Source: a virus
Lineage: Duplodnaviria; Heunggongvirae; Uroviricota; Caudoviricetes
Length of the DNA: 64,000 nucleotides
Direction: 5' to 3' (one strand)
IMG/VR virus record: IMGVR_UViG_3300031992_000025
Location: 33,932-97,931 of that record
Shown: positions 1 through 64,000 of the stretch, in pieces
Layout: every line of letters begins with the position of its first letter
How positions within the stretch are numbered: the stretch's first letter is position 1
Notes under the pieces: model-generated
What the model was told of the DNA's origin: nothing
What the model saw: only the letters and a program-made list of their open reading frames with translations
Database searches by the model: none
Position numbers and translations under genes: made by a program

Positions 1-2
1 AG

Positions 3-473
3 ATGAATAGAGCATTAATTCAATATTGGAATGATAAGGTTGGCTATAATGATGATGTTTATATCTTAGGTGATTTTTGTTTTGATAATAAAGGTTATAG
101 AACTAATGAATTCTTAAAGCAATTAAATGGCAGAAAGCATTTAATTAAAGGCAATCATGATAGTTTTCTAAACAGTCCGGGTTTTGACCCAGATTTATTT
201 GAAAGTATTAAAGTATATGATGAAGTAGATGACTATGTAAATGGCGAAAAAGTTCATGTCTGCTTATTTCATTATCCAATTGCAGTTTGGAATAAGAAAC
301 ATCATCATGCATATCATTTATTTGGGCATATTCATTCTAATAAGTCTGATGGCTCACACCATGCATTAGAAACTAACTTAGGTGGTCATGCTTTTAATGT
401 TGGCGTTGATGTTAGAGATTTAGAACCAAAGACTTTACAAGAATTAGTTGATAGTAGATGGAAAGGTTATTAA
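3..473 (+). CDS. calcineurin-like metallophosphoesterase (possibly 5'-truncated at window edge)
   Basis: GDFCFD...GNHD motifs, His-rich C-terminus typical of PPP-family metallophosphatases. Confidence 0.55.
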   Translation: MNRALIQYWNDKVGYNDDVYILGDFCFDNKGYRTNEFLKQLNGRKHLIKGNHDSFLNSPGFDPDLFESIKVYDEVDDYVNGEKVHVCLFHYPIAVWNKKHHHAYHLFGHIHSNKSDGSHHALETNLGGHAFNVGVDVRDLEPKTLQELVDSRWKGY

Positions 474-678
474 AATGGAAGAGCTTGAAGTTTTAATTAA
501 AGCTTTAAAGGCTGGTTTTGTTAACTATCCATTAGATTGTCCTGAAGATTGTTATAAATATAAAGTTGATTGTTTATATTATAATAAAGCGATGAAACGC
601 TTTTATATTTATGTTTCAGATGGCGTTGGTGAGCTATTTATAGAAGACTATGAAAAAACATGGAGTATAGCAGAATAA
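448..678 (+). CDS. hypothetical protein
   Basis: ORF overlapping upstream stop, Cys-containing small protein. Confidence 0.35.
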   Translation: MIVDGKVIKMEELEVLIKALKAGFVNYPLDCPEDCYKYKVDCLYYNKAMKRFYIYVSDGVGELFIEDYEKTWSIAE

Positions 679-1136
679 TGGAAAAAATTAAATTAAAATA
701 TAATCCACATGGTGATAGTAGGCATGCACCAAAAGATACAACTTTTGAGCAATTTCACGAAGCAAATTTAAGTCATATTGAAGATGTTAAAAATGTATTG
801 ACTAGATTATCAATTATATTAGACCAACAAGGTAAGCAACATGATTGGACTAAATTACAATATGAAGACGAATTTTGGAATGATTTTTGGAGCCAGGATT
901 TTATAAATTGTAAATGGTATCAAAGACATGTTCATACAGAAAGGCATCATCCAACTTCATATTGCCATGATGATATTGATTTATTAGATATTATTGAGAT
1001 GATAGTTGATTGCGTTTGTGCTGGTAAAGCAAGAAGTGGTGAAGTTAGACCATTAGAGATTAATGATGAAATTCTTAAAAAAGCATTTGAGAATACAGTT
1101 AAATTGGTTGATAATATTACTGAGGTTGATAAATAA
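660..1136 (+). CDS. hypothetical protein (His-rich, possible metal-dependent hydrolase)
   Basis: ORF with H..H..HP..CHDD motifs; translationally coupled to neighbours. Confidence 0.4.
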   Translation: MEYSRIMEKIKLKYNPHGDSRHAPKDTTFEQFHEANLSHIEDVKNVLTRLSIILDQQGKQHDWTKLQYEDEFWNDFWSQDFINCKWYQRHVHTERHHPTSYCHDDIDLLDIIEMIVDCVCAGKARSGEVRPLEINDEILKKAFENTVKLVDNITEVDK

Positions 1137-1399
1137 TGTGCGACACTACTACAAGACCAATTAATAAGACTGAGCTTGAACTACGTGGTATATTAGATAA
1201 AATTACTGAAGTTCAGCTGAATGATGACCCTGAAAGTACAGCAATGCTAACTCTTCCAACAGAATATGATAGCACTACAAGCTGTTATAGCAATAATCCA
1301 CCAATGGCGATAAAGTTTGGCTATAATAGAAGAGTTTCGAGATTTGCAAAGAAACATGGCATAACAGAAGAAGAAGCATTTAAAAGACTATATAAATAA
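1136..1399 (+). CDS. hypothetical protein
   Basis: ATG overlaps previous stop (ATAATG). Confidence 0.4.
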   Translation: MCDTTTRPINKTELELRGILDKITEVQLNDDPESTAMLTLPTEYDSTTSCYSNNPPMAIKFGYNRRVSRFAKKHGITEEEAFKRLYK

Positions 1400-1412
1400 T
1401 GCTTCTTTTTAT

Positions 1413-1427
1413 TTTGCTAAATTATAT
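1413..1427 (+). promoter_or_regulatory. conserved upstream motif TTTGCTAAATTATAT (candidate phage-specific promoter)
   Basis: same motif found >=15 times (e.g. 5018, 17706, 24768, 25194, 27284, 28418, 29033, 37805, 38861, 44693, 54613, 60415), 25-45 nt upstream of start codons including late genes lacking TGTATAAT promoters. Confidence 0.45.
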
Positions 1428-1457
1428 AACTGATAATAAAGTAAAGGAGAAATTAAC

Positions 1458-1856
1458 ATGTCTGTTAAACAAGAACACTGGGTAGAAAAGTTATATGATG
1501 AAACATTTCCAGTAAGCAATCAGAATCATTGGGGCGCTTTTGGCTGGACTAACGTTTGGGGATTTAGAGAAGGTTGTGAAGGCAACTGGACTTATTATGC
1601 CTGTGCAGATGGCCGTATTATTGGAATCCGTGTAGCTGATATGATTGTTAAGTGTAAAAGTAAAGAAATTTATGATGAATATATCAAAGCAGCAAGCTTT
1701 AGCACATCAGAATTTCTTCATAAAGCATTAGCTGATTCAAGATTAAATGTCAAACGCGGAAACGACGTCGAAATTAAATTCGTCTTTAGATGGGGCGATG
1801 ACGATAAATCATTTAATATTAGCGGTAAAGGTGATTTACTAGGCGAAGAAAAGTAA
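1458..1856 (+). CDS. hypothetical protein
   Basis: RBS AAAGGAGAAATTAAC-ATG; preceded by TTGCTAAATTATAT motif. Confidence 0.5.
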   Translation: MSVKQEHWVEKLYDETFPVSNQNHWGAFGWTNVWGFREGCEGNWTYYACADGRIIGIRVADMIVKCKSKEIYDEYIKAASFSTSEFLHKALADSRLNVKRGNDVEIKFVFRWGDDDKSFNISGKGDLLGEEK

Positions 1857-1869
1857 AGGAGACAATTAA

Positions 1870-2070
1870 ATGGCAAAGGGAAAAGGCGGCAAGAAAGTTA
1901 GTGCTAGCTCTGGACTTAGAAAAAAACATGGTCCAAAGAAAAAAATGTTCCATAAGTATTCAAAGTGCATTAGAATTGAAATGGCAAAACTTGGAATGCT
2001 CAAAAAGGATGTAGATCCAGAAGCAAGAGAACAGTCTGAAAGTGCTAAAAATCCAAAAGGAAAAAAATAA
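1870..2070 (+). CDS. small Lys-rich basic protein
   Basis: RBS AAGGAGACAATTAA-ATG; 66 aa, about 30% Lys; followed by terminator. Confidence 0.45.
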   Translation: MAKGKGGKKVSASSGLRKKHGPKKKMFHKYSKCIRIEMAKLGMLKKDVDPEAREQSESAKNPKGKK

Positions 2071-2097
2071 AAAGGCGTTTACGGACGTCTTTTTTTA

Positions 2098-2112
2098 TTG
2101 TATAATATAAAT
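2098..2112 (+). promoter_or_regulatory. extended -10 promoter TTGTATAATATAAAT
   Basis: TGn-TATAAT consensus; same 14-mer recurs >=20 times between 2 and 37 kb, often with TTTACA -35 at 17-18 nt spacing. Confidence 0.6.
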
Positions 2113-2120
2113 AGATATTA

Positions 2121-4406
2121 TTGAAAGGAAAGGTGATTATTATTCGTACCTTACTTATTTTACGCGGAGCCCCTGGATGTGGTAAGTCAACATGGGTTAA
2201 AAACAATGGTTTATCCGCCTATACTTTATGTCCAGATGATATTCGTGTTATGTGTGCTTCAAGAGAATTGAAGGCAGATGGTGCTTTTGCTATTGCAAGA
2301 AATCATGCAGTTGAACAAGAAACCTGGAAAATTATTTTAGACTTACTTGAATACAGAATGTCTCGTGGCGAATTAACAGTTTTAGATGCTACGGCTTCAA
2401 AGACAAAAGATATTAAGCAATATAAAGAATTAGCAGACCAATACAGATATAGAATGTATTGCGTTGATTTTACTGATGTTCCTTTAGAAGTTTGTAAGAA
2501 ACAAAACTTGCAACGTCCAGAAGATAAAATTGTTCCAGAACAAGGCATTGAAAATATTTATGCTCGTTTTGCAACACAACCAGTTCCAGCTGGTGTTGAA
2601 GTTATTAAGCCAGATGAATTAGATAAGATTTTAGAAAAACCAATTGATTTATCTTCTTATAGAAAAATCGTTTTTATTGGTGATATTCATGGTTGCTATG
2701 ATACTTTAATGCAATATTTCAAAGATGGCTTAGAAGATGATGTTGAATATATTTTCTTAGGTGATTATATTGACCGTGGAAACCAAAATGCTGAAGTTAT
2801 GAATTGGTTATATTCTATTAAAGATCGCCCAAATGTTTGTTTATTAGAAGGTAATCATGAAAGACACTTACAAGCTTATGGTATGGGCTATGAAGCCAAA
2901 TCCAAAGAGTTTGAAGAAAAAACAAAAGGTCAATTAATTTTAGGTGGCTTTGATGAGAAAAAAGCTAGAATTTTCTATCGAAAGCTTCGTCAAATGTCCC
3001 ATTTTACTTATAATGGTATTGAAGTTTTAGCAACTCATGGCGGTATTCCATGTATGCGTGCAAATCTTACTTATATTCCTACATGCGCTTTCATTAATGG
3101 CGTTGGTGAATATAATGACTATCAAGATGTCGCTGATACTTGGATGAAAGAAACTGCTGAAAATCAATATCAAGTTCATGGCCATCGTAATACTGCACAA
3201 GACCCAGTTCAATTAGCTGACAGAGTTTTTAACTTAGAAGGTGAAGTTGAATTTGGTGGTAAATTAAGAATTGTTGAATTAACTTCTGATACTTTTAATG
3301 GCTGGGCTTTTGGTCATCCAGAAGCTGGTTTAGTTACTGGAACAAGATGGAATGTTATTGAGTTATCTAACTGTCAACCAATTACAGAAGATTTTAATGT
3401 TGAAAAGGCTCCTGTTGAAACCGTTGAACAAGCAGTTGAATATTTAAGAAACAATCAATTTGTCAAAGAAAAGAAATTAGGTAATGGTATTTCATCTTTC
3501 AACTTTACTCGTGAAGCTTTCTATTCTGCTAACTGGACAAGACAAACAGTTTTAGCACGCGGTTTATTTATCGATACAGACAATAATAAGATTATGGCGC
3601 GTTCATATGAAAAATTCTTCCGTATCAATGAAGTTCGTGAGACTGAAATGGTTGCTTTAAAGAATAGATTGAAGTTTCCAGTCAAAGCCTATGTTAAAGA
3701 AAATGGTTTTTTAGGTATTGTCTCTTATAACTATAAGACTGATGATTTATTTGTTGCAACTAAGTCTTCTGATAAGGGTGACTGTGCAGATTATTTTAAC
3801 AAAATGCTTGAACCATATAGAGAAAAGCTATTACATCTATTAAGAGCTATTTATAACTCCGAAGATCCAGATACTTATTCATTCGTCTTTGAGTGCGTCG
3901 ACCAAGAAAACGACCCACACATCATTAAATATGATAAGAGTGATATTTATTTGTTAGATGTAGTTTACAATAGATTAGACTTTGAGACTCTTCCATATTG
4001 GAGATTGAAAGAATTAGCTGAAACTCTTGGCTGTAAAGTCAAGACAGAGGCTTATACAATCAAAGATTTTGATGAGTTCAGAGATTTAGTAAATAGAGCT
4101 GAAGATGAAGATTATAAGTATAATGGAAATTATATTGAAGGTTATGTCTTCGTTGACCAAAATGGCTTTATGACTAAATTAAAGACAGGTTATTACAATT
4201 TCTGGAAACATATGAGAAGTGTTGCTGATTCAACTTTAAGAAGTGGTTCATATAGAAGAATGGGCTCATTACTTACAGTCCAAGGTAATCAATTTGCAGC
4301 CTTCTGTAAAGAGTGTTTTAACAAAGATAGAATTAAAGAAACAAAGTCTTACCCTTACAAAACTGACATTATTTCGTTAAGAGAAAAGTTCCTATTTAAC
4401 AAATAA
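2121..4406 (+). CDS. pnkp: Pnkp-like RNA repair enzyme: polynucleotide kinase / calcineurin-type phosphatase / ATP-dependent RNA ligase fusion
   Basis: N-terminal P-loop (ILRGAPGCGKST, Walker B LTVLD). Central GDIHG / GDYIDRG / GNHE phosphatase motifs as in lambda-phosphatase and Clostridium thermocellum Pnkp. C-terminal nucleotidyltransferase-like segment with KENGFLG (KxNG lysine motif). Starts at TTG/GTG after AGGAAAG RBS. No TGA codons. Confidence 0.75.
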   Translation: MKGKVIIIRTLLILRGAPGCGKSTWVKNNGLSAYTLCPDDIRVMCASRELKADGAFAIARNHAVEQETWKIILDLLEYRMSRGELTVLDATASKTKDIKQYKELADQYRYRMYCVDFTDVPLEVCKKQNLQRPEDKIVPEQGIENIYARFATQPVPAGVEVIKPDELDKILEKPIDLSSYRKIVFIGDIHGCYDTLMQYFKDGLEDDVEYIFLGDYIDRGNQNAEVMNWLYSIKDRPNVCLLEGNHERHLQAYGMGYEAKSKEFEEKTKGQLILGGFDEKKARIFYRKLRQMSHFTYNGIEVLATHGGIPCMRANLTYIPTCAFINGVGEYNDYQDVADTWMKETAENQYQVHGHRNTAQDPVQLADRVFNLEGEVEFGGKLRIVELTSDTFNGWAFGHPEAGLVTGTRWNVIELSNCQPITEDFNVEKAPVETVEQAVEYLRNNQFVKEKKLGNGISSFNFTREAFYSANWTRQTVLARGLFIDTDNNKIMARSYEKFFRINEVRETEMVALKNRLKFPVKAYVKENGFLGIVSYNYKTDDLFVATKSSDKGDCADYFNKMLEPYREKLLHLLRAIYNSEDPDTYSFVFECVDQENDPHIIKYDKSDIYLLDVVYNRLDFETLPYWRLKELAETLGCKVKTEAYTIKDFDEFRDLVNRAEDEDYKYNGNYIEGYVFVDQNGFMTKLKTGYYNFWKHMRSVADSTLRSGSYRRMGSLLTVQGNQFAAFCKECFNKDRIKETKSYPYKTDIISLREKFLFNK

Positions 4407-4427
4407 TAAAAAAGTTTAAAAATATTT

Positions 4428-4459
4428 AAGGGCTGAGAATAAAACTTGGCCCTTTTATT
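4428..4459 (+). terminator. rho-independent terminator
   Basis: AAGGGC-TGAGAATAAAACTT-GGCCCTT-TTATT. Confidence 0.6.
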
Positions 4460-4491
4460 GTATAATATTATATATTTGGAGGTAATTTTTT

Positions 4492-4692
4492 ATGTTAGAG
4501 TTGCAAGAAATCATTAATCAGTTGGCAAAGAAAAATGAGGTCACAATTCAGGGAGGCTTATATAAAATAGCTAATGCTGTATATATTACAGATGGTGAAG
4601 TTTTAAAGACTAGACTCTTATTAAAGAGTGCTGATAGTGAAAATCAAATTGTCATCGATATTGGCATTTCTGCAAAAATTTACAAGTGCTAA
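4492..4692 (+). CDS. hypothetical protein
   Basis: RBS GGAGGTAATTTTTT-ATG after promoter TTGTATAATATTAT. Confidence 0.4.
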   Translation: MLELQEIINQLAKKNEVTIQGGLYKIANAVYITDGEVLKTRLLLKSADSENQIVIDIGISAKIYKC

Positions 4693-4720
4693 ATTAACGT
4701 AGATAGGAAAGGTTAATTTA

Positions 4721-4990
4721 ATGGAACTAGATTTAGAAAATGAAATGCAAACTCTTTTAGCTGAAGAGAGTTATGTTACTGGATTAATTGATCAGCTCTC
4801 TGAACTTAAATACAGAAAAGGTTATGGTCCACTCTTAAAAGATATTACTAAACTACTAGATAAATTAAACGATAAAAGAGAAACAATACAAGAAAATATA
4901 CAAGATCTTACAGATAATATAATTATGGCTGCTGAAGTGTATGCTGGAGAATACATTAGTGGAAATGATTCAGCAGAAAGTTATATTTGA
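4721..4990 (+). CDS. hypothetical protein (acidic, coiled-coil-like)
   Basis: RBS AGGAAAGG upstream. Confidence 0.4.
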   Translation: MELDLENEMQTLLAEESYVTGLIDQLSELKYRKGYGPLLKDITKLLDKLNDKRETIQENIQDLTDNIIMAAEVYAGEYISGNDSAESYI

Positions 4991-5050
4991 GATTATTAAA
5001 AATATATTCGCTAAATTATATAAAGATATCGCAGGATAAAGATTTCCTGT

Positions 5051-5118
5051 AGAAACTACGCTTATTTCTTACATCCGCCGAAGCGCACGGCTAATTGCGT
5101 TGCCATTCTATTTAGAGC
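5051..5118 (+). repeat. bipartite bulged-helix motif copy 11 (divergent)
   Basis: AGAAACTACGCTTATTTCT ... GAGCTAGTTCAGAT (AACTA-C-GC pairs GC-TAGTT). Confidence 0.5.
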
Positions 5119-5236
5119 TAGTTCAGATATTGCAGCAAACAGACTATAGATAATATTTAGCCAGAGCGGTACGACTTGTGGTCAAATCCCAGGAGGAGAA
5201 CAAGGAGACTGGGTGTCTGATGACTAGCTACGAGCA

Positions 5237-5348
5237 AAATGGTAGAAGCTGTACTTATTTCCAAGTCTCTAGTGATGTGCAACCAAAAGTTGTATAGCAC
5301 TATAATAACAGTTATGTTAATGGAAATAGGCCGCAACAGTCAGTTCAA
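5237..5348 (+). repeat. bipartite bulged-helix motif copy 12 (divergent)
   Basis: AGAAGCTGTACTTATTTCC ... ACAGTCAGTTCAAAT. Confidence 0.45.
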
Positions 5349-5385
5349 ATATTACTTATAGTCTGTTTTTATTTTTAAAAAATTA

Positions 5386-5397
5386 TTGTATAATAAT
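5386..5397 (+). promoter_or_regulatory. extended -10 promoter TTGTATAATAAT
   Basis: TGn-TATAAT; motif copy 1 starts at +1. Confidence 0.55.
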
Positions 5398-5399
5398 AT

Positions 5400-5462
5400 A
5401 GAGCTTGTGCTTATTTCTAAATTACGAATCTTGAAAATCCGCGACATTAGCCAAGCCAAAAT
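5400..5462 (+). repeat. bipartite bulged-helix motif copy 1
   Basis: AGAGCTTGTGCTTATTTCT ... TAGCCAAGCCAAAA (GCTTG/CAAGC double covariation); begins at promoter +1. Confidence 0.65.
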
Positions 5463-5482
5463 AAAAAAATTTATAAAACTAT

Positions 5483-5515
5483 TTACAAAAATAAAAAAAT
5501 AGTTGTATAATATAT
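5483..5515 (+). promoter_or_regulatory. sigma70-type promoter TTTACA-N18-TTGTATAATATAT
   Basis: -35 TTTACA plus extended -10. Confidence 0.6.
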
Positions 5516-5546
5516 ATGTAAGCAGTGTCAATAAGACTTACAGTTA

Positions 5547-5600
5547 GAGCCTATACTTATTTCTTTAGAAAATATGGTATTCAAGTTAGTTAGGCCAAAT
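5547..5600 (+). repeat. bipartite bulged-helix motif copy 2
   Basis: AGAGCCTATACTTATTTCT ... AGTTAGGCCAAAT. Confidence 0.7.
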
Positions 5601-5691
5601 CGTTAATATATTCAAGCAGTTTTTGGAATATTAGGCGAATTGGCAGTCTAATATCTCAAAGGCTGCTTTTTATGTAAAGGAGGTCACAACC

Positions 5692-7725
5692 GTGACAAGA
5701 AATCAATTCAATGCACTTAGTGCAACCACAATCCCATCCAACATCCACGTCAATGCACAAACTATTTTGATTGCAAGACACTATCTTTTAGCTGTTCCAC
5801 AAGAAGTGGATCCAGAATTAAAGGTTAGAACTGCTTATTTAAACGCATATCTTTTCTCTAATTTTGGTATCGTAGTTGATAGACCAGAACTTTTAACCGA
5901 AACTCATGTTGAGGAAATTTCTGATTTATTCAAACTCAATGTCCCAGCTTCTTTCTATAAGAACCCACAAGATACTAAGTATTACACTTCTGGTGAGCTT
6001 TTTGTTAACCAAGTTTTAGCTTACTTCTTGGCTTATGGTGAAGAAGATTCTTCTATTGATGTTTTTGATAAGAAATTACCAGAATATCCAGAAGGTAAAG
6101 AAATCAAGCTTCGTGAATTCAAAATTCTTTTTGCTGACGAAGCAGATGAAGTTTTAGCTAATATCACTAAATCTTATGCTGATTACAAACGTCCATGGTC
6201 TTTAGACGAAGAAAATGAATTTGTCTACTTATATGAACATGGCTATTACAGAGATTTTGATATTCTTTGTGCTGACAATGCCATTACCATGATTAAGAAA
6301 GATGCTAACTTTGCTCGTTTCTTATACAAGAAAGACTTAGTTAAGATTTCTGTCGCTGCTTGTGGCGAAAAGTCTAAGCTTGTTTTAGACAAAGATACCG
6401 CTGATTTAATTAGAAAGGCTATTCCTTTCGTTAAAGACTGCCCAATGTCTAAGAAACAAGCTAAATACTTTAATACTTTAATTAATAAGGTTGGCGCGCA
6501 AGGCAAAGTTAAACTTGCTACTAATGAACGTTCACCTTATGCTAGAGCTCAAGCTTTACTTGACAAAGGCGATGTTTTAGGCGCTGCTAAAGTTTATGCT
6601 GCTAACGGTTCTTTATTTGAAAGAAATATCAAAATGTTAATTTCTCGTGCGAACCCAGCAGAAGCTTTAGAAATCATCAAAATGATTCCAGCTAAGAACC
6701 CAATCGCTTTATATCAATTTGTTACCAATTTGATGGAAGATAATGGCGGAAACCGTACTTTCACTTTCACCAAAAACAGATTGGTCAAAAAGCACATTGA
6801 AACTGAATACGAAGCTAAGTGGAGAAAGTCTAGACTTAATGAAGGAACCCGCAAAATGGTTCATGATGCAGTCTTTACTCAAATTGAAGCTGGCTATCGT
6901 GCTCAACCTTCTTTAGGTAAGGTTTATGTTTCACCAGACTTCTTCAAGGTTGGTGTTCCTGTTAATACTTCTGCCTCTGGTAAAGGTATTGATGTCTTAC
7001 CAGCTGGCTCAAGAATTCCAGTTCGTGGTGAATATATTAGAACATTTGTTCACTGGGAACATGCTTTCGATATTGACTCTTCATTAATTATTGTTGACAA
7101 AGACGATAAAATGAGTGTTATGAGCTTCTGGAACTTCTACCAAAAAGAATTCGGTAATGATATCTTATTCTCAGGTGACGTTACTAGCCCAACAGGAACT
7201 GAATATTTTGATATTAATTTACCTGCTCTTAAAAAGAAAGGTATTAAATATATCATTCAATCATTCCATGGCTTCTGCTCTAGCTTAAACAGTGGAGAAA
7301 TCTACTGTGGCTACCAAGATAAGAAAAATATCAATACAAAGGCTTGGGATCCTAAGAACATTGAATTAAAGATTCATGTTAAAGGTGATACCCGTGCATT
7401 TATCTCATTTGGTATTGACTTAGAAACAAATGAAGTAGTTGTCTTAAATATGCTTATTGATTCAGAAAGCCGTATTGTTTCACCAGATATGCGTGCTCTT
7501 GTCGATAAGTATTTAGGTTCAAGCTGTTTAGAGCTTAACATGGGCCTTGTTGCTACATACAGAGCATCTGAAGTTGTTGCAACTCCGGAAGAAGCAGACG
7601 TGGTCTTTGACCCAGCCTATACTTCTGCTGTTGACCCAGAAACAGGCAAAGCAACTCAAAAGGTTGTTAGACCATATGAAGTCGAAAGACTCGTTGGCCT
7701 TGCTTCTGGTGCAGAGCTTAATTAG
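5692..7725 (+). CDS. hypothetical large protein (677 aa), possible partner of Pnkp
   Basis: GTG start after AAGGAGG RBS; long upstream leader containing four motif copies and two promoters; no recognisable motifs by eye. Confidence 0.55.
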   Translation: MTRNQFNALSATTIPSNIHVNAQTILIARHYLLAVPQEVDPELKVRTAYLNAYLFSNFGIVVDRPELLTETHVEEISDLFKLNVPASFYKNPQDTKYYTSGELFVNQVLAYFLAYGEEDSSIDVFDKKLPEYPEGKEIKLREFKILFADEADEVLANITKSYADYKRPWSLDEENEFVYLYEHGYYRDFDILCADNAITMIKKDANFARFLYKKDLVKISVAACGEKSKLVLDKDTADLIRKAIPFVKDCPMSKKQAKYFNTLINKVGAQGKVKLATNERSPYARAQALLDKGDVLGAAKVYAANGSLFERNIKMLISRANPAEALEIIKMIPAKNPIALYQFVTNLMEDNGGNRTFTFTKNRLVKKHIETEYEAKWRKSRLNEGTRKMVHDAVFTQIEAGYRAQPSLGKVYVSPDFFKVGVPVNTSASGKGIDVLPAGSRIPVRGEYIRTFVHWEHAFDIDSSLIIVDKDDKMSVMSFWNFYQKEFGNDILFSGDVTSPTGTEYFDINLPALKKKGIKYIIQSFHGFCSSLNSGEIYCGYQDKKNINTKAWDPKNIELKIHVKGDTRAFISFGIDLETNEVVVLNMLIDSESRIVSPDMRALVDKYLGSSCLELNMGLVATYRASEVVATPEEADVVFDPAYTSAVDPETGKATQKVVRPYEVERLVGLASGAELN

Positions 7726-7740
7726 TATGAATTAAAACAA

Positions 7741-7775
7741 AAAAGCCTACTTTTTGTAGGCTTTTCTTTTTTATA
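7741..7775 (+). terminator. rho-independent terminator
   Basis: AAAAGCCTAC-TTTTT-GTAGGCTTTTCTTTTTT. Confidence 0.7.
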
Positions 7776-7885
7776 TTGTATAATAAATATATGATTATAA
7801 GCTAAATTAAAATGATAACTTCGGTTGTTATTTAGGGTACGATGTACTAATCTAGCTAACTAAGTTAATCAGTTTAGGAGTTACT

Positions 7886-8797
7886 ATGGCTGATACAACT
7901 TATACTGGTTGGAAAAGATGAAATCCAACATCTGAGGAATGAATTGATTTATATACAAATAATACAGTTCCATTCCAACTTAAAGAAAATGAATATTTAA
8001 TTGTTATGGCAACTGACGGCAGCACAACATTTTATTGCTATGAAAATGGCCAATTAAGAAAGTTTACTGGCGGTTCCATTAAAACAATTAAAGATACTAC
8101 CCCGGTTTTATTAGAAGAGCCAAAACCAAAGCAAGAGAGTAAACAACGATCTTCTACTCCAAAATATTCTAAGGGTAAGAATGTTGTAATTACTCCTAGA
8201 AATGAAGAACAAGTTTGTGCTTTTGACTTAATGAAAGACCCAACAAAAACAGTTAAATTGTTAACTGGAACTTGGGGCACAGGTAAAACCTTAATCTTAG
8301 TGTCTGCTGCATTAGAAGCTTTAAAAGCTGGACGTTTTAAAAGAATTGTCTGAATTAGAAATAATGTTGATGTTAAAGATACCAAAGATTTAGGTGCTTT
8401 ACCAGGTGAAGTAATTGATAAATTACTTCCATTCTTAGGACCTTTTATTGATCATGCTGGTGAAAACAGTGTTCGAACTATGCTAAATAAAGGAACTCTT
8501 GTTGTAGAACCTTTGCAATCTTTGAGGGGAAGAAATTTTGATAACACATTAATTATGTGTTCAGAAGCTGAAAACTTAACTAAAGAGCATATACAACTTA
8601 TTATTGCTCGTGCTGCTGAGGGCAGCGAAGTTTGGTTTGATGCTGATAACAGACAACGTGATAAAGCTTCTTTTGAGAAATCAAAAGGAATTGAAACACT
8701 TATTGAAAGATTTGCAGGACAAAAATTATTTGGGTATGTTCATTTAATTAAGTCTGAGCGTTCAAAGACTGCTGCAATGGCAGATTTATTAAATTAG
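7886..8797 (+). CDS. phoH: PhoH-like ATPase (three in-frame TGA read as sense)
   Basis: GTWGTGKT Walker A, LVVEPLQSLRGRNF, DADNRQRD motifs of PhoH family; frame continuous across TGA at about 7918, 7948 and 8351; RBS TAGGAGTTACT-ATG. Confidence 0.75.
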
Positions 8798-8808
8798 GAG
8801 GACTTCTA

Positions 8809-9474
8809 ATGTCACTTGTTATAGCTATAAAAGATAAAAATAGAGTTGTACTTGGTGCAGATAAGCAGGGAAGTGTGAGTGATTTTAAAGATCATTCATG
8901 CACAAAAATTTGGCCTGTTGAGGAGCTTCCAGGTGCCATTATGGGCGGCGTTGGTTCAGCGCGTGCCTCTCAAATTATTCAGTATGCTAATATTATTGAC
9001 AAGAATCTTATTGGCAAAGAAATTTCAACTGATTTTATTATTTGTTCATTAGCTCCAACAATTGCAGCTGGCTTAAAAGCTAACGGATTTAATTTAGAGG
9101 TTAAGGAAAATGAACTTTGCGAACTCATGCCAAATTCATTTATTTTTGCTTATAAAGATAAGGCTTGGATGATCTGGAATGATTTAAGCGTTACTGAAAT
9201 TGATGATTATTTAGCTATTGGCTCAGGTAGTGATGTTGCACGTGGAGCATTATTTGCTACAAAGAAGCATAACCCATTTGAGCGTATTGTTACAGCAATT
9301 GATGCTGCAGCTGAATCAACATTATTTGTTGATGATGATATTGATTTATTAGCAACAGACATATGCGAAGGTGATGATGAAAAAATTGCAAAAGCTTTAG
9401 GTTTTGAGATTAAAGAAGTTAAAGAAGAAATTAAAAAATCTGAGGCTAAAGCAAAAAAAACAAAAAAGAAGTAA
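8809..9474 (+). CDS. HslV/proteasome-beta-like Ntn-hydrolase peptidase
   Basis: MSLVIAIKDKNRVVLGADKQ N-terminus and AIGSGSDVARGAL resemble HslV TTIV...GDGQ and GSG motifs; Ser instead of Thr after Met; Lys-rich tail. Confidence 0.5.
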   Translation: MSLVIAIKDKNRVVLGADKQGSVSDFKDHSCTKIWPVEELPGAIMGGVGSARASQIIQYANIIDKNLIGKEISTDFIICSLAPTIAAGLKANGFNLEVKENELCELMPNSFIFAYKDKAWMIWNDLSVTEIDDYLAIGSGSDVARGALFATKKHNPFERIVTAIDAAAESTLFVDDDIDLLATDICEGDDEKIAKALGFEIKEVKEEIKKSEAKAKKTKKK

Positions 9475-9493
9475 TTAATTAACTTCTTATAAA

Positions 9494-9527
9494 GCATCCT
9501 GAGCATATGTACTCAGGATTTTTTATT
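9494..9527 (+). terminator. rho-independent terminator
   Basis: ATCCTGAG-CATATGTA-CTCAGGAT-TTTTTATT. Confidence 0.7.
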
Positions 9528-9538
9528 GTATAATATAT
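9526..9538 (+). promoter_or_regulatory. extended -10 promoter TTGTATAATATAT
   Basis: immediately after terminator, 14 nt before ATG of 9552 gene. Confidence 0.55.
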
Positions 9539-9551
9539 AGAGGTATTATAT

Positions 9552-10106
9552 ATGCAAGAAGAAATTGAAGCTATTAGAGATGCTTATTATCCAAGTAATA
9601 AGACAGAGGAAGAAAACAAGAAACTTTGTGAAAAGTACCCATTTCTTGCCTGGTATGGAGATCCACTTTATATGGGATATAGTGAAGAGGGTGAACCGAA
9701 TTATAAGTTTACTTGGGAAGATGAAGTGCCAGAAGGCTGGAGAAAAGCTTTTTGTCCTCAAATGTGGGACGAATTAAAAGAAATCCTTGCAAAAGCTGAT
9801 TATATTGATAAATTTAGATTTGTTCAGATTAAAGAAAAATGGGGGCAGTTGAGACTTTATTATAATGGTGTTCCAGAAGAAATCTATGATGAAATAGAAG
9901 CTTGGGAAGCTAAATATGAAAAGCTATCAGAAAAAACTTGTATTCATTGTGGAAAACCTGCTGAGTATATGTCAATAGGCTGGATTTCTCCTTGGTGTGA
10001 AGACTGTGCTAAAGAAATTAATGATGCTGTTATTAAAATTGAAGATACTGATAATTTCTATAATGCACCAAGAGAAGAAAGAATAAAATTTATTATAAAA
10101 TTCTAA
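9552..10106 (+). CDS. hypothetical protein with C-terminal CxxC...CxxC zinc ribbon
   Basis: CIHCGKP...WCEDCAKE; RBS AGAGGTATTATAT-ATG after promoter. Confidence 0.5.
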   Translation: MQEEIEAIRDAYYPSNKTEEENKKLCEKYPFLAWYGDPLYMGYSEEGEPNYKFTWEDEVPEGWRKAFCPQMWDELKEILAKADYIDKFRFVQIKEKWGQLRLYYNGVPEEIYDEIEAWEAKYEKLSEKTCIHCGKPAEYMSIGWISPWCEDCAKEINDAVIKIEDTDNFYNAPREERIKFIIKF

Positions 10107-10157
10107 AAACTATTTACAATTACGGATATTTATAGTATAATATATAAGTATCTTAAT

Positions 10158-10234
10158 CGTCCTATGGAGAAGTAGACTAACTCGGTGCCCTCTCAAGGCA
10201 TTATTCATGGGTGCAAATCCCATTAGGATGACCA
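10158..10234 (+). tRNA. tRNA-Glu(CTC)-like, atypical T-loop TGCAAAT
   Basis: hand fold: acceptor CGTCCTA/TAGGATG, anticodon loop CTCTCAA, CCA encoded. Confidence 0.35.
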
Positions 10235-10351
10235 AAATTAAAAAAAATATTTACAAATTAGAAAAAAAGTTGTATAATATTTATGAGCGTTGAAAAAAGA
10301 TACGCTAAATTAATATGTCAGCAGTGAGCTGGCAAGAAAGACGGAGAAAGT

Positions 10352-10477
10352 ATGAAAAAGACAATGACAATCGTATTATGGAATTGTTCCAATGGATTAG
10401 GTCGCCTTAATTCATATTTTAGCCATGAACAAGATATTAATTTTGGCAAGGGCTCTCCGGTATATTTGACCAGGTAA
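10352..10477 (+). CDS. small ORF (41 aa)
   Basis: GGAGAAAGT-ATG RBS downstream of promoter TTGTATAATATTTAT. Confidence 0.25.
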   Translation: MKKTMTIVLWNCSNGLGRLNSYFSHEQDINFGKGSPVYLTR

Positions 10478-10504
10478 CGTTTAATTACTTTGATTAAATA
10501 AGAA

Positions 10505-10532
10505 CAGGCGAGCCCAAAAGGTTCGCCTTTTT
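10505..10532 (+). terminator. rho-independent terminator
   Basis: AGGCGAGCC-CAAAAG-GTTCGCCT + TTTTTAATT. Confidence 0.6.
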
Positions 10533-10536
10533 AATT

Positions 10537-10621
10537 GCCCAGATGATGGAATAGGTAGACATAGGGGTCTTAAAAACCCCTGGCGCAAGCCGTGCCGGTT
10601 CGAGTCCGGCTCTGGGCACCA
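10537..10621 (+). tRNA. tRNA-Leu(TAA)
   Basis: acceptor GCCCAGA/TCTGGGC, anticodon loop CTTAAAA, long variable arm, CCA encoded. Confidence 0.8.
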
Positions 10622-10626
10622 ATTAT

Positions 10627-10712
10627 GGGAGCGTATTCTTCTAAGGACGGAGGGCGGTCTGTAAAACCGTTGCCATTTGGCTGGCTGGGTTCGATACCCA
10701 GAGCTCCCACCA
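10627..10712 (+). tRNA. tRNA-Tyr(GTA)
   Basis: anticodon loop CTGTAAA, long variable arm, T-loop TTCGATA, CCA encoded. Confidence 0.7.
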
Positions 10713-10720
10713 GAAAACAT

Positions 10721-10797
10721 GTTGAAGCGAATCCGACGGTTTTGGATGACGGTCTGTGAAACCGTATCATAGGGTCCGACTCCCTAGCTTCAACCCA
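10721..10797 (+). tRNA. tRNA-His(GTG)
   Basis: anticodon loop CTGTGAA; 8-bp acceptor with extra 5' G (G-1). Confidence 0.7.
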
Positions 10798-10802
10798 AAT
10801 AC

Positions 10803-10878
10803 GGTCCGGTAGCTCAGTTGGTAGAGCACGTGCCTGAAGAGCATGGTGTCGGCAGTTCGATCCTGCCCTGGACCACCA
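10803..10878 (+). tRNA. tRNA-Phe(GAA)
   Basis: GGTCCGGTAGCTCAGTTGGTAGAGC..CTGAAGA..GGCAGTTCGATCCTGCC. Confidence 0.8.
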
Positions 10879-10897
10879 TTTAAAAGAAAGGAACAGT

Positions 10898-11314
10898 ATG
10901 AAAGTTGTATTCTTAGACATTGATGGAGTCCTAAATGATGCAATCACAACAATGGACTTACTGGACGATAAGCCAAAGAAAGAGCATTTAGAGTGTCTAA
11001 AAGCAATTATTGATGCTACAGATGCTAAAATTGTCTTATCTTCAACTTGGCGATTATTCCCAAGCGCAAGAAATGATGTAAAAAATGCTCTAAGAAATGT
11101 CGGTCTTGAATTTATAGACAAAACAAAAGAACTTAGAGATAGAGCATCTGAAATTAAAGAATGGCTAAGTAGACACCCAGAAGTTGAAAAATTTGTAATC
11201 TTAGATGATGAAGAAATTTCTGGAAAGTTCCCTGATAACTTAGTTCAAACGACTTTCTACAGAGGCTTATTGCCAGAACATGTTGAAAAGGCAATAAAAA
11301 TCTTAAATTCTTAA
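10898..11314 (+). CDS. HAD-superfamily phosphatase-like protein
   Basis: VFLDIDGVLND motif I (DxDG), small 138-aa HAD-like fold; RBS AAAGGAACAGT-ATG. Confidence 0.5.
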   Translation: MKVVFLDIDGVLNDAITTMDLLDDKPKKEHLECLKAIIDATDAKIVLSSTWRLFPSARNDVKNALRNVGLEFIDKTKELRDRASEIKEWLSRHPEVEKFVILDDEEISGKFPDNLVQTTFYRGLLPEHVEKAIKILNS

Positions 11315-11349
11315 AAATTATATTTACAATTAGAAATGGTTGTAGTATA

Positions 11350-11580
11350 ATATAAATGTTGAATATGATAGCTGAAAAGACCATCACTCAGTAAGCTTGA
11401 ATAGAGTAGGTATGACGACTCCTGACACCGCTTAGTCGTCACGTCTATGGGCAAAATCTCATAGCAGCAGGCTAATGCTGTAAAACTTAGTCTAGGGTAC
11501 AGCTAATACGAACGTGGTAAAGGCCGAGGCCGAAGAAGGGCATAACAGGAGCGGACACCCTCTAAAGAGTGGGGCCACCA
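11350..11580 (+). ncRNA. candidate structured ncRNA ending in GGGGCCACCA
   Basis: ORF-free about 230 nt between promoter TTGTAGTATAATATAAAT and tRNA-Ile; internal hairpin TGACGACT..AGTCGTCA. Confidence 0.3.
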
Positions 11581-11585
11581 GATAT

Positions 11586-11661
11586 TGGAGCGTAGCTTAG
11601 TTGGTAAAGCACTCGGCCGATAACCGAGAGACCGCCGGTTCAAGTCCGGCCGCTCCAACCA
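11586..11661 (+). tRNA. tRNA-Ile(GAT)
   Basis: anticodon loop CCGATAA, acceptor TGGAGCG/CGCTCCA, CCA encoded. Confidence 0.8.
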
Positions 11662-11665
11662 ACAT

Positions 11666-11741
11666 AGGGGAGTAGCCAAGCGGTAAGGCATCGCCCTTTG
11701 AAGGCGACAGTACGAAGGTTCGATCCCTTCCTCCCCTGCCA
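11666..11741 (+). tRNA. tRNA-Gln(TTG)
   Basis: anticodon stem TCGCC/GGCGA loop CTTTGAA. Confidence 0.75.
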
Positions 11742-11744
11742 ATA

Positions 11745-11833
11745 TGCTGTAATAATGTAACAGGTAGCAGGTCCTAGCGCCATAGACGTATGGCAAATGC
11801 AGAGGGGAATTGGTTCAAGTCCAATTTACAGCA
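11745..11833 (+). ncRNA. tRNA-like element lacking an anticodon (hairpin GCCATA-GACG-TATGGC in place of anticodon arm)
   Basis: acceptor TGCTGTA/TACAGCA, T-arm AATTGG-TTCAAGT-CCAATT. Confidence 0.35.
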
Positions 11834-11840
11834 ACTATCT

Positions 11841-11915
11841 TGAGATGTCGACAAGCGGTAAGTCATCTGGCTCTGAACCAGATATTCCTTGGTTCGAATC
11901 CAAGCATCTCAGCCA
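11841..11915 (+). tRNA. tRNA-Gln(CTG)
   Basis: anticodon stem TCTGG/CCAGA loop CTCTGAA, CCA encoded. Confidence 0.75.
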
Positions 11916-11917
11916 GT

Positions 11918-11982
11918 AGAGCCTATACTTATTTCTGTCTAGAGACAATTGCCTGCAACGCGATCATTATAGTTAGGCCAAT
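11918..11982 (+). repeat. bipartite bulged-helix motif copy 3 (AGAGCCTATACTTATTTCT ... AGTTAGGCCAA)
   Basis: GCCTA-T-AC pairs GT-TAGGC; 34-nt insert; immediately after tRNA-Gln CCA. Confidence 0.7.
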
Positions 11983-11986
11983 AAAT

Positions 11987-12060
11987 AGGAGTTTGGTATA
12001 GTGGCCGTGCCTTGGTCTCCAAAACCAATGAGGTGAGTTCGATTCTTACAACTCCTGCCA
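11987..12060 (+). tRNA. tRNA-Trp(CCA)
   Basis: anticodon stem TTGGT/ACCAA loop CTCCAAA. Confidence 0.75.
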
Positions 12061-12065
12061 AATAT

Positions 12066-12154
12066 AGAAGGTTGGGAGAGCTGGTCTATTCCGCTTGTCT
12101 AGAAAACAAGAATGTCGCAAGGCATCATCCGTTCGAATCGGATACCTTCTGCCA
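12066..12154 (+). tRNA. tRNA-Ser(AGA), type II, A34
   Basis: anticodon stem CTTGT/ACAAG loop CTAGAAA, long variable arm; anticodon assignment tentative. Confidence 0.5.
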
Positions 12155-12158
12155 GAAT

Positions 12159-12246
12159 GGAGAGTTGGCCGAGTGGTCGAAGGCGTCTGTCTTGAAAACA
12201 GAAGTGGGGCAACCCACCTGGGGTTCGAATCCCTAACTCTCCGCCA
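12159..12246 (+). tRNA. tRNA-Ser(TGA)
   Basis: anticodon stem TCTGT/ACAGA loop CTTGAAA, long variable arm. Confidence 0.8.
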
Positions 12247-12291
12247 TAAAAACTGTTTACAACTCAGTATAAATGTTGTATAATATAAAAT

Positions 12292-12366
12292 GCGGGTATA
12301 GACAAGTGGTTAAGTCATGCGCCTTTCACGCGTATATCGCCGGTTCGAATCCGACTACCCGTACCA
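12292..12366 (+). tRNA. tRNA-Glu(TTC)
   Basis: anticodon loop CTTTCAC, preceded by promoter TTGTATAATATAAAAT. Confidence 0.7.
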
Positions 12367-12477
12367 AATTAATTTAATATTAGTACCTACTTGCTTAATG
12401 CTAGCAACAAGCAGACAAAAAAGAATGCCAGGTGAAACCGCTTTTACAGGTTTAGGTTGGGAGTAGCCACTTATTAT

Positions 12478-12552
12478 GGGTCATTAGCTCAATGGTAGAG
12501 CGGCCGGCTGTTAACCGGTTGACGACTGTTCGATTTCAGTCATGGCCCGCCA
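12478..12552 (+). tRNA. tRNA-Asn(GTT)
   Basis: anticodon stem GCCGG/CCGGT loop CTGTTAA. Confidence 0.75.
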
Positions 12553-12556
12553 TACA

Positions 12557-12660
12557 TGCGGTTGTTCGAAATTGGTATACGGTAATAGTTAAGCTATTAC
12601 AAGGCACTGGCAAGCATGCTGAAGTCATGTGTTTAGAGGTTCAAGTCCTCTCATCCGCAA
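12557..12660 (+). ncRNA. atypical long tRNA-like element (about 104 nt)
   Basis: T-arm AGAGG-TTCAAGT-CCTCT, acceptor-like GCGGTTG/CATCCGC, extra hairpin GTAATAG-TTAAG-CTATTAC. Confidence 0.3.
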
Positions 12661-12665
12661 CAAAT

Positions 12666-12760
12666 ATGCCCTTGGTCGTCTAATATGGTTAAGACGCGGC
12701 GTTATAAAGATAGAAGTGTACAGCTATCAAGTTGAGATGTGGTTACAATCCACTAAGGGG
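12666..12760 (+). ncRNA. atypical long tRNA-like element (about 95 nt)
   Basis: closing helix GCCCTT/AAGGGGC, T-arm GTGG-TTACAAT-CCAC, no clean anticodon arm. Confidence 0.3.
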
Positions 12761-12770
12761 CAGCTAAAAT

Positions 12771-12845
12771 GGATCGCTCGTATATCAGCTAGTATACTTG
12801 GCTGTCTACCATGGGAGGAGGGTTCGATTCCCTCGCGGTCCGCCA
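12771..12845 (+). tRNA. tRNA-Asp(GTC)
   Basis: anticodon loop CTGTCTA (one stem mismatch), acceptor GGATCGC/GCGGTCC. Confidence 0.55.
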
Positions 12846-12847
12846 AA

Positions 12848-12931
12848 AGAGCCTATACTTATTTCTTAATGGTTTTTGAAGGTTCGATTCCTTCATTACC
12901 CGCTTTGGGTGATGATATTAGTTAGGCCAAA
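12848..12931 (+). repeat. bipartite bulged-helix motif copy 4 enclosing a permuted tRNA minihelix
   Basis: AGAGCCTATACTTATTTCT + T-arm GAAGG-TTCGATT-CCTTC + acceptor 3' ATTACCC-G + CTTT + complementary 5' strand GGGTGAT + AGTTAGGCCAA. Confidence 0.65.
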
Positions 12932-12982
12932 GTTTATTTAGAAAGGAGAAAGCTTATGTAATTGTTAAAGGAGGACATAACG

Positions 12983-13234
12983 ATGAGTTATAGTCGAAAA
13001 CAATTTGATAAGCAAAAGCTAAAAAAGCTTGCAAAAAATAGCTGTAATGGCTGGAAAGGTGGCGCATATTATAGTCGCTATTTAGGCCATTATGTTCGTT
13101 GGTGGAAAAGTAAAGGTAGGAATAGTAGATATGCTTACTATAAAAAATTCTATCGCAAACGAATGAGAAGATTTGCAAACAAAAATGGTTGGTATTCTAA
13201 AAAAGAGTTCGATTTAATTTGGACTTGTTGGTAA
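12983..13234 (+). CDS. small basic Arg/Lys/Tyr/Trp-rich protein
   Basis: RBS AAAGGAGGACATAACG-ATG; 83 aa, highly basic. Confidence 0.4.
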   Translation: MSYSRKQFDKQKLKKLAKNSCNGWKGGAYYSRYLGHYVRWWKSKGRNSRYAYYKKFYRKRMRRFANKNGWYSKKEFDLIWTCW

Positions 13235-13239
13235 AATTA

Positions 13240-13253
13240 TTGTATAATATAAT
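13240..13253 (+). promoter_or_regulatory. extended -10 promoter TTGTATAATATAAT
   Basis: drives ncRNA candidate plus tRNA-Met cluster. Confidence 0.55.
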
Positions 13254-13254
13254 A

Positions 13255-13537
13255 GAGCTTACTTAACTGTTGGCTTAGAAGCAGCCATCATATAATGAGT
13301 GACCAACAGAACGTAAGGTGGTGCATCACTGAAATGAAGCGTCCCTAAATTACTGGATGAGAAATGGGACGTAAAACTGTCGGGAGTCAATAAAAATCTA
13401 TAATTTGGTAAGGGTGGTCAGAGTACCATTCTTAACTAAGAGCGTGCTGTAGGCACAGTAAATGCAGTATAATCAATGTTATAGAGTGCCCTAAGAGTCT
13501 TTGGCGTAGTAGCACATAAGTAAGTTCTTTATAACAT
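13255..13537 (+). ncRNA. candidate structured ncRNA (about 280 nt) transcribed from TTGTATAATATAAT promoter
   Basis: ORF-free, GC-richer than surroundings, directly upstream of tRNA-Met. Confidence 0.35.
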
Positions 13538-13613
13538 TGCGGGGTGCTAGCAGCGGTAGCTAACTGGGCTCATAACCCAGAGGTCGTAGGTTCGATTCCT
13601 ACCCCCGCGACCA
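13538..13613 (+). tRNA. tRNA-Met(CAT), initiator-like
   Basis: anticodon stem CTGGG/CCCAG (three G-C pairs next to loop) loop CTCATAA. Confidence 0.7.
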
Positions 13614-13617
13614 ATAT

Positions 13618-13732
13618 TGCATGATAGTCGAGTGGAAGAGACGACCGCATACATAAGCGGTGGACACAGCTGAAAGTAAATTCTAGATAGGAGTAAGCTA
13701 GAGCGGAGGTTCGATTCCTTCTCATGCGACCA
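13618..13732 (+). ncRNA. atypical 115-nt tRNA-like with 8-nt anticodon-type loop and about 45-nt extra arm
   Basis: acceptor TGCATGA/TCATGCG-A-CCA, T-arm GGAGG-TTCGATT-CCTTC, stem ACCGC/GCGGT with loop ATACATAA. Confidence 0.35.
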
Positions 13733-13734
13733 GA

Positions 13735-14010
13735 GGCAGGTTTTCATCGATTTTAGAGCCTCGCACATAAGAAAATCGATAGATAGACGGACTATGTACA
13801 AGATATGTCTAATCTAAAAAAGGAAAGGTTGTACACCAGAAATTTGGTCGGCTAGTTGGCGTAAACCTAGCAATAGGAGCGTTTGCAACAGACCCTCAAT
13901 AACTGCAGTGAGAGGGCAAGCACGAGCTTACAAGAAGAGACTGCGACGGATGAAATATTCCTAGAGCTCTTGAGCTGAGAGCACAAGGTTCACTGGGCAA
14001 AGAACAAAAC
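13735..14010 (+). ncRNA. candidate structured ncRNA (about 275 nt)
   Basis: ORF-free, 9-bp hairpin ATCGATTTT/AAAATCGAT with loop AGAGCCTCGCACATAAG. Confidence 0.3.
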
Positions 14011-14012
14011 AC

Positions 14013-14089
14013 GGACCGTTGGTGTAGTGGCCTTGCATGCTTCTCTGTCACGGAAGAGATCACGAGTTCGAATCTCGTACGGTCCGCCA
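14013..14089 (+). tRNA. tRNA-Asp(GTC)
   Basis: anticodon stem CTTCT/GGAAG loop CTGTCAC, acceptor GGACCGT/ACGGTCC. Confidence 0.75.
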
Positions 14090-14094
14090 TAGTT

Positions 14095-14202
14095 AGAGCC
14101 AATACTTATTTCTTAGCGAGGTAGCTCAGAGGTTAGAGCAGCAGATATTAATCTGAAGGTCGTAGGTTCAAGTCCTTCCCTTGCCAGGCCTAGTTTGGCC
14201 GA
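14095..14202 (+). repeat. bipartite bulged-helix motif copy 5 enclosing an anticodon-less tRNA-like unit
   Basis: AGAGCCAATACTTATTTCT ... GTTTGGCC (GCCAA/TTGGC covariation); insert 14115-14186 has acceptor, D-arm, T-arm and hairpin CAGAT-ATTA-ATCTG instead of anticodon loop. Confidence 0.65.
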
Positions 14203-14205
14203 TCT

Positions 14206-14282
14206 GGCTGGGTGGCCAAGCTGGTTAAGGCACAAAGCTCATACCTTTGGGATCGTCAGTTCAAATCTGACCCCAGCTACCA
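14206..14282 (+). tRNA. tRNA-Met/Ile2(CAT), elongator-type
   Basis: anticodon stem CAAAG/CTTTG loop CTCATAC. Confidence 0.7.
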
Positions 14283-14285
14283 TTT

Positions 14286-14363
14286 AGAGCTTATACTTAT
14301 TTCTTGAATGCTGTGGTTCGAATCCACCTTGCCTGTGGGGAGCGGAAAGTAGTTAAGCCAAAT
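14286..14363 (+). repeat. bipartite bulged-helix motif copy 6 enclosing tRNA 3'-fragment
   Basis: AGAGCTTATACTTATTTCT ... AGTTAAGCCAAAT (GCTTA/TAAGC covariation); insert has T-arm GTGG-TTCGAAT-CCAC. Confidence 0.65.
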
Positions 14364-14365
14364 AC

Positions 14366-14441
14366 GCACTCTTAACTCAACTGGGAGAGTGCTACCCTTA
14401 CAAGGTAGAAGTTGTAGGTCCGAGTCCTACAGAGTGCACCA
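14366..14441 (+). tRNA. tRNA-Val(TAC)
   Basis: anticodon stem CTACC/GGTAG loop CTTACAA. Confidence 0.8.
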
Positions 14442-14581
14442 TGGCATGTATGCAATTAGAAAACGCAACCTGCCGGTAAAGTAGGCGCTCCGAGTAGTCT
14501 CGAAGTAGGAGCTTTGTGGAATATTGCTAAATCGAGACTTTAGTAACAATATTCTAGGTGTAATTCCCACCATGCCAACCA
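14442..14581 (+). ncRNA. 140-nt tRNA-like RNA (acceptor TGGCATG/CATGCCA-A-CCA) with large internal insertion
   Basis: 7-bp terminal helix plus ACCA; T-loop-like GGTG-TAATTCC-CACC. Confidence 0.3.
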
Positions 14582-14585
14582 ATTT

Positions 14586-14660
14586 GCAGACGTAGGACAA
14601 TGGTTAGTCCATCGCCTTGCCAAGGCGAATATACGGGTTCGATTCCCGCCGTCTGCTCCA
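14586..14660 (+). tRNA. tRNA-Gly(GCC)
   Basis: anticodon stem TCGCC/GGCGA loop TTGCCAA. Confidence 0.7.
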
Positions 14661-14731
14661 CCAGGACAGATAAAGATTAGTTTCTTTATTAGGTTCTAAG
14701 GCTGGACAAATCGATAAAACCAGCCAGTTAT

Positions 14732-14806
14732 GCGGGTGTCGTCCAACGGTCAGGGCCTCTGCCTTCCAAGCAGAAGATACCGGTTCGATTCCGGCCACCC
14801 GCTCCA
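14732..14806 (+). tRNA. tRNA-Gly(TCC)
   Basis: anticodon stem TCTGC/GCAGA loop CTTCCAA. Confidence 0.75.
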
Positions 14807-14834
14807 TTAGCAGTATTTAAAAGGAGAAAAAACA

Positions 14835-14930
14835 ATGAAAACAATGAAACTCAGTCGTCTAAGTTGTCGAAGCTGTAAAGCTTGTTTTCGTTGTCTCAGT
14901 ATAAATACCGCGTTAGCTCAGCTGGATTAG
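14835..14930 (+). CDS. Cys-rich micro-ORF (31 aa, C-x2-C-x2-C-x2-C) reading into tRNA-Arg
   Basis: strong RBS AAAAGGAGAAAAAACA-ATG. Confidence 0.25.
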   Translation: MKTMKLSRLSCRSCKACFRCLSINTALAQLD

Positions 14931-14984
14931 AGCATTTGGCTACGAACCAAAAGGTCGAGGGTCCGAATCCTTCACGCGGTGCCA
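14907..14984 (+). tRNA. tRNA-Arg(ACG)
   Basis: anticodon stem TTTGG/CCAAA loop CTACGAA. Confidence 0.75.
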
Positions 14985-14985
14985 A

Positions 14986-15060
14986 GCTTTGGTAGCCAAG
15001 TGGTTAAGGCTTCGGTCTGCAACACCGACATCGTGGGTTCGAATCCCACCCAAAGCTCCA
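14986..15060 (+). tRNA. tRNA-Cys(GCA)
   Basis: anticodon stem TCGGT/ACCGA loop CTGCAAC. Confidence 0.8.
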
Positions 15061-15095
15061 AAATCTAGCTTTTTATGTTGTATAATATAATAGTT

Positions 15096-15173
15096 CCTCC
15101 CGTAGCTTAGTCAGGTTAAAGCGAACGCCTTATAAGCGTTAGATCGGTGGTTCAAATCCACCCAGGAGGACCA
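15096..15173 (+). tRNA. tRNA-Ile(TAT)
   Basis: anticodon stem AACGC/GCGTT loop CTTATAA; preceded by promoter TTGTATAATATAAT. Confidence 0.6.
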
Positions 15174-15248
15174 TCAAGCTAGTTATTTGCCTGTCAGAAG
15201 CCCTGTTAGAGGAAGCTGGGCTTATAATTAGCTTATTTTAATAAAGAG

Positions 15249-15845
15249 GTGCTTATGGAAATTAGATTTGTTGATGAAAGCAAAGAAGCCACTGGTAAAG
15301 TAAAAGAGGCACAAGAAGCATTAGATGAGCTCATTGATAAAAAGTCTGGTGAAGCTAAGGAAAATCCAGATTATTTAGCATTAATGGCAAAATATAAAAA
15401 AAGCTTAACTAATATTAATAAAGATGCTTGCGGCAGTCCTTGGGAATGGAGTTGGGGCTTAGACTATTTTGTTGAATTTCTTCGTTTTATGCAAGAATAT
15501 TATAAATTAGGCATTAATGTTTGGGCAATGGAGAGACGAGATGAAGATCCTAAAAAATATAAAAATTATCCAACTAGATATGAGAGTATTTCTAAAGCTC
15601 TTAGCTACTATGATAAGTGGCAAAATTTAGAAGAAGAATATATTACAGTAATTGATCACCCAGAGACACGAAAAACACATGAAAATGATGATGGAACAAT
15701 TACTGTTGATGATCTTGGCTTTCATTGTGAATATAAATTTGGTTCTGCTAAGAAAACATATAGAAAACTTCATAAGGATCAAAAGAAATATAAAAAGTTA
15801 TTTTTTAAAACTGTAATGAACTATTTAGAAGAATGGTGGGATTAA
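15249..15845 (+). CDS. hypothetical protein
   Basis: RBS AAAGAGGTGCTT-ATG. Confidence 0.5.
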   Translation: MLMEIRFVDESKEATGKVKEAQEALDELIDKKSGEAKENPDYLALMAKYKKSLTNINKDACGSPWEWSWGLDYFVEFLRFMQEYYKLGINVWAMERRDEDPKKYKNYPTRYESISKALSYYDKWQNLEEEYITVIDHPETRKTHENDDGTITVDDLGFHCEYKFGSAKKTYRKLHKDQKKYKKLFFKTVMNYLEEWWD

Positions 15846-15883
15846 TTAAGTCTCATTGAAAATCTCACTGAAGAAAACTTGCT

Positions 15884-15971
15884 GGAGGCATGGAGTAATG
15901 GTATCTCATCACCCTGCTAAGGTGACCATCGGGCAACTGATGTCCGCGTTCGAGTCGCGGTGCCTCCGCCA
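15884..15971 (+). tRNA. tRNA-Ser(GCT)
   Basis: anticodon stem TCACC/GGTGA loop CTGCTAA, long variable arm. Confidence 0.8.
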
Positions 15972-15973
15972 TA

Positions 15974-16306
15974 TTGAAAGGAAATTTTATGAAAGCATAT
16001 TTTATAGCAACTGCAAATGATTGTAAAAAAGATGAGCTTGGTTGGTTAGACTGGGGTAAATCTTTACGTGTTGTTGGTTTCTTTGAAGACATGGAAACTG
16101 CAAAAAAAGCAGTAGAAGAAAATTGGGGAGATATATATGAAGATGGTTATTATAAATATGCTATTATAGAAGAAAGAGAAGATGGTCTATATTCTCATTG
16201 TGAAAGCCCATTATTCTATAAGTGGGAAGGCACAATAAAAGATGGTGGCTATAAACAAATAGAAAGGCCAGAAGCTACAAAAGGCTTTTGTAATTTCACA
16301 ATCTAG
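15974..16306 (+). CDS. hypothetical protein
   Basis: RBS GAAAGGAAATTTT-ATG. Confidence 0.5.
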   Translation: MKGNFMKAYFIATANDCKKDELGWLDWGKSLRVVGFFEDMETAKKAVEENWGDIYEDGYYKYAIIEEREDGLYSHCESPLFYKWEGTIKDGGYKQIERPEATKGFCNFTI

Positions 16307-16308
16307 TT

Positions 16309-16392
16309 GCCCAGATGGTGGAATGGTAGACACCCGTGGCTTAGAACCACGTGCCGAAAGGCGTGCAGGTTCAAATCCTGTTCTGGGCACCA
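16309..16392 (+). tRNA. tRNA-Leu(TAG)
   Basis: anticodon stem CGTGG/CCACG loop CTTAGAA, long variable arm. Confidence 0.8.
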
Positions 16393-16399
16393 TTATTCT

Positions 16400-16485
16400 G
16401 CGCGAGTGATGAAATGGTAGACATGTGAGTCTAAGAAGCTCATGCCAGCAATGGTGTGTGGGTTCAAGTCCCACCTTGCGCACCA
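16400..16485 (+). tRNA. tRNA-Leu(AAG), type II, A34
   Basis: anticodon stem TGAGT/GCTCA loop CTAAGAA, long variable arm; anticodon assignment tentative. Confidence 0.5.
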
Positions 16486-16528
16486 TATTTATTTAAATTA
16501 AATTGTATAATATATAGAGGATTATTAT

Positions 16529-16858
16529 ATGTATACTTTACAAGAATTAATTGAAAAAGGCTATATTGATAGCATTAAAACTGATGGGACTCATCTTGGT
16601 GATGGTTATACCATTGTTGTAAAATTAAGTAGATATTCTATTGGCAGAATTACTATTGATGTTGGTATTGATGAATATTTAGATGATGCAGTTAGACTTA
16701 TTAATGGTATTATCAATATTCAAGAAGAATTAAATAAGGAAGCTACATCAAAAGAAAGTCCAATAGTTAGAAAAGCACCTGCAGAAGAATTAAAAGAAGT
16801 ACTTACTGGAACAGAAATTAAAGAAACAAAAATTAGCCCAGAGGATTATGCTGAATAA
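16529..16858 (+). CDS. hypothetical protein
   Basis: RBS AGAGGATTATTAT-ATG after promoter TTGTATAATATAT. Confidence 0.5.
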   Translation: MYTLQELIEKGYIDSIKTDGTHLGDGYTIVVKLSRYSIGRITIDVGIDEYLDDAVRLINGIINIQEELNKEATSKESPIVRKAPAEELKEVLTGTEIKETKISPEDYAE

Positions 16859-17031
16859 TGAAACATATAATTAAAGATGGTATTTATTATTTATATTCAG
16901 ATACTGATGCTGAACTAATGTCAATTACACTTACCAGTGAACCAGAAAATCAAGTTATTATAAAAACAGAGAATGAAGTTTATGCTGGTCCCGTAAAATT
17001 TATTAAATTTTCTGAAGATATAACGACAAAA
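16858..17031 (+). CDS. small hypothetical protein (57 aa)
   Basis: ATG overlapping previous stop (TAATGA). Confidence 0.35.
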
Positions 17032-17039
17032 TAAGCCGT

Positions 17040-17345
17040 ATATTATATACAGGGGTGTAAGTTATGTAGTAGACCCGCGGTCTTCAACCTCGAAAGTTGC
17101 TATGAATGACTACGAAACTGGTGCCTTATATTGGAAACATTATAAGTGCAGGTGATGATATCGGTGAACCCTGTCAAATGGGAATACCGAGGGAACGAAA
17201 GGCCCGTAGAGAGTAGATAATCACCCAGCTAAACAGAAATGTATGCTGAAGATGTACTCCAGACCACAAACAGAAATGGTGGTGAAAACCATAGTGGTAA
17301 GCAAAACCGGGAAACTAGGTGCAAGCCCTAGCACCCCTGCCAATA
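17040..17345 (+). ncRNA. candidate structured ncRNA (about 300 nt)
   Basis: ORF-free, GC-richer; contains ACAGAAATGG...AAAACCGGGAAACTAGG segments; 3' end ...GCACCCCTGCCAA. Confidence 0.35.
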
Positions 17346-17355
17346 TTATTATTTT

Positions 17356-17574
17356 ATGGAAGAATCTTATAGTTTATTATTAGAAATGACTATTGTTGGA
17401 ATAATGTGTGGACTTGTAGTAGCATTCTGCATATTCTTCTGTATAAAATATCATAAAGATAAAAGTTATGAAAAAGCCAGAGCAATTATCTTAGGTGGAA
17501 CTATTGGATTATCTCTACTAACTACAATATTTGAGATAGTTTGGTTCTGTATGTATCTTGGCTTACCAGTTTAG
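17356..17574 (+). CDS. small membrane protein
   Basis: two predicted TM helices. Confidence 0.4.
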   Translation: MEESYSLLLEMTIVGIMCGLVVAFCIFFCIKYHKDKSYEKARAIILGGTIGLSLLTTIFEIVWFCMYLGLPV

Positions 17575-17724
17575 GAGAGAATTATGTTAGCTATTGAACT
17601 ATTTGCAATATATGGAATTGGATTAGGAATTTTAAACCTACTTACTCTTGGATTAATACTATTCCATAAAATTAAAAAAGATTAATATTAGCATATAATT
17701 ATTTGCTAAATTAAAATGAGTTTT

Positions 17725-17797
17725 GAGCCGCCTCGCTCAGAAAACGCCCCCTCTGATCAAGGAAATAGATCAGGTTAAAGGTGGCGGCCTTTTTTAT
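17725..17797 (+). promoter_or_regulatory. long-range hairpin plus U-tract (terminator or regulatory RNA) upstream of secreted-protein operon
   Basis: GAGCCGCC ... GGCGGCC-TTTTTTAT with internal hairpin CTGATC..GATCAG. Confidence 0.35.
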
Positions 17798-17835
17798 AAA
17801 GCCACTATGAATTTTATTGAAGGAGACTTAGAAAA

Positions 17836-18450
17836 ATGAAATTAAGAAACAAAATTGCTGCTATTACAGCAGCCGCCATGTTAGCATTCACAGGTGTTGG
17901 TTTTGCTGCATGGACATTTACACAAGAAAGAGCAGCTGAAGTTGCAGTTACTGATAGAGTTTCAGTAGGCATTGAATTAAATGATAACTTTAAACTTTAC
18001 AATGCTGATGACGATGCTGAGATTTCTAACCTTTATATTATTTGTGATGCACCAGCTTCAGAAAGCGGTATTCTCGCTGGCGAAGGAGTTTACTGGGCAA
18101 GTGATGCTGCAGGTGCAACAAAAGTAGATGATGTTTATCTTAAAGGTACTCTTAAAAAAGTTGAAGAAGACAATATTTTAGATAAAGCTTCTGTTACAGT
18201 TACATTTGGTGCAACACATTCAATGACATCTACATATATTACAATTGGTGCTTTTACAGCCCCAGCCAATGTTGATGTTACAGTTGCCAATAATGCAGAT
18301 GTTCAAAGTGCTGACTTTAATTTACCAACATTAGCATATGTTGCAGCTAAAATTCCACATTCTGTTGATGAATTAACTGCTATGAATACAGCTCTTGCAA
18401 CTGAATTATCTGGTGCAAAAGTTAGTTTTACTGCTCAAATTATTGCTTAG
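17836..18450 (+). CDS. secreted protein with SipW-cognate (TasA/camelysin-class) signal peptide
   Basis: MKLRNKIAAITAAAMLAFTGVGFAAWTFTQ: hydrophobic core followed by G-x-G-F-A-A-W-T-F motif; directly upstream of SipW-like peptidase. Confidence 0.5.
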   Translation: MKLRNKIAAITAAAMLAFTGVGFAAWTFTQERAAEVAVTDRVSVGIELNDNFKLYNADDDAEISNLYIICDAPASESGILAGEGVYWASDAAGATKVDDVYLKGTLKKVEEDNILDKASVTVTFGATHSMTSTYITIGAFTAPANVDVTVANNADVQSADFNLPTLAYVAAKIPHSVDELTAMNTALATELSGAKVSFTAQIIA

Positions 18451-18463
18451 TTAGGAGATTAAT

Positions 18464-19399
18464 ATGACATCAATTACGATTATAACAATAGTCGTAGTTG
18501 CACTCTTAACTGTTATAATCTTTGGTTTAGCTTGGTTAGGCTGGAGCTCTTGTATAAAGAGCTATAAAATGGAAGTCAGTCAAGGTAAATATGATGATGC
18601 TATTTTAAAAGAATATCATTCAAAGAAAAGTAAGTCAGGGCTAGTGGGAATTATATGTTCTTACCTAGCCCTCACTATTCTTGCTGGACTATTCATTACA
18701 GGAGTAGTCTACAAGGCACGAGGCGAAAACTTAGCAATCGGCAATCAAACAGCTCTTGTTATAAAAACAGGCTCGATGTCCGATTATTATGATAAAGACT
18801 TAGCTGATAAACATCCAGAATATAAAATATCACAGTTTGATATTGGAGATATTTGTATTTTTGAAACAAATTTTAATGACTTAGTTGAGGGTGAAGTCTA
18901 CGGCTATAAATATAAAGATATTATAATTACTCATAGATTGTGGAAATATAATCGAGAAACAGGTTGCTGTGAATTTAGAGGCGATAATAATTTTTATCCA
19001 GAAAATATTTCTGATGTAGCATATTATGGCACAGTCTATAGAGAAGATATTGTATATCATTATACAGGCAAAAAAATCCCATGTATTGGTGCATTTATTT
19101 TATATGCACAATCTATTTTTGGAATTTGGTCATTAGCCGGAATTATTGGTGTCGCAGTTAGTTCTGAAATTGTTTATTATCAAATAAATAAAATAAATAA
19201 GGCGAGAGATAACATAATCTATAAGCCAGAAGAAAAACCTATAGAAGAAGTAGAACAAGAGGAAAAACCAAAGAAAAAGCTTAAAGCAAAATTTAAGCGT
19301 AGAGATGGAACTCTTGTAGAAATATATGCTAAGGAACCAACAGCTGAGGCTCCTTCAAAGACTCACGAAGAAAAGGAGGGCGCTGAAGATGAGAAGTAA
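18464..19399 (+). CDS. sipW: ER/archaeal-type signal peptidase I (SipW/Sec11-like, S26B) with C-terminal Lys/Glu-rich extension
   Basis: N-terminal TM; VIKTGSMSDYY (Ser box), IITHRLW (HR box), RGDNNFYPENISD (GDNN box). Confidence 0.7.
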   Translation: MTSITIITIVVVALLTVIIFGLAWLGWSSCIKSYKMEVSQGKYDDAILKEYHSKKSKSGLVGIICSYLALTILAGLFITGVVYKARGENLAIGNQTALVIKTGSMSDYYDKDLADKHPEYKISQFDIGDICIFETNFNDLVEGEVYGYKYKDIIITHRLWKYNRETGCCEFRGDNNFYPENISDVAYYGTVYREDIVYHYTGKKIPCIGAFILYAQSIFGIWSLAGIIGVAVSSEIVYYQINKINKARDNIIYKPEEKPIEEVEQEEKPKKKLKAKFKRRDGTLVEIYAKEPTAEAPSKTHEEKEGAEDEK

Positions 19400-20327
19400 G
19401 TTATTGATTCCTATAATTACTCTTTTTGTTGGCGCTCTTCTTTTTGGGACTACTTATTCTGCTTGGGTATTCAATAATTCTAATAACGCAAATAATACTG
19501 TTCAGGTTGAAGTTCCAACTTGGACATTTGGTGATCAAGGCTTTGCTAAAATTGAGAATATTTCTGGTTTAAGCTATTTAACTGCTGAAAAAGAAGAAAC
19601 TATTACTCAAGGCAGTTCTGAGGCAGTTAGATTCACAAATACTGGTGGAACTCATGCAAGAGACCATATCTTCTATGTTGATTTAGATCAAGATTATAAC
19701 TTATATGATATAGCTACTTGCAAAATTGAATTTGATTATTATCATACTTATAAAAGGGAACAAAATACAAAAGGTTTTCCAAAACTTCAATTATTCCGTG
19801 ATGACATAGGCAGAGGAGCTGCCCAAGGTGGCGATGACACAATAACTGAAATTGCACCTTATGTTGTTACTAATATTGATGAAGACTGGTGGCATTTAGA
19901 ATATTATATTACTTCTATGTGTCCAACAGTTGCCGACCATCAAGATAAGCCACAATCAAATTATCAGATAAATAGAATTAAATTTACAGATAGAGGCATT
20001 TATGACTATGCTGATGTAACTGGCTGGTTCGTTATGGACAACTTAATGCTTACAAATGAACCAGGTGCTAGATTAGGTCTATTCAATAGAACTGCTGGTG
20101 ATACAGTTGGAAAATTCTTCTGGTTTAAAGTCGCTTGGTCAGGTGATTTACATTCTTGCATTCTTACAACAAGTGATACAAGTTTGGCTGTTTGGGATGA
20201 TGAATCTACAAAGAGTCCATTCTATGTTAAGCTTCTTGCGAGAGGACAAGTCACTATTACAGCAACTCTTGAAATTGGAAGTAATCACGAAATATTTACA
20301 ATTTCTAATACAATTACAATAAGTTAA
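19388..20327 (+). CDS. secreted protein with SipW-cognate signal peptide (second candidate substrate)
   Basis: MRSKLLIPIITLFVGALLFGTTYSAWVFNN: same G-T-T-Y-S-A-W-V-F motif; start overlaps sipW stop. Confidence 0.5.
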
Positions 20328-20477
20328 TCGTATAATATAATGTAACTGCCACACATTGCCGCCGTGGTCGGAAAAGAGAATTGATCATCTCTAAGTACTG
20401 GATAAGGGCGGGTCTAGCCAAACGGTGCACAAAATTCTGGAAATACAAAAGGCGATCCATAAAGCAACAGTTACAAT

Positions 20478-20503
20478 AAAAGAGCTTAAATAAGCTCTTT
20501 TTT
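20478..20503 (+). terminator. rho-independent terminator
   Basis: AAAAGAGCTTAAATAAGCTCTTTTTT. Confidence 0.6.
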
Positions 20504-20534
20504 AATTGTATAATATAAATGAGGTTTATTTTAT

Positions 20535-20807
20535 ATGAAAAAGAAAGACATTATTGATTTAATTACAGCTCATTATGAAGATGACCCAAGATTGTTTTTC
20601 CATAAAACTATTGAGGTTTTAAAGGAATTTCAAGAAAATGGTGATGATGCCTTAATTCAACATTTAGACTTCATTCTTAAGAGTAAAGTTAAAATTGCCC
20701 CTAAGAGAGAGGTTAGAAAATTAGAAGATTTGCACGAAGAAATTTCTTTCGACGAAGCCAAGAAGCTTGGTTGGATATTTGTTCCACAGGAGAGTAATAA
20801 TGAGTAA
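20535..20807 (+). CDS. hypothetical protein
   Basis: RBS AATGAGGTTTATTTTAT-ATG after promoter. Confidence 0.45.
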   Translation: MKKKDIIDLITAHYEDDPRLFFHKTIEVLKEFQENGDDALIQHLDFILKSKVKIAPKREVRKLEDLHEEISFDEAKKLGWIFVPQESNNE

Positions 20808-21105
20808 AAATTATTCACCAGAAATTATTAAAAGATTTCTTGAAGATGATAAGCCAAGTATTTTTGTTTTAAAAGATGATAGTGTTTATATCGGGATATT
20901 AAGGCCTGGATATGGTCGTGGGCATGTTCATTGTGTAGCACCTACTATCAATGATGGCGGCATGGGTTTTCCAAGAAGTTATATTAAACAAATTATTTTA
21001 TTTAATGGTTTAATTTACCCCAAAGAAGAAAATGGTCCGCACAAAATATTAAATATTTTAGAGCTAAATGAATTAGTAAATAAAGCCGGCTATGAGTTTA
21101 TTTAA
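20800..21105 (+). CDS. hypothetical protein
   Basis: ATG overlapping previous gene end. Confidence 0.45.
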   Translation: MSKNYSPEIIKRFLEDDKPSIFVLKDDSVYIGILRPGYGRGHVHCVAPTINDGGMGFPRSYIKQIILFNGLIYPKEENGPHKILNILELNELVNKAGYEFI

Positions 21106-21179
21106 AAATTTTTAAAATTTCTCAAAAAATATTCGCTAAAATAATACACAGCAAAAAAATTAAAAATTTGCTGTATAAT

Positions 21180-24130
21180 ATATAGTTAGTTACAGAGTAA
21201 TCTGTTTCTATAAGAGCTTAAAAAGCACCTGCACTATTAGGAACTCCCGAAAAGCCGAAAGTGAGGCTGTCGAAAGGCTAAGCGACTATAAATAAAATTT
21301 ACGTTAACATTAAGACCCGAAGAGTACTCACATCGACGGGCACTGCCGAAAGGCACTTAAAGGTGGGTTGGGGTTAAAGTTGTCTACCAATGTGAGAAAA
21401 ACAACTGCTTCCTTGGCTAATTTAGTCCGGTAGGAAGTTAATATAGTTTAGGTGGCCCAGGAGGTATTTAATTTCCCTCTCCCCAGAAAACTTGAGGTCA
21501 CCAGCCTATAATCAGGTATAGCTATGGCGCCTGGAATACTATCATTCTCGATAGTATAGTTTAAGAGGCTGCGTAATGCCGCCAACCCGTTGAGGTTATC
21601 TCTGGCGGGTTATGTAGAGCCGGAGTATTTACCGACTGGACCTGAGCAAATTGTCCACCTACTTAATTAAACTGCTCATTTTTCTTAAAAATCGATCGCA
21701 CTTCAGGGCACTTCCGCCTGTCCTAAGCATGACGTTAAACTGCAAATAATTTTTAGGAGGCGCTTATGAAGTATTACGTATTAGATGGCGAAATTAATAC
21801 TCGCCCTATTAAGGAAAAAATGTTCCGTTCAAGAGCTGCCGCTGAAAAAGCATTAGAAGTTATTCTCTATAGAGAGGACCTTCAAGTTCAAGACGACAGA
21901 TTTCCTTCAAAGCACACCGAAGAATTCGTGTGTGACAGATGCTCTAGATTCTTCATTCGTAGAATTGTCTACGGTGAGTAGAGCCTAGGTCAAGACACAA
22001 ACTAATTGGCCCAGTAATGGGAAAATGGAAAATCCGAAATCGTGGATTATACAGAGACTAGCGATCAAAGTTAGTTAGAAAGTCTTGATTTCTTAGTTAG
22101 TTACACGTTCGCGTGTTTCTATAAAACTTCCTGAAAATCTTTGGATAAAAACCAAAGCGAATGACTGCACAAGTTGTATTGAGTGCTTTCACGAGAAAAG
22201 GTACACTGGGATGCATGGGAAGTAAAATGTGATGCACCAGTAATTGTCGGTGGCGATATAAAACCGTTCAGCAGAGATACAACTCTTGACTGATAAAGGC
22301 CTTGTTGATGGGTGAGGTTAGTTACCTCTTCAGGTAGAAATGAATCAACTAATCTGCTCTCTTGCCGACTATTTTGGGTTAGACAGGCAAGTATAACAAA
22401 AGTTATAGTCTTAGCCCATGAGTTTATTAATTACATAGTAATATGTGATTATATATGAACGGCGCTTGCTTAGGCCTTAACAACTTAAGCTGGTGAGCAT
22501 TCAAGACAACTACGTTAAGTGAGTATTCTGAGGCATAATGAAATCTCACATATTCAGCGCTGATTGCCGACAAGTCATATGACTGGACATGAGCTTGTCC
22601 TTGAAAAGGCACAACGGGGTTTGGTGAGATGTCCACAACCAGTTATTAAAATCACTTGGGCAAAAATAAGCATAAGCCCATTAACAACGAGGGCACGTTG
22701 TAAAATAACGAGTTTAGCCGAGTCTTATAGACGGTATGGAGTCTGATATAAACCCATGCAACCCACATTCTTTATAGGAGGTATGGAACGCTAGAATAAA
22801 TACTTTGGGATCTAGCAATCTGGCCGACCTAATGGGTAGTTCAAGGTGTAACTCCTTGATTGGTCTCAAAAAGCCCACGTAGCAGTAACCAGGGCTAATA
22901 CTAAGACGTCAAAACGTGAAAGAGCCTGCTACACTGACATAGGATTCATTCCGAGTTGTGACCGCTTGAAAGCTGGCGGGAATGCACTGTGATGCACGTC
23001 AAAAATTCTCACAGACCTGCACAAGGCTAAGTGCTAAAAAATGTCCAGGCTTTTAGAAGGAAAACTATAAACCTCCAGGTGGCTCCTGGGTAAACTGTAA
23101 GAAACAAGCTGCCTTTAAACAGTATAAAGATTAGGGGTGCAGAACTATCGCTGAAGTTAGCCTGTAGGCAAAGCGTCAATATGATGTGTCAAAGTTGGTT
23201 GGTAAGAGCCTAATTCCGTTAATCGCAAGGAATGACTGCAATAATATACTTTGGTTTGGAATGACACAGTAATGAACCTAAAAACCCAACATGACAGTGC
23301 ATTATTTAATCGGATTTTGTCACCATGTAAATAATAATGCTTCGGGAAAGTGAACGAACTAGGAGCCCCCTCGCGCATTAAGTTGTATGCCAACGGCTGA
23401 GCATTAGAAATAATGTGAGGTGCATATTATTGCCGAGCATAGAGGAGATTGCCGATACCTCGACCAGGATATGGAAAGCAAAGTAGGGATGTGGATGTTC
23501 ACCAAGAAACTCTTTTAGATAAAATCGTGATTGTGGGTTTGGAGTTTCAAAGGTAATTATGCCTAATTAAGTAGATTAAAGAGTTTGGTCTCTGGGACGG
23601 CCATAGTGCTTAATTGAAAATAATAAATAGTTCCACCACCCAGTACTGAATGTTGTTTGATTAATTGTGATTGCCGCTGGACATGACGAAGGAGAGACAG
23701 CAATTAATTAAGTAAGTGGACTATCTCAGCCTATTAAACGCTAGTTTAGTTTAAAGCTATTAATTAATAGGTAATTAACAGAACTTAGTATTCTGTATAA
23801 AGAGATTAAAGCCGGGGAACTCCAGGACAGGTTTTATGAGTATCTTGCTAAGAAGAGAAAATAATGTAAAAAGGCCTGAGTAAGTTTAATCACCTGCAAT
23901 TTGGGGTTGAGCCCAGTTAGAAAACGTTAGTCAAAGTTAACGCTCTAACAATGCTTATTAATTTATTTGCCTGAGGCTATCTCACGCAGATTAATAAGAA
24001 GAGCCCAAGAAAATAGGGACCGAAAGGAAAAATATCCAACTTTGAACTCTTTTATATAAGAATAGTCTTAGCTAGTGAGTAGAGGGCTAAGATGAGGCAA
24101 AGCATGCGTGTGATAAGCCATTAAACTCTA
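21180..24130 (+). ncRNA. roughly 3-kb ORF-free, GC-enriched block: candidate giant structured ncRNA(s)
   Basis: promoter TGCTGTATAATATAT at 21170; stops in all six frames throughout; GC clearly above the about 30% genome background; only one short ORF (21766-21981) with RBS; ends at terminator near 24160. Confidence 0.45.
21766..21981 (+). CDS. small ORF (71 aa) embedded in the noncoding block
   Basis: RBS AGGAGGCGCTT-ATG; CDRCSRFF motif. Confidence 0.3.
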   Translation: MKYYVLDGEINTRPIKEKMFRSRAAAEKALEVILYREDLQVQDDRFPSKHTEEFVCDRCSRFFIRRIVYGE

Positions 24131-24157
24131 TTTTTTTATTTACTAGTAAAAATTTTA

Positions 24158-24188
24158 AAGGCCTATTTATATAGGTCTTTTTATTTTA
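24158..24188 (+). terminator. rho-independent terminator
   Basis: AAAGGCCTATTTATATAGGTCTTTTTATTTT. Confidence 0.55.
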
Positions 24189-24209
24189 TTTATTGTATAA
24201 TATTATAAT

Positions 24210-24395
24210 ATGGTTTTCAATTATAGAGTTATTTGGACAGATATAAATAAAAATAGGCAGGATTTTGTAGATATGGATTCACAAAATATTGCACTTTTTA
24301 TAGCAAAACAAAAAGTGAGACAAGGTATGCAAAATGTTATTATTCAACTTACACTAGTTGGAGACTATGATAAGCAAGAGGAGATAGAAGTATAA
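24210..24395 (+). CDS. hypothetical protein
   Basis: follows promoter TTGTATAATATTATAAT. Confidence 0.4.
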   Translation: MVFNYRVIWTDINKNRQDFVDMDSQNIALFIAKQKVRQGMQNVIIQLTLVGDYDKQEEIEV

Positions 24396-24396
24396 T

Positions 24397-24708
24397 ATGA
24401 AATTTATTAAAAAACCAATTCCAATTGATGCAGTTAAATGCATTAAAGAAAATGAAGATGAAATTATTAGTCTTTTAGAGTCAGGAACTACAGAATGGGA
24501 AAAAGTATTAGATGATGATTATAATGTTATTGGATTTAATATTCATTCTTGGGAAGGTGTAGATCCAGTCTATTATGATTTTAGTAAAAATAAAAATAGT
24601 GGCGGAAAAGCTTACTGGGTTATTAAAGGGTTAAAAGGTGAGTGCTACCCTTGTGTAGCAGATGATGCTGAAGATGCTCCTCTTGGGTACGAGCTCTTTA
24701 AAGAATAA
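24397..24708 (+). CDS. hypothetical protein
   Basis: translationally coupled (TAATATG). Confidence 0.4.
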   Translation: MKFIKKPIPIDAVKCIKENEDEIISLLESGTTEWEKVLDDDYNVIGFNIHSWEGVDPVYYDFSKNKNSGGKAYWVIKGLKGECYPCVADDAEDAPLGYELFKE

Positions 24709-24822
24709 TTAAAAAAATATTTACAAAAAATAAAAAATATCGTATAATATTAATGTGAATGAAAAAACATTCGCTAAATTAAATAAGTGAATTGCAAACT
24801 AATATATAACAAAGCAATTCAC

Positions 24823-24895
24823 AAGAGCCTATACTTATTTCTACAAATAAAAATGAAGATCTAAGAACAAAGCTAGTTAGGCCAAAGTAAAAATT
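24823..24895 (+). repeat. bipartite bulged-helix motif copy 7
   Basis: AGAGCCTATACTTATTTCT ... AGTTAGGCCAAAG; preceded by 9-bp hairpin GTGAATTGC..GCAATTCAC. Confidence 0.65.
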
Positions 24896-25035
24896 TTAAG
24901 AAAAAGGAGAAAAGAAGCATGTTAAATTTAGTTGCTAAGACAGTTAAACCTACAGCAACAGCCAGACCAGCAGTCTTGGTAAATTTTGATATGCTTACAA
25001 ACTTCTAAAATCTTAAAAACCGAAATTAAAAGATT

Positions 25036-25066
25036 CCGCAGGCGTTTGTAAGCGTCTGCGGTTTTT
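25036..25066 (+). terminator. rho-independent terminator
   Basis: CCGCAGGCG-TTTGTAA-GCGTCTGCGG-TTTTT. Confidence 0.65.
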
Positions 25067-25072
25067 ATTTCT

Positions 25073-25150
25073 GGGGGCGCATGTTCTAAGGGCAAGCGAG
25101 ACTGCTTTGCAAGCAGACTGTTGTGGGTTCGATTCCCTTCGTTTCCACCA
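25073..25150 (+). tRNA. tRNA-Ala(TGC)-like
   Basis: acceptor GGGGGCG/CGTTTCC with G3-U70 wobble, anticodon loop TTTGCAA, enlarged D region. Confidence 0.5.
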
Positions 25151-25203
25151 ATATGTAATAATATTTGCAGCGCAAGTTGTGTCCCAAATATTTGCTAAAT
25201 TAA

Positions 25204-25217
25204 TTGTATAATATAAT
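25204..25217 (+). promoter_or_regulatory. extended -10 promoter TTGTATAATATAAT
   Basis: upstream of HNH endonuclease gene. Confidence 0.55.
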
Positions 25218-25229
25218 GAGGCATTTATT

Positions 25230-25835
25230 ATGAGAAAAACAATTGATGATATTAAAAAACAAATTTGGGAGAATTCATTGCATACCTGTGAATATTTAAG
25301 TGGTGAAGCAAAACCAGGTAAAAAAATTCATGTAAGATGCATAATTCATAATGAAGAGTTTGATGTAAGTTATGATACTATTCGTAAATCTACTAGAAAA
25401 CATCATATTTGTCCTAAATGTAAAGCTGAAGATGATGCAAAAGATAAGGTAAAACTTATTTGCGATTATTGTGGTAAAGAGTATTATGTTGCAAAAAGTA
25501 AGTCTACTAAATCAGATTATCATTTCTGTTGTAGAGCTTGTAAAGATTCTGCACAAAAGATTAATTCTGGAGAAAAATTTAATGAATTAAGACCAGATCA
25601 TTATGGAACTGGAACAACAACTTACAGAGATGCAGCATTTATAGCTTATCCACATAAATGTGCAATTTGTGGTTGGGCTGAGGATGAAGATGTGCTTGAA
25701 GTTCATCATATTGATGAAAATAGAGCAAATGCAAGTTTAGACAATTTAATTATATTATGTCCAACTTGTCATAGAAAATTATCTATTCATAAATATTATC
25801 TTACTGATGATAGAAAAAGCATTATTAAAAAATAA
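25230..25835 (+). CDS. HNH homing endonuclease with Cys-rich zinc-binding N-terminal region
   Basis: EVHHIDENRANASLDNLIILCPTCH (HNH motif); multiple CxxC pairs. Confidence 0.65.
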   Translation: MRKTIDDIKKQIWENSLHTCEYLSGEAKPGKKIHVRCIIHNEEFDVSYDTIRKSTRKHHICPKCKAEDDAKDKVKLICDYCGKEYYVAKSKSTKSDYHFCCRACKDSAQKINSGEKFNELRPDHYGTGTTTYRDAAFIAYPHKCAICGWAEDEDVLEVHHIDENRANASLDNLIILCPTCHRKLSIHKYYLTDDRKSIIKK

Positions 25836-25846
25836 TGTAAATTTAT

Positions 25847-25923
25847 GGGCTATTAGTTCAGTCTAGGAGAACGCCCGCCCTGCAAGCGGGAGGTCATCGG
25901 AGCGGAGCCGATATGGTCCACCA
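25847..25923 (+). tRNA. tRNA-Ala(TGC)-like with atypical T-loop
   Basis: acceptor GGGCTAT/ATGGTCC incl. G3-U70, anticodon stem CCCGC/GCGGG loop CCTGCAA, T-loop AGCGGAG. Confidence 0.4.
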
Positions 25924-25927
25924 AATT

Positions 25928-26001
25928 GCCCCTGTAGTACAATGGTAGTACAGTTGACTTGTAATCATCCGATGGCCGTTCGATTCGACCCTGGGGCACC
26001 A
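25928..26001 (+). tRNA. tRNA-Thr(TGT)
   Basis: acceptor GCCCCTG/CTGGGGC, anticodon loop CTTGTAA. Confidence 0.7.
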
Positions 26002-26005
26002 AAAT

Positions 26006-26081
26006 GGGGCTGTAGCTCAATTGGGAGAGCGCCGCGTTAGCATCGCGGAGGTTGCGGGATCGTTCCCCGTTAGTTCCACCA
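26006..26081 (+). tRNA. tRNA-Ala(AGC), A34
   Basis: anticodon stem CCGCG/CGCGG loop TTAGCAT; acceptor GGGGCTG/TAGTTCC with G3-U70. Confidence 0.5.
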
Positions 26082-26166
26082 ATTCATGCCATGGAAGGAA
26101 AACCATATAAACCCTTACAGCTTCGTTAATATCAGACGTAGGTATTAAAGAGTTAAGCTGAATTAT

Positions 26167-26243
26167 CCGGAGTTAGTTCAGCTTGGTAGAACACCTGATT
26201 TGGGATCAGGGGGTCGTGGGTTCGAATCCCGCATTCCGGACCA
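26167..26243 (+). tRNA. tRNA-Pro(TGG)
   Basis: anticodon stem CCTGA/TCAGG loop TTTGGGA, acceptor CCGGAGT/ATTCCGG. Confidence 0.75.
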
Positions 26244-26247
26244 TTAT

Positions 26248-26370
26248 AGAACCTGTGCTTATTTCTAATAGGGCAAGCAGGTTGTCGCTGGTTCGAATCC
26301 AGCCTTCTCCACCATTAATTGGGGAAGTAGCTCAGTTGGTAGAGCACCCGCAAAATATTAGCCAGGTCAT
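26248..26370 (+). repeat. bipartite bulged-helix motif copy 8 enclosing permuted tRNA halves (3' half, linker, 5' half)
   Basis: AGAACCTGTGCTTATTTCT + T-arm GCTGG-TTCGAAT-CCAGC + CTTCTCC-A-CCA (ends 26314) + TTAATT + GGGGAAG-TA-GCTC-AGTTGGTA-GAGC-A-CCCGC (26321-26351) + partner GCCAGGT (26361-26367); acceptor strands GGGGAAG/CTTCTCC fully complementary (G3-U70). Confidence 0.65.
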
Positions 26371-26373
26371 ATT

Positions 26374-26449
26374 GCACCTTTAGCTCAGTTGGGAGAGCAT
26401 ATCCTTGACGTGGATAGGGTCGTAGGTTCGAGCCCTGCAAGGTGCACCA
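26374..26449 (+). tRNA. tRNA-Val(GAC)
   Basis: anticodon stem TATCC/GGATA loop TTGACGT. Confidence 0.75.
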
Positions 26450-26453
26450 TTAT

Positions 26454-26531
26454 GCTCCTCTAGCCCAACTGGCAGAGGCGGTAAGCTCAAACCTTACTTA
26501 TGTCTCGGTTCGAATCCGAGGGGGAGTACCA
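26454..26531 (+). tRNA. tRNA with anticodon CAA but short (type I) variable arm
   Basis: anticodon stem GTAAG/CTTAC loop CTCAAAC; acceptor GCTCCTC/GGGGAGT with G-U pairs. Confidence 0.45.
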
Positions 26532-26576
26532 AAAATGCAAAATTTGCAAAAATGTTATACTAAAGGAGAAAAAGTT

Positions 26577-26657
26577 ATGATGCAAATGAACAGAAAAAAT
26601 ATCAAGAGCAGAAAAACCAAAAGATTTGGTTCATTTAGTCATGGCTTAATTCATTAA
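26577..26657 (+). CDS. micro-ORF (26 aa, basic)
   Basis: RBS AAAGGAGAAAAAGTT-ATG; followed by terminator. Confidence 0.25.
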   Translation: MMQMNRKNIKSRKTKRFGSFSHGLIH

Positions 26658-26690
26658 GATTATAAAGGACGTTAGTTAACGTAATATAAT

Positions 26691-26720
26691 GCCGAGTGGT
26701 TAAGCCGCCCGGCATTTTTT
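26691..26720 (+). terminator. rho-independent terminator
   Basis: GCCGAGTGG-TTAAG-CCGCCCGGC-ATTTTTT. Confidence 0.55.
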
Positions 26721-26863
26721 CTAGGATTACGTTAGCGCGACGGACAAGAATTACTTATGCGAATTCCTTCTTAGAAAAAAATCTCCTTGTCTTCTAATTG
26801 AATAAGATATAGACCTCCTAAGTCTATGATCAGAGTTTAAATCTCTGCAAGGAGTCCATATAT

Positions 26864-26938
26864 ACCGCCATAGTACAACGGATAGTACAGTAGCCTTCTA
26901 AGCTTCTGATCCGGGTTCGATTCCTGGTGGCGGTGCCA
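26864..26938 (+). tRNA. tRNA-Arg(TCT)
   Basis: anticodon loop CTTCTAA, acceptor ACCGCCA/TGGCGGT. Confidence 0.7.
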
Positions 26939-26940
26939 TT

Positions 26941-27010
26941 AGAGCCTATGCTTATTTCTAGCTCAACGAGAGCGTCAAACATTTAATTTGAAGGTATAGC
27001 TAGGCCAAAA
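26941..27010 (+). repeat. bipartite bulged-helix motif copy 9
   Basis: AGAGCCTATGCTTATTTCT ... TAGCTAGGCCAAAA (AC to GC paired by GT to GC change). Confidence 0.65.
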
Positions 27011-27014
27011 TTAT

Positions 27015-27092
27015 GCACCGTCGGTCGCAAGGTGTGACACTCGACTTTTAATCGAGGTATCAGGATGGGTTCGATTCCCTCACGGTGCACCA
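27015..27092 (+). tRNA. tRNA-Lys(TTT)
   Basis: anticodon stem CTCGA/TCGAG loop CTTTTAA. Confidence 0.75.
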
Positions 27093-27096
27093 ATAT

Positions 27097-27171
27097 GCAC
27101 CCTTAGCCAAGCGGTATGGCCTACGACTTTTAATCGTATTATCAGGTGTTCGACTCACCTAGGGTGTACCA
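27097..27171 (+). tRNA. tRNA-Lys(TTT), second copy
   Basis: anticodon stem TACGA/TCGTA loop CTTTTAA. Confidence 0.75.
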
Positions 27172-27174
27172 GTA

Positions 27175-27252
27175 TGCTCCGTTGGCGCAATTAGGTAGCG
27201 CAAGATACTCTTAATATCTGGGTTACAGGTTCGATTCCTGTACGGAGCACCA
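27175..27252 (+). tRNA. tRNA-Lys(CTT)
   Basis: anticodon stem AGATA/TATCT loop CTCTTAA. Confidence 0.8.
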
Positions 27253-27310
27253 ATAAAATATTTTGCATTTGACTTAAAATTATTTGCTAAATTAATTGAG
27301 GTTCAAAATT

Positions 27311-28123
27311 ATGGCAAATTATATAAGTCACACTGCTTGAAATAAAGGCTTAACCAAAGAAACCGATAGTCGTTTAGCAAAAACAGCTTTATTACAAAGT
27401 AAAGTTAAAAAAGGTAAACCAAATCATCCACAAACTGCTGAAACAAGAGCAAAAATATCAGCTGCTAGAAAAAAATACATAGCAGAGCATCCAGATCAAG
27501 TTCCATTTAAAATGCACCATTCATCTAAAGAAAGTTTTCCAGAAAGATATTTTAGACTTTGACTTAAAAAAGAAAAATTATTAGAAGCACAAGAACTACA
27601 GATTGATAGATATACATTAGATTTTGCTTGGCCAGATAAAAAGATTTATTTAGAAATTGATGGAAATCAGCATAAGTTAGATTGAATGCAAGAGCATGAT
27701 AAAATTAGAACTGATTATTTAAATACTTTAGGTTGAACATGTATTGGTAGAATAGATTGATCTTGATATAAAGCTTTGTGCACAAAAGAAAAGCATAAAT
27801 ATTTACAAAACATAAAAGCAGCAATTGAGCAAGCTAGTTTTATAGAAAAATTTATATCAAAAAAAGACTTAGCTTTACAAAAACGTCAAAAGCTTATTGA
27901 AGCTGGATTTGTTATGAAAGATGGCAGAACAGCTCCATGAATGTTATCTAATAATGAATGGCAAAGACGTTTACAGCTAATACTAGATAGTAATATAGAC
28001 TTAACAAAATTTGGCTGGAAAGAACAAGTACAAAAAATAACGAATTTAACTCGTAGCCAATTAAACGATACAATAGAGCATTTTCCAGAACATTTTACAA
28101 AAATCTATATTAGAGGCAAATAA
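27311..28123 (+). CDS. homing endonuclease-like protein: NUMOD3-type DNA-binding motifs plus DUF559/Vsr-like PD-(D/E)XK nuclease domain (about 10 in-frame TGA)
   Basis: HTAWNKGLTKETDSRLAKTA and KPNHPQTAETRAKISAARKK (NUMOD3-like); DFAWPDKKIYLEIDGNQH...LGWTCIGRIDW; TGA codons fall at conserved Trp-like positions (GW motif). Confidence 0.65.
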
Positions 28124-28205
28124 ATTATTGTATAATATATTGTGGTTGAGATATGAGTTTTGGTAGTTTTGTGCCACGCATGCGGAAATAAAAACTACTA
28201 TATAT

Positions 28206-28281
28206 GCCGACTTAGCTCAGCTGTTAGAGCAATTCACTAGTAATGAATAGGTCGGGGGTTAGAATCCCTCAGTCGGCACCA
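28206..28281 (+). tRNA. tRNA-Thr(AGT), A34
   Basis: anticodon stem ATTCA/TGAAT loop CTAGTAA, acceptor GCCGACT/AGTCGGC, T-loop TTAGAAT. Confidence 0.6.
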
Positions 28282-28283
28282 TC

Positions 28284-28400
28284 AGAGCCCATGCTTATTT
28301 CTTTCGGCTTGTAACCGGGTGGTCGTTGGTTCGAATCCAACTCGGCGCTGTATAGTGTCGATAGCTCAGCGGTAGAGCACCTTATTTAGCTGGGCCTTTT
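28284..28400 (+). repeat. bipartite bulged-helix motif copy 10 enclosing a permuted tRNA-Thr(TGT)-like gene
   Basis: AGAGCCCATGCTTATTTCT + anticodon arm TTCGG-CTTGTAA-CCGGG + T-arm GTTGG-TTCGAAT-CCAAC + acceptor 3' TCGGCGC-T + TGTATA + acceptor 5' GTGTCGA-TA-GCTC-AGCGGTA-GAGC + partner GCTGGGCC-TTTTT; acceptor strands pair 7/7 (two G-U). Confidence 0.65.
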
Positions 28401-28461
28401 TATTTTTTTGCTAAATTATTATGAATATTATAAAATAATTTACTATAAAGGAGAGTAGTTT

Positions 28462-28974
28462 ATGGCAAAAGATTTAGAAGAAGCTTTAACTAATATTGAA
28501 AAGAAATTAGGTGGCACTAAAAAACCTCATATGGATTTAGGCGAACACTTAGAATATATTGAATCACTTATCGGTGGTGGTAGTTCGTCTCTCCCAGATA
28601 TTGAAGAAGGAGATGCTGGAAAAACTGTTAAAGTTAAAGAAGATGAAACAGGCTATGAATTAGGCACCATTAGTAGTGGGACTAAATTATATAAACATGT
28701 TTTTAGGGCTTTATATATGTCAGTGAGCGGCAATTATGGAACAGGCTATTTTATTTGTGACTATCCTGGGGATTTAAGCCAAGCACCAAACGGAACAGTT
28801 GTTTCAGTTGTATCAACCACATATTTTAATGTTAGCGGTAGTAAATATATATATGCAAGTGATAACCCAACTCTTACAATTACAAATGGTAAAGTTAGTA
28901 TTGGTTTATTAGATATTAAAGAACTAACTTATAGCCAGCTATTTTTTATTAGTGATACAGTTATACCACTTTAA
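28462..28974 (+). CDS. hypothetical protein
   Basis: RBS AAAGGAGAGTAGTTT-ATG. Confidence 0.5.
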   Translation: MAKDLEEALTNIEKKLGGTKKPHMDLGEHLEYIESLIGGGSSSLPDIEEGDAGKTVKVKEDETGYELGTISSGTKLYKHVFRALYMSVSGNYGTGYFICDYPGDLSQAPNGTVVSVVSTTYFNVSGSKYIYASDNPTLTITNGKVSIGLLDIKELTYSQLFFISDTVIPL

Positions 28975-29042
28975 TCTAATTTAATAATAAATAAAAGGGC
29001 AGATAAAAACTGCTTTTTTAGTATACTTAGAAATTTAATCTT

Positions 29043-29852
29043 TTGCTAAATTATATGATTATGAAGAATTTAGTTAAAACTGATTTTGATAAGACATATG
29101 ATGAATTAAGCAACTTATCTTTTATTATAAATGAAAAAGAAGATAGCTCAATAGACATTTTAGATGATATTACCTTAGAACAGTTTGGTCAGCCATATGA
29201 AAAATCAAGTATTCAATCCCTTAAAATAAAAAATACTTGTGGAATTTATTTAATTTTTAGAAAAGCAGAAGATGGTAGACTTCATAAATATATTGGGCAA
29301 GCAACTTCTCTACGTGACCGTTTATTGAAGCATCTTTCTAGGGCTGCATATATTATGGAGCATCCTAAGACAGATGAAAACAAAAATTTAGGCATTTATA
29401 AAGATTCGCCAGCTTTACATAGTGCTTTAATTAGACACAATTTTAAGGGGTTTTTCTTTGTTATATTAAAAATTTGTAAGCAAGAACAACTAAATGCATT
29501 AGAACAATTTGCTATTGCACAGTATGGCACTTTTGAAAATAAGTGAGATTATAATTTAACCCCTGGTGGCCAAGAAGGTGTAATTACTCATACAACTGCT
29601 GTTGAGCAATGAATTATAGAATATAAAAAAAGCACCAAAGGGCATGCTGCAGAAGTTAGATGAATTAATTGTAAAAATGTTTATCCAAGTGAAGCTGCTG
29701 CTTCTATTGCTGTTTGTGGTGAAAATAAGCATCAGCAAATAGCAAATGCATTAGCAACACCTGATGGTGAATTTTGACAAAATAAATCTGGTAAGAATAA
29801 ACAATGAGCTGGCTATGGTTGGAGACTACTAGACGAAGTTGCTAGCGAGTAG
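29043..29852 (+). CDS. GIY-YIG homing endonuclease (TGA-recoded C-terminal half)
   Basis: CGIYLIF...KYIGQATSLRDR (GIY-YIG), catalytic E in ALEQFAIAQYG; frame continues through about 6 TGA to TAG at 29850. Confidence 0.7.
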
Positions 29853-29875
29853 TATAAGTAAAGGAAATTTAATTT

Positions 29876-30295
29876 ATGGATATACTAGCGTTATTGTCAT
29901 TAATATTTTCAGGTATTTCAATAGTTGGAACAATTATTATAGGTATTTTTACAGTAAAGGCAAATATTAAAATAAGTAAAATTAATAATCTTGAAGCTGT
30001 CCATAAATTTGAGAAAAATATTACTAAATTTGAATTACAGTTTAAAGATGAACTATGACTTGCTGAAATATTAGATAATGGAGAATTTGATACTTATAAT
30101 AAAAAATCTCAAAAACTTATTTTAAAATGATGACTTAATTATAAAAAAGAAAACCCAGTGATTTTATTAAATAAGCCAACAGTTAAGTATACAGACAAAG
30201 AAATCCTTAGATTAAGAGTTGGACCAGATGAGTTTAAAAATATAAAAACAAAAACTCTACCTGAAGATCTGCCTGACCCAAAAGATTTATTTTAA
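29876..30295 (+). CDS. membrane protein (TGA-recoded)
   Basis: N-terminal TM helix; RBS AAAGGAAATTTAATTT-ATG. Confidence 0.45.
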
Positions 30296-30325
30296 AAAAG
30301 AGACTTGAAAAAGTTTCTTTTTTTA
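30295..30325 (+). terminator. rho-independent terminator
   Basis: AAAAAGAGACTTGAAAAAGTTTCTTTTTTT. Confidence 0.6.
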
Positions 30326-30362
30326 TGCTTTTTTAAATGTATAATATAATAAGAGGTTTATT

Positions 30363-31157
30363 ATGGACAAAGCTATTATTGAATTTGGAAAACGAATGAA
30401 CCAAGCAGAAGATAAAGTTTTGCTTGTTGAGTATGCAGAGGGTGCTAAGCAAGTTTTAGACCTTGGTGCTGGTACTGGTAAAATTAGTAGAGATATTGCT
30501 GAAAAGTGGGGAGCACATTGTGATGCAGTAGATCTACAGTTTAAAGAGGAGCTCCAAAACTCTGATAAAGTTACTTATTATAGCATGGACATTAATACTT
30601 TTTTAGCTACAACTGAAAAGAAGTATGATTGTGTCATTTTAAGTGCCATTTTACATGAATTATCTAATGAATATTTAGAGCAAATGTTTGTTCATTTACA
30701 AAAAGTATTAGCAACTAATGCTAGAATTCTTATTAGAGAGCCATTTTATGATTATACTTTAGGTCCAGTTAAAGATTTAAATAAATTTGTAGAATTAGTT
30801 CAAAATAAATTACCAGCAGGTAAGACTATTGAATTTGCTCAAACTAGTAAATTACATTCTGGTAAACCATTAGATATTACTGATATGATTGGAATTGATT
30901 GGGTTAATCTATGCTTTACTATTTCTTATGGTGAAGCTAGCTGGGAAAGAGAAAAACATGAGCTAAGATATGCTCGCGATTTAAATTGGTGTAAAGGAAT
31001 TTTTAATTTTTCTCAAAGACCATTTACAGGGTTCCAAGTTTATCCAGTTTTAGATAAAACATATAGACAACATTTTATAAATGTTGGTATTCCTGGTGAA
31101 GCATTTGATTTAATTCAATACACAGGAATGATTGTTATTATTGACTATTCAAAGTAG
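30363..31157 (+). CDS. class I SAM-dependent methyltransferase
   Basis: VLDLGAGTGKIS motif I, acidic motif II CDAVDL, motif IV DCVILSAILHE. Confidence 0.7.
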   Translation: MDKAIIEFGKRMNQAEDKVLLVEYAEGAKQVLDLGAGTGKISRDIAEKWGAHCDAVDLQFKEELQNSDKVTYYSMDINTFLATTEKKYDCVILSAILHELSNEYLEQMFVHLQKVLATNARILIREPFYDYTLGPVKDLNKFVELVQNKLPAGKTIEFAQTSKLHSGKPLDITDMIGIDWVNLCFTISYGEASWEREKHELRYARDLNWCKGIFNFSQRPFTGFQVYPVLDKTYRQHFINVGIPGEAFDLIQYTGMIVIIDYSK

Positions 31158-31228
31158 GATAATAATGGTGAAAATCACTTAAAATTCACTGTATTATATA
31201 TTAAGATAATTCGAAAGGAGCATTTAAC

Positions 31229-32800
31229 ATGGATGTAGGACAAATTATCGGAATAGTTGTTGGCGGAGTAGCATTACTTCTCTTAATCATCTTTTTTGCT
31301 TGTGCATATACAAAAGCAGGACCAGATGAAGCCATCATGATCTCTGGCGCAGGCAAGAGAAAAATTTTAAGAGGAAAAGCTGGCTGGAGATTGCCATTCT
31401 TACAAAGAAAAGATAAATTATCTCTAAAAGTGTTCCAAGTTGACATTAAGACTCGTGAATCAATTCCAACTAATGAATTTATTAATATTAATGTTGATGG
31501 TGTTGCGAACTTAAAAGTATCTAGTGATCCAGAATTACTTGAAAGAGCCTTTGAAGCTACACTTGGTATGGGCCAAGAGGACTTAATTGAACAAGTCAAG
31601 CAAGTTCTTGAGGGTAATATGCGTGAAATTATCGGTACTGTCGGTATTAGACAACTTGTTCAAGACCGTAAAGGTGTTGCTGAGGCTGTTAAGGAAAATG
31701 TTATTCCAGATATGAGTAAATTAGGCCTCGAATTAGTTAATTTTAATATTCAAAACTTCTCAGACAATAATCATGTCATTGAAAACTTAGGTATTGATAA
31801 TATTTCTCAAATCAGCAAAGAAGCTGCTATTGCTAAAGCAAATGCTGAAAGAGATGTTACTATTGCTCGTGCTGAAGCAGCAAAACAAGCTAATGAAGCT
31901 GAAGTTTTATCAAAAACTGCTATTGTTCAAAAGAACACAGAATATAGTCTTAAAGAGTCTGAATTAAAGATTAAAACAGATACAGCTAAAGCTGATGCTG
32001 ATGCTGCTTATAAAATTCAAGCTCAAAAGAGACAAGAAGAAATTAATACTGCTACAGTTAATGCTGAAATTTCTAAGAGAGAACGTGAAGTTGAACTTGG
32101 AAATAAAGAAGTTGAATTAGCAGAAAAGAAACTTGCTGCTACTGTTAATAAGAAAGCTGATGCAGATAAATATGCTGCAGAAAAAGAAGCTGAAGCAGAA
32201 TTATACAGACGTCAAAAGAAAGCTGAAGCTGAACTTATTGAAGCTCAAAGACAAGCTGAAAAACTTAAAGTTGCCGCTGAAGCTGAAAAACTTGCTCGTA
32301 AAGAAAAAGCTGATGCTGTTGCTATCGAAGCTGAAGCTCAAAGAGTTTCTCGTGCTAAAGCTGCTGAAGCTATTAAGTTAGAAGCTGAAGCTAATAAACA
32401 AGCCGCTCTTGCTGAAGCTGAAGGTATTAAAGCAAAAGGTGAAGCTGAAGCTACTGCAACTAAAGAAAAAGCAGAAGCTATGAAGGCATTCAATGATGCT
32501 GCTACATTAAAACTTGTTTTAGACAGCGGTGTCTTACCAGAGACTGTCAGAGCTTACTCTGAACCAATTGCTGCTGCATTAGGTCAAATTGATGGAATCA
32601 CTATGTATGGTTCTGGCAACGAAGCTAAACTTGTTGAGAACATTCAAAAGTCTGGTGATCAAATCTTTGAGGGCTTAAACAAAACATTAGGCATTGACCT
32701 TAAATCTGTTCTTCTTGGCTATCTTGGACCAAAAGTCTTAGGTGCTGTTGCTGAAACTCCAACTAAGAAAACAAAAGGCAAAACAGATTTAACTGAATAG
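31229..32800 (+). CDS. flotillin/SPFH (band 7) domain protein with long Ala/Glu/Lys coiled-coil
   Basis: N-terminal TM, SPFH core (KTRESIPTNEFININVDGVANLKV...), about 200-aa EA/KA-repeat coiled coil, flotillin-like C-terminus. Confidence 0.7.
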   Translation: MDVGQIIGIVVGGVALLLLIIFFACAYTKAGPDEAIMISGAGKRKILRGKAGWRLPFLQRKDKLSLKVFQVDIKTRESIPTNEFININVDGVANLKVSSDPELLERAFEATLGMGQEDLIEQVKQVLEGNMREIIGTVGIRQLVQDRKGVAEAVKENVIPDMSKLGLELVNFNIQNFSDNNHVIENLGIDNISQISKEAAIAKANAERDVTIARAEAAKQANEAEVLSKTAIVQKNTEYSLKESELKIKTDTAKADADAAYKIQAQKRQEEINTATVNAEISKREREVELGNKEVELAEKKLAATVNKKADADKYAAEKEAEAELYRRQKKAEAELIEAQRQAEKLKVAAEAEKLARKEKADAVAIEAEAQRVSRAKAAEAIKLEAEANKQAALAEAEGIKAKGEAEATATKEKAEAMKAFNDAATLKLVLDSGVLPETVRAYSEPIAAALGQIDGITMYGSGNEAKLVENIQKSGDQIFEGLNKTLGIDLKSVLLGYLGPKVLGAVAETPTKKTKGKTDLTE

Positions 32801-32822
32801 CTTAAAATTTAAAAACCACATT

Positions 32823-32850
32823 AAAACCCAGCTATTTTGCTGGGTTTTTA
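32823..32850 (+). terminator. rho-independent terminator
   Basis: AAAACCCAGC-TATTTT-GCTGGGTTTTTA. Confidence 0.7.
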
Positions 32851-32864
32851 TTGTATAATATAAT
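32851..32864 (+). promoter_or_regulatory. extended -10 promoter TTGTATAATATAAT
   Basis: after terminator, upstream of Thg1-like gene. Confidence 0.55.
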
Positions 32865-32877
32865 GAGGTATTTTAAT

Positions 32878-33789
32878 ATGATTAGAGATGCATTAGGCGA
32901 TAGAATGAAAACTTATTATGAGGAAGTTACTAAGACTAGACTTACTCGTAGAACTCCAGTTGTTATTAGGCTAGATGGCTGTCATTTTCATACATTTACG
33001 AGAGGATTTAAAAAGCCATTCGATGAAGTTTTAGTTAAGTCTATGCAAGCAACCATGAAATATCTTTGTGAAAATATTCAAGGTTGTGTTTTAGGTTATA
33101 CTCAGTCTGATGAAATTACTCTTGTTTTAGTTGATTATAAAGAATTGAATACAAGCGCTTGGTTTGATTATGAAGTTCAAAAGATGGTTTCAGTTTCAGC
33201 CGCTCTTGCAACTTATGCTTTTAATAAATATTTTAATGAGTACTATTTAGAAAGTATTGCAGAAAAAGGCGAAGTTGATAAATATGATTTAGCTCATGAT
33301 ACCGCAAGAAGAAAAGGTGCATATTTTGATAGTAGAGTATTCAATATTCCAAAAGAAGAAGTTACTAATTGTGTTCTTTGGAGACAACTTGATGCAGAGA
33401 GAAATTCAATTAATTCATTAGCTCAATCTTTATTTAGCCACAAATCACTTCAAGGTTTAAATCTTAAAGATACGAAAGCTAAAATTGAAACTGAAGCTGG
33501 AATTATTTGGGGAAATTTACCAACAACTCAAAAACGTGGATGTTGCTGTATTAAAAACTATTATTTCTTAGACAAAGAAGGCAATAGATATGAAACAGCT
33601 AATATCTGTACATCAGAAGAAGATGGTACACATTATGTTGATGCCGGATTTAATGAAGAAAAGAATGTCTATGAACTTTATCCTATTGAAGTTACTCTTC
33701 ATAGTGAGTGGGTAGTAGATGAAGATATACCACAATTTAAAGATAGTGGTAGGAATTATATTGAAAACTTAGTTTTTGTTGGTGAATAA
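32878..33789 (+). CDS. Thg1-like protein (tRNA-His guanylyltransferase family 3'-5' nucleotidyltransferase)
   Basis: TPVVIRLDGCHFHTFTRGFKKPFDEVLVKSMQATMKYLCENIQGCVLGYTQSDEITLVL matches Thg1/TLP N-terminal catalytic core (RLDG.NFH.F....KP.D, GQSDE). Confidence 0.75.
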   Translation: MIRDALGDRMKTYYEEVTKTRLTRRTPVVIRLDGCHFHTFTRGFKKPFDEVLVKSMQATMKYLCENIQGCVLGYTQSDEITLVLVDYKELNTSAWFDYEVQKMVSVSAALATYAFNKYFNEYYLESIAEKGEVDKYDLAHDTARRKGAYFDSRVFNIPKEEVTNCVLWRQLDAERNSINSLAQSLFSHKSLQGLNLKDTKAKIETEAGIIWGNLPTTQKRGCCCIKNYYFLDKEGNRYETANICTSEEDGTHYVDAGFNEEKNVYELYPIEVTLHSEWVVDEDIPQFKDSGRNYIENLVFVGE

Positions 33790-33790
33790 T

Positions 33791-34090
33791 ATGACTAAGC
33801 TAGAAAAACTTAATGCTTTAAATGAATTATTAAAAGCTGTTTATGAACAAGGCTGGCGTATTGGTGCTAGCTGGAATAATGATAAATTTAATGAATTGTT
33901 TGACATAAATGGTTATTTAAAAGATGACTTAAAAATTGAGAAGGATCTAAGAGCTAAAATAGATAAACTTCTTATTATGCTTGGCTTTGAAATTAATGAC
34001 TTAATTGTATATACAAAAGAAGATTTGTCTATGCATGAAAATGATTGGGAATATATTGCACCAGTTTTAGAGTTCAAGGAGAAAGAATAA
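33791..34090 (+). CDS. hypothetical protein
   Basis: ATG overlapping previous stop. Confidence 0.4.
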   Translation: MTKLEKLNALNELLKAVYEQGWRIGASWNNDKFNELFDINGYLKDDLKIEKDLRAKIDKLLIMLGFEINDLIVYTKEDLSMHENDWEYIAPVLEFKEKE

Positions 34091-34425
34091 TGGGAAAGAA
34101 ATTAAAATTAATAGCTGGAGAATCAGTTAATTATATTGATTTAGATTTAACTTGGTGGATTGATGCTTATGATGAAGACAATGGAAAGTTTCCTTATAAA
34201 ATAAGATTTAGGGGTGCTGACGGAGGCAATTCTCAGACAATAGGTTGGAAAAAGGAAAAGGATAGAGATAACTATCTTGAAAAATTAGAAAAGCTTCTTC
34301 ATCTAGTTACTTTAGAGGATGGTGAGGAAGAGGAAGAAGTAGTTGTTCCTGAACCAAAACTTCCAAAGCAGCCTAATGAGGACGTGTTAGCATCAGACTA
34401 TGACCCAATGGATGCAATTAAATAA
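34090..34425 (+). CDS. hypothetical protein
   Basis: RBS AAGGAGAAAGAATA-ATG. Confidence 0.45.
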   Translation: MGKKLKLIAGESVNYIDLDLTWWIDAYDEDNGKFPYKIRFRGADGGNSQTIGWKKEKDRDNYLEKLEKLLHLVTLEDGEEEEEVVVPEPKLPKQPNEDVLASDYDPMDAIK

Positions 34426-34504
34426 GTTGTATAATATATAAAAATAACATTCAAAAGTCCCAAAAGGACGATTTGTAGCTTAAAAGGCGAAGGAGAATTA
34501 GAAA

Positions 34505-35377
34505 ATGTCAATGTTTAGTGGTAAATGTGATTTATATGATCACATAATGGGAACTGCTGGTTGGTATGACCGAAATGGAAATCCAGTTAAAATGGGAGAT
34601 TCAGGTGTTGGTGCATACTATTCAGACGAGTATAGAGATTTTTTAGAATTTAAGAAAAGAACAGGTGGAGTTTTACATCAACATAAGGTTTTAACAGTTA
34701 CACCTTGGAATCATGATGATGCTGTAAAGCTTTGTCCAGAATTAGAAGTAATTGAACATAAGAGAATTGTTCCAGATAAACGTCAAAAATCTGGGCAAAG
34801 AGAAGATGTTTATTATACTTATAAATATTGGGGAAAAGAATATACCTTAAAAGAATTAAATAAGCATAAAGTTTATATTACTATTGACATTCATTTTGAT
34901 ACTTTACTTGATTTAATTCCTTATTACCCATATATTGTTACAATGTCTTGTAGTAATAACGGCAAACAAACTGTATTTATTTCAAGTCAAAGTTTTGTTG
35001 ATGAAGAAGTAGATGACCATTTAAAGCATGGTTATTATTCAGAGTTTTGGCAATATTATAAAAAACAATTACAAGAGCATTATCAAGAAATTGTTTTAAG
35101 ATATTATAACCCAGCTGGAAGAGAAATAAAAGAAAACATTACTTTTATGAAAGAAACAGCTGAAGATGGAACTGAAAAGTATATTGGTAGAACTTTATAC
35201 CCAATAGATGAAAACTTTGAGCCAAAGTGGACAACTAATAAATCAAGATGGACTTCACCAAAAAGAATTGATGAGCATCGAATTGAAATGAGTAAACAAG
35301 ATTTTGAAGGTTACTTAGGCGCCACTCAAGAAGTTTATTATGTTCAAAAGAAAGACTATGAATTATATTTGGGGTAA
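34505..35377 (+). CDS. hypothetical protein
   Basis: RBS AAGGAGAATTAGAAA-ATG after promoter. Confidence 0.5.
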   Translation: MSMFSGKCDLYDHIMGTAGWYDRNGNPVKMGDSGVGAYYSDEYRDFLEFKKRTGGVLHQHKVLTVTPWNHDDAVKLCPELEVIEHKRIVPDKRQKSGQREDVYYTYKYWGKEYTLKELNKHKVYITIDIHFDTLLDLIPYYPYIVTMSCSNNGKQTVFISSQSFVDEEVDDHLKHGYYSEFWQYYKKQLQEHYQEIVLRYYNPAGREIKENITFMKETAEDGTEKYIGRTLYPIDENFEPKWTTNKSRWTSPKRIDEHRIEMSKQDFEGYLGATQEVYYVQKKDYELYLG

Positions 35378-35382
35378 TAACT

Positions 35383-35625
35383 ATGGATTATAATAGACAA
35401 TATTTTAGTAAAGATGATGTAAAAGCAGGTTTACATATTAAATTTATGCAATTTTTATTAGACAATTTTGAGTCTAAAGAATATCATCTTGATATGCATG
35501 TTTATCATGAAGACTGTGGTGCAATTATAGTTGAATGGATCAGACAGCTTTGGGATTATATTGATGATATGGGCAAATTTGTATTTCTTGCAGGCGATGA
35601 AGAAATTGTAAAAGAGGAATATTAA
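35383..35625 (+). CDS. hypothetical protein
   Basis: closely follows previous gene. Confidence 0.4.
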   Translation: MDYNRQYFSKDDVKAGLHIKFMQFLLDNFESKEYHLDMHVYHEDCGAIIVEWIRQLWDYIDDMGKFVFLAGDEEIVKEEY

Positions 35626-35628
35626 TGT

Positions 35629-35826
35629 ATGAAAAAATTTGTAAAAGTTTTATTAAATATTTTTTATACCATTATAGCTGTTATATTTGGGGTTGCAGGA
35701 GCAATTTGTCTAATACCACTTGCAGCTATTGGTTTAGTAATAAGCTTGCCAGCTTCAATTATAGCTGATATTTGGTTTCCACCAGATATTTATGAAATAG
35801 AAGAAAATAAAGAAAGTGAAGAATAA
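35629..35826 (+). CDS. small membrane protein
   Basis: hydrophobic core FYTIIAVIFGVAGAICLIPLAAIGLVISLPASI. Confidence 0.45.
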   Translation: MKKFVKVLLNIFYTIIAVIFGVAGAICLIPLAAIGLVISLPASIIADIWFPPDIYEIEENKESEE

Positions 35827-36752
35827 TGAAATATTTTATAGTAAGTGATATTCATAGTTTTTATTTAGAGCTAAGAAATGCTTTAAAGCTTGCTGGTTTT
35901 GAAAAAAACAATAAAAATCATACACTGATTGTTTGTGGCGATGTTTTTGATCGTGGACCAGATACAATGGGAGTATATAAATTTTTAACTTCAATTCCAA
36001 AGAAGAGATGTATTCTTGTACAGGGAAACCATGAGCTTTTATATAAAGAGCTTTTAAAAAAGAAATTTCCTGATAGCTATGATTTTAGTAATCATACTGT
36101 TGACACTTTCTGCCAGATAGCTGGTTATAGTGCAGAAATTATGACACCTGAATATTGGTACAAACTTGGGGAAGACCCATATGATAGAATTCAACAAGTC
36201 TGGCAAGAAATATTACGAGAAGTTAATCATAGCCAGGTTACAGACTGGCTATATAGTGACCAATGGAAACCTTGGTATGAAGTAGGAAATTTTATTTTTG
36301 TTCATAGCTTTATTCCACTTAGAAATGCAGACGGTTTACCAAGCTATTATATAAATAATCGTAGGTTTGAATATTTTAAAGACTGGCGTGAAACTGCAAC
36401 AAAGTTTGAATTAGAAGATGCAACCTGGGGGTGCCCATATCAGCAGTATCTTGATGGTTATTTTAAAGAAGAAGCCACTAACGGAAAGGTCCTTGTTTGT
36501 GGACACTGGGTAGTCACAGATTTTCGTAAATATATAAATAATAAAAAATATACTGATGATACAAGTATCTACTATTGGGACAATTTAATTGCTCTTGATT
36601 GTGGTGTTTGGCAATATAAAGGTTCAAAAGAATTTTATCACCCACAAAATGTCCTTGTTATCGATGATAAAGATTTTAAATGTTATGATCAATATAGCAC
36701 AGAGCTTGAGGAAGAGTCATCAGTTCCAAGAATAGAAACAGTTACAGAGTAA
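35826..36752 (+). CDS. calcineurin-like metallophosphoesterase
   Basis: SDIHS...CGDVFDRG...QGNHE motifs. Confidence 0.65.
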   Translation: MKYFIVSDIHSFYLELRNALKLAGFEKNNKNHTLIVCGDVFDRGPDTMGVYKFLTSIPKKRCILVQGNHELLYKELLKKKFPDSYDFSNHTVDTFCQIAGYSAEIMTPEYWYKLGEDPYDRIQQVWQEILREVNHSQVTDWLYSDQWKPWYEVGNFIFVHSFIPLRNADGLPSYYINNRRFEYFKDWRETATKFELEDATWGCPYQQYLDGYFKEEATNGKVLVCGHWVVTDFRKYINNKKYTDDTSIYYWDNLIALDCGVWQYKGSKEFYHPQNVLVIDDKDFKCYDQYSTELEEESSVPRIETVTE

Positions 36753-36753
36753 T

Positions 36754-36782
36754 AAAAAGGGGTTTACAAAACCTCTTTTTTG
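36754..36782 (+). terminator. rho-independent terminator
   Basis: AAAAAGGGGTTTACAAAACCTCTTTTTTG. Confidence 0.55.
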
Positions 36783-36810
36783 TTGTATAATATATGTAGG
36801 AGAAAGAAAA

Positions 36811-37536
36811 ATGATTAGTGTTTTATATGACATTTTCAAAAAATGGAGTGCCAATGGGTCAGTTTATATTATAAGTGATCCACATTTTTCTGATGCCGAA
36901 AGCTTTGAATTTAGAAAAGCAAGTGGAAAATTACCAGAAGGTATTGAAACTATTGAAGACTTAGATAATTATATTATTAAGAATATTAATGCTGTTGCAA
37001 GTAAAAATGATACATTAATATGTTTGGGCGACGTCGGCAATAAAGAATGCATTACTAAGCTAAAAGCAGGTTATAAAGTTTTATTACTCGGTAACCATGA
37101 CCGTGGTGCAGACCACTATAAAAGAGCAATTGTTGATATTACAGATTTAAAAGCTAACTTAGCTAAATCAGTTAAAATACCAAAAGAGCTTTTTATGGGT
37201 GAACATGAATTAGATAAGCATGTAGTGTTTGATAATAAGCTATTTGATGAAGTTTATTCTGGACCACTAATGATTAGTGATAAGATTATTTTGTCTCATG
37301 AACCAATTATTCCTTGCCCAGACTATTTAGTTAACTTGTGTGGGCATGTTCATGCTAAAAATCATAAATTCAGAGTTGATAAACACCAGTATTATAACTT
37401 CTGTGCAGAAGCAATTGATTATAAGCCTGTCTCTCTTGGAGAGCTTATCAAAGAAGGAATTCTTAGTAAGGTAAAAGATATTCATAGAGTGACAGTTGAC
37501 GGTGCAATAGTCAGAAAAAAGAAAGCTAGCCATTAA
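36811..37536 (+). CDS. calcineurin-like metallophosphoesterase
   Basis: ISDPHFSD...LGDVGNKE...LLGNHDRG motifs. Confidence 0.6.
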   Translation: MISVLYDIFKKWSANGSVYIISDPHFSDAESFEFRKASGKLPEGIETIEDLDNYIIKNINAVASKNDTLICLGDVGNKECITKLKAGYKVLLLGNHDRGADHYKRAIVDITDLKANLAKSVKIPKELFMGEHELDKHVVFDNKLFDEVYSGPLMISDKIILSHEPIIPCPDYLVNLCGHVHAKNHKFRVDKHQYYNFCAEAIDYKPVSLGELIKEGILSKVKDIHRVTVDGAIVRKKKASH

Positions 37537-37622
37537 TTGGTTAGCTTTTTTAATAAGCTAAATTATTATATATGATACTTAATAAATTTAAAGACTGATA
37601 TATTAGGCATTGTGAGCTTATT

Positions 37623-37784
37623 ATGAGTATTGACTCAATGATATTTTTTATTGCTCTATTTGCAAGTTTTCTATATTTATTTCTAGCATTTCCTATCTAT
37701 TTTCATATAATAGCTGCTAGTATTTCAGTTGTGTCATACTTATTTTTAGTATTTAATACTAAAATATTCGCTAAGTATTACTAA
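37623..37784 (+). CDS. small membrane protein (53 aa)
   Basis: two hydrophobic segments; low confidence short ORF. Confidence 0.25.
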   Translation: MSIDSMIFFIALFASFLYLFLAFPIYFHIIAASISVVSYLFLVFNTKIFAKYY

Positions 37785-37867
37785 GTTATAAATTTTTTTA
37801 ACCAATTTTTTCGCTAAATTAATGTGAGATTGATAGAAATCTTACCAAAAGTAAGGAGGAAGCCTCT

Positions 37868-38404
37868 ATGGAGACCAGCTGATTAGAGATCACTATTGCT
37901 ATTGTTGGCTTACTTGGTACAGTTCTTGGTGTCCTAGGCATTTCAGGTTACCTTGGAGAGCGTGCAAAGCATAAAGCAGAACTTAAAAACAGACAAGAAG
38001 ATAAAGAAGTAGAAGATAAACAAGAAGTAGCAGATCAAAGATTAAAGAATACAGTTAGAGATGTCTTTAAAGAAGAAGTTCACCCAATTAATATTAAGCT
38101 AGATAATATCACAAAAGAAATTGAAGCAATTAAAAGTGATTTAGCTGATAACACAATTGGAACGGTCACAATGCTTCGTGATAGAATGAAAGCTATTAAA
38201 GATGAATGTAAACATGAGGGTTTTGCATCTACAAGTACAAAAGCAAACTGACATGAATTATATAATACCTACAAGAGTTTGGGTGGAAATCATTTTAAAG
38301 AATATGTTGATGCTTGGAAAGAGGAACTTGAAGAGCTTCCATCTACAGCTCCTTTAAAAGGTCGTAAGGGAAAATCTACTAAAGTAGCCCCTGAAAATAA
38401 ATAA
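37868..38404 (+). CDS. membrane-anchored coiled-coil protein (TGA-recoded)
   Basis: RBS AAGGAGGAAGCCTCT-ATG; TM helix then charged coiled coil; 3 in-frame TGA. Confidence 0.5.
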
Positions 38405-38429
38405 TAAAGATTAGAAAGGAAATAAAACT

Positions 38430-38795
38430 ATGTTAGAATGGATCGAATCTGCAAATCAAATCGTTGTATTAGTTACTAGTTTAGTTGGTTTAATTGGTAC
38501 AGGTGTTGGAGCATTTTTTGCTATTAAAGGTTGGGTTAAAGCCTTTAAAGAAAAAGATGCAAAACAAAAATGGGCAACTATTATGGAAATTGCTGATGCT
38601 GCAATTAAAGAGGCTGAAAAGTCTGGCAAGTCAGGAGCAGATAAAAAAGAAATGGTTGTCAATTCAGTCAAAGCAAGCTGTAAAGCAGCGGGTATTGATG
38701 TAGATACATTTATTGACCAATTATTAGAATATATTGATCAAACAATTGCATTTGTCAATGACATGTCTAAAAAGACAAAAGTAGCTAAAAAATAA
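38430..38795 (+). CDS. membrane protein, holin-like
   Basis: N-terminal TM helix, Lys-rich tail; followed by terminator. Confidence 0.4.
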   Translation: MLEWIESANQIVVLVTSLVGLIGTGVGAFFAIKGWVKAFKEKDAKQKWATIMEIADAAIKEAEKSGKSGADKKEMVVNSVKASCKAAGIDVDTFIDQLLEYIDQTIAFVNDMSKKTKVAKK

Positions 38796-38814
38796 AGAAA
38801 AATATTAGTAAATA

Positions 38815-38847
38815 AAAAAGACTTGTATTATTACAGGTCTTTTTATT
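38815..38847 (+). terminator. rho-independent terminator
   Basis: AAAAAAGACTTGTATTATTACAGGTCTTTTTATTT. Confidence 0.6.
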
Positions 38848-38860
38848 TATTACAATTAAA

Positions 38861-38875
38861 TCTGCTAAATTATTT
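38861..38875 (+). promoter_or_regulatory. TCTGCTAAATTATTT motif upstream of first structural-module gene
   Basis: as above. Confidence 0.4.
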
Positions 38876-38912
38876 GATAAATGCTGAATAGAAATAGAGG
38901 AGATATTAAATA

Positions 38913-39377
38913 ATGCGAGATATGTTTGTTAAATATGACAATGATGTTGAAAAAAAGCCTCTTCCACCATTTATTTCATGCGAAGATAGACCAAAGATTT
39001 TAGAGAGTCTTGATAATATTGCTATTGTAAGAGACGTTTTTGGTAATGAAATTGGCATTAAAGTCAAACATAACACAGCTTTTAATATTTATTTATATTT
39101 AGATGGTTATGTTGATGGTGAAAGCTTAGATACAGTTGTTTTAAATAGCCAATTAAATTTCCAAGTATTTTCTTTTAGACATAAATTAGTCTTTGAAAAG
39201 ACATTTAATGCAGCAGATTATTATGATGCAGAGTCTAATTGGCTTGTTATACCAATTTCACAAGCAGAGTCAGAAATTTTTGATATAGATTCATATACCA
39301 TTAAGGCTACTTTAGGTTGGCCAGGCGGAAAATATGAACTTTATAGTGAAAATGATGGCCTATTAATTTTTAGATAG
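38913..39377 (+). CDS. hypothetical virion-module protein
   Basis: RBS AGAGGAGATATTAAATA-ATG, TTGCTAAATTATTT motif upstream. Confidence 0.45.
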   Translation: MRDMFVKYDNDVEKKPLPPFISCEDRPKILESLDNIAIVRDVFGNEIGIKVKHNTAFNIYLYLDGYVDGESLDTVVLNSQLNFQVFSFRHKLVFEKTFNAADYYDAESNWLVIPISQAESEIFDIDSYTIKATLGWPGGKYELYSENDGLLIFR

Positions 39378-39390
39378 GAGGAGCTATACT

Positions 39391-40077
39391 GTGGAAGATT
39401 TAAAGATTAAAACAGTGCTAGGAATAGTCCCAAGAAAAAAGCCACATGAACTAACTAAAATTATTCGTGGTGCAAGTGCTAAACTTGACTATGTTTTATC
39501 AGACAAATGGTATACTTTTGATACATTAGAGCAGGTAACATATACATTTAAACAAAAAAGAAGAATTATTTGGTTTAATATGTTTATTTACTTAAAAAAG
39601 ACTGAAGATACTACCGTTGATATTTATAAAACTTATTATGAAAATGTTAGACAAATATCTCCAGATAGTTTGCAATGTCTTGGTGATTTAGTTACTGAGC
39701 CAGTTGAAAACCCAAAAGAAGCAAATTATTATGAGGTTGTTGAAATTACTGATGGTGAGAATAACTTATGTTATTTACTTGATAGCCATTTCTACTATAC
39801 AGTTGATGGTGAAAATGAATATATCTCATTTATATTTACACCAGAAGAAACTGCCTCATTTTATCCGACTCAGCCAGGTGCAAATGTAGGATTTGAAATT
39901 GCACTTAGATTTAATACAGATAACAGAGTAGATTTAACAAATAAAGATTCTGTTGTCATAGACCCACAATCGCCTTTAATTGTTATTGATAGTTTATATA
40001 GCCAAATTAATGCAGATGGTGAAACTTGCAATGATGATACAGGTATGGTTGTATCAACAGATCGTAATGTATGATAA
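39391..40077 (+). CDS. hypothetical virion-module protein
   Basis: GTG start after AGGAGGAGC; terminal TGA then TAA. Confidence 0.45.
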
Positions 40078-40091
40078 TAAGGAGATAATAT

Positions 40092-43000
40092 ATGTCAGAG
40101 CTTTACACAAAAACCGTATGGATAAACAATAGAACAAAGCTTAGTGCCAAAAACATGAACCATATTGAAGATGGTCTTGAAAGAGTGGCAGAAGCAGTAG
40201 AAGAAATAGAAGAAAGTGGAGTTTCACATACTCACAGAAATAAAGCTATTTTAGACCAAATAACTGCACCATTTACTACTGTATTAGAAAATAAATACGA
40301 TAGTTATGCAAATAAATCAACTGTCACTGTAAGTAAATCAGGTGAGTCTGAAGTTAGTGTTCAATATATTACAATTGATGGTGTTGAATACAAACTTGCT
40401 GGTGATATTGCAGAAAATTACGAAGAAAAATATGATGTTTCTTTAAATACAATTACTGAAACAGGCGTTTATAAAATTATTGATGCTAGAGATGTTCCAG
40501 AAGGAACTTCTACATCTGGTATTTTAAATGCAACAAAGTTATCAAATGGACAAACAGCTCAAGATTGGTTATCAACAACTAATCGTGCTGTTAGAATTTT
40601 TGATGAAAGTGCTATTGGTTTAAAATTCTATGTTAATGATGAATTAGTTTCACAAGGTGAAGTATTATTACCAGCTGGCGGGACTTATGAATTACAAGGT
40701 GATTTATTAGGTCATATTATAATTGGTGAAAGTGAAGCAGCTGTTAATAATCGTACAAAAATTATTCTTAATGGTGTTAATATTCAATCTTATGATTATG
40801 ATTCATGTATTGAATACACTCCAATTGATAGTAAGGTTGTCATTGAAGTTGCTGATAATTCTAAAAACTATATTGTTGTTGGAACAGATGGTGAAAAAGA
40901 CGATGATGATTTAGGCGCTATTCATTCTGAGAATAATTTAGTTTTAACAGGTGTTGGTTATTTAACAGTTATTAATACTAAAGGCCATGGCATTAAAGCT
41001 TCTGAATTAGTTATTACTGGTAACCCATATGTTTACTTACGTACAAATCATGATGCTGTTCATGGCGGTAAATTATTAAAGATTGCTGGTGGTTATTTTG
41101 AAGTTGATGGAGCTAATGATGCATTTAGTGGTTCAGCTGGTTCATCTGATAATGGCAGAGTATTAATTCTTGGTGGTACTTATGTAATTAATGCTTGTAA
41201 TGAAGCAGCATTTGAAGGCAAGTCTGCCAATGGTATTAAGAGAGTTTTAAATGCTAACATTACATTTGGCGCTGGTGTTAATAAATTATTTAATGCAAGC
41301 AATGCAAATGAAGGTTTTGAATTTAAAGTATTTGAAGGTTTAAATACAATTGTTAATAATTCTGGTAAAGCAGATCCTACAACTGTAAGTCTAAAGACAC
41401 TTGTTGGTCCAGCTAGATTAACTATTGGAACTGGCGTAGAAGCTACTGTTATTCCAACAGACGAAGCTGAAGTTGTAATTGCACCAGTTGAAGATACTGA
41501 ATATGTTGCAAGCGGTGACTGGACAGGCAAAAAACTTATTTCAAATCCAGCTGCAGGTATTAAAGTTGATATTGTTTTAGAAGATTTCTATCATGAGCCT
41601 ACTGAATTACAAGATGGTTTTGAACCAGCACCATTTATTCAACATAATGGCGATAAACGTATTAAATTCTCAGTTGATGAATTTAAATTAGCTTATATTG
41701 CACATGAAGGAGCAGCTGCCATTTTAACTTCAAAAAATATTCAAGTTAAAGGCAAAGGCGACTTATTTATTAAATGTACTAATGGTGAGGCTATTACTGC
41801 CCCAAATGGCTACACTGTTTTAGGTGGAGACGGTATTAGAAATATTACAAATTGTGCTTCTGGTATTACAACAGCTAGTTTACGTTTAGGGGAAGACCCA
41901 GATGATGTTGATGAAAAATTTGATTCAACTCCAAGCAAACGTGGGGTAAGTGAAACAGCTATTTATATTATTAATAATGCTAGTAATGAACAAAATAAAG
42001 ATATTACGCTTACTACTACTGAACAATTAATTACATATGAAAATCAAGTTATTGCTACTCAATATATGACAGGTGCAGCAATTTTAGGTAATATTGTAAG
42101 AGCTGATTATGAAAGTTTATTAGTTGTTCAATCTGGTGAAGTTTTGCAAAAAACAGGAAATTCATATACTAATACTGCATTAGTCTATGTACAAACTGCT
42201 TTAATTGACATTGAAGGCGATGCCCATGTTTATGAAGAGCCATCTATTGAAGAATTAGATACAGAAGCTCCTGATATTGAAAGTTCAGCTAGCGCTTCTT
42301 GGGTTGTATACCACGGTGATGGCTACTCTAAAGAAGATGCAGATGAGAAATTTGTTGCTAAATCAACATATAATGCATTAGTTAATGATTTAGATGCTCG
42401 TGCACCAAGAAAAATTGATATTATCAATTTCTTAGCTGATGACGACGGAATTCCATTAAAGCCAAAGACAAAAGATCCTCATCCTGGCACATATGCTGAT
42501 GGTAAAATTGATGCAATTGAAATTTTTAGATATGCATGTCCAGAACAAATTGATATTGATAGCACTATTGACCAAAATGGTGATCCAGTACTAGAGCCAG
42601 AAACACATAGCAGCTACATGAAAGATGGCCGTCAAATTTATGCTAGAGACGGTGATTCTGGTTATCCAGAAATTGATGGAACAGGCCAATTTAATTTTAG
42701 GCCAGTTTGAAATACAGAGGGTTATGTTTTAACTCCAATTGTCACAGATTTTTCTGGTAAACCACATGATGGTAATGAAAAACTTCCAGATAAATCTCCA
42801 AATCCAAATTATAATAAATGTTATAATAAATTTAAAACACCTTGGTTAACAGGTATTCCAGGAGTTCATAGATTCACAAAAGTTTGTAAAGACATTAAAA
42901 TTGATTTTGAAGCTGTTGAGGAAGCAAGTTTACCAAGAAATACAATTACTTGGAATATAGTTGCGCCAGATGGTTATTTAGAAACTAATATTCCGTCAGT

Positions 43001-43811
43001 TAGAATTTTTAGATGTGAAGATCAAGCTGAAAAATATTTTAAATATTATTTAGGTGAAGATACATATCTTGGTACATTATCTGAAGACCTTATTTCTGGT
43101 GAAGCTTTATCATTTATAAAACAAGAAACTGAAGCTGGCGAAGACCAAGTTTGGGAAACAACTGGTATTACTTATAATAATGATACTGGTTATCCAGAGA
43201 AAAATGGTGGTAGTATTGTTTTCTTGCTTGGAAATCTTGATAAATTACCAGAAGGCTATACTGTTACAGCTTTTACTGATGGGCCAGCTATAAGTGATGG
43301 TAGTTATGGTCATACAAAGTTTGTTGAAAAAATTAATGATAATATTACAATTACTATTAAAGTTGCCCCACCAGTTAATATTAGTTATGATGATCAAGGC
43401 AATACATTAACATATATTGATAAAGGTAAGACAAAAGTAGCTTATGGCTTCTCAGACGGGGATAATCAGGAATCAGCAGCTCAAGGGTCAAATATTGTAT
43501 TTACAATATTCCATAGTGAAACTGATACTGCACATGGCGGCTATGGTTGGACCGAGGGTACAAAAGATCCAATTACACAAATTAAGCCAATTTATAAACT
43601 CGATGGAACTCAACCAACTGTAGAAGATGTATATCCATATATTGCTTCAGTTACAGTCGGTGAAGTAGTCTATACTCCAGCAGATGCTATTATAGCAACT
43701 AATTGAAAAGCTAAGAAGGTTGAAATTACACTTAATGCTGCTATTGTAACAGATGATATTATAATTAAGCTTGCTGCAAGACCTGGTGAAAGAAATTGGC
43801 CAGCTGAATAG
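40092..43811 (+). CDS. giant structural protein (1239 aa, tail fibre/tailspike-like), TGA-recoded
   Basis: frame continuous 40092-43811 across TGA at 42708 and 43704; RBS AAGGAGATAATAT-ATG; Gly/Asn/Thr-rich beta-rich composition. Confidence 0.55.
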
Positions 43812-43829
43812 ACATAGGAGAAATTTATT

Positions 43830-44606
43830 ATGAGAATTAGAAATGTAATTGATCACATTAATACAAAGCAAGATATAATTAGTGATTTAGCTACAATTAG
43901 AGCTGGTGCAGAAGCAGGAGCTTCTGCAGTTCAGCCAGCAGCTATTTCTGATATGGCTACTCAAACTTGGGTTGGCCAGCAAGGATTTGCAGCAGAAACA
44001 GACTTAGGTAGTAATTTATTTACAGTCGCTGATGGATTTACCGTAGATATGCAACATTGCTATCAAATTGGACCATTAGTTTTTATCCATATAGTATTTC
44101 ATAAGAATGCTGCACCATCAGCTGCTTCTATTCTTAAAATTGGCACATTCTCAATTCACCCACAACATGACCATGCTTTCCCAGCGACTGCATATAATGC
44201 AAGCGCTTCAACTACATCTAAAAAATTATTAGATAGTCGTGGTGTTTTAGAAACAAATGGCGATATTTGGTGTTATTTTATTTCAGATTCAACAAGTAAT
44301 GCAATTTATGATATTGAATTCTTCTTCTGTGCAAATGATAATGATCAAGATGGTAGTAATATCTTTGATATTGGTCAAGCAGTTGATATTACTATTAATT
44401 ATAATGCAAATGGTGGCGAAGGAACAATGGAATCAACTATTGCAATATCTCCAACTGCAGCTGCATGTACATTCACAGCACCTAGCGGTATGCAATTTGT
44501 AGAGTGGAATACTGCAGCAGATGGCTCTGGTGATACATATGCTGTTGGCGATTCTATTGAAGCAGACTTAACACTTTATGCAATTTGGGAAGAAGCTAGC
44601 GTCTAA
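43830..44606 (+). CDS. structural protein with C-terminal Listeria-Bacteroides repeat (Flg_new-like) domain
   Basis: ITINYNANGGEGTMESTIAISPTAAACTFTAPSGMQFVEWNTAADGSGDTYAVGDSIEADLTLYAIW. Confidence 0.5.
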   Translation: MRIRNVIDHINTKQDIISDLATIRAGAEAGASAVQPAAISDMATQTWVGQQGFAAETDLGSNLFTVADGFTVDMQHCYQIGPLVFIHIVFHKNAAPSAASILKIGTFSIHPQHDHAFPATAYNASASTTSKKLLDSRGVLETNGDIWCYFISDSTSNAIYDIEFFFCANDNDQDGSNIFDIGQAVDITINYNANGGEGTMESTIAISPTAAACTFTAPSGMQFVEWNTAADGSGDTYAVGDSIEADLTLYAIWEEASV

Positions 44607-44644
44607 ACTATAAAATATAATATAAAATTAATATAATCAATATA

Positions 44645-44677
44645 AAAAAGGCATCTTTAATAAGATGTCTTTTTATT
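44645..44677 (+). terminator. rho-independent terminator
   Basis: AAAAAGGCATCTTTAATAAGATGTCTTTTTATT. Confidence 0.65.
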
Positions 44678-44692
44678 ATTTAAAGCTTATTA

Positions 44693-44707
44693 ATTGCTAA
44701 ATTATAT
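44693..44707 (+). promoter_or_regulatory. ATTGCTAAATTATAT motif
   Basis: follows terminator, 27 nt before ATG 44734. Confidence 0.4.
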
Positions 44708-44733
44708 GAAACTTTGAGCAAAGGAGATTCATT

Positions 44734-45096
44734 ATGGCATTAAATAATATTGTAGTAATTAATCGTGGTGATACATTTTCATTTGATTTGACAATCGATG
44801 ACTGTGCGTCTCCAAATGGAAGATATATTTTAAAAGACGATGATGTGTTATATTTTGGTATTATGGATCCACATCAACTTTTTGAGAATGCTCTAGTTAA
44901 AAAAAGATATACAAAAGAAGACTGCGATGATGAAGGTAATTTACTTATTGTAATTAGACCAGAAGATACTCTAGATTTATATCCTGGAGTATATTATTAT
45001 GCTGTAAAACTTCATAAATTAACTGATAATGAGACTGAATATGTAGATGAAGTTGTTACTGTAATAAATAAAACAAAATTTATTATTAATGACTAG
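44734..45096 (+). CDS. hypothetical virion-module protein
   Basis: RBS AAAGGAGATTCATT-ATG. Confidence 0.45.
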   Translation: MALNNIVVINRGDTFSFDLTIDDCASPNGRYILKDDDVLYFGIMDPHQLFENALVKKRYTKEDCDDEGNLLIVIRPEDTLDLYPGVYYYAVKLHKLTDNETEYVDEVVTVINKTKFIIND

Positions 45097-45110
45097 GAGG
45101 AGACTGATTA

Positions 45111-48100
45111 ATGGTTGGTAAAATAAATAAAAATTCAACATCTATTAGTGGCTCAATAAATGCTCCAACTCCTAGTACTGGCACTGTTTCAAGGCTTGGT
45201 GGCGGAACTGCAGACCATACAAAGTTATTAAATAGAAATGCTCCAAATCAGCATAATATTGCTGCAATTACTGGTTTACAAGATCTATTAGACAGTAAAC
45301 TTGATTCTGAAACTGCTTTACCTTTAATTGAGGATGCTACTAATAATAAAGCACGTGGCTTATTTTATGACATACACTGTGAAATTGCTGAAAAACCATA
45401 CTGATATTTAACCTCTGAAATTGATGAGGAAACTGGACAAGGGACTCTTGATTCAATTATTTCTGGACCATATGACCTCGGCCAAGGCGGAGGCGGTGGC
45501 GGAGGCGGTGGTGGTGTCACTGACGTCACGCTTAATATCGCAATTGATCCAGAGACTGGTGAACGTATGTGGCCAACATACGTAGCTATTGGTAGCGCAT
45601 GTACTATTGGTGTTACTTGGTCATCTACAAGAGATGGCGAGTCTACTGGCCGTGGCACATTATATGTATATGTTAATGATAAATTAGTTGAAACAAAAGC
45701 AACTCAACAAGGTATTGTTACATTTGAAATTGGTGATTACTTAACTTCAGGTGAAAATAAGATTGAAATTAGAGCAATAGATGCTTATTCTACAAGTAAG
45801 AATTTTATTAGCTCTATTTCAGGTATTACATTAAAGTTACAGTCTAACTTTGAAGATGATATCAGTTATACTGGTGATGTTACTTTCACATATATCCCAA
45901 CAGGTAATATTAGAAAACTTGTATATTTTATTGTTGACGGCGTTCAATTTGGTGCTCCTGAAGTTGTTACTACTTCTGGTGAACAATGAACAAAAATTAT
46001 TCCACAGTCACTTTTAACTCATGGTTCACATACATTAGAAGTTTACTTTACTTGCGAACTAGATGGTGAAACAGTTAGATCTAATGAATTATACTATGAT
46101 TTAATTTGTTATGAACCTGGAAACACTACCCCAATTATTGCTTCTACCTTTAAAGATAGTGCCCCGCAAGAGCAATATGTTTCATTTACAGTTAGATACA
46201 GAGTTTTTACTCCAAATAAAAATGACTCAATTGTTTATTTAATTTCAGACGGAACTTCTTCAAGCCCATTAACTATTGACCAAAGATATCATTTGTGGGA
46301 ATGCCGCTTTGATATTCCAGGTAACCATACTTTAATTATTAGAACTGGTCGTGTTTCTAAGATTTTTAATGTTAAAGTTGTCGAGAGCACCGTTCATGTT
46401 GAACCAGTTACACAATCATTAGCACTTGAATTAAGTTCATATGGCCGCTCAAATTCAGTTCCATTAGAAGAGCGTTCCCAATGGAATTATAATGATATTA
46501 CAAGTACTTTAACTGGCTTTAACTGAGTTTCAAATGGTTGGGTACTTGATGATGATGGTAATACTGCTTTACGTCTTTCTGGTGATGCTCGTGTTACTAT
46601 TAACTATAAGCCATTTGAGACTGACTTTACTTCAACAGGTAAAACTTTTGAATTTGAAATTGCTACATCAGATGTTAAAGATTATGAAACTAAAATCTTT
46701 GAATGTCTTGATGGTGCTGATACAATTACTTATTCAACAAGATATGCTGGTGAAGATACTCGTACTAAAAAGTTTGCAGTTGAGTCTATTGACTTAGAGA
46801 TGTTTACTACTAAGGTTTTAGGCTCTAAAGGAACATATGTCTTTATTTATGATGGGCATAACTGAGATTTAGACGGACTTTTAGTTACACAAGAAGCTCT
46901 TAGAGATGAATATGGTATTACATTAGAAGAAGTTGATTTAGACCCAACAGTAATTGAACCAAGCCATTATGTGATTGAAGATAAAATTACTGTTTATTAT
47001 ACCGTTGCTGGTCACGGCTTCTATATTACTCCTCAATTAGCAAAACTTCAGTCTAATCAATCGTCACTTTCAACACAATATAAAGAAGGTGAAAAAGTTA
47101 GACTTGCTTTCGTTGTTGAAAATCGTAATGATGGCTCAGAAACATTTAAGACAAGATTACTTTATATGTATATTAATGGTATTTTGTCAGGTGTTTCTAG
47201 ATATCCAGAAGGCGATAGTTTCCAACAAACTCCAGCAAGTAAAGTTGCTAATATTACAATTGGTAGTAATGATGCTACTGTTGATGTTTATACAATTCGT
47301 ATTTATAATAGTAATTTAACAAGAAAGCAAATTGTTCAAAACTGAATTGCTGATACTAGAAACCCAGTATTAAAAGCACAAAGATATAAACATAATGATA
47401 ATTACAACGATGAAAATAAAATTTCATTAGATAAAGTTAAACTTCTTGGTAATCTTCCATATATGATTTTACGTGGAGAAAAATTACCAGCATATAAAAA
47501 AGATAGAAAATATATTGAAGTTGAGTATAGAAATCCATCTGATCCAGATAGAGACTTTACTGCTACACAAGCAAGAGCTGACGTTCAAGGTACTTCTTCT
47601 CAATACTACTATAGAAAGAATTTTAAAATTAAGTTTGAAGGTGGTTTTGAAGATAATAATGGAAACTGGACAGAGCATTATAAAATGCGTGGCGATGATT
47701 CAAAGAAAGAAAAAACTTATACATTCAAAGCTGACGTTGCTTCTTCAGAAGGTGCAAATAACGTTGAATTAGTAAGATATTTTGAAGACACCAAAAACTG
47801 GTACTCACCAGCTGAGCAGGAACCAGATACTGACTTAAACACTGCTGATAGTAAATTACGTATTCGTGTTGGTATTGATGGTTTCCCAATTGTTATGTTC
47901 CATGATGCTGGAGATAATAAGCCAGTTTTCTATGGTAAAATGAACTTTAACAATGATAAAGGAAATGAAAGAACTTTTGGTTTTAAAGAAGGCGACGAAT
48001 GTTGGGAATTTGTTAACAACTCATCTCCACTTGTCTTATTTAAAACTGATGATTTAACTGATTGGCAAAGTTCTTGGGAGTCTAGATATCCAGAAGAATA

Positions 48101-51100
48101 TGGCGATGATGCACATGCTTATGGAACAGGACCGGGAGAATTAACTAAATTACAACAAGTTGTATCCTGGATTGTCTCTACTAGACGTGATACTGCAACT
48201 GGAAACCCATTACCAACTCGTAAATCATTTGATGGCGGTGTAACATATTATACTCATGATACTGAAGAATATCGTTTAGCTAAGTTTAAAGGTGAATTAT
48301 CTCAATACTTTGATAAAACATCATCATTATTCTATTACTTATACACAGAGTTATTCTTAATGGTTGACTCTCGTGCAAAAAACGCAATGCTTGCTTACTT
48401 AAAGAGCAGACAACCTGGTGATGGTGGTAATAAATGATTCTGAATGCCATACGATATGGACACTGCGTTAGGTATTAACAACGAAGGTCTATTAGTTTTC
48501 AGCTACGATAAAGAAGATACAGATTTACAAGAAGGCGCTAATATTTATAATGGACAAGCATCTATTTTCTGGAACAATCTAAGAGATGCATTTGGTCCAG
48601 AATTAAAACAAATGTATGCTGACCTTCGTACTGATAAGGGACAAGGTAAACCTTATTGGAGCTACGATAATATTGAAAAATACTTTGAAGACCATCAAGC
48701 TGTTTGGTCTGAAGCAATTTTTAATGAAGATGCTTATACAAAATATTTAGAGCCTTATATAAATGATAAAGATGCTACTTACTTAGGTATGGCACAAGGT
48801 TCAAAAGAGCAACAAAGAAAATGGTGAATGTATAATAGATTTAAATATCTAGATTCTAAATATCTAACTGGTGATGCATTAAAAGATACTATTATGTTCC
48901 GTGCATATGTTCCAGTAGGCCCAAAACCAAATATTACTGTTACTCCATACCAAAATATGTATGCTGCAGCACTATTTAGAAATGGTGATACTGTTACGCC
49001 AGTCAGAGCTTCAAAAGGCACACCAGTTACATTAGTAAATACAGTTGAATATGAAGCAACAGAAACAGACCAAGAAACAATTATTTATTCTGCTTCTCAA
49101 TTAAAAGATATTGGTGATCTTTCCGTATTTAAGCCAGGATATGCAGACTTTTCAAAAGCAACTAAACTACAAAGATTACAAATTGGTAGTTCAAATCCTT
49201 CATATGAAAATCCAAACCTTAAAGGAATTAACGTTGGTGCTAACCACTTATTAACTTACTTAGATGCTAGACACTGTAAAAACTTAGGTGTTGGTGAGGG
49301 TGCTGATGTTACCCCAACCATTGACTTATCTCAATGTTATAGTATTGAAGAAGCTTATTTTGATGATACTCAAATTAAAGCAGTCAGCTTCCCTGTTGGT
49401 GGAAACTTAAAGAGAGTTCACTTACCAGAAACAATTACAAGCTTAACAATTAGAAACCATCCTAACTTAGAAGAGCTTGTTTTAGGCGGTACAGCTAATC
49501 TTTCATCTATTTGGTTAGAAGATATCCCATCAACAACAATTAATGCTGTTGATATTATTTCACAAATGCCTGATGGCTCAACTGTTAGATTAATGAATAT
49601 TAATAATACAATTAATACTGTTGGTGAAGTTGAAGCTTTCTATGCAAAGCTTGCTAGAATGCAAGGTAGAGATGGTAAAGGCGACCCAACTCCAAAAGCA
49701 CAAATTACTGGTGTTATTCATGTTCCTCAAACAGTTAACTTCCCATATGCTATTTGGAAACGCTTATCTGAACAATTTGATGAAGTTACAATTGATGCAA
49801 AGGTTGTTTGTACAGTTAACTTCTGGAATGAGGGTGTTTTACATGAATCAAAACTCGCTGTTTTAGGTGGTCCTGCACAAACTCCATCAATTCCAGTAAA
49901 AGCATCTACACAACAATACTATTATACATTTGCAGCATGGGATCAAGCATATGACGAAGTATTTGAAGATTTAGATATTAATGCTACTTTTGACCCACAT
50001 ATTCAACATTATACAATTAAATTTAGAACCGGTTCAAATCTTATTCATGCTATTCCTGCTGAAGTCGATTTAGAGTATGGTGCATTAATTCCAGAGCCAA
50101 CACTTGATTATGGAACTGTTGACGAGACCACTATTAGATTCTTAGGTTGGTATACAGCGAATAATGACCAAGTAGACTTCACTACAAAAACTGTTTCAGG
50201 AAATATTATTAGGTTCCCAGAAACAATGGAAATTGTTATTTCTGCAAGATGGCAAGATATGAATGCACCATTAGTAGAAAGAATAACAGTACTTGCTTAT
50301 AATAAATTTAGATTCGAACTATCAGATAACTTAGGTGTTACAGGATATGCTATTACTAACTCTGCAGAAGCTCCAGCTTTTGAGGACTCTGCTTGGGTTA
50401 ATTTGCCTGAACCACTTACCTACTACTCAAACGAATATACTGTTCGTCATGCTGGTGAATACTATGTCCATGTTAAAGATGACACAAGCAGTTCATTTGA
50501 AAAAGTTACTGCTTATGCAATTTCATTAACACAAAATATTAATAATGAGGAATATGACACCTCAGAAAATATTGTTCAATTAGCTCTTACTGAAAATGAT
50601 GAGCCGGTTAATGCTAGCTTTGCTTTACAGACTACTACATTAGTAGTTGCTACAGATTTAGATGAACACTATGAGTCATTATCATTATATTGTAATGATG
50701 TATTTGTTGATACTGGTACATCACTTTATGTAGCAGAAGACCTCAACTTTGTAGCAACATGCTATCCAAAACATTATATGGTAACATTTGATGTTGGAGA
50801 CCATGGTTCAAATGTAGATAGCCAAGAAATTATATATAAGCATTTTGCAATTGAGCCTACCCCACAAGTTGATGGTAGTATGATTCTTGATAACTGGTCT
50901 TATGAAGATAATATTTGGGTCTTTAATTCATATGCTGTTTTAGGCGATATGGAATTAGTTGCTAACTGGGTTAACTATACAGGTTCAACTGATATTCAAC
51001 TAGACTTACCAGTAGGAAATTTATTCCCATCAGAAGGCATTGAAGTGTCTATTCATATTTATCAGTCAGTTGGTAGAGCTGTTCAGATTCGTTGAGAGGG

Positions 51101-52484
51101 TGATAGTACTGACCCGAGCAATATAAGCAGACTTAATGTTGAAGGTGATACTACATTTACTCATAGATATATGACTGGTGGCGGCCACGCAGTTAAGATT
51201 TCAAGATTAGCTGGTGATTTTATTCTTGGAAAGAGCTATGACTATCCTTTAGTTGAACCAATTGAGTATGTTTCTGATATTACTTTTGGTTATGATATTG
51301 CTGCAACTAAAGAAGGACTTTTAAGAGGTGCTATAAATTTATATGATATTAAATTAAATAGATTTATGGTAACATTGGCCTCTAGTATGTTTGAGGGCTG
51401 CACTAATATTAGACATGTTATTATTGCAGGTGAAAATAGCTTAGGTGAGTTAGACCTTTCTCAAACAGACATGATACCAGAATCAGTTAGATTTATTGGC
51501 GATAATGTATTTAAAGGTTGTACTGCACTTGTGAATATTAGAATGCCTGAAAGATTAGCCTCTTTGGGTACTAACGTATTTGCTGATTGTACTGGTCTTC
51601 AAACAGTTACTTTCTCAGATAATTCTACTCTTAGTACATTACCTAATAATACATTCTCTGGTTGCTCAGATTTAATTAGTGTTCATATTCCAAATAGTAT
51701 TACTACAGTTGGTGAATATGCTTTTAATGGTTGTTCGTCATTAGCTAATATTGTCCTTGGTCCAAATGTTGTAAGAATTGGTGCTTCTGCATTTGCTGAT
51801 TGTACAATATTAAATGACGTAGCAATAAGAGCAACATCAATGGAATCAATGGGCTTAAATATTTTCTACAACTGTCCAAATCTTCAAGATGCTGGACCAA
51901 TTGGTGGTGATTATGATATTAAATTTGGTTGACAAACAGCTATCCCAGCAAATGCATTTGGTGTATCATATACTGGTGCTTCTGCATTATTAGCAATTGA
52001 CCTACCAAATACTATTACTTCAATCGGAGACAGAGCTTTCTACAGATGTACTAGATTACAGGCAGTTAATTCAAATAATATCTTACCAAGAAGTTTAATA
52101 TATATTGGTGATGAAAGTTTTAGATATTGTTTTGAACTATTAGGTATTGATATTCCAGCTTCAACAACTTATATCGGTGCAAGTGCATTTGACTCTTGCC
52201 GTGGTTTAAGGACTATTTATATTAGATGTCCAAATAGTACATATAAAGTTACAGCAACTACTGGAGCATGGTTTGCTCAAGTAAGTTTAAGTATATTTGA
52301 TCCATCAGCTGAAGAATGAGGTGGAGAATTAATTCACATTCCATCAGCTCTCTCTGATACTGACCCAGAAAAACAGACACCAAGTGAAGCTTATGGTGAA
52401 TTCTGGAATTGGCACAGCCAAGAAATAGACTCAGAAACTGGAACAATTACAACATATACACTTGGCTATGAATGTAATCTTTAA
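45111..52484 (+). CDS. giant ORF (2458 aa if all about 10 TGA are sense): tail fibre/adhesin-like with poly-Gly linker, BspA-type leucine-rich repeats and Flg_new-like repeats
   Basis: single frame free of TAA/TAG for 7.37 kb in an AT-rich genome; RBS AGGAGGAGACTGATTA-ATG; GGGGGGGGGG at about 45480; LRR_5-like repeats 51.3-52.3 kb; HYMVTFDVGDHGS...LVANW repeat. Confidence 0.5.
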
Positions 52485-52502
52485 TTATAAGGAGTAAAAA
52501 TT

Positions 52503-52712
52503 ATGACAATTAATATTATTCAAACAATTTCAAATCTTTTAGATGAAAAGCGTAGAGTTATTAAATCTTCTACTGTTGAGTCTACTGTTTTAACTCCTGC
52601 ACAAGGAAAAGTTTTAAAACACATTCCAACAGGCAAAATTTTTACTCAAGCAATTAATATTGGAACAGCTGGAAAAATAAAAGATTATATTGAAATAGAC
52701 TCAGTAAAATAA
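52503..52712 (+). CDS. hypothetical protein
   Basis: RBS AAGGAGTAAAAATT-ATG. Confidence 0.45.
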   Translation: MTINIIQTISNLLDEKRRVIKSSTVESTVLTPAQGKVLKHIPTGKIFTQAINIGTAGKIKDYIEIDSVK

Positions 52713-52726
52713 TGAGGTAACTGTTT

Positions 52727-53389
52727 ATGCCTAGAATGAAAAATGAGCCAGTAGTTCAAGATAAATCACTTGACAGACAGCCTCATAAATTGCCACTAGC
52801 TGCTACTAGTCAGGCAGAAGAGCAACGCCAAAAAGCTTTAAAATATAAAGTAGAAAATAATGGTAATGCTAAAAGAGGCCCTTTGCCTATCTATGTACAA
52901 AACGCAGACATAGATGTTAAACTAACTGTTTTAGATGAAAAAATTTCTAAGAATTATTTACCTTTAGATTTTGATAAAAATACAGAAATTGAAGGTATAG
53001 ATTTTAATGATCTATCAAATAAAGCATATGTATATGTAGATGACAATGGCACACCAAAAAAGATATTAATTTTATCTGCTTTAATGCATGAAATTAACTG
53101 GACTGACCTATCTGGTGATGCTAAAATTCAAATTCAAAATTTAATTACTAGAAATATTGAAAATAGCTCACTTATTGCTGGTAATAATATTTCTATTGAA
53201 GGCCGAACAATAAGTGCTAATATTGGTGTTTCTAAAGTTAATGGTGAAGAAGGCGAAATAACTATAACACCAGAAACTTTAAATGTTTATACAAAAGATG
53301 TATTATATACTAAAGATGAGTCTTATTCAAAAACAGAAGTAGAGGATGCATTAGAAGAATTAATAGTTGATGGAGGAGCTTATAGATAA
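52727..53389 (+). CDS. hypothetical virion protein
   Basis: RBS TGAGGTAACTGTTT-ATG. Confidence 0.45.
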   Translation: MPRMKNEPVVQDKSLDRQPHKLPLAATSQAEEQRQKALKYKVENNGNAKRGPLPIYVQNADIDVKLTVLDEKISKNYLPLDFDKNTEIEGIDFNDLSNKAYVYVDDNGTPKKILILSALMHEINWTDLSGDAKIQIQNLITRNIENSSLIAGNNISIEGRTISANIGVSKVNGEEGEITITPETLNVYTKDVLYTKDESYSKTEVEDALEELIVDGGAYR

Positions 53390-53390
53390 T

Positions 53391-54032
53391 ATGAGAAAAA
53401 TAGAAGTACTCCAATTAAAACGTGGAACAAAAGCTAAGCTAACTGAACGCCTTTGTGGTGATTTTAGACCAAAAGATGGCGAACCAATTTGAGAAGAAGA
53501 TACTGGTAAGCTTAAATTTGGTGATGGTATTCATGACTATGGCGAGTTAGAATATTTTAATACTACTGATTTCGTTGTTGAAGGTGCTCTTGATGGCCAT
53601 ACACTTATTTATAATGAATCAGTTGGTCGTTGGGAATCTAGAAAATTTGTTGATGGAAAAAGTATTGATTTTGATGAAAATGGTTTGAAAATTGCAGGTT
53701 TTTCTGGTGAACAGGGCACAACACCAGTTGTTAATAATGGTGGATTAAACTGGCAACAAGCAGTTACTCAACAAACATTAAATGCTGCTGTTAGCCAAGC
53801 TCAAAATTATGCTTATGATTCAAGTCAATCAGCAACTCAAGCTGGAGCATCAGCTAACCAAGCTGGTAATGCTGCAGCACAAGCAGAGCAATTTAGAGAT
53901 GCAACTGCTGCTTTAATTAATAGTAAATTCTGGTTTGGCACTCGTGAAGAGTATGAAACACAGATTTTAAGTCAAGGAAAATTAACAGAAGGAACAATCT
54001 ATTTCATTAGAGATTATGATTGAACATTATAG
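53391..54032 (+). CDS. tail-fibre-like protein with Gln/Ala-rich segment (TGA-recoded)
   Basis: ATG overlapping previous stop; frame continuous through TGA at about 53490 and 54021. Confidence 0.45.
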
Positions 54033-54035
54033 AAT

Positions 54036-54569
54036 ATGCCAGTAAGGACTGAAAGTAATTTATTAACTAGCACTGATATTTATGGGCACAAAGATAATTA
54101 TACAGGTGAAAAAACCGATATGTATAATATTTTTGGTACTACCCAAATAATTATTGGTGATAAAGATTTAAGTCAATTACCACATGAACAAATTGAAAGA
54201 TTAGTATATGATTTACAACAAAAAGTATATCATAAATGTTTATTTCCACTTGATTTAGAAACAGGCGGTTCAGAAGATACTGACTTACCTGGCGGCAAGA
54301 AAAATTGGTTTCCAGGTTGCGATACTTATGGTATATTACTTTCAAGAGATGGTGCAGTCTTTGATAATGATAAAGGTATTGGTGCACCACTTGAAATTAT
54401 TTATAGAAAAGATGCTCGTCATACTGCAACTGAAGCATCTGTTAAAATTTTAGATGTATTAGATGCTATTAATACATCTACAGAATGAAAAACAAGAATG
54501 AATATTTATTATCATGTAGAGACTAGAAATGGTGTACGTGGTTATATAAATGCTTCTTTAGTTGATAAA
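54036..54569 (+). CDS. hypothetical virion protein (TGA-recoded)
   Basis: frame continuous through TGA at 54486 to TAA at 54567. Confidence 0.4.
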
Positions 54570-54612
54570 GTAGTTTATATTGCACACATATAAAGTTAGT
54601 TTTTAATAAATA

Positions 54613-54627
54613 TTTGCTAAATTAATT
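54613..54627 (+). promoter_or_regulatory. TTTGCTAAATTAATT motif
   Basis: 48 nt before ATG 54675. Confidence 0.4.
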
Positions 54628-54674
54628 GATTATTAAGTAAGATCACTCTTAGAATTGTAAAAAGGAGATAATAT

Positions 54675-57600
54675 ATGTCAGCTAATAACTTCTTATTAAC
54701 TTTAGATACTATAGCACCTCGTGGCGGAATTATTGATCCAGCGGCTCAAGTTGAAGTCAAAGGTAGCATTCAGTTAACTATAAGTTATAACTCAAATGCC
54801 GATGCAAAATATAATGGCGCTGCCTATATGAAGGTATGGTATGATACTACTTCATCACCATCTTCAGTTCCAGCAGATAATGTAGTTCCTTGGACTACTC
54901 TTAATACAACACCAACACTTTCTTTCGCAAGTAATGGCTATTACTATGCTCACCTTGTCCTTTTAGATAATGTTGGAAATCAATCTCAAATTTACAATTC
55001 ACCAATGATCGTTTCTGATACTCAAGCTCCAGTTATTAGAGAGCTTTGGGCATATGATAAAACAGTTCCAACTGGATATGAAGATTTACCTGGCACAGCT
55101 ACATCATATACTGCAGCTTCAACATATACAGCTGGCACAGATTACTTCTATATAAATGAAAGTAGCCAATATGTTCCAGATTATAGTATTACAAGTCAAG
55201 CAACATTTAATGCTTCTAAAACTGAGCATGGAACATTATATACAAGGTCTGGTGTTGAATACCCAGAATATCAAAATAGCCATGTATATACTAATGAAAG
55301 CACATTTGGAATTCATATTAAGGCTTATGATACAGGCACAACTCAATCAGGCCTAAAAGAAGTCAGAATTACTGGTAATTTAGTTTATCCAAGCAGCCAA
55401 ACATGTGTTACTATTGCAGGCAGTAGTTTTAATAATACAACAAATGTTTATGAAGGTGATTTAACCTTTGCTGGTGGTGCAACTCCAGGAACACAAACAA
55501 TTACAGTTACTGCTGAAGACTATTCTGGCAATACTACAACATCTACTTGTACAATTATCTATGACCCAAATCCATCAACTGGTAATTTTGCTTTATATAG
55601 TGTAGGCACAAATGATTCTTTACCAGCTTATTTAAATTATAATTCATGCCATATGACATTTAAGATGGTTATTAATGCTACTGATGCTACAACTGCTGTT
55701 AAATACTATCAATTAGTCGGTGATATTGTAGATGCTGGCTCACCAGTAGCTTGGCCTACAAGCGGTGGTACACCAGCTAGTTCCGTCACACTATCTGCTT
55801 TACATATTAGTAGTGGCGATGGCACAAAGAGCTTTGGGGTTAAGTTAATTGATGCTGCAGGCAATATTACAACTCTTCCAACACAAACAAGAGTTTATGA
55901 TGATACTCAGCCAACAGGTACTTTAGTTGCGTCAGGCGTTGAAGATTCAAATCATAATATTTGGATTTCAGCTGGTACTGGCATGTCATTAGCTGCAAGT
56001 GCTGTTACACAATCAACTATTACCTATACTGCAGCTGATGCTACATCTGGTTTATATAGTGGTTGGCCAAAATTCTATATTAGAGATGGCGGAACTGACT
56101 ATGAAATTCCAGGTGTTATTACAAGTGGTACAAATACTGCAGCTGCTGGTTCATTTACCTTTGATATGACCCATCCATCAGATGTTGCAGCACATATTCA
56201 TACTGGTGCAAATATTATTGTTATGAAGCTTAAAGATAACTCAGGCAATACAAGAGAAGCTACATGTACAGTTAATATTGAAGCAACATGGACACTTGGA
56301 ACTCCAACATTACATGGATACTTACTTTGTGCTAATGAATTTAATCATACAACAAAAGATTTAATTTCTGCTACAGTTGTTGATAATATTAGTGGTGCTT
56401 TCTCTGAGCGCGACTCATTGCAAGTTTGGACAAATACAACACAAAATTCTACTACAACTTCTGCTTCACAGATTACATGGACAGGAAATAATCAATTAGT
56501 TGAAAGTGAGTCAATTAGTAAGACATTTGCTGAAGATTCTGCTTCTAACTATCTCCATGTTAAGGCTGTAAGTATTGTTGGAAACGTTGCTTATGCACAC
56601 ATTCAATTTAATGTTGATAAAACTGGCCCAACATACAGTGAAACTTATTCAGCACATGTTAATAATGCTACAACAAATATTACACTTTCAAATGGTAATG
56701 ATAATTTAAGTGGTATTTATCAAATTAAGATTGAACCAGGCACTAATACTCCAATTGAGTCTGGTACATGCTCATGGACAGCTTATGAAGATAAATCATA
56801 TGCTATTACATTAGGACCACGAACACAAGGTGGAAATCCTGAAGATGGTAATTATTCAGTTATTATTACCGTTAGAGATAGAGCTGGAAATGAAACTCAA
56901 AAAATAATTAATTGGGAATATGATAATACTATTCCAGGTGGTGCTCTTGTCTTAAAGAAAGCATCACAAGATGTTAATAAAGATGACCCATCTCCAGAGT
57001 CTTCATTCAGAGCTCAAATTACATTCTATGATTCAGCTGATTCAAGTGATCCACACTATGACCCAACAGATGATTATGGAACAATTCAATATAAATTATA
57101 TGGTGATTTTGGTACATCTATTCCAACAGGTCAGTCTGCTGCAGCAAGTGCAACAGCTGAAAATGATGCTCAATGGGTTACAATGACTGCTAATACAATG
57201 ACAATTGGTCCATTATATTGTACTAAAAATGCTAATGATGCTCCTGCTGATGGTGTTGAAAAGAAAATTTATCTTAAACTTAAAGATGATGCTGGAAACG
57301 TTACGCAACCAATCATGGTTTCATTCGTTTATAACCCAGTTACAGCAGAGCTTACAATTGACCATTTAAGTCATAATAGAATTAGCTGTGTCCATGCTAG
57401 AAGAAAAACAGGTACATCAACTATTTCTGATGCAACATTACCAAGTGAATATGCTTCAGAGACAGGCTCAGAAGACTATGCAGATAAGATTTGGTTCAGA
57501 GTAACATGTCCACAAACAATTCAAGAATGGAAAGTTGCAGCATTTGTTACTTATCCAAGTAGCCAAACAACTGGTGCAGCAATTACACCAATGTCAACAC

Positions 57601-57848
57601 ATGGTTCAGGAGCTAACATTTCAAGCTCATCTGGATATCATCAAACAGGCACAAGTGTTACTGAGTGGTGAGTTGAAGTTGATGGCAAAGACTATCGACA
57701 AGCAATTCGTGCAGCCAAGAATTTAACAGGTAATATCGATTCTGACTCACCTGAAGTTGATGGTGTGTACTACATTGTTGTATTTGGTAAGAACTTAGCT
57801 GGTGCTTGGTCAATGGCCGGCACTGCAGCTGAAGTTCCATCTGCCTAA
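54675..57848 (+). CDS. large structural protein (1057 aa), Thr/Ser/Gly-rich, Ig-like repeats (TGA-recoded near C-terminus)
   Basis: RBS AAAGGAGATAATAT-ATG after TTTGCTAAATTAATT motif; continues through TGA at 57669. Confidence 0.5.
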
Positions 57849-57873
57849 TACTAGTTATTAAAAATTAATATAT

Positions 57874-57908
57874 AGCCGGGGCAGATATATAAAAATCCCC
57901 GGCTATTT
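57874..57908 (+). terminator. rho-independent terminator
   Basis: AGCCGGGGCAGATATATAAAAATCCCCGGCTATTT. Confidence 0.7.
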
Positions 57909-57959
57909 AATTAAAATATATAGAAATTGTAAACAAAAATAAAGGAAAGGGTGTAATAA

Positions 57960-60359
57960 ATGGCAAGTTATCCATTAGTAACATATACAAACTTAAAGCA
58001 TAAAGTTATTACTGGGCTAAGTAATGGTAGTCTTGTTATTGGTGATGAAAGTATTACACCTGTTTTTTCTAAAACAACAGAAAATATTTTACCTTTCAAA
58101 GTTTCATTTGTTAGCCCATATAATCAAATAACTGGAACATTTACTGCAAACAGAGCTTTAAATGCTTTTGAGGTTAGAATTTCTCCAGCTGAAGAAACAA
58201 GTTACGGTCCTGGTGAAGGTATCTGTGCTTTTTCAATAGTTGGTATAGCTGGAAATACTTCAAATAATTTTATTATTCCTATTAATTCGGCCACTTGTTT
58301 ATGTAGCCCATCAAATACTTATAGAATTTGTTTATTAGCTCAAAGTGAATTAGACTATTCTTGGGACTGCACTCAATTATATATGGTAATTGATACAAAT
58401 ACTTCATTTACTAATACTTATACTGAGGTGGAATTTCTTAAGTCTACTGGCACACAATATATAGATACAGGTCTTGGTGTTTCATCCTCTATTAAAGTAG
58501 AAATTACTTTATTACCAACAGTTCAAGGAGTTGATGAGCGCTTTTTTGGTGCTTATGATAATGGTATTTTCTTAGGTCAATTGGCTAGCAAATGGCGTTA
58601 TGGTAGCACTTGTGAAAAAAATGACATTGCAATTGATTATGCAACTAAAACTACTGTAACAGCGAATGGCGCAGCTTGAACATTTAATGGAGTAGAAAAA
58701 ACTGCTAGTACTATTGGAAATCGTGGTAATAGAATGCTTATTTTTGGAGCATCTTATAGAAGTGATGCTCTGTATGGAGCGGGTCGTTGTCAAATTTATA
58801 CTTGCAAGATTTGGGATGGGGCTAATTTAGTTAGAAATTTTGTTCCTTGTATTAGAAATTCTGATAATAAACCAGGAATGTATGATAGAGTAAATAATGT
58901 ATTTTACACAAATCAAGGTTCGGGTGAATTTTTATATGGCCCATTAAAGTCAGTCCCACAAAAATATCAACAAGTAAACTATATTGAGTCTAGTGGTAAA
59001 CAATATATTGATACTAATTTTGTGCCATTAATTTCTAATACTTGAAAAATTGAAGCTGATGTATCATTTCATACTTCTGATGTAAGGCAAGCAATTTTTG
59101 GAAGCTATGGCAGAAATAATTCAACTAATAATTATCTATGCTGTGAAATAACTGCAGGAAATAAATTTAGATTAGTTAGCTATAATGAAGATAGAAATTC
59201 ATCGGCTACTATGGCAGTAAATAAACTATATAAATTAATAGTATATAATGATGCCAATAAAGCATATTTGAGAATTATGGGTGAAAATACTGATGAAACA
59301 ACTGATTATGTCACATTAATAGATAATAATAACTCAGAGCTACTATTTAAAGATTATAGAGATAATATTTTTACGCTTGAATCAATTAGGCTTTATTCAT
59401 TTAAAATAAGTAATAATACCGGTCCAGTGCGTCACTTAGTTCCATGTTATAGAAAAGCCGATAATATAGCTGGAATGTTTGATTTAGTAGGTAATCAATT
59501 TTATCGTGACCCAGAATCAACAATTAACTTAGGTGATATTTCGGCTACTTATACAAACTTTAATTATAATACAAGTTATAATTTAGATAGCTGGGGCGGA
59601 AATGTTGGCACTGCTAAATTTTTTGGTTCAGGTGGGTATGAGAATGCTCCATATTATGCTTATTATAAAACGACTAATGGCACTTCTGGTGGTTCGTATA
59701 AAGATACGGCAGATAATATGACTATTGAAGCTGGTAAGAAATATACAATGTCAATTTATGTAAAAGCAAGTAGAGAAGTAGCCAGTAATAGTGAGTATCT
59801 TTTTACATTAAATAGACACAGTGATAATTATTACATTACATATAATTCTCAGGTTAACCTTACAACAGATTGACAAAGACTTACTAAAACATTTACTGCT
59901 TCTGCTGCCCAAGCTGGTAATTATTGTGTGAGAAATATTATTTATACAACTGTACCAGCCGATACAACAGTTTATTTTTCAGGATTTCAATTAGAGCTAA
60001 ATGATCATGCTACCCCATTTGCTTTAGGAACAAGAGATTTTAGTAAAGGTAGTAACGAAAATAATTGCAACTATCTAAAATATACTCCAACTGATTATGA
60101 TAGTTATGAAGTTCATTGTGGCGGGTCAGCACAATTTAGTGAATTGTGATTAATTAGTTGCCCGAGTAGTGCTAGAATACAGACAATAAAATTAATAAGG
60201 AGTATGACAGGCTTAGCCTTAAAAGAGGCCAAAGATTTAGTAGAAATTTGTCCATGTTGTATATATGATTCTACAAATAATCAAGAGTTCTTATTAGATA
60301 AATATGATGAATATGCAAGTCAATTTGAAGCTTGCGGAGCAGCTATTGAGCTAAGATAA
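57960..60359 (+). CDS. structural protein (799 aa, TGA-recoded) with C-terminal ribosomal protein bL12 (L7/L12) C-terminal-domain-like module
   Basis: frame continuous through 4 TGA; last 60 aa [60 protein letters not shown] aligns with bL12 CTD [23 protein letters not shown]...LEEAGAEVE. Confidence 0.5.
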
Positions 60360-60376
60360 TATATAAGAATTAATAT

Positions 60377-60411
60377 GAAAGTTCTGATAATTAAAGTCAG
60401 AACTTTTATTT
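60377..60411 (+). terminator. rho-independent terminator
   Basis: GAAAGTTCTGATAATTAAAGTCAGAACTTTTATTT. Confidence 0.65.
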
Positions 60412-60414
60412 ATA

Positions 60415-60429
60415 TTTGCTAAATTATAT
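60415..60429 (+). promoter_or_regulatory. TTTGCTAAATTATAT motif
   Basis: follows terminator, 28 nt before ATG 60457. Confidence 0.4.
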
Positions 60430-60456
60430 GAGTTTCAAGCTAAAAGGAGTAAAAGT

Positions 60457-61179
60457 ATGGCAGATTTCCAAAGTAAATTCTCTGGTATTGAAGTAGATAC
60501 AACTATACGTAGATTATTAAACTGGGCCAATGCTGGCTTCCCAAGTGCTTTTAATAACCTATCTAGCGGTGATTGGTCAACATATGATAATATTACTGTT
60601 GATAGTATTGATTATGCTGTTATATGGCGAATTGCTCCAACAAGCTCAAATCAAGTTTATGGCCTAGGCATAGATAAAAATACTGGTCGTTTGTATCAAA
60701 TTTATAATAATAAAGGCACATATAGTGTTTCAAATGTTGGTATTGATACAAGAAATACAGCTGGTTCAACTAACTTAAACTCAAAATTATACTTAGTTGG
60801 TGCTCAACAACAGGCCACTGATGCTCAAACTTATTCTCAAGCCCTTGTTTATACAGAAGGTGGAAAGTTATATTCAAATAGCTCTGAAGTTGTTAACAAT
60901 GCTGATAATCAAGACATTGATGGAAAAAAATGATTCGAAAAAAATACCGGAACATCAGAATATTTAAGAATTAATGATGACGGTGACCCAGATGAAGATG
61001 CTGATCGTCCAGAAAATATGATGGGTGAAAATATGCAAAGTGATCCAGACTTATTTATTTATTCAACTGGCTTTAATATTAAAGATGGCGGTACAGAGGC
61101 TAGTATACAGCTAAGCTTTCCAGATAGAAGCGGTAAAATGGGTCTTGAAGTTGAAATTGTTGACTTAACGGAGCTATAG
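60457..61179 (+). CDS. hypothetical virion protein (TGA-recoded)
   Basis: RBS AAAAGGAGTAAAAGT-ATG; continues through TGA at 60931. Confidence 0.45.
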
Positions 61180-61180
61180 T

Positions 61181-62311
61181 ATGAGATATAAAGTAGTTGT
61201 TAATGGCGTATCCCATACTATCTGGGACATTCATCAACAATATGAAGTCTATTGTGGCTCAGTTGATTCAAGCACAAAAGATAGAGTAATATTAACATTT
61301 AATGAAGATACTCAATCATTTATTGCTAAAATTGAAAATCCAAGCCCAAAAACATTAGATTTATTCAATAGAGGCAAACTTGGATTCGGTATCTCTAGAT
61401 GTAATTTTGGTAAAAAAGACCATTGGCATCGTGGTGGAGATAATATGAGCTCAGTTAATGCAACTATGAATGGAACATGAAGCGCTTCATATAATGACCC
61501 AATTAAAAATGCAAAGAAAGCTAAATATCATCCAAGATGAAGTCGTGTTGTTAATAATTTAACTAAAGTGACAGATTTAGAATATATTGAAATTCCAGCT
61601 AGCAGAATTCCAGGCCCTGGGCATCATGAATATACGCGTAAAACTATTGTATGAAACTATTATAGAGGATTATTAGTTTCAATTGTTGGAAACCCTGATA
61701 GTATTAATACTATGGAAAGGACCCGTAGCTTAAATTATAAAACTAATTGTAAATCTATTAAATTAAATTATAGTAAGTCTACTGGACGATATTCAATTCC
61801 AACACCAGGCGAAAGTATTCTTGATGTTAATGCTACATTAATCGGAAATAATACCTATCAAATATTTATTAATAATATTACAGGCAGTTTCTTAAATATG
61901 TATCAAAATAATTATTTAATGATTGGTGTTAAATATTATGGGCCTCTCTGAAGTTCTAGCGGTCATGGGAGTAGCTGACATCGTGGTTCAAACTCTTCAA
62001 ATCAGCACAGAATAAGTATGGGGATGGAAAAAGATAATTTAAGTAAAAGGCACTATGGTCATCGAGTTCAATCTCAAACAGTACAAAACTTAATGTTTAA
62101 TTTCTCGCCCGATTTAAATTTAGCACCATACCAGCATCTTACTAGATTAAGTGGCCAAGATGGTCATAGAACATATGATGTAAAAATTGATGGCACTTGT
62201 GAAATTTATTTATATTATCACTGCACAGGGCATAAAATTTGCTCTTTAGTTACAGGAATTCCATATAATACTTGGTATGAAGATCAATATTGAGATTATA
62301 ATGATGAGTAA
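61181..62311 (+). CDS. hypothetical virion protein (TGA-recoded, about 7 TGA)
   Basis: single frame continuous 61181-62311 across TGA codons. Confidence 0.45.
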
Positions 62312-62317
62312 TTAATT

Positions 62318-62400
62318 TACCGCGGATACCGGTGGTAGACGCGTGATTCACATTTTCGGTTAGGCCACGTTGGTTCGCGGCCGTATTGGTGGGGCAGGGG
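62318..62400 (+). ncRNA. GC-rich (about 60%) structured island in AT-rich context
   Basis: CCGCGGATACCGGTGG...CGGTTAGGCCACGTTGGTTCGCGGCCG...GGGGCAGGGG. Confidence 0.3.
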
Positions 62401-62525
62401 TACTTCTTTAAATAAAATTAAGAAGGAAAATGTGAACTTGCAGATATACATCGGATTCATATAGATTATAGGTTGTCTATAAACCTTAAAATAGACAAAA
62501 AAAGAAAATTTACGGAGGTCAATTA

Positions 62526-64000
62526 ATGGCTAATTTACAAAAGATTATCAAAGTAACTCAGGCACAGTATAATACATTGGCCTCTGGAGGTACTGTTGGT
62601 GATTATACAGGATTAGATGAAAATTATCTTTACCTTGTTAAAGATGAAGGTATTGAATCTTTAATTACCAGAGTTACTTACTCACAATTGAAAAGTCTTC
62701 GTGATAATAAGCAATTATTACCAGGAATGAGATATCAAATAACAAATTATAAAACGACAACAAAAGCATATAATACATCAGCCGCTGGCCATGATTTTGA
62801 TGTTATTGTTTTAGCCTTGTCAGAAGACACTCTTGCAGAAGATGCAAAAGCTATTTGGCATAATGGCGACAGTTATTTTATGCGTCAATATTTAAATAGA
62901 GCGCAGTGAATGACACCATTACCAGATTTAGCTACTATTGATACTAAATTTAAATATTTTATTCAATCCGGCAATGATCCACGAGAAAACTATGACCGTG
63001 GAAATAATTTTACTCAATTAACAACTGTAGTAAATCAAGATGATGTTGAAGTACCTGCAGTGTTAGATACAGCACCAGATGGTGATGATTTTTATGATTG
63101 CTATTATGTTTATGACGGTACATATCAATTAATTAGGGGCCAAAATGAGTTAGTTTCTGTTCAGTATGTAATGAATATTTGGAATAATGATATAGAGTAT
63201 ACTAATGTTGGTAATAGTAGATATAAAAGTAGTGATATTTTTACTGTTATTGATACCGAGACTAGAAATAAGCCAGTTTCAGCATCTTGGTATGATGGCG
63301 CAGATCCAGTTGGTAATAAAGAATGCATTTTATATTCTGTTTATGAAGAAAATGGTGAAACACGCTATTCAACAGATGACCATGGTAACGTTGCTCAAAT
63401 TCGTAAAATGACAACTGCAATTCACCCTCGTTGAAATATAAGCGTACCTGCTTTTTATGGCAATAAGCATATTTGGTCAAATGAGCAAGACCCAGAATAT
63501 GATGATCCAGATGAAGAAACAGTCGATTATGAGCATATATATGTATTTGATGGCCAAAATATTATTGATGGTGATGTTTATGATCGTTGAATTAAATTTA
63601 GTAATAGTCCAGACCCAGAAGAATTATATTTAGAGGATATGAATTTCTGTACATACTATTTAACATGAAATTTTGTTGATGCAGAGTTAGAGGAAATCAA
63701 TATTCCACTTTTATATAAATCTGATGGATTATATAAAGGCTTTACTTTAGAAACTGGTGTAGACTACGATGATGTCTTTAAGTATTGAGATAATTATGAA
63801 TTAGATGGCGTTGAATATAGCAGATGACTTAAATACTCAGGTAATTCTGGCAGTAGCGGGCAAACGAATGATATTTATTATTCATTTATTTTAACACAAA
63901 AAATTGTGGAAGATAATGAATTTACTATTACACAAGATCAATTAACAAATGCAGCTGGCGCTGCTGTAACAGTTTATGATAAATGGGTTGAATATTATCC
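62526..64000 (+). CDS. virion protein, partial (continues beyond window), TGA-recoded
   Basis: RBS TTACGGAGGTCAATTA-ATG; frame continuous through >=7 TGA to window end. Confidence 0.45.

What the first reader, a model, noticed from the sequence alone, without database searches (positions are those of the whole stretch)
11350..17345. Additional ORF-free structured-RNA candidates and oversized tRNA-like RNAs inside the first tRNA island
Four ORF-free segments sit downstream of consensus promoters, are GC-richer than the flanks, and contain long perfect hairpins: 11350-11580, 13255-13537, 13735-14010 and 17040-17345.

Three elements have tRNA acceptor/T-arm closures but are 100-140 nt long with extra arms or insertions:
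- 12557-12660;
- 13618-13732 (8-nt anticodon-type loop ATACATAA);
- 14442-14581 (ends CATGCCA-A-CCA).

They could be intron-containing tRNAs, tRNA-derived regulatory RNAs, or RNase P/tmRNA-like RNAs.
Basis: seen in the sequence. Interest (0 to 1): 0.5.

Follow-up and report, generated by a model that had tools for sequence, protein, structure and literature searches.

The report
Intron-split suppressor tRNA, ribosome-mimic RNA
In the tRNA gene cluster of a large uncultivated phage, one flagged segment is a stop-codon-reading tRNA interrupted by a self-splicing intron, a second is a small RNA that copies a key functional site of the bacterial ribosome, and the others are swollen tRNA look-alikes or spacers with no support.

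Summary
The seven flagged segments are real: ORF-free on the + strand and 40-47% GC against 34% for the window. They are four different things.

- **17051-17342:** a tRNA-Trp-like opal suppressor (anticodon UCA) split after U34 by a 217-nt group I intron (17085-17301). Its P2-P9 core and P3/P7 pseudoknot covary across 11 phage tRNA introns. The phage has in-frame TGA inside conserved domains.
- **13255-13527:** a member of a large, unannotated phage RNA family that mimics the 23S rRNA GTPase-associated centre (H42-H44, the L11/thiostrepton site). It shares 24 identical bases with E. coli 23S. The closing stem, the inserted arm and the 1082-1086 tertiary pair all covary. The family has at least 119 IMG/VR hits, also occurs in cultured phages, and has no Rfam family.
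- **12557-12660, 13618-13732 and 14442-14581:** cloverleaf-like RNAs with extra arms. The closest known thing is T4 species 1 RNA. There is no evidence of an intron.
- **11352-11585 and 13733-14012:** no significant fold and no known family. Conservation is partial for the first and absent for the second.

Nothing resembles RNase P or tmRNA.

The parts
17051..17084 (+). Exon 1 of the tRNA-Trp-like (UCA) suppressor: acceptor AGGGGUG, D region, anticodon stem GCGGU, loop CUU up to U34
   Evidence: ARAGORN intron mode. Exons resemble the intron-less tRNA(UCA) genes of relatives L016 and L013. The spliced product is called tRNA(tca), 75 nt.
17085..17301 (+). Group I intron, 217 nt, inserted after U34. 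It has P1/IGS (CUGGUG), P2 (GAAA loop), P3 GGUGAU/AUCACC, P4 UCGGUG/UACCGA, J4/5 AA/AA, P5, P6, P7 GAGUA/UACUC, P8 CAGC/GCUG, P9 (GAAA loop), and a terminal G.
   Evidence: Compensatory changes against the 87% identical copy in L028. On 11 phage tRNA introns, 96% of cells are paired and 25 of 45 pairs change on both sides. Family members L074 and L048 pass the Rfam RF00028 threshold.
17302..17342 (+). Exon 2: CAAA, anticodon stem ACCGG, T-arm CUAGG-UGCAAGC-CCUAG, acceptor CACCCCU, G73, encoded CCA
   Evidence: The T-stem shows a compensatory change in L028, whose T-loop is the canonical UUCGAUC.
13220..13248 (+). Promoter-like site (TGGACT-17-TATAAT) in front of the rRNA-mimic RNA
13255..13527 (+). 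RNA that mimics the 23S rRNA GTPase-associated centre. Closing stem 13258-13265 with 13517-13524; H43 copy 13268-13291; junction AUAAUGAGU; inserted domain of about 200 nt; H44-like UUUGGCGUAGUAGCAC at 13500-13515.
   Evidence: 24-nt exact match to E. coli 23S (E 4e-9). Rfam LSU model positions 1093-1148. Fold z -3.3. 91.5% identical copy in L022 with 4 compensatory pairs. Family covariation.
12557..12660 (+). tRNA-like RNA: acceptor with one U-U mismatch, T-arm AGAGG-UUCAAGU-CCUCU, a 7-bp extra hairpin in place of the D-arm, no CCA
   Evidence: Fold. No homolog in any held locus. Absent from L028, where tRNA-Asn abuts tRNA-Asp.
13618..13732 (+). tRNA-like RNA: 7-bp acceptor, 8-nt anticodon loop AUACAUAA, about 43-nt variable region, canonical T-arm, encoded ACCA
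   Evidence: Rfam tRNA 31.9 bits against a threshold of 29. Fold. No homolog.
14442..14581 (+). tRNA-like RNA: 6-bp acceptor, D-like arm, anticodon-like arm CCUGC-CGGUAAA-GUAGG (G at position 33), two extra hairpins, T-like arm GGUG-UAAUUCC-CACC, encoded ACCA
   Evidence: Fold z -1.8. 98% identical in L022 5426-5571 and absent from L028.
11352..11585 (+). ORF-free transcript or leader between a strong promoter (11323-11351) and tRNA-Ile. Only its 5' ~60 nt and 3' ~30 nt are shared with L022.
   Evidence: Weak DUF805b hit at 11368-11412, below threshold. No IMG/VR match for its conserved 26-mer.
13733..14012 (+). ORF-free spacer between the tRNA-like RNA at 13618-13732 and tRNA-Asp. No support for a structured RNA.
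   Evidence: z -0.4. No Rfam hit. No homolog. No promoter.

Best explanation
The finding lumps together four kinds of object in the tRNA island of a TGA-recoded jumbo phage.

**1. 17051-17342: an opal-suppressor tRNA gene split by a group I intron.**
- The gene is tRNA-Trp-like, with A1-U72, G73 and anticodon UCA. The intron sits between U34 and C35, the same site as the classical bacterial tRNA-Leu(UAA) intron.
- Proposed mechanism: the intron folds and splices itself out by the usual two transesterifications. The resulting 75-nt tRNA, with loop CUUCAAA and encoded CCA, is trimmed, charged with Trp and reads the in-frame UGA codons of this phage.
- The need to splice may delay or gate the code switch.

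**2. 13255-13527: a stand-alone RNA that mimics the 23S rRNA GTPase-associated centre.**
- It is transcribed from its own promoter and probably released at its 3' end when RNase P cuts the adjoining tRNA-Met.
- It reproduces H42-H43-H44, with a variable domain inserted at the base of H44.
- It most likely acts as a decoy that binds a host factor recognising this site, with ribosomal protein uL11 as first candidate. That could alter ribosome composition or RelA-dependent signalling.

**3. 12557-12660, 13618-13732 and 14442-14581: tRNA-derived stable RNAs with extra arms.** They are probably co-processed with the tRNAs, as T4 species 1 RNA is. Their function is unknown.

**4. 11352-11585 and 13733-14012: lineage-specific transcribed spacers or leaders.**

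**Shown versus inferred.** Shown: structures, covariation, splice-site logic, rRNA identity, TGA recoding and distribution. Inferred: splicing activity, Trp charging, timing role, uL11 binding and processing.
For: **Suppressor tRNA and intron**
The spliced sequence is a 75-nt tRNA(tca).
- The exons match the intron-less tRNA(UCA) genes of relatives.
- The 87% identical copy in L028 shows compensatory changes in P2, P3 (two pairs), P5, P7, P9 and the T-stem.
- The P4-J4/5-P5 pattern gives at least 119 IMG/VR hits. At that site RF00028 passes its threshold in L074 and L048.
- On 11 tRNA-embedded introns, 96.3% of cells are paired and 25 of 45 pairs change on both sides. The covariation score is 0.43 against 0.15 for shuffles and at most 0.09 for slid structures.
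- The 5' splice site is always after CUU. The bases 5' of the guide sequence covary with the first bases of exon 2, as expected for P10.
- TGA as sense: a PhoH domain (5e-32) runs across an in-frame TGA, and a DUF559 domain runs across two.

**rRNA mimic**
- Searches show 24 identical bases with E. coli 23S.
- 28 of 29 IMG/VR hits to that 24-mer are not rRNA.
- In the core alignment, all 8 closing-stem pairs, all 4 pairs of the inserted arm, and the 1082-1086 pair (CG, UA, AU) covary. The score is 0.59 against 0.14 for shuffles.
- The 3' motif gives at least 119 more hits. Of 106, 78 carry an H43-like hairpin with covariation at 1058/1080 and 1062/1076.
- About 10 of 17 family loci lie in or beside tRNA or tmRNA arrays.
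- Complete copies were read in cultured phages pf16 and BF, where nothing is annotated. The Erwinia, Aeromonas and Paenibacillus phage records also gave BLAST matches.

**tRNA-like RNAs**
- Their minimum-energy folds are cloverleaves with extra arms.
- T4 rnaC, 139 nt and next to the T4 tRNA cluster, folds the same way.
Against: **Suppressor tRNA and intron**
- This copy gets no RF00028 hit even at E<=10.
- P1 is short and has a U-U mismatch in all UCA-type introns.
- The T-loop is UGCAAGC, not UUCRANY, and the D-arm is weak. This copy could be decaying.
- The closest relative, L022, lacks the element and carries a different tRNA(UCA). Only 64 kb of the genome is visible.
- There are no expression data.

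**rRNA mimic**
- This copy departs from the family consensus. It lacks the GG/CC pairs at the top of the closing stem, has an A-U pair at 1082-1086, and has loop UAGU instead of UAAU.
- No binding partner is shown, and no neighbouring protein is conserved.
- Absence from Rfam and from the searched papers does not prove that nobody has described it.

**tRNA-like RNAs**
- Two of the three have no homolog at all, so selection cannot be shown. Their fold z-scores are weak.
Confidence: 0.72

Rival explanations
1. The element at 17051-17342 is a decaying tRNA pseudogene colonised by a selfish intron. It contributes nothing to decoding, and the real suppressor lies elsewhere in the genome.
For: Non-canonical T-loop and weak D-arm. 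U-U mismatch in P1. Relatives L022 and L028 carry another, intron-less tRNA(UCA) with a long variable arm, and L022 lacks this element. GIY-YIG homing-endonuclease genes sit next to it in L028 and L029.
Against: No other tRNA(UCA) is found in the 64-kb window, yet TGA interrupts conserved domains. Acceptor, anticodon stem and T-stem are kept, with a compensatory change against L028. All intron helices are intact. Independent UCA-type introns in L034, L118 and L089 keep the same arrangement.
Confidence: 0.2
2. The segment 13255-13527 is a piece of host 23S rDNA picked up by illegitimate recombination and has no function of its own.
For: 24 bases are identical to 23S rRNA.
Against: Only the GAC core resembles rRNA. 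The flanks form a covarying closing stem that real rRNA lacks, and a variable domain is inserted in H44. The same design recurs in more than 100 unrelated viral contigs and in cultured phages of Gram-negative and Gram-positive hosts.
Confidence: 0.03
3. The oversized tRNA-like elements are working tRNAs with unusual decoding. One example would be 13618-13732 acting as a +1 frameshift or four-base decoder through its 8-nt loop. Alternatively they are decoys for host anticodon nucleases.
For: 13618-13732 passes the Rfam tRNA threshold and encodes ACCA. Its loop reads A-U-(ACAU)-A-A, the shape of a quadruplet-decoding loop (inference from sequence). The phage carries a full tRNA repair kit, namely a kinase-phosphatase-Rnl1 fusion, HAD_SAK_2 and a Thg1-like protein. 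That implies pressure from tRNA-cutting defences.
Against: 14442-14581 has G rather than U at position 33. 12557-12660 has no proper D-arm and no CCA. No homologs exist to test conservation. No frameshift site was sought or found.
Confidence: 0.2
4. The rRNA-mimic RNA does not sequester uL11. Instead it mimics the GTPase centre to trap another ligand, such as a translational GTPase, RelA, an rRNA-modifying or rRNA-cutting defence enzyme, or a thiopeptide.
For: Both factor-contacting loops (the 1067 and 1095 loops) are kept in most family members. The element sits with tRNA and tmRNA genes, a 'translation kit' context.
Against: No candidate partner is encoded nearby. By established biochemistry, uL11 is the protein known to bind this isolated domain tightly.
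Confidence: 0.3

Closest known systems
Group I introns in bacterial tRNA anticodon loops (cyanobacterial and plastid tRNA-Leu(UAA); Azoarcus tRNA-Ile)
   Same: Same insertion site as the tRNA-Leu(UAA) intron (after U34). Small size (about 200-250 nt). Guide sequence GAG or GUG just before P2, GAAA loops on P2 and P9, P3/P7 pseudoknot, terminal G. One family member (L136) actually sits in a tRNA-Leu(UAA) gene.
   Different: The host gene is a phage-borne opal suppressor tRNA. The UCA-type introns have GUG instead of GAG, which gives a U-U mismatch in P1. A 2014 review states that all phage group I introns known then were in protein-coding genes (PMC3984707).
Suppressor tRNAs of stop-codon-recoded gut phages (Borges et al., bioRxiv 10.1101/2021.08.26.457843)
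   Same: Low-GC large phage, TGA used as sense in a subset of genes, tRNA(UCA) encoded by the phage.
   Different: Here the suppressor is hidden from default tRNA finders by an intron. That paper found a suppressor in only 35% of TGA-recoded genomes and suspected non-canonical tRNAs.
The 58-nt L11/thiostrepton-binding domain of 23S rRNA (GTPase-associated centre), and ribosomal-protein mRNA leaders that mimic rRNA sites
   Same: Same three-helix layout. H43 is identical, the 1095-type hairpin is kept, and the 1082-1086 pair is kept through covariation.
   Different: It is a free-standing phage RNA with its own closing stem and a 66-222-nt domain (in the members aligned) inserted between positions 1090 and 1091. 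It lies in tRNA arrays rather than in front of a ribosomal-protein gene.
Phage T4 species 1 and species 2 RNAs (rnaC, rnaD)
   Same: Stable RNAs of 119-139 nt at the end of a phage tRNA cluster. rnaC folds as an acceptor-like stem plus a canonical T-arm with extra arms. A GIY-YIG endonuclease gene lies in the cluster.
   Different: No sequence similarity was seen. The elements here lie between tRNAs rather than at the end of the cluster, and they differ from each other.

Membership tests
Group I intron (17085-17301) | Conserved core of P3-P9 with the P3/P7 pseudoknot | tested here: met
   96.3% of cells paired. All 6 P3 pairs, 2 of 5 P7 pairs, 3 of 4 P8 pairs and 5 of 5 P9 pairs change on both sides. 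Score 0.43 against 0.15 for shuffles.
Group I intron (17085-17301) | 5' splice site after a U paired to a G of the internal guide sequence (P1); guide also pairs with exon 2 (P10) | tested here: inconclusive
   U34 can pair with the G of UGGUG, and CAA of exon 2 can pair with the bases 5' of it. P10 covaries across the family. However, P1 has a U-U mismatch in all UCA-type copies.
Group I intron (17085-17301) | Terminal G at the 3' end of the intron | tested here: met
   every copy ends in G before exon 2 (...GUGGUAAG in the window). This is the only junction that gives both a U at -1 and a G at the end.
Group I intron (17085-17301) | Score at or above the Rfam RF00028 gathering threshold | tested here: not met
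   no hit at E<=10 for the window copy. Relatives sharing the P4-P5 pattern (L074 61.3 bits, L048 60.6 bits) pass.
Group I intron (17085-17301) | Self-splicing with guanosine | not testable with these tools
   Needs in vitro transcription or RNA-seq.
tRNA-Trp(UCA) opal suppressor (spliced 17051-17342) | Cloverleaf with anticodon UCA in a 7-nt loop | tested here: met
   ARAGORN calls the 75-nt spliced sequence tRNA(tca), loop CUUCAAA.
tRNA-Trp(UCA) opal suppressor (spliced 17051-17342) | Bacterial Trp identity set: A1-U72 and G73 (from knowledge of E. coli TrpRS) | tested here: met
   The sequence shows A1-U72 and G73, as in the phage's own tRNA-Trp(CCA) and in the tRNA(UCA) genes of relatives. 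Charging itself was not tested.
tRNA-Trp(UCA) opal suppressor (spliced 17051-17342) | Canonical T-loop (UUCRANY) and D-loop GG | tested here: not met
   The window T-loop is UGCAAGC and the D-arm has 3 weak pairs. The L028 copy has UUCGAUC.
23S rRNA GTPase-associated-centre mimic (13255-13527) | H43 hairpin with the 1067 loop | tested here: met
   24 of 24 bases identical to E. coli 23S.
23S rRNA GTPase-associated-centre mimic (13255-13527) | H44-type hairpin (1095 loop) and the 1082-1086 tertiary pair | tested here: met
   GGCGUAGUAGC keeps the G-C and C-G pairs. Columns 39 and 43 covary as CG, UA or AU (A-U in the window copy).
23S rRNA GTPase-associated-centre mimic (13255-13527) | Closing helix in the place of H42 | tested here: met
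   All 8 pairs covary, and the window copy is in register.
23S rRNA GTPase-associated-centre mimic (13255-13527) | Binds uL11 or thiostrepton as the rRNA domain does | not testable with these tools
   Needs a binding assay.
tmRNA or RNase P RNA (any of the segments) | Match to the family model; for tmRNA, an Ala-type acceptor (G3-U70) and a tag reading frame | tested here: not met
   No Rfam hit. No ARAGORN tmRNA at default settings. The acceptor stem of 17051-17342 is fully Watson-Crick.
Intron-containing tRNA (12557-12660, 13618-13732, 14442-14581) | A removable insert whose excision leaves a canonical tRNA, with a recognisable intron core or splice motif | tested here: not met
   Only 13618-13732 gets an ARAGORN intron call (Pro agg, 35 nt). 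That call conflicts with its own well-formed 8-nt-loop arm. No group I core is present, and the inserts lie in the D or variable regions.
T4 species 1-like tRNA-derived stable RNA (the three oversized elements) | Lies in a phage tRNA cluster; acceptor-like closing stem plus T-arm; 100-140 nt | tested here: met
   Stable accumulation and processing were not tested.

The most novel reading that the evidence does not exclude
The RNA at 13255-13527 belongs to a widespread and so far undescribed class of phage RNAs. These are free-standing copies of the ribosome's GTPase-associated centre that act as molecular decoys. By capturing uL11, or another factor that docks on this site, they would let phages of many hosts retune translation or blunt the RelA-dependent stringent response. 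In the same island, the group I intron in the opal-suppressor tRNA would serve as a timer for the switch to the TGA=Trp code.
Probability: 0.35. Interest if true: 0.85.

Novelty: new variant of a known kind. Interest (0 to 1): 0.7.

Why it matters
**Hidden suppressor tRNAs.** Studies of recoded phages could not find a suppressor tRNA in most TGA-recoded genomes. An intron-split suppressor that default tRNA finders miss is a concrete explanation. It also adds a possible control point, splicing, for the switch of genetic code during infection.

**Introns in phage tRNA genes.** The same data show that group I introns do occur in phage tRNA genes, which a 2014 review said had not been seen.

**A copy of a ribosomal site as a phage RNA.** A phage RNA family that copies the L11/thiostrepton site of the ribosome, down to covarying tertiary pairs, would be a new way for viruses to interfere with translation or stress signalling. 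It occurs in cultured phages (pf16 of Pseudomonas putida, BF of Serratia; BLAST matches also in Erwinia jumbo phages), so it can be tested directly.

Tried and rejected
- **Rfam.** The gathering and E<=10 scans found only tRNAs, a sub-threshold LSU fragment and a weak DUF805b hit. Rfam also missed the true group I intron, so its silence elsewhere carries little weight.
- **GenBank phages.** A megablast of the island gave no relative.
- **Single-protein searches of IMG/VR.** Two island genes found nothing. Relatives came only through the large protein database and contig look-ups.
- **tmRNA reading of 17040-17345.** Rejected: no G3-U70 pair, and exon homology is to tRNA(UCA).
- **Integron attC reading of the repeated motif.** The motif contains GTTAGGC, but the GTT covaries away, so this was rejected.
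- **HDV-like 'theta' ribozyme reading of that motif.** Rejected on topology. The paper gives no sequence to compare.
- **Genome-collection scan for the rRNA mimic.** Uninformative: the chosen pattern (…GAGT) is also the native 23S sequence of Firmicutes.
- **Other rRNA similarity.** None of the other segments resembles E. coli 16S, 23S or 5S.
- **Conserved neighbours of the mimic.** None found.
- **Conserved 26-mer of 11352-11585.** No IMG/VR match.
- **Literature searches.** A phage GAC mimic and phage permuted tRNAs returned nothing relevant.

Full report
**Setting**

The window is an AT-rich (34% GC) stretch of an uncultivated phage. All genes run on the + strand. There are two tRNA islands with 38 ARAGORN tRNAs, and GenBank holds no close relative. 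The window is identical to an ENA metagenome contig. Graded relatives were reached through homologs of the 204-aa protein at 17836-18450. The useful ones are L022 (protein 93% identical), L028 and L029 (64%), plus IMG/VR contigs of 220-237 kb.

The phage reads TGA as sense in a subset of genes:
- Allowing TGA lengthens many ORFs.
- A PhoH domain (5e-32) runs straight across an in-frame TGA in 7856-8797.
- A DUF559 domain runs across two TGAs in 27296-28123.

It also carries a tRNA repair kit: a kinase-phosphatase-Rnl1 ligase fusion at 2121-4406, HAD_SAK_2 at 10898-11314, and a Thg1-like protein at 32851-33789.

**Checking the observation**

All seven segments lack meaningful + strand ORFs under code 11 and code 4. 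They are 40-47% GC. Promoter-like sites precede only 11352 and 13255. Only 13250-13537 (z -3.3) and 17040-17345 (z -3.2) fold better than shuffles. The values for 11350-11585 and 13733-14012 are not significant.

**17051-17342: a suppressor tRNA split by a group I intron**

Default tRNA finders miss this element. With introns allowed, ARAGORN calls tRNA(tca).

The exons (AGGGGUG…GCGGU CUU / CAAA ACCGG…CACCCCU G CCA) match the intron-less tRNA(UCA) genes of relatives L016 and L013. They share A1-U72 and G73 with the phage's tRNA-Trp(CCA).

Only one junction leaves a U before the intron and a G at its end. That places the intron at 17085-17301 (217 nt) and gives the spliced loop CUUCAAA.

Evidence that the insert is a structured group I intron:
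- An 87% identical copy in L028 and L029 shows compensatory changes in every proposed helix and in the T-stem.
- The P4-J4/5-P5-P4' string TCGGTGAA…AATACCGAGGG recurs in at least 119 IMG/VR stretches. These carry the classical GUAGAGACUA and AAGAUAUAGUCC elements. Rfam's group I model passes its threshold at that site in L074 and L048.
- A subset sits in tRNA genes with anticodons UCA, UCU, UAU or UAA. All are split after CUU, the position of the classical tRNA-Leu(UAA) intron.
- On 11 such introns the P2-P9 structure with the P3/P7 pseudoknot is 96% paired, and 25 of 45 pairs change on both sides. Shuffled and slid controls score far lower.
- The bases 5' of the guide sequence covary with the start of exon 2, as P10 requires.

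Weak points:
- RF00028 does not score this copy.
- P1 has a U-U mismatch in all UCA-type introns.
- The T-loop here is UGCAAGC.
- L022 lacks the element and carries another tRNA(UCA).

Literature context: a 2014 review says all phage group I introns then known were in protein genes. Borges et al. found suppressors in only 35% of TGA-recoded phages and suspected non-canonical tRNAs.

**13255-13527: a mimic of the ribosome's GTPase-associated centre**

A sub-threshold Rfam hit to LSU rRNA led to a 24-base exact match with E. coli 23S H43, the 1067 loop (E 4e-9).

The same 24-mer occurs in 29 IMG/VR stretches. Only one of these is true rRNA. Most of the rest share one design:
- a closing stem;
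- GGA-UGUUGGCUUAGAAGCAGCCAUCAU;
- YUAARGAGU;
- a variable inserted domain;
- UUUGGCGUARWAGCAC, then A and the closing stem.

This is H42-H43-H44 with an insertion between positions 1090 and 1091.

On a core alignment of 14 members, all 8 closing-stem pairs and all 4 pairs of the inserted arm covary. The tertiary pair equivalent to U1082-A1086 appears as C-G, U-A or A-U. The score is 0.59 against 0.14.

Searching with the 3' motif alone gave at least 119 more hits. Of 106, 78 have an H43-like hairpin, now with covariation at 1058/1080 and 1062/1076.

The window copy has a 91.5% identical homolog in L022 at a different place in the island, with four compensatory pairs.

About 10 of 17 family loci lie in or next to tRNA or tmRNA arrays. 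No neighbouring protein is shared. Twelve typical members hit no Rfam family.

The element also gave BLAST matches in cultured phages: Pseudomonas pf16 (inside its tRNA cluster), Serratia BF, Erwinia jumbo phages, Aeromonas 4_4572 and Paenibacillus Pd_22F. Full copies, with nothing annotated over them, were read in pf16 and BF. I found no paper describing it.

The isolated rRNA domain is known to fold on its own and to bind uL11 and thiostrepton. A decoy for uL11 or another ligand of this site is therefore the most economical mechanism. This is inference.

**The three oversized tRNA-like elements**

| Element | Features | Conservation |
|---|---|---|
| 13618-13732 | Passes the tRNA threshold (31.9 bits); proper acceptor, T-arm and ACCA; 8-nt loop; about 43-nt variable region | No homolog |
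| 14442-14581 | All four arms plus two extra hairpins; G at position 33 | 98% conserved in L022, absent from L028 |
| 12557-12660 | Acceptor and T-arm, but a hairpin in place of the D-arm and no CCA | No homolog |

None has an intron core. T4 rnaC (139 nt) sits next to the T4 tRNA cluster and folds the same way. That is the closest precedent, and its function is still unknown.

**11352-11585 and 13733-14012**

The first shares only its ends with L022. It has a weak DUF805b-like hairpin below threshold and no IMG/VR match. The second has no homolog, no family hit, no promoter and no significant fold. I treat both as lineage-specific transcribed spacers.

**Verdict**

Two of the seven segments are of real interest: an intron-hidden opal suppressor, and a member of a large, apparently undescribed family of rRNA-mimic RNAs.

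Noticed in passing
window 5400-5460, 5546-5599, 11918-11982, 12848-12931, 14095-14203, 14286-14362, 24824-24886, 26248-26371, 26941-27009, 28284-28399 (perhaps also 5051-5127); about 60 copies in L001-L020, L022, L028: A conserved two-part motif, 5'-AGA-N5-U-RCU-UAUUUCU … AGY-N5'-C(AA)-3'. The two N5 arms pair and covary freely (GCCUA/UAGGC, GCUUG/CAAGC, ACCUG/CAGGU and others). It starts 2-4 nt after tRNA CCA ends, or sits in 5' leaders, for example in front of the conserved gene at 5692. The cargo between the arms varies widely. It does not fit a BHB splice motif, an attC site or an HDV-like ribozyme.
   Followed up: partly
window 26248-26371 and 28284-28399; L001, L003, L004, L006, L008, L010, L011, L022, L028: In many motif cassettes the cargo is a circularly permuted tRNA cloverleaf. 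The order is anticodon side, T-arm, acceptor 3' strand (sometimes ACCA), a short loop, acceptor 5' strand, then D-arm. Joining the two ends in silico gives perfect 5-bp anticodon stems, for example 28284 gives CCCGG-CUUGUAA-CCGGG (Thr UGU). The phage encodes a kinase-phosphatase-Rnl1 ligase that could seal such ends. No paper on permuted tRNA genes in phages was found.
   Followed up: partly
window 12848-12931, 14286-14362, 14095-14203: Other motif cassettes inside the finding's span carry only a T-arm plus a closed acceptor hairpin (a 'minihelix'). One carries a whole tRNA whose anticodon loop has 6 nt (UAUUAA, 14114-14187; ARAGORN calls it 'tRNA-???'). L028 has an equivalent.
   Followed up: no
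window 2121-4406, 10898-11314, 32851-33789: A tRNA repair and processing kit: a fusion of AAA_33 kinase, Metallophos phosphoesterase and T4-type RNA ligase 1; a HAD_SAK_2 ('Swiss Army Knife RNA repair') protein inside the island; and a Thg1-like 3'-5' nucleotidyltransferase.
   Followed up: partly
window 7856-8797, 27296-28123, 29031-29852, 45090-52484, 57960-60359, 61169-62311: These reading frames contain in-frame TGA codons and look like proteins when TGA is read as Trp. The PhoH and DUF559 domains span TGA positions. Other genes contain no TGA. This fits a partial TGA-to-Trp code switch.
   Followed up: partly
window 10722-10797, 11747-11835, about 12668-12765: Three further non-canonical tRNA-like elements that default tools missed. 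The first is a tRNA-His(GUG) with an 8-bp acceptor stem and T-loop UCCGACU (fold z -3.05). The second has an acceptor plus T-arm but no anticodon arm and no CCA. The third has an acceptor, a D-arm and a T-like arm, and is 91% conserved in L022.
   Followed up: partly
L022 7359-7739, L028 7376-7763, L029 696-1083; window 16392-16400: Relatives carry a tmRNA gene (tag DKTFNPAFIASNSFVGARA) between the two tRNA-Leu genes. They also carry an intron-less tRNA(UCA) with a long variable arm next to the intron-split one. The window has neither.
   Followed up: no
L024 9888-9966: A c-di-GMP-I riboswitch (43.6 bits against a threshold of 35) lies just upstream of the homolog of the 204-aa protein in a 70%-identical relative. 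No such hit appears in front of 17836 in the window.
   Followed up: no
L045, L046, L057, L087, L093: In these IMG/VR phages the same type of group I intron has a 3' exon CAAAACCG followed by a tRNA-Trp(CCA)-like 3' part. The sequence 5' of the intron is not tRNA-like. This may be a rearranged or degenerate intron-tRNA junction.
   Followed up: no

What the first reader, a model, noticed from the sequence alone, without database searches (positions are those of the whole stretch)
12066..28281. Several tRNAs appear to carry A34 (Ser-AGA, Leu-AAG, Ala-AGC, Thr-AGT) in addition to Arg-ACG
Hand folding gives anticodon loops CTAGAAA (12066-12154), CTAAGAA (16400-16485), TTAGCAT (26006-26081) and CTAGTAA (28206-28281). 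A34 tRNAs other than Arg-ACG are the hallmark of the eukaryotic ADAT inosine system and are almost absent from bacteria and phages.

If real, they imply an expanded-specificity wobble A-to-I deaminase (host TadA variant or phage-encoded) or unusual decoding. No CDA-fold deaminase motif (HAE...PCxxC) was seen in this window.
Basis: inference. Interest (0 to 1): 0.65.

Follow-up and report, generated by a model that had tools for sequence, protein, structure and literature searches.

The report
Phage tRNAs with adenine wobble base
A large rumen phage really does carry five transfer-RNA genes whose first anticodon base is adenine (Ser, Leu, Ala, Thr, Arg), a set conserved in its relatives and matched to its U-ending codon usage, which makes it a natural test case for why such tRNAs are normally avoided in bacteria.

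Summary
Observation confirmed. ARAGORN calls tRNA-Ser(AGA), Leu(AAG), Ala(AGC), Thr(AGT) and Arg(ACG) at the stated coordinates, inside a tRNA island of 38-40 genes. All five encode CCA and have the expected identity elements.

They are not one-off mutations. Related phage contigs carry the same genes in the same order. One relative has all five. Stems change by compensatory substitutions while the anticodon loops stay fixed.

Each A34 tRNA has a U34 partner, and no G34 isoacceptor exists for those boxes. In sister phages the orthologous Ala gene is GGC. Phages with Thr-AGT use fewer ACC codons than those with Thr-GGT.

The phage reads TGA as Trp in structural genes. It probably infects uncultured rumen Bacilli, whose codon usage is far less U-biased.

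No CDA-fold deaminase lies in the window, and only one dCMP-deaminase-like ORF in about 2 Mb of related loci.

The Arg and Leu loops fit published bacterial TadA motifs. The Ser, Thr and Ala loops do not.

Best reading: A34 plus U34 pairs decode the dominant NNU and NNA codons, with Ser, Thr and Ala probably left unmodified. Expanded inosine editing is the main rival and is not excluded.

The premise that such tRNAs are absent from phages is wrong for uncultivated viral contigs.

The parts
10158..28281 (+). tRNA island: 38 ARAGORN tRNA genes in two clusters (10158-16485 and 25073-28281), plus 2 extra Rfam tRNA-like hits, interspersed with small ORFs and homing endonucleases
12066..12154 (+). 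tRNA-Ser(AGA), class II, loop CUAGAAA, G73-CCA. It lies 5 nt upstream of its U34 partner.
   Evidence: Ortholog in L298: 72% identical, same loop, compensatory changes in the acceptor, anticodon and T stems. Not detected by Rfam.
12159..12246 (+). tRNA-Ser(UGA), U34 partner of Ser-AGA
14907..14984 (+). tRNA-Arg(ACG), loop CUACGAA, which matches the canonical TadA substrate motif
   Evidence: motif from PMC11472039
16309..16392 (+). tRNA-Leu(UAG), U34 partner of Leu-AAG
16400..16485 (+). tRNA-Leu(AAG), class II, A73, loop CUAAGAA, which fits the S. pyogenes TadA consensus YUAMGRA
   Evidence: Identical in the independent assembly L086. Orthologs in L298 and L301.
25073..25150 (+). tRNA-Ala(UGC), U34 partner of Ala-AGC
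25928..26001 (+). tRNA-Thr(UGU), U34 partner of Thr-AGT
26006..26081 (+). tRNA-Ala(AGC), G3:U70, loop UUAGCAU, unusual T-loop AUCGUUC
   Evidence: Orthologs in L231, L298, L301, L226 and L432. The L303 and L311 ortholog is Ala-GGC, 82% identical. 10 of 21 stem pairs show compensatory change and 100% of cells are paired.
28206..28281 (+). tRNA-Thr(AGU), loop CUAGUAA, U19:A56 tertiary covariation
   Evidence: Orthologs in L225, L231, L298, L301, L432 and L433. In the five-sequence alignment (window, L225, L231, L298, L301) 9 of 21 pairs are compensatory and A34 is invariant. L432 and L433 also carry Thr-AGT.
30363..31157 (+). Class I SAM methyltransferase. It is the conserved neighbour of tRNA cluster 2 in all relatives and was used as the anchor to find them. 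No link to tRNA was shown.
2121..4406 (+). Kinase-phosphatase-RNA ligase fusion (Pnkp-like, RnlA-type ligase). RNA-repair context of the island.
32851..33789 (+). Thg1-like protein (tRNA 5'-end repair or tRNA-His guanylyltransferase family). RNA-repair context.

Best explanation
The five A34 genes are functional elongator tRNAs of a TGA-to-Trp recoded jumbo phage from the rumen.

In five four-codon boxes (Ser UCN, Leu CUN, Ala GCN, Thr ACN, Arg CGN) the phage supplies a pair of tRNAs. An A34 species stands where bacteria normally have G34, and a U34 species accompanies it. Phage genes in these boxes use almost only U- and A-ending codons. The A34 tRNA therefore reads NNU by a Watson-Crick A:U pair, and the U34 tRNA reads NNA (and NNG).

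Shown:
- The genes are real.
- They are conserved with compensatory changes across the phage family.
- They replace G34 isoacceptors.
- Their presence co-varies with depletion of C-ending codons.

Inferred from published enzyme specificity:
- Arg-ACG, and probably Leu-AAG, are deaminated to I34 by the host TadA.
- Ser-AGA, Thr-AGU and Ala-AGC have G35 and lack G36. They are probably poor TadA substrates and stay as unmodified A34, as in Oenococcus oeni and in engineered E. coli.
For: 1. Real genes with identity elements and encoded CCA.

2. Family conservation. L298 carries Ser-AGA, Arg-ACG, Leu-AAG, Ala-AGC and Thr-AGT in the window's order. L301, L231, L225, L226 and L432 carry subsets, and L226 adds Pro-AGG.

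3. Covariation. Thr-AGT orthologs show 9 of 21 pairs with compensatory change, and 0 of 500 shuffles reach this. Ala orthologs show 10 of 21, with G3:U70 invariant. The anticodon loops are invariant.

4. A34 replaces G34. The window has no GGA, GAG, GGC or GGU tRNA. Ala-GGC of the sister phages L303 and L311 is 82% identical to the window's Ala-AGC and shares its odd T-loop.

5. Codon usage in 11,340 codons. NNU/(NNU+NNC) is 0.95 for Ser, 0.92 Leu, 0.90 Ala, 0.90 Thr and 0.89 Arg. It is 0.79 in two-codon G34 boxes (p = 3e-24). It is 0.68 for the same boxes in the putative host (p = 5e-67).

6. Across the family, ACU/(ACU+ACC) is 0.87 in phages with Thr-AGT (0.85 without the window) and 0.75 in phages with Thr-GGT (p = 9e-8 and 6e-4).

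7. TadA motifs are YUACGAA (E. coli) and YUAMGRA (S. pyogenes) (PMC11472039). Arg CUACGAA and Leu CUAAGAA fit. Ser CUAGAAA, Thr CUAGUAA and Ala UUAGCAU do not.

8. No CDA-fold gene in the window. Only one dCMP-deaminase-like ORF in 2.05 Mb of family loci.

9. Precedents for working unmodified A34 in four-codon boxes: PMC8072771, PMC11066159, PMC10454642, bioRxiv 10.64898/2026.05.15.725136.
Against: - No direct evidence on the modification state.
- Codon usage does not separate A34 from I34. Both read NNU. Under AT mutation pressure, loss of a G34-driven preference for C would also deplete NNC.
- Within the window, the U-bias of the A34 boxes (0.909) is not significantly above that of Val plus Ile, which keep G34 (0.892, p = 0.14).
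- The family comparison is not phylogenetically independent and partly tracks overall GC. L230, for example, is 41% GC.
- Only 64 kb of a genome probably above 150 kb was seen, and at most 20 kb of each relative. A deaminase could lie elsewhere.
- The host's TadA and tRNA set are unknown, and the host assignment rests on gene transfer of one flotillin gene.
- If the U34 partners carry cmo5U-type modifications they could read NNU themselves, which would make the benefit of A34 less obvious.
Confidence: 0.55

Rival explanations
1. Expanded inosine decoding. All five A34 tRNAs (plus Pro-AGG in relatives) are deaminated to I34 by an enzyme with relaxed specificity. This could be a TadA variant of the rumen Bacilli host or a deaminase encoded elsewhere in the phage genome. 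The result would be a eukaryote-like I34 plus U34 decoding scheme.
For: - The pan-family A34 set (Thr, Ala, Pro, Ser, Leu, Arg) covers six of the eight eukaryotic ADAT substrates. G34 isoacceptors are absent for those boxes, as in eukaryotes.
- The Ala loop UUAGCAU is, from my own recall, the sequence of eukaryotic tRNA-Ala(AGC).
- Firmicute TadA enzymes have already widened their range to Leu-AAG (PMC11472039).
- A34 is converted to I34 in nearly all known cases (PMC11066159).
- Most of the phage genome was not visible.
Against: - No CDA-fold gene in the window. Only one dCMP-deaminase-like ORF in 2.05 Mb of family loci.
- No bacterial TadA is known to accept G35. In O. oeni the Thr and Ser A34 tRNAs stay unmodified although TadA edits Leu (PMC8072771).
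- Ile and Val keep G34.
- C-ending codons, which I34 reads well, are strongly depleted rather than tolerated.
Confidence: 0.25
2. Counter-defence. The A34 tRNAs are nuclease-resistant substitutes for host G34 tRNAs that are cleaved or depleted by host anticodon nucleases during infection. The wobble change serves evasion rather than decoding.
For: - The island sits among RNA-repair genes: a Pnkp-like kinase-phosphatase-ligase, a Thg1-like protein, a HAD_SAK_2 domain protein and metallophosphatases.
- Phage tRNAs with anticodon-loop changes that evade tRNA-targeting defences have been proposed (PMC10264068, title and abstract only).
Against: - To my knowledge, no anticodon nuclease specific for the G34 tRNAs of Ser, Leu, Ala or Thr is known.
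- This idea does not predict the observed link between the A34 or G34 state and C-ending codon usage.
- The whole tRNA set, not only the A34 species, is supplied by the phage.
Confidence: 0.1
3. Neutral or decaying genes. AT mutation pressure turned G34 into A34 in redundant phage tRNA genes that no longer matter.
For: G to A is the direction favoured in a 32% GC genome. The window also holds several degenerate tRNA-like genes.
Against: A34 and the whole anticodon loop are invariant across orthologs that differ by 16-30% elsewhere, and stems are kept by compensatory changes. CCA ends and identity elements are intact. No G34 copy remains to do the job.
Confidence: 0.05

Closest known systems
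Oenococcus oeni and other Lactobacillales A34 tRNAs (Leu-AAG, Thr-AGU, Ser-AGA besides Arg-ACG)
   Same: Several A34 tRNAs stand in four-codon boxes in place of the G34 isoacceptor, in an AT-rich genome with U-ending codon bias. The Bacilli lineage is also the likely host class here. The Leu loop fits the widened TadA motif. Thr and Ser are not edited in O. oeni (PMC8072771, PMC11472039, bioRxiv 10.64898/2026.05.15.725136).
   Different: Here the genes are phage-encoded. They sit in a tRNA island next to U34 partners. The set includes Ala-AGC (and Pro-AGG in a relative), which the surveys I read do not report as a fixed feature of any bacterial genus. The modification state is unknown.
Eukaryotic ADAT2/ADAT3 system (I34 in Thr, Ala, Pro, Ser, Leu, Ile, Val, Arg tRNAs)
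   Same: A34 genes for Thr, Ala, Ser, Leu and Arg (and Pro in a relative), with no G34 isoacceptor in those boxes.
   Different: No ADAT-like or any CDA-fold gene was found. Ile and Val keep G34. C-ending codons are avoided. The context is bacterial-type tRNAs with encoded CCA.
Mycoplasma capricolum tRNA-Thr(AGU) with unmodified A34
   Same: An A34 threonine tRNA in a very AT-rich system that also reads UGA as Trp. A34 is unmodified and functional (PMC11066159).
   Different: In Mycoplasma it is part of a minimal tRNA set that superwobbles. Here it is an extra, specialised member of a large set with a U34 partner. TGA recoding here is phage-specific and the putative host uses the standard code.
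TGA-recoded gut and rumen jumbo phages (Jade, Sapphire and Agate-type clades of Borges et al.)
   Same: A contig family of 150-270 kb from animal guts. In-frame TGA occurs at conserved Trp positions in structural genes, while other genes are in standard code. Relatives carry a TCA suppressor tRNA. A Firmicutes host is predicted (bioRxiv 10.1101/2021.08.26.457843).
   Different: A word search of that preprint's tRNA passages showed only suppressor tRNAs being discussed, not the A34 content. Clade membership of this window was not tested, because no terminase lies in the window.
Phage tRNA arrays as codon-usage compensation
   Same: A large phage tRNA set whose anticodons match phage codons that differ from host usage.
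   Different: The match is achieved by changing the wobble base to A. A 2026 survey-based statement says this is absent from bacteriophages (bioRxiv 10.64898/2026.05.15.725136).

Membership tests
Functional elongator tRNA genes | Cloverleaf with conserved U8, A14, G18G19, U33 and T-loop, and a 7-nt anticodon loop in register | tested here: met
   ARAGORN structures. Rfam 52-69.5 bits for Leu, Ala, Thr and Arg. The minimum-free-energy fold is the cloverleaf for Ala and Thr. Ser-AGA is missed by Rfam but is canonical by ARAGORN.
Functional elongator tRNA genes | Amino-acid identity elements | tested here: met
   Ala has G3:U70, invariant in 6 orthologs. Ser has a long variable arm and G73. Leu has a long arm and A73. 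Thr has G1:C72 and C2:G71. Arg has A20 and C35. The identity rules come from my own knowledge.
Functional elongator tRNA genes | Purifying selection on structure (compensatory changes among orthologs) | tested here: met
   Thr: 9 of 21 pairs. Ala: 10 of 21 pairs. 0 of 500 shuffles reach the observed values, and slid controls collapse. Ser and Leu stems covary as well.
Functional elongator tRNA genes | Expression, processing and aminoacylation | not testable with these tools
   Needs RNA data.
Bacterial TadA substrates (I34) | Anticodon loop matching YUACGAA (E. coli) or YUAMGRA (S. pyogenes) | tested here: inconclusive
   Arg CUACGAA and Leu CUAAGAA match. Ser CUAGAAA, Thr CUAGUAA and Ala UUAGCAU do not (motifs from PMC11472039). 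So the feature is met for two tRNAs and not met for three.
Bacterial TadA substrates (I34) | A TadA gene available in the phage or the host | tested here: inconclusive
   None in the window. None in 2.05 Mb of family loci apart from one dCMP-deaminase-like ORF.
Bacterial TadA substrates (I34) | Inosine at position 34 in the mature tRNA | not testable with these tools
   Needs tRNA-seq or RNase T1 assays.
Eukaryote-type ADAT2/3 expanded I34 system | Heterodimeric ADAT2/ADAT3-like deaminase | tested here: not met
   No CDA-fold ORF in the window. The rest of the genome was not seen.
Eukaryote-type ADAT2/3 expanded I34 system | A34 in all of Thr, Ala, Pro, Ser, Leu, Ile, Val and Arg, with G34 lost | tested here: not met
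   The window has A34 for Thr, Ala, Ser, Leu and Arg only. Ile-GAU and Val-GAC are retained, and Pro has only UGG.
Unmodified-A34 decoders of four-codon boxes (Mycoplasma Thr-AGU, O. oeni Thr and Ser) | A34 in a four-fold box, replacing the G34 isoacceptor, in an AT-rich genome biased to U-ending codons | tested here: met
Unmodified-A34 decoders of four-codon boxes (Mycoplasma Thr-AGU, O. oeni Thr and Ser) | A34 demonstrably unmodified | not testable with these tools
   Needs RNA data.
TGA-to-Trp recoded phages | In-frame TGA at conserved Trp columns of homologs, concentrated in structural genes | tested here: met
   One frame, 45090-52484, has 13 in-frame TGA. Homologs have W at the columns NK[W]F[W], KW[W] and N[W]IADT. 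The RNA-repair and other genes at 2-37 kb have none.
TGA-to-Trp recoded phages | Suppressor tRNA with anticodon UCA | tested here: not met
   None in the window. Present in relatives L298, L297 and L310, so it probably lies elsewhere in this genome.

The most novel reading that the evidence does not exclude
A family of rumen jumbo phages runs a eukaryote-like expanded inosine decoding system in a bacterial cell. A34 tRNAs for Thr, Ala, Pro, Ser, Leu and Arg would be converted to I34 by an as yet unseen deaminase with sequence-independent substrate choice. That enzyme would be phage-encoded outside this window, or a TadA variant of the uncultured Bacilli host. It would be an independent, prokaryotic origin of ADAT-like multi-substrate wobble editing.
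Probability: 0.2. Interest if true: 0.85.

Novelty: new variant of a known kind. Interest (0 to 1): 0.6.

Why it matters
tRNAs beginning with A are the most conspicuous forbidden class of anticodons in prokaryotes. Recent work argues that the reason for their absence is still unclear, and states that they are also absent from phages.

Here a whole phage family maintains up to five or six of them under purifying selection. Sister phages retain the G34 state of at least the orthologous Ala gene, and codon usage tracks the difference. That gives a natural, phylogenetically replicated contrast (A34 against G34 in one backbone) for two questions. Does unmodified A34 give faster or more accurate reading of U-ending codons? 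Or does wobble inosine editing extend further in bacteria than known?

Either outcome is informative:
- Large-scale natural use of unmodified A34 would contradict the idea that it is intrinsically deleterious.
- I34 on G35-containing anticodons would reveal a new deaminase specificity, of interest for RNA and DNA base editors built on TadA.

Tried and rejected
- **Register error.** Rejected by ARAGORN and Rfam.
- **Assembly artefact.** For the Arg-ACG/Leu-AAG stretch, rejected by a 100% identical contig from another assembly (L086). For Ser, Ala and Thr it is argued against by conserved orthologs in related contigs.
- **Close relatives in deposited phage genomes.** Megablast and blastn of the array found only generic tRNA matches and one 55-nt match to Lak phages.
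- **Cultured phages with similar Thr tRNAs.** PA5oct, Mineola, Syn19, S-CREM1, Sf-FS3 and Aeh1 all have UGU, not AGU. Exact 40-mers of the two commonest IMG/VR Thr-AGT cores are absent from the collection.
- **Anchors that failed to bring in arrays.**
  - The Thg1-like protein (484 loci) and the Pnkp-like protein have homologous loci, but these rarely carry tRNA arrays nearby.
  - The HNH, HAD_SAK_2 and 18464-19399 proteins have few or no relatives.
  - The SAM methyltransferase and the flotillin worked.
- **Phage-encoded deaminase.** A small CDA-fold ORF lies just downstream of Thr-AGT in five unrelated IMG/VR loci. Its best solved-structure matches are dCMP deaminases, and it belongs to one or two lineages only. 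Left as a weak lead.
- **The conserved methyltransferase as a tRNA-modifying enzyme.** NCBIfam and PDB sequence searches, and a confident AF2 model (pLDDT 91) searched with Foldseek, match only generic small-molecule O-methyltransferases at TM about 0.5. No support.
- **TGA as Gly (code 25, CPR host).** Rejected: homologs have Trp at the TGA columns.
- **Rfam families for the 3-kb ORF-free stretch.** None.
- **Walking out of the window.** The Pnkp-like product is not on record, and other contigs of the same phage are at most 7.5 kb.

Full report
**1. Observation.** ARAGORN finds 38 tRNA genes on the + strand between 10158 and 28281. They include tRNA-Ser(AGA) 12066-12154, Leu(AAG) 16400-16485, Ala(AGC) 26006-26081, Thr(AGT) 28206-28281 and Arg(ACG) 14907-14984.

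The drawn cloverleaves are canonical and all five genes encode CCA. Rfam's tRNA model scores Leu-AAG 52.0, Ala-AGC 52.4, Thr-AGT 69.5 and Arg-ACG 61.1 bits against a threshold of 29.

Rfam misses Ser-AGA, even when it is searched alone. It also misses two other class II tRNAs of the window. The gene nevertheless has a perfect acceptor stem, U8, A14, G18G19, U33, a TTCGAAT T-loop and G73.

Ala-AGC has G3:U70. Thr-AGT has G1:C72, C2:G71 and a U19:A56 tertiary pair replacing G19:C56. A contig from ENA ERZ27257202 (L086) is 100% identical over Arg-ACG and Leu-AAG; a Logan SRR9006730 contig (L087) is 100% identical over the adjacent genes at 17.2-19.7 kb.

**2. What the window is.** The DNA is about 32% GC, with genes almost all on one strand. 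It has no close relative among deposited phage genomes.

The tRNAs lie in an island with RNA-repair genes: a kinase-phosphatase-RNA ligase fusion, a Thg1-like protein, a HAD_SAK_2 protein and metallophosphatases. The island also holds homing endonucleases of the HNH, DUF559 and GIY-YIG types.

Downstream structural genes contain in-frame TGA. One frame, 45090-52484, is open for 2464 codons with 13 TGA and no TAA or TAG. Homologs of its CotH-like part have Trp at the TGA columns NK[W]F[W], KW[W] and N[W]IADT. The phage therefore reads TGA as Trp in late genes. This matches the TGA-recoded gut phage clades described by Borges et al. (bioRxiv 10.1101/2021.08.26.457843).

**3. Likely host.** The phage flotillin (31229-32800) is 84-92% identical to chromosomal genes of uncultured rumen MAGs. 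These are labelled Bacilli, Bacillales or Erysipelotrichaceae, and the gene sits in clearly bacterial context. This points to a rumen Bacilli host, or at least to recent gene exchange with that lineage.

Those bacterial contigs are 35-37% GC and use the standard code. Their codon usage is much less U-biased than the phage's.

**4. Anatomy of the decoding set.** Each A34 tRNA has a U34 partner:
- Ser-UGA lies 5 nt downstream of Ser-AGA.
- Leu-UAG lies 7 nt upstream of Leu-AAG.
- Thr-UGU and Ala-UGC lie in the same cluster.

No GGA, GAG, GGC or GGU tRNA exists in the window. G34 is kept for Val, Gly, Ile and the two-codon boxes.

In 38 ORFs (11,340 codons) the five A34 boxes are almost purely U- and A-ending. 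C-ending codons make up 3-10% and G-ending 0-2%. NNU/(NNU+NNC) is 0.89-0.95. It is 0.79 in two-codon boxes (p = 3e-24) and 0.68 in the same boxes of the putative host (p = 5e-67).

A caveat applies. Val plus Ile, which keep G34, are nearly as U-biased (0.89, p = 0.14). The within-genome contrast is therefore carried by Gly and the two-codon boxes.

**5. Conservation in relatives.** Two well-conserved neighbours of tRNA cluster 2 served as anchors: a SAM methyltransferase (30363-31157, 60-95% identity among relatives) and the flotillin. They retrieved related phage contigs of up to 273 kb.

| Relative | A34 tRNAs found |
|---|---|
| L298 (66.6 kb contig) | Ser-AGA, Arg-ACG, Leu-AAG, Ala-AGC, Thr-AGT, in the window's gene order |
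| L301 (273 kb contig) | Ala-AGC, Thr-AGT, Arg-ACG, Leu-AAG |
| L231, L232, L233 | Ala-AGC, Thr-AGT |
| L432 | Ala-AGC, Thr-AGT |
| L225 | Thr-AGT |
| L433 | Thr-AGT |
| L226 | two Ala-AGC, Pro-AGG, Arg-ACG |

The orthologs are 70-91% identical. On the cloverleaf, Thr-AGT shows compensatory change in 9 of 21 pairs with 98% of cells paired. Ala shows 10 of 21 with 100% paired. In both cases 0 of 500 shuffles reach these values, and the slid controls collapse.

Ser-AGA and Leu-AAG orthologs also swap stem pairs while keeping the loops CUAGAAA and CUAAGAA. These are functional genes under purifying selection, and the wobble A is part of what is conserved.

**6. A34 against G34 within the family.** Sister phages L303 and L311 carry Ala-GGC in the same slot. 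It is 82% identical to the window's Ala-AGC and shares the unusual T-loop. The two are therefore states of one gene.

Thr-GGT in L230, L296, L302, L303, L311 and L226 has a different backbone from Thr-AGT (about 60-66% identity). It sits on the other side of Thr-CGT. For threonine one gene replaced another.

Codon usage follows the tRNA state. ACU/(ACU+ACC) is 0.87 in phages with Thr-AGT (0.85 without the window). It is 0.75 in phages with Thr-GGT (p = 9e-8 and 6e-4). In L302 the Ser and Leu boxes stay U-biased (0.95 and 0.86) while Thr and Ala drop to 0.65 and 0.69.

These comparisons are not corrected for shared ancestry or for overall GC.

**7. Deaminase question.** In 2.05 Mb of loci from the phage family, translated with code 4, only one CDA-fold ORF appears, and it is dCMP-deaminase-like (L050). 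These loci cover at most 20 kb per genome, so a deaminase elsewhere is not excluded.

Published TadA specificity is YUACGAA in E. coli and YUAMGRA in S. pyogenes, whose TadA also edits Leu-AAG (PMC11472039). The window's Arg (CUACGAA) and Leu (CUAAGAA) loops fit. Ser (CUAGAAA), Thr (CUAGUAA) and Ala (UUAGCAU) do not.

[quoted passage not shown] Other precedents for working unmodified A34:
- Unmodified Ser-AGA, Thr-AGU and Pro-AGG are tolerated or beneficial in E. coli (bioRxiv 10.64898/2026.05.15.725136).
- Unmodified A34 mainly reads U-ending codons (PMC11066159).
- B. subtilis lacking tadA still translates CGN codons (PMC10454642).

**8. How it most likely works.** The phage supplies, for five four-codon boxes, an A34 tRNA for NNU and a U34 tRNA for NNA and NNG. 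This matches a codon usage that is far more U/A-ending than that of its probable host.

The shown steps are listed in sections 1, 4, 5 and 6: real genes, conservation with covariation, replacement of G34, and co-variation with NNC depletion. Two steps are inferred. Arg-ACG and probably Leu-AAG become I34 through the host TadA. Ser, Thr and Ala stay unmodified. I put this at 0.55.

The main rival (0.25) is that all are edited to I34 by an unseen deaminase of relaxed specificity. The pan-family set Thr, Ala, Pro, Ser, Leu and Arg is reminiscent of the eukaryotic ADAT substrates. Codon usage cannot separate the two readings.

Evasion of anticodon nucleases (0.1) is suggested only by the RNA-repair context. 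Neutral decay (0.05) is contradicted by the covariation.

**9.

Of these, 109 loci have tRNA-Thr(AGT) with 73 different 40-nt cores, and 6 have Ala(AGC).
- The same stretches hold 7 Ser-AGA, 3 Leu-AAG and no Thr-GGT.
- The matching scan for AAY anticodons gave 116 stretches with 70 Ile-AAT and 10 Val-AAC. Part of these are in giant-virus MAGs.
- Lak-A1 has Leu-AAG.
- The cultured phages I checked carry Thr-UGU.
- No IMG/VR stretch from the AGY scan had more than three four-codon-box A34 tRNAs (one, L177, also had a Ser-ACT call). One contig from the AAY scan, L373 (105 kb, host unknown), had four.
- The window and L298 have five.

I found no paper that describes this. A 2026 preprint states that these tRNAs are absent from bacteriophages.

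I therefore rate it a new variant of a known kind. It is the known bacterial A34 phenomenon, here phage-borne, expanded to five or six boxes including Ala (and Pro), conserved across a family, and present in both A34 and G34 states.

**10. Verdict.** Observation confirmed. Interpretation partly supported. Interest 0.6. The finding is real and conserved, and it bears directly on an open question: why prokaryotes avoid A-starting anticodons. The exciting reading, expanded inosine editing, is neither required nor supported by the sequence evidence available.

Noticed in passing
window 40092-43811, 45111-52484, 54675-57848, 57960-60359, 61181-64000; also 27311-28123 and 29058-29852: TGA is read as Trp. 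Long frames are interrupted only by TGA (13 in the 2464-codon frame 45090-52484). Homologs have W at those columns. The genes at 2-37 kb, including the RNA-repair genes, have none. This fits the TGA-recoded gut phage clades.
   Followed up: yes
L298:6298-6394, L297:8848-8946, L310:89-185 (relatives; no copy in the window): The TGA-suppressor tRNA (anticodon UCA, Trp-like acceptor, G73-CCA) of related phages has an extra arm in the variable region. Its loop carries UCCAA, a copy of the tRNA-Trp anticodon loop CUCCAAA, and the arm's stem covaries (GGGG/CCCC, CCGG/CCGG, CCGU/GCGG). It may be an anticodon mimic that recruits TrpRS to a tRNA whose real anticodon has been changed. ARAGORN labels it SeC.
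   Followed up: partly
window 21105-24200: About 3 kb has no ORF of 80 aa or more under either genetic code, and GC is 0.36-0.40. Blocks are 77-90% identical at the DNA level in relatives L301 and L302, which is better conserved than the neighbouring proteins. A 31-nt hairpin-containing motif occurs at 21183, 22094 and 22424. There is no Rfam match. Candidate unknown structured RNAs.
   Followed up: partly
window 14114-14187: tRNA-like gene (Rfam 49 bits) with a 6-nt anticodon loop UAUUAA and no CCA. A 55-nt stretch is 91% identical to a tRNA-Met(CAU) of the Lak megaphages. The 'Phe-AAA' calls in L294 and L307 appear to be similar 6-nt-loop tRNA-like genes.
   Followed up: partly
window 13618-13729: tRNA-like gene (Rfam 31.9 bits) with an 8-nt loop AUACAUAA, an insertion of about 43 nt in the variable region, and a normal T-arm and ACCA end.
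   Followed up: no
window 25847-25923: An extra tRNA-Ala(UGC)-like gene missed by ARAGORN (Rfam 44.2 bits). It has G3:U70 but C33 and a non-canonical T-loop AGCGGAG. A similar gene is present in L226.
   Followed up: partly
window 26454-26531: 'tRNA-Leu(CAA)' of only 78 nt, without the long variable arm that all bacterial Leu tRNAs have, and with A73. It is conserved next to Val-GAC in relatives (L226, L298, L303, L311, L432). Short 'Leu' tRNAs also recur in unrelated IMG/VR arrays. Its amino-acid identity is uncertain.
   Followed up: partly
window 15096-15173: tRNA-Ile(UAU), an anticodon that, from my own recall, is rare in bacteria. It is also common in the IMG/VR arrays sampled (17 of 120 loci) and present in Lak-A1.
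   Followed up: no
window 32851-33789 and the whole tRNA island: A Thg1-like gene is present, with 484 related loci in IMG/VR. Yet no tRNA-His is among the 38-40 tRNAs of the window. Relatives place His-GUG in their arrays (L226).
   Followed up: no
window 31229-32800: The phage flotillin (SPFH) is 84-92% identical to chromosomal flotillin genes of uncultured rumen Bacilli and Erysipelotrichaceae MAGs, next to a tRNA-Ala(CGC). This indicates recent host-phage gene transfer and is a host clue.
   Followed up: yes
L130:4300-4750, L185:4070-4520, L195:1541-1981, L213:1470-1910, L208:2265-2723: In five IMG/VR contigs unrelated to this phage, a 137-147 aa CDA-fold ORF (HAEVD...PCxGC; Pfam dCMP_cyt_deam_1 and MafB19-deam) lies close to the tRNAs. 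In four it sits about 0.1-0.5 kb downstream of a tRNA-Thr(AGT); in L208 it follows the tRNA cluster. Its best solved-structure matches are dCMP deaminases.
   Followed up: partly
L223:22214-22295 and 22442-22523 (Prevotella phage Lak-A1, MK250015.1): The published Lak-A1 megaphage has a tRNA-Leu(AAG) and an 82-nt ARAGORN call of tRNA-His(AUG) in its tRNA region.
   Followed up: no
window 26280-26348 and 28317-28385: Two sub-threshold matches to the Y RNA-like YrlA family (38.1 and 33.5 bits, gathering score 69) lie directly after tRNA genes. They may be degenerate tRNA-like modules.
   Followed up: no
window 25230-25835, 27311-28123, 29043-29852: Homing-endonuclease-type ORFs (HNH, DUF559 and GIY-YIG) are inserted between tRNA genes. 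The DUF559 and GIY-YIG ORFs contain 7 and 5 in-frame TGA. The DUF559 insertion before Thr-AGT is shared with L432 and L433.
   Followed up: partly

Follow-up and report, generated by a model that had tools for sequence, protein, structure and literature searches.

The question raised by this locus is what the repeated bulged-helix units are that enclose pieces of tRNA in the window, by which we mean the whole 64-kb stretch of phage DNA analysed (part of a genome of perhaps ~230 kb, as judged from the largest related contigs). Here, we found 12 such units, all on the plus strand, each with variable cargo inside a constant handle of consensus G[A]NNNNN[U]RCU-UAUUUCU…AGY-NNNNN-C (Table 1). Nine base pairs make up the stem of this handle, which has two 1-nt bulges, both on the 5′ strand; an invariant single-stranded UAUUUCU follows. 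A pattern search of the window for the 5′ arm returned 11 copies against 0.05 expected, a slightly diverged twelfth at 5245 was found beyond these matches, and a relaxed search of the window gave no extra copies over the reversed-sequence background. A preliminary description of the same DNA had counted 10 copies and lacked unit 2; the elements that it described were all recovered, displaced by 1–4 nt. Moreover, in 12/12 units the two arms of the handle pair with each other at 9/9 positions, across eight sequence variants, and among the related viral contigs pairing is kept in ~84 distinct units with 30 stem variants. In fact, when the invariant 9-mer CTTATTTCT served as the sole anchor in the window and related contigs, the complement of the unit's own arm was found downstream of 127 of 176 anchors, as compared with 5–11 for decoy arms.

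Table 1. Handle units and associated features of the window (copy numbers in brackets are those of the preliminary description).
Feature	Coordinates	Strand	Length	Description
Unit 1	5052..5124	+	73 nt	Irregular hairpin as cargo; handle GAAACUA[C]GCU-UAUUUCU…AGCUAGUUC; arms 9/9; model R1 26.4 bits
Unit 2	5245..5346	+	102 nt	Core diverged to UAUUUCC; long hairpin cargo; arms 9/9, one G-U
Unit 3	5401..5457	+	57 nt	Short cargo; start abuts TATAAT-like box; R1 32.7 bits
Unit 4	5547..5596	+	50 nt	Short AU hairpin cargo, UGG loop; R1 35.6 bits; own promoter-like site at 5482-5511; HEAT+TerD gene ~95 nt downstream
Unit 5	11919..11979	+	61 nt	Flanked by tRNA-Gln and tRNA-Trp; two small hairpins as cargo; R1 33.7 bits
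Unit 6 (copy 4)	12849..12928	+	80 nt	T-arm and 7-bp acceptor-like stem AUUACCC / GGGUGAU, loop-closed (tRNA 'top-half' minihelix); R1 48.7 bits, E 7.9e-7
Unit 7 (copy 5)	14096..14200	+	105 nt	Entire non-permuted tRNA-like sequence, anticodon loop shortened; arms 9/9; Rfam tRNA 49 bits
Unit 8 (copy 6)	14287..14359	+	73 nt	T-arm-like hairpin, imperfect stem; R1 31.9 bits
Unit 9	24825..24883	+	59 nt	Stand-alone; own promoter-like site at 24720-24748
Unit 10 (copy 8)	26249..26368	+	120 nt	YrlA-like tRNA mimic: anticodon-like stem GCAGG/CCCGC, T-arm, CUUCUCC-ACCA (ACCA after the 3′ acceptor strand), 6-nt linker UUAAUU, GGGGAAG, D-arm; 7-bp acceptor; R1 105.6 bits
Unit 11	26942..27006	+	65 nt	D-arm-like hairpin and anticodon-arm-like hairpin (loop CAUUUAA); immediately 5′ of tRNA-Lys(UUU) genes
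Unit 12 (copy 10)	28285..28396	+	112 nt	YrlA-like tRNA mimic: small hairpin (loop CUUGUAA), T-arm, closed 7-bp acceptor UCGGCGC / GUGUCGA with two G-U, D-arm; directly after last tRNA of operon region 2; U-run after unit; R1 106.7 bits
tRNA-like element	11745-11833			Acceptor stem and T-arm around closed central hairpin (fold)
Kinase/metallophosphatase/Rnl1-type RNA ligase fusion (Pnkp-like)	2121..4406	+		Pfam AAA_33, Metallophos, RNA_lig_T4_1 (3.9e-38); ~650 nt upstream of unit 1
HEAT/ARM-like + TerD-like protein	5692..7725	+	677 aa	N-terminal helical repeats, C-terminal TerD-like domain
tRNA operon region 1	10158..16485	+		26 tRNA genes; also units 5-8 and a number of aberrant tRNA-like elements
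HAD_SAK_2 RNA-repair gene	10898-11314			Within tRNA operon region 1
tRNA operon region 2	25073..28281	+		12 tRNA genes, units 10 and 11 embedded
HNH homing endonuclease	25230-25835			
GIY-YIG homing endonuclease	29043-29546			

Three of the cargos (units 6, 10, and 12) are circularly permuted tRNA-like modules, which begin with the 3′ portion of the tRNA and continue with the 5′ portion, and whose acceptor strands are paired 7/7. This order and complementarity had been noticed in the preliminary description, and they hold, as do the G3-U70 pair in the unit 10 acceptor, the anticodon-less element at 11745-11833, and the non-permuted content of unit 7, inside which ARAGORN calls a tRNA-??? with a 2-nt 'anticodon' at 14114-14187. 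The helix had been placed at the junction of the D-arm and anticodon arm, but in most relatives it is not exactly there: the handle replaces the anticodon loop and extends a 3–5 bp anticodon-like stem. Across the family, cargos include YrlA-type L-shaped mimics whose acceptor stem is closed, acceptor/T-arm minihelices, a D-arm together with an anticodon-arm hairpin, and whole tRNA-like sequences, and the anticodon loop is absent from most tRNA-like units. The majority of units carry non-tRNA cargo on the same handle, and most units have just a short AU-rich hairpin. Moreover, 18 anticodon-loop-like hairpins occur as cargo (1.06 expected), eight of which have CUUUUAA, the loop of the phage's own tRNA-Lys(UUU) genes.

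For the tRNA-like class, pairing holds in 95.5% of cells as against ~35% when the partners are slid, both sides change in 24 of 30 pairs, and none of 500 shuffles attained the observed values. Since the handle and all the tRNA-like helices (all seven acceptor pairs and the T, D, and anticodon-like stems) co-vary strongly over ~84 units, these are selected structured RNAs rather than decay products, as had been argued earlier from the permuted pairs. We regard the units as probably the genes of a phage small-RNA family built like bacterial Y RNAs, in which the terminal handle stays constant while the module varies, and these would be predicted to accumulate as stable RNAs.

An unlikely alternative is that the handle hairpins punctuate polycistronic tRNA and mRNA transcripts as signals for cleavage, stabilisation, or termination (cf. 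the RNase III sites of T7), with the unit before the 677-aa gene acting as a cis-regulatory leader and the cargo being incidental. Such a role would suit units that fill inter-tRNA slots and flank a gene, the U-run behind the last unit of the array, the terminator-like U-runs that end several upstream units in relatives, and the short AU-rich hairpin that is the sole cargo of most units. Nevertheless, covariation extends to every helix of the tRNA-like modules, the closed acceptor among them, which argues that the cargo is not incidental, and these modules are conserved in phages of different bacterial phyla. Furthermore, the invariant UAYUUCU single-stranded tract and the fixed bulges suggest sequence-specific recognition, and stand-alone units have promoter-like sites of their own immediately upstream.

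As for what might recognise the handle, conserved gene linkage points to the previously uncharacterised 677-aa protein as a candidate binder of the handle RNAs. Its gene is flanked on both sides by units in 19/19 loci, and a search starting from the protein found a same-strand unit ≤400 nt upstream in 21/21 loci and none on the opposite strand; the position of unit 4 is likewise orthologous in 21/21 relatives. This is not a TROVE/Ro60 protein; its fold is helical repeats plus TerD. The N-terminal half is basic in three of four homologs, and TerD domains elsewhere are tied to Ter stress/exclusion systems rather than to RNA (PMC7824862). Alternatively, the unit immediately upstream could serve this gene in cis, as its leader or attenuator, or the linkage could reflect co-localisation with tRNA regions.

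The pairing of protein and helix-UAYUUCU handle recurs in six further, unrelated phage lineages (seven in total), with helix-U(A/C)YUUCU-type repeats adjoining the homolog in Weasels2, RcXuper, WXIN, RpAliso, LpeD, and XacN1, and hhalign confirms the protein homology (99.2%, E 3.9e-19). With a model built from the window clade alone, YrlA-like cargo was detected in three of these six lineages (58.7, 56.1, and 55.7 bits), while LpeD and XacN1 showed handle-type repeats only, with no tRNA-like cargo seen. Genes for RNA repair or nucleotidyltransferases lie near the units in five of the seven lineages: the window encodes the Pnkp-like ligase, HAD_SAK_2, Thg1, and PhoH, Weasels2 has RtcB, Thg1, and a 2′-5′ ligase, RcXuper has RlaP, and RpAliso and XacN1 have nucleotidyltransferases.

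Less likely again is that these are ordinary YrlA/YrlB-type Y RNAs, with a TROVE protein elsewhere in the phage or host and the handle as a diverged Ro60 site. Here, the Rfam YrlA model RF02553 matches unit 10 at 26280-26348 (38.1 bits, E 5e-6, model positions 24-84) and unit 12 at 28317-28385 (33.5 bits, E 1e-4, model positions 23-88), and the handle has the bulged terminal stem with a conserved 5′ strand that is found in Y RNAs (PMC4201824). Moreover, some jumbo phages encode TROVE together with a tRNA-like partner (PMC7824862), and the search of this genome for TROVE covered 64 kb. However, both matches are sub-threshold and confined to the tRNA-like module, the outer model positions 1-22 and 89-114 being matched in neither unit, and the Ro60-binding GNCGAA/CGAA motif, required in every validated bacterial and phage Y RNA, is absent from the handle consensus. 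YrlA genes usually lie ≤4 kb from rsr on the same strand (PMC4201824), yet no TROVE domain occurs in the scanned ORFs, and tblastn with a validated Ro60 query, which retrieves 358 phage Ro60 records, found nothing in 1.6 Mb of window and related loci. Weasels2, which shares the RNA design, likewise has no Ro60 in its complete genome. A Y-RNA-like system independent of Ro60 is the reading we consider best, with somewhat better than even confidence.

The preliminary description had itself proposed a tRNA maturation or rearrangement system, in which transcripts of split or circularly permuted tRNA genes are cut and religated into functional tRNAs by the phage kinase/phosphatase/ligase. Such an enzyme is indeed encoded, and the permuted order with 7/7 acceptor complementarity, the ACCA and 7-bp stems that make some units possible RNase P substrates, and the likeness of YrlA to algal permuted pre-tRNAs remarked on in the YrlA literature (bioRxiv 10.1101/312249) all fit. 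Yet we judge this proposal very doubtful, as there is no bulge-helix-bulge (the two handle bulges share one strand), the anticodon loop is mostly missing, most units carry cargo other than tRNA, the scanned ORFs contain no splicing endonuclease domain, and the large phage tRNA set already covers these anticodons. Its other suggestion was a mobile tRNA-targeting cassette. A mobile DNA element, be it such a cassette or MITE-like, that inserts beside or into tRNA genes and captures fragments of them is scarcely credible despite the many copies, the imperfect inverted-repeat ends, the adjacent tRNA genes, and the homing-endonuclease genes nearby, since the arms vary (30 variants) with pairing retained, as RNA structure predicts and unlike transposase-recognised ends, all copies have a single orientation relative to transcription, orthologous units hold their position relative to the TerD-family gene in diverged phages, and the cargo helices are under structural selection.

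Returning to the Y-RNA-like family, we would suppose that its RNAs are transcribed either as part of the phage tRNA operons or under promoters of their own, and that the processing which frees the tRNAs probably frees them too. The handle would then most likely be bound by the co-encoded 677-aa protein, filling the place of Ro60 in canonical Y RNA particles. More speculatively, the displayed modules might act as decoys or adaptors, recruiting, titrating, or presenting substrates to tRNA-directed enzymes, be these anticodon nucleases of the host or enzymes of repair and processing that the phage itself encodes, in a conflict over tRNA integrity. A match for this architecture exists in the YrlA-type bacterial Y RNAs, where YrlA is a permuted tRNA mimic with a closed acceptor, and several Y RNAs per genome are transcribed together with tRNAs (PMC4201824; bioRxiv 10.1101/312249). 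The YrlA-like units of the window are alike in having a T-arm, a loop-closed acceptor, and a D-arm, with their termini at the place of the anticodon loop.

The 5' arm of the handle, which is the constant and bulged terminal stem enclosing a variable cargo in each of these RNA genes, reads AGAGCCTATRCTTATTTCT and was found in 11 copies on the plus strand of the window as against 0.05 expected, together with a twelfth and slightly diverged copy. In every unit, the arm G[A]NNNNN[Y]RCU pairs at nine of nine positions with AGY-NNNNN-C lying 50-120 nt downstream, and eight different stem sequences are represented among the 12 window units. A relaxed handle search of the window gave nothing above the reversed-sequence background, and inspection by eye of all 12 units revealed no consistent pairing between the UAUUUCU tract and the 3' side of the cargo. 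K-turn, bulge-helix-bulge, and CRISPR-repeat readings of the handle were dropped on the grounds of sequence and geometry. The preliminary description, which had pointed to permuted and anticodon-less tRNA-like sequences inside these units, is confirmed in its observations. Here, the units beginning at 26249 and 28285 fold as described into a handle, a short stem, a T-arm, a loop-closed 7-bp acceptor stem, and a D-arm, and the one at 12849 is indeed a T-arm/acceptor minihelix. Moreover, a whole tRNA-like sequence is enclosed in the unit at 14096, its anticodon loop being truncated, and the element at 11745, which lies outside any handle, consists of an acceptor and T-arm with a closed central hairpin. 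We also noticed further aberrant tRNA-like elements outside the handles, all of them acceptor and T-arm frames in which the central region is replaced or expanded (see table).

To delimit the RNA family outside the window, IMG/VR was scanned for the arm, any base being allowed at three of the covarying stem positions, which returned 75 loci, many on contigs of 220-250 kb. With a complementary 3' arm required, this gave about 130 validated units versus 9 in reversed-sequence controls, and there were 84 distinct unit sequences with 30 stem variants. When anchored on the invariant CTTATTTCT alone, the complement of a unit's own arm was present downstream in 127 of 176 cases, compared with 5-11 for decoy arms. 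The resulting handle consensus is uA-G[A]GCCUA[U]RCU-UAUUUCU … u-AGYUAGGC-C-aaa. Most cargos are short AU hairpins, often with a UGGG loop, and the other classes are combinations of a D-arm-like hairpin with an anticodon-arm-like hairpin, minihelices of T-arm and acceptor, complete tRNA-like sequences, and a 112-143-nt class having the same element order as the two best units of the window. Cargo hairpins with a 7-nt CUNNNAA loop number 18 versus 1.06 expected, eight of them bearing CUUUUAA, the loop of the phage's own tRNA-Lys(UUU) genes. In relatives, the units likewise lie inside tRNA operons. One related locus (L050, IMGVR_UViG_3300028797_000094) has a tRNA-like unit that holds a second full handle unit within its acceptor-closing loop, just after the encoded ACCA.

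A corresponding scan of bacterial and archaeal genomes gave validated units in just two loci (L118 and L077) among the at least 120 loci listed, and at least one of the two resembles a phage contig; among the matches listed, the other handle matches were almost all single and at chance level. The L077 unit, on a 130-kb scaffold of Clostridium sp. CAG:288 (FR898180.1), is the only validated one on a large bacterium-assigned scaffold among the matches listed, and may come from a prophage or from a phage contig that was binned wrongly, or else hint at the host. A group of 94-nt matches ending in ggttttgtt (in L012, L016, and others) was excluded from the handle units because its 3' end is not AGY…C.

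Linked to these RNAs is the gene for a 677-aa protein composed of helical repeats and a TerD-like domain, for which more than 500 metagenomic homologs were found, the 120 best at 54-88% identity. In all 19 RNA-derived loci that contain a homolog, a short unit lies 55-160 nt upstream on the same strand and the gene is bracketed, with tRNA-like units found downstream as well in most. Fetching loci by protein similarity alone led to the same picture, with a unit at most 400 nt upstream in 21 of 21, downstream in 14 of 21, and on the opposite strand in none, and among these loci are contigs whose diverged handles had escaped the RNA pattern. A less likely rival explanation is that the units are processing or punctuation hairpins, with a cis-leader for the 677-aa gene.

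The TerD beta-sandwich fold is recognizable in the 677-aa protein. The protein has no sequence match to any chain in the PDB, and Foldseek against the PDB gave nothing significant. Full-length structural relatives in BFVD come from a gut siphovirus, Campylobacter virus IBB35, and Lactobacillus phage LpeD, and three of four homologs have a basic N-terminal half. A reading of the protein as a divergent Ro60 was rejected; the combination of a TROVE HEAT-repeat ring with a vWA domain was not found in it. Annotations of the family so far are "hypothetical", "cytoplasmic protein", and "tellurium-resistance-like"; our literature search returned no description linking TerD-domain phage proteins with tRNA-like RNAs, the sole mention of phage TerD found being as part of Ter exclusion systems (PMC7824862).

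Distant homologs of the 677-aa protein were also found in cultured phages, and their C-terminal region aligns with that of the window clade at a hhalign probability of 99.2% (E 3.9e-19); none of the cultured-phage homologs contains a TROVE domain. In Rhodococcus phage Weasels2, the homolog (gp266) belongs to a tRNA cluster, with RtcB about 3 kb away, and four tandem units follow it, each made up of a co-varying 7-bp helix, UACUUCN, the cargo, and a 3' flank of a conserved CGCUCACC type. One of these contains a YrlA-like module, scoring 26.4 bits with Rfam and 56.1 bits (E 2.6e-8) with our covariance model, which was built only from tRNA-like units of the window clade, and tblastn of the complete Weasels2 genome revealed no Ro60 (best E 0.78). 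In Rhodobacter phage RcXuper, a two-piece tmRNA and then CAU(A/C)CUUCUA handle units are directly upstream of the homolog, with a YrlA-like module (Rfam 40.7 bits, covariance model 58.7 bits) and an adjoining RlaP nucleotidyltransferase gene. The arrangement is the same in Ruegeria phage RpAliso, where two YrlA-like modules score 34.7 and 42.3 bits (Rfam) and 55.7 and 39.4 bits (covariance model), and a tRNA nucleotidyltransferase gene adjoins. The tmRNAs of both phages (106-130 bits) sit in a gap without a record feature, and the handle units and TerD-family gene follow immediately downstream. Upstream of the homolog, Mycobacterium phage WXIN has five tandem units of the form GCAGGCUC-helix-UUUCAU…UUUCCCUGC, and the corresponding gaps in Lactobacillus phage LpeD and Xanthomonas phage XacN1 contain GCUUACUUCUA and UUCCUUCUAAA repeats, respectively, with no tRNA-like cargo detected beside the homolog in these last two. 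RNA-repair or nucleotidyltransferase genes occur nearby in the window, Weasels2, RcXuper, RpAliso, and XacN1. Thus, the pairing of this protein family with helix-U(A/C)YUUCU handle RNAs is conserved in phages of at least four bacterial phyla or classes. On the strength of this bidirectional and cross-phylum gene linkage, the helical-repeat and TerD-like protein is the most likely candidate partner of the handle.

For the tRNA-like class, 17 units were aligned with five helices imposed (handle, 5-bp anticodon-like stem, T stem, 7-bp acceptor-like stem, and D stem). Standard pairs make up 95.5% of the cells versus 31-47% with the partners slid, both sides have changed in 24 of the 30 pairs, and covariation is seen at all seven acceptor pairs; none of 500 shuffles reached the observed values. 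The units are functional RNA structures rather than tRNA genes in decay, and the preliminary description was right that random decay does not account for them. The 3' half precedes the 5' half, with complementary acceptor strands, in the units at 26249, 28285, and 12849 and in the 17 aligned ones. The handle attaches at the anticodon-loop position of the module, and in most of the aligned units the anticodon loop itself is absent, with the anticodon-like stem passing into the handle via internal loops that are long and asymmetric; a separate small hairpin with a 7-nt anticodon-like loop is confined to one sub-class.

At the gathering threshold, Rfam identified nothing but tRNAs in the window. 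A permissive scan matched the two best units to YrlA (RF02553), though at 38.1 bits (E 5e-6) and 33.5 bits (E 1e-4) versus a gathering threshold of 69 bits, and only over model positions 23-88 of 114, which are the tRNA-like module and exclude the Ro60-binding stem. Within this module, the cmscan alignments and the covariation reveal the T stem-loop, the closed acceptor-like stem-loop, the D stem-loop, and an anticodon-like stem formed from the flanks. YrlA itself is defined by a 5' GNCGAAN0-1G Ro60 site, a V/T/AS/D tRNA-like module, and a same-strand TROVE gene within 4 kb, and has been described as occurring with several Y RNAs per genome, as co-transcribed with tRNAs, and, in forms with a 7-bp acceptor, as being cleaved by RNase P and having CCA added (PMC4201824). 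An origin of YrlA from dimeric tRNA transcripts and its likeness to algal permuted pre-tRNAs have also been discussed (bioRxiv 10.1101/312249). As YrlA is a known permuted and tRNA-mimicking type, the permutation noted in the window has a direct known counterpart. To our knowledge, Y RNAs are known solely as partners of Ro60. Our covariance model also scores three junctions of adjacent ordinary tRNA genes in the window, made up of the T-arm and acceptor of one gene and the acceptor and D-arm of the next, which is consistent with a dimeric-tRNA origin and shows how such modules could arise.

A canonical Ro60 system, with the partner encoded elsewhere, is an unlikely rival explanation. A Thermus phage Ro60 with CGAA-bearing Yrl RNAs has been characterized (PMC12135203), and a few jumbo phages have ROT/TROVE with a tRNA-like partner (PMC7824862). 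All validated Ro60 partners, whether from bacteria or phages, have a CGAA-type motif (PMC4201824; PMC12135203), and neither GNCGAAN0-1G nor CGAA is found in the handle consensus of the 84 units. Moreover, the scanned window ORFs have no TROVE domain, and tblastn with a human Ro60 sequence gave no match, either in the window or across the 1.6 Mb of loci that were fetched. This query was validated with Pfam (TROVE 172 bits, vWA_Ro60 257 bits), and as a positive control it recovered 358 phage Ro60 records, with E-values among the matches listed of about 1e-76 to 1e-113 plus one partial match. With two defining features tested and not found, the handle RNAs fall outside YrlA/Ro60 as defined.

Cyanidioschyzon merolae and Thermofilum have permuted tRNA genes, also cited in bioRxiv 10.1101/312249, in which the 3' half comes first, a linker closes the acceptor, and the termini pair near the anticodon region, where a bulge-helix-bulge is cut by the splicing endonuclease and a complete anticodon loop is regenerated. 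The preliminary description had likened three of the window units to split and permuted tRNA genes and suggested a possible maturation by cleavage and ligation, and this interpretation is partly supported. What stands is the topology, as the units share the 3'-before-5' order, the complementary and linker-closed acceptor, and the termini near the anticodon region. Maturation of this kind is improbable, as the two bulges of the handle measure 1 nt each and lie 5 bp apart on one strand, the 5' one, rather than being two 3-nt bulges on opposite strands 4 bp apart, joining of the termini does not regenerate an anticodon stem with a 7-nt loop in most of the aligned units, and no splicing endonuclease domain was found in the scanned ORFs; unlike in the algal and archaeal genes, the handle is also common to non-tRNA cargo. 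The two-piece tmRNA is alike in its permuted tRNA-like domain, with the T-arm and CCA-bearing acceptor strand upstream of the 5' strand, though the window units lack a tag reading frame and pseudoknots. Here, the Rfam tmRNA_permuted model matched over the T-arm/acceptor only (28.5 bits versus a gathering threshold of 47), and ARAGORN reported no tmRNA in the window. A MITE-like mobile element is a poor explanation, given 30 arm variants with compensatory changes in place of constant terminal inverted repeats, and all copies being on a single strand.

The window is part of a low-GC phage genome with 38 tRNA genes in two clusters (ARAGORN), and a megablast search of GenBank phages with 20 kb matched only a 55-nt tRNA stretch in Lak phages, so there is no close sequenced relative among them. 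Of the σ70-like sites in the regions scanned, the best (TTTACA, 17-18 nt, TATAAT; 11 of 12 matches) are directly upstream of the stand-alone units at 5547 and 24825, and the unit at 28285 is the last of an array, after which a U-run follows. From about 45 kb onward, same-frame ORF runs are interrupted by TGA alone, which indicates a TGA-recoded genome. Long reading frames continue across in-frame TGA in further stretches (see table), and most of the larger genes before about 27 kb are without TGA. ARAGORN found no tRNA(UCA) in the window; the related locus L050 does carry one. Homing-endonuclease-type ORFs are intermixed with the tRNA cluster. Considered as a possible large non-coding RNA, the 21.2-24.2 kb region matched nothing in Rfam, resembled nothing in the fetched loci, and had an ordinary folding energy.

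Positions of handle units, tRNA-like elements, and other features in the window and in related loci
Record	Positions	Feature	Remarks
Window	2121-4406	Kinase/metallophosphatase/Rnl1-type RNA-ligase fusion	RNA-repair gene
Window	5245 (start)	Twelfth handle unit	
Window	5692-7725 (+)	677-aa protein	No Pfam family; four handle units directly upstream
Window	7886-8797	PhoH-like ATPase	Accompanies RNA-repair genes; frame requires three TGA codons as sense
Window	10.1-16.5 kb	tRNA cluster	
Window	10721-10795	Aberrant tRNA-like element	
Window	10898-11314	HAD_SAK_2 "RNA repair" protein	
Window	11633-11690	tRNA-gene junction	
Window	11745-11833	Aberrant tRNA-like element	
Window	12557-12668	Aberrant tRNA-like element	
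Window	12849-12928	Handle unit	
Window	13618-13729	Aberrant tRNA-like element	tRNA score 31.9 bits; long insertion
Window	14096-14200	Handle unit	
Window	21180-24160	Region of ~3 kb without long ORF	Bounded by promoter-like TGTATAAT and terminator-like hairpin; GC above surroundings
Window	21766-21981	71-codon ORF	Within preceding region
Window	25.0-28.3 kb	tRNA cluster	
Window	25230-25835	HNH ORF	Homing-endonuclease type
Window	25847-25920	Aberrant tRNA-like element	Rfam 44.2 bits; no ARAGORN call
Window	26249-26368	Handle unit, permuted	YrlA match 26280-26348 (38.1 bits)
Window	26395-26504	tRNA-gene junction	
Window	27104-27224	tRNA-gene junction	
Window	27311-28123	Endonuclease-like ORF, unclassified	Near tRNA cluster; TGA-rich (7 in-frame TGAs, read-through); relative in L004 at 62% identity
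Window	28285-28396	Handle unit, permuted	YrlA match 28317-28385 (33.5 bits)
Window	29043-29546	GIY-YIG ORF	Homing-endonuclease type
Window	29055-30295	TGA read-through	
Window	31229-32800	SPFH/flotillin-like protein, 523 aa	Accompanies RNA-repair genes
Window	32863-33789	Thg1-like enzyme	RNA-repair gene
Window	about 35.5-62.3 kb	TGA read-through	
Window	45111-52484	Same-frame ORF run	2457 codons; 11 in-frame TGAs
L050	3606-3680	tRNA(UCA)	
L050	10895-11072	tRNA-like unit	
L050	10964-11017	Nested handle unit	
L077	6100-6146 (-)	Handle unit	
L221 (RcXuper)	890-1306	Two-piece tmRNA	
L225 (RpAliso)	1703-1991	Two-piece tmRNA	

Taken together, these results support the view that the units are a Y-RNA-like family, in which modules that vary, and many of which mimic tRNA, are presented on a constant and probably protein-binding handle. 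The gene context, together with the excess of mimics of the anticodon loop, suggests speculatively that they serve as decoys or adaptors for tRNA-directed enzymes in a conflict of tRNA cleavage and repair. Our proposal, which we put forward tentatively and with some doubt, is that large tRNA-rich phages possess a second and Ro60-independent kind of Y-RNA-like ribonucleoprotein, wherein a protein of about 700 aa with helical repeats and a TerD-like domain would recognize the helix-UAYUUCU handle and carry a panel of tRNA mimics, some L-shaped and imitating the elbow and acceptor, some minihelical, and some resembling an anticodon arm, notably that of tRNA-Lys(UUU). Such mimics might serve as decoys or adaptors, whether directed at host defences that cleave tRNA or at the service of the phage enzymes that repair it. 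The RNA design is comparable to that of Y RNAs but without Ro60; it is upheld by strong covariation, built on a different conserved handle, and tied genetically to an uncharacterized protein family, and the pairing occurs in phages of Actinobacteria, Alpha- and Gammaproteobacteria, and Firmicutes in addition to gut jumbo phages. If true, this would assign a function to the unannotated gaps beside the homolog in six phage genomes and to the protein itself, and possibly add a new layer of phage counter-defence in the arms race over tRNA cleavage and repair. With one protein, one short RNA motif, and cultured phages at hand (Weasels2, RcXuper, RpAliso, LpeD, and XacN1), the system is a testable one.

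In phage T4, Pnkp/Rnl1 mends the tRNA-Lys cut by PrrC, and phage tRNAs more generally replace or evade cleaved host tRNAs. The window resembles such counter-defence (T4 Pnkp/Rnl1; PMC7824862) in its large tRNA arrays and its RNA ligase, kinase-phosphatase, Thg1, and nucleotidyltransferase genes, as well as in the over-representation of anticodon mimics with the tRNA-Lys(UUU) loop among the cargos. Unlike counter-defence tRNAs, the handle RNAs are not decoding tRNAs, and a decoy or adaptor role is what we infer for them. A closer resemblance is to the YrlA Y RNAs, with which they share a modular build, a bulged terminal stem with a conserved 5' strand, and a tRNA-mimic module (T-arm, D-arm, loop-closed acceptor-like stem, and an anticodon-like stem from the 5' and 3' segments). 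Also shared are several paralogous RNAs per genome that include simple hairpins, co-transcription with tRNAs (presumed for the handle RNAs), RNA-repair gene neighbours, and, in some, a 7-bp acceptor with CCA, as in M. smegmatis YrlA (PMC4201824; bioRxiv 10.1101/312249). In contrast to YrlA, the handle is unrelated to the Ro60 site (UAYUUCU versus GNCGAA/CGAA), the linked gene encodes a helical-repeat and TerD protein, and TROVE is missing from its vicinity. The units are also far more numerous, at 12 in 64 kb, and their cargos far more varied, extending to minihelices, halves made of a D-arm and an anticodon-arm, complete tRNA-like sequences, and one unit placed inside the acceptor loop of another. 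Altogether, the window contains Y-RNA-like tRNA mimics on a new handle, with a probable new protein partner.
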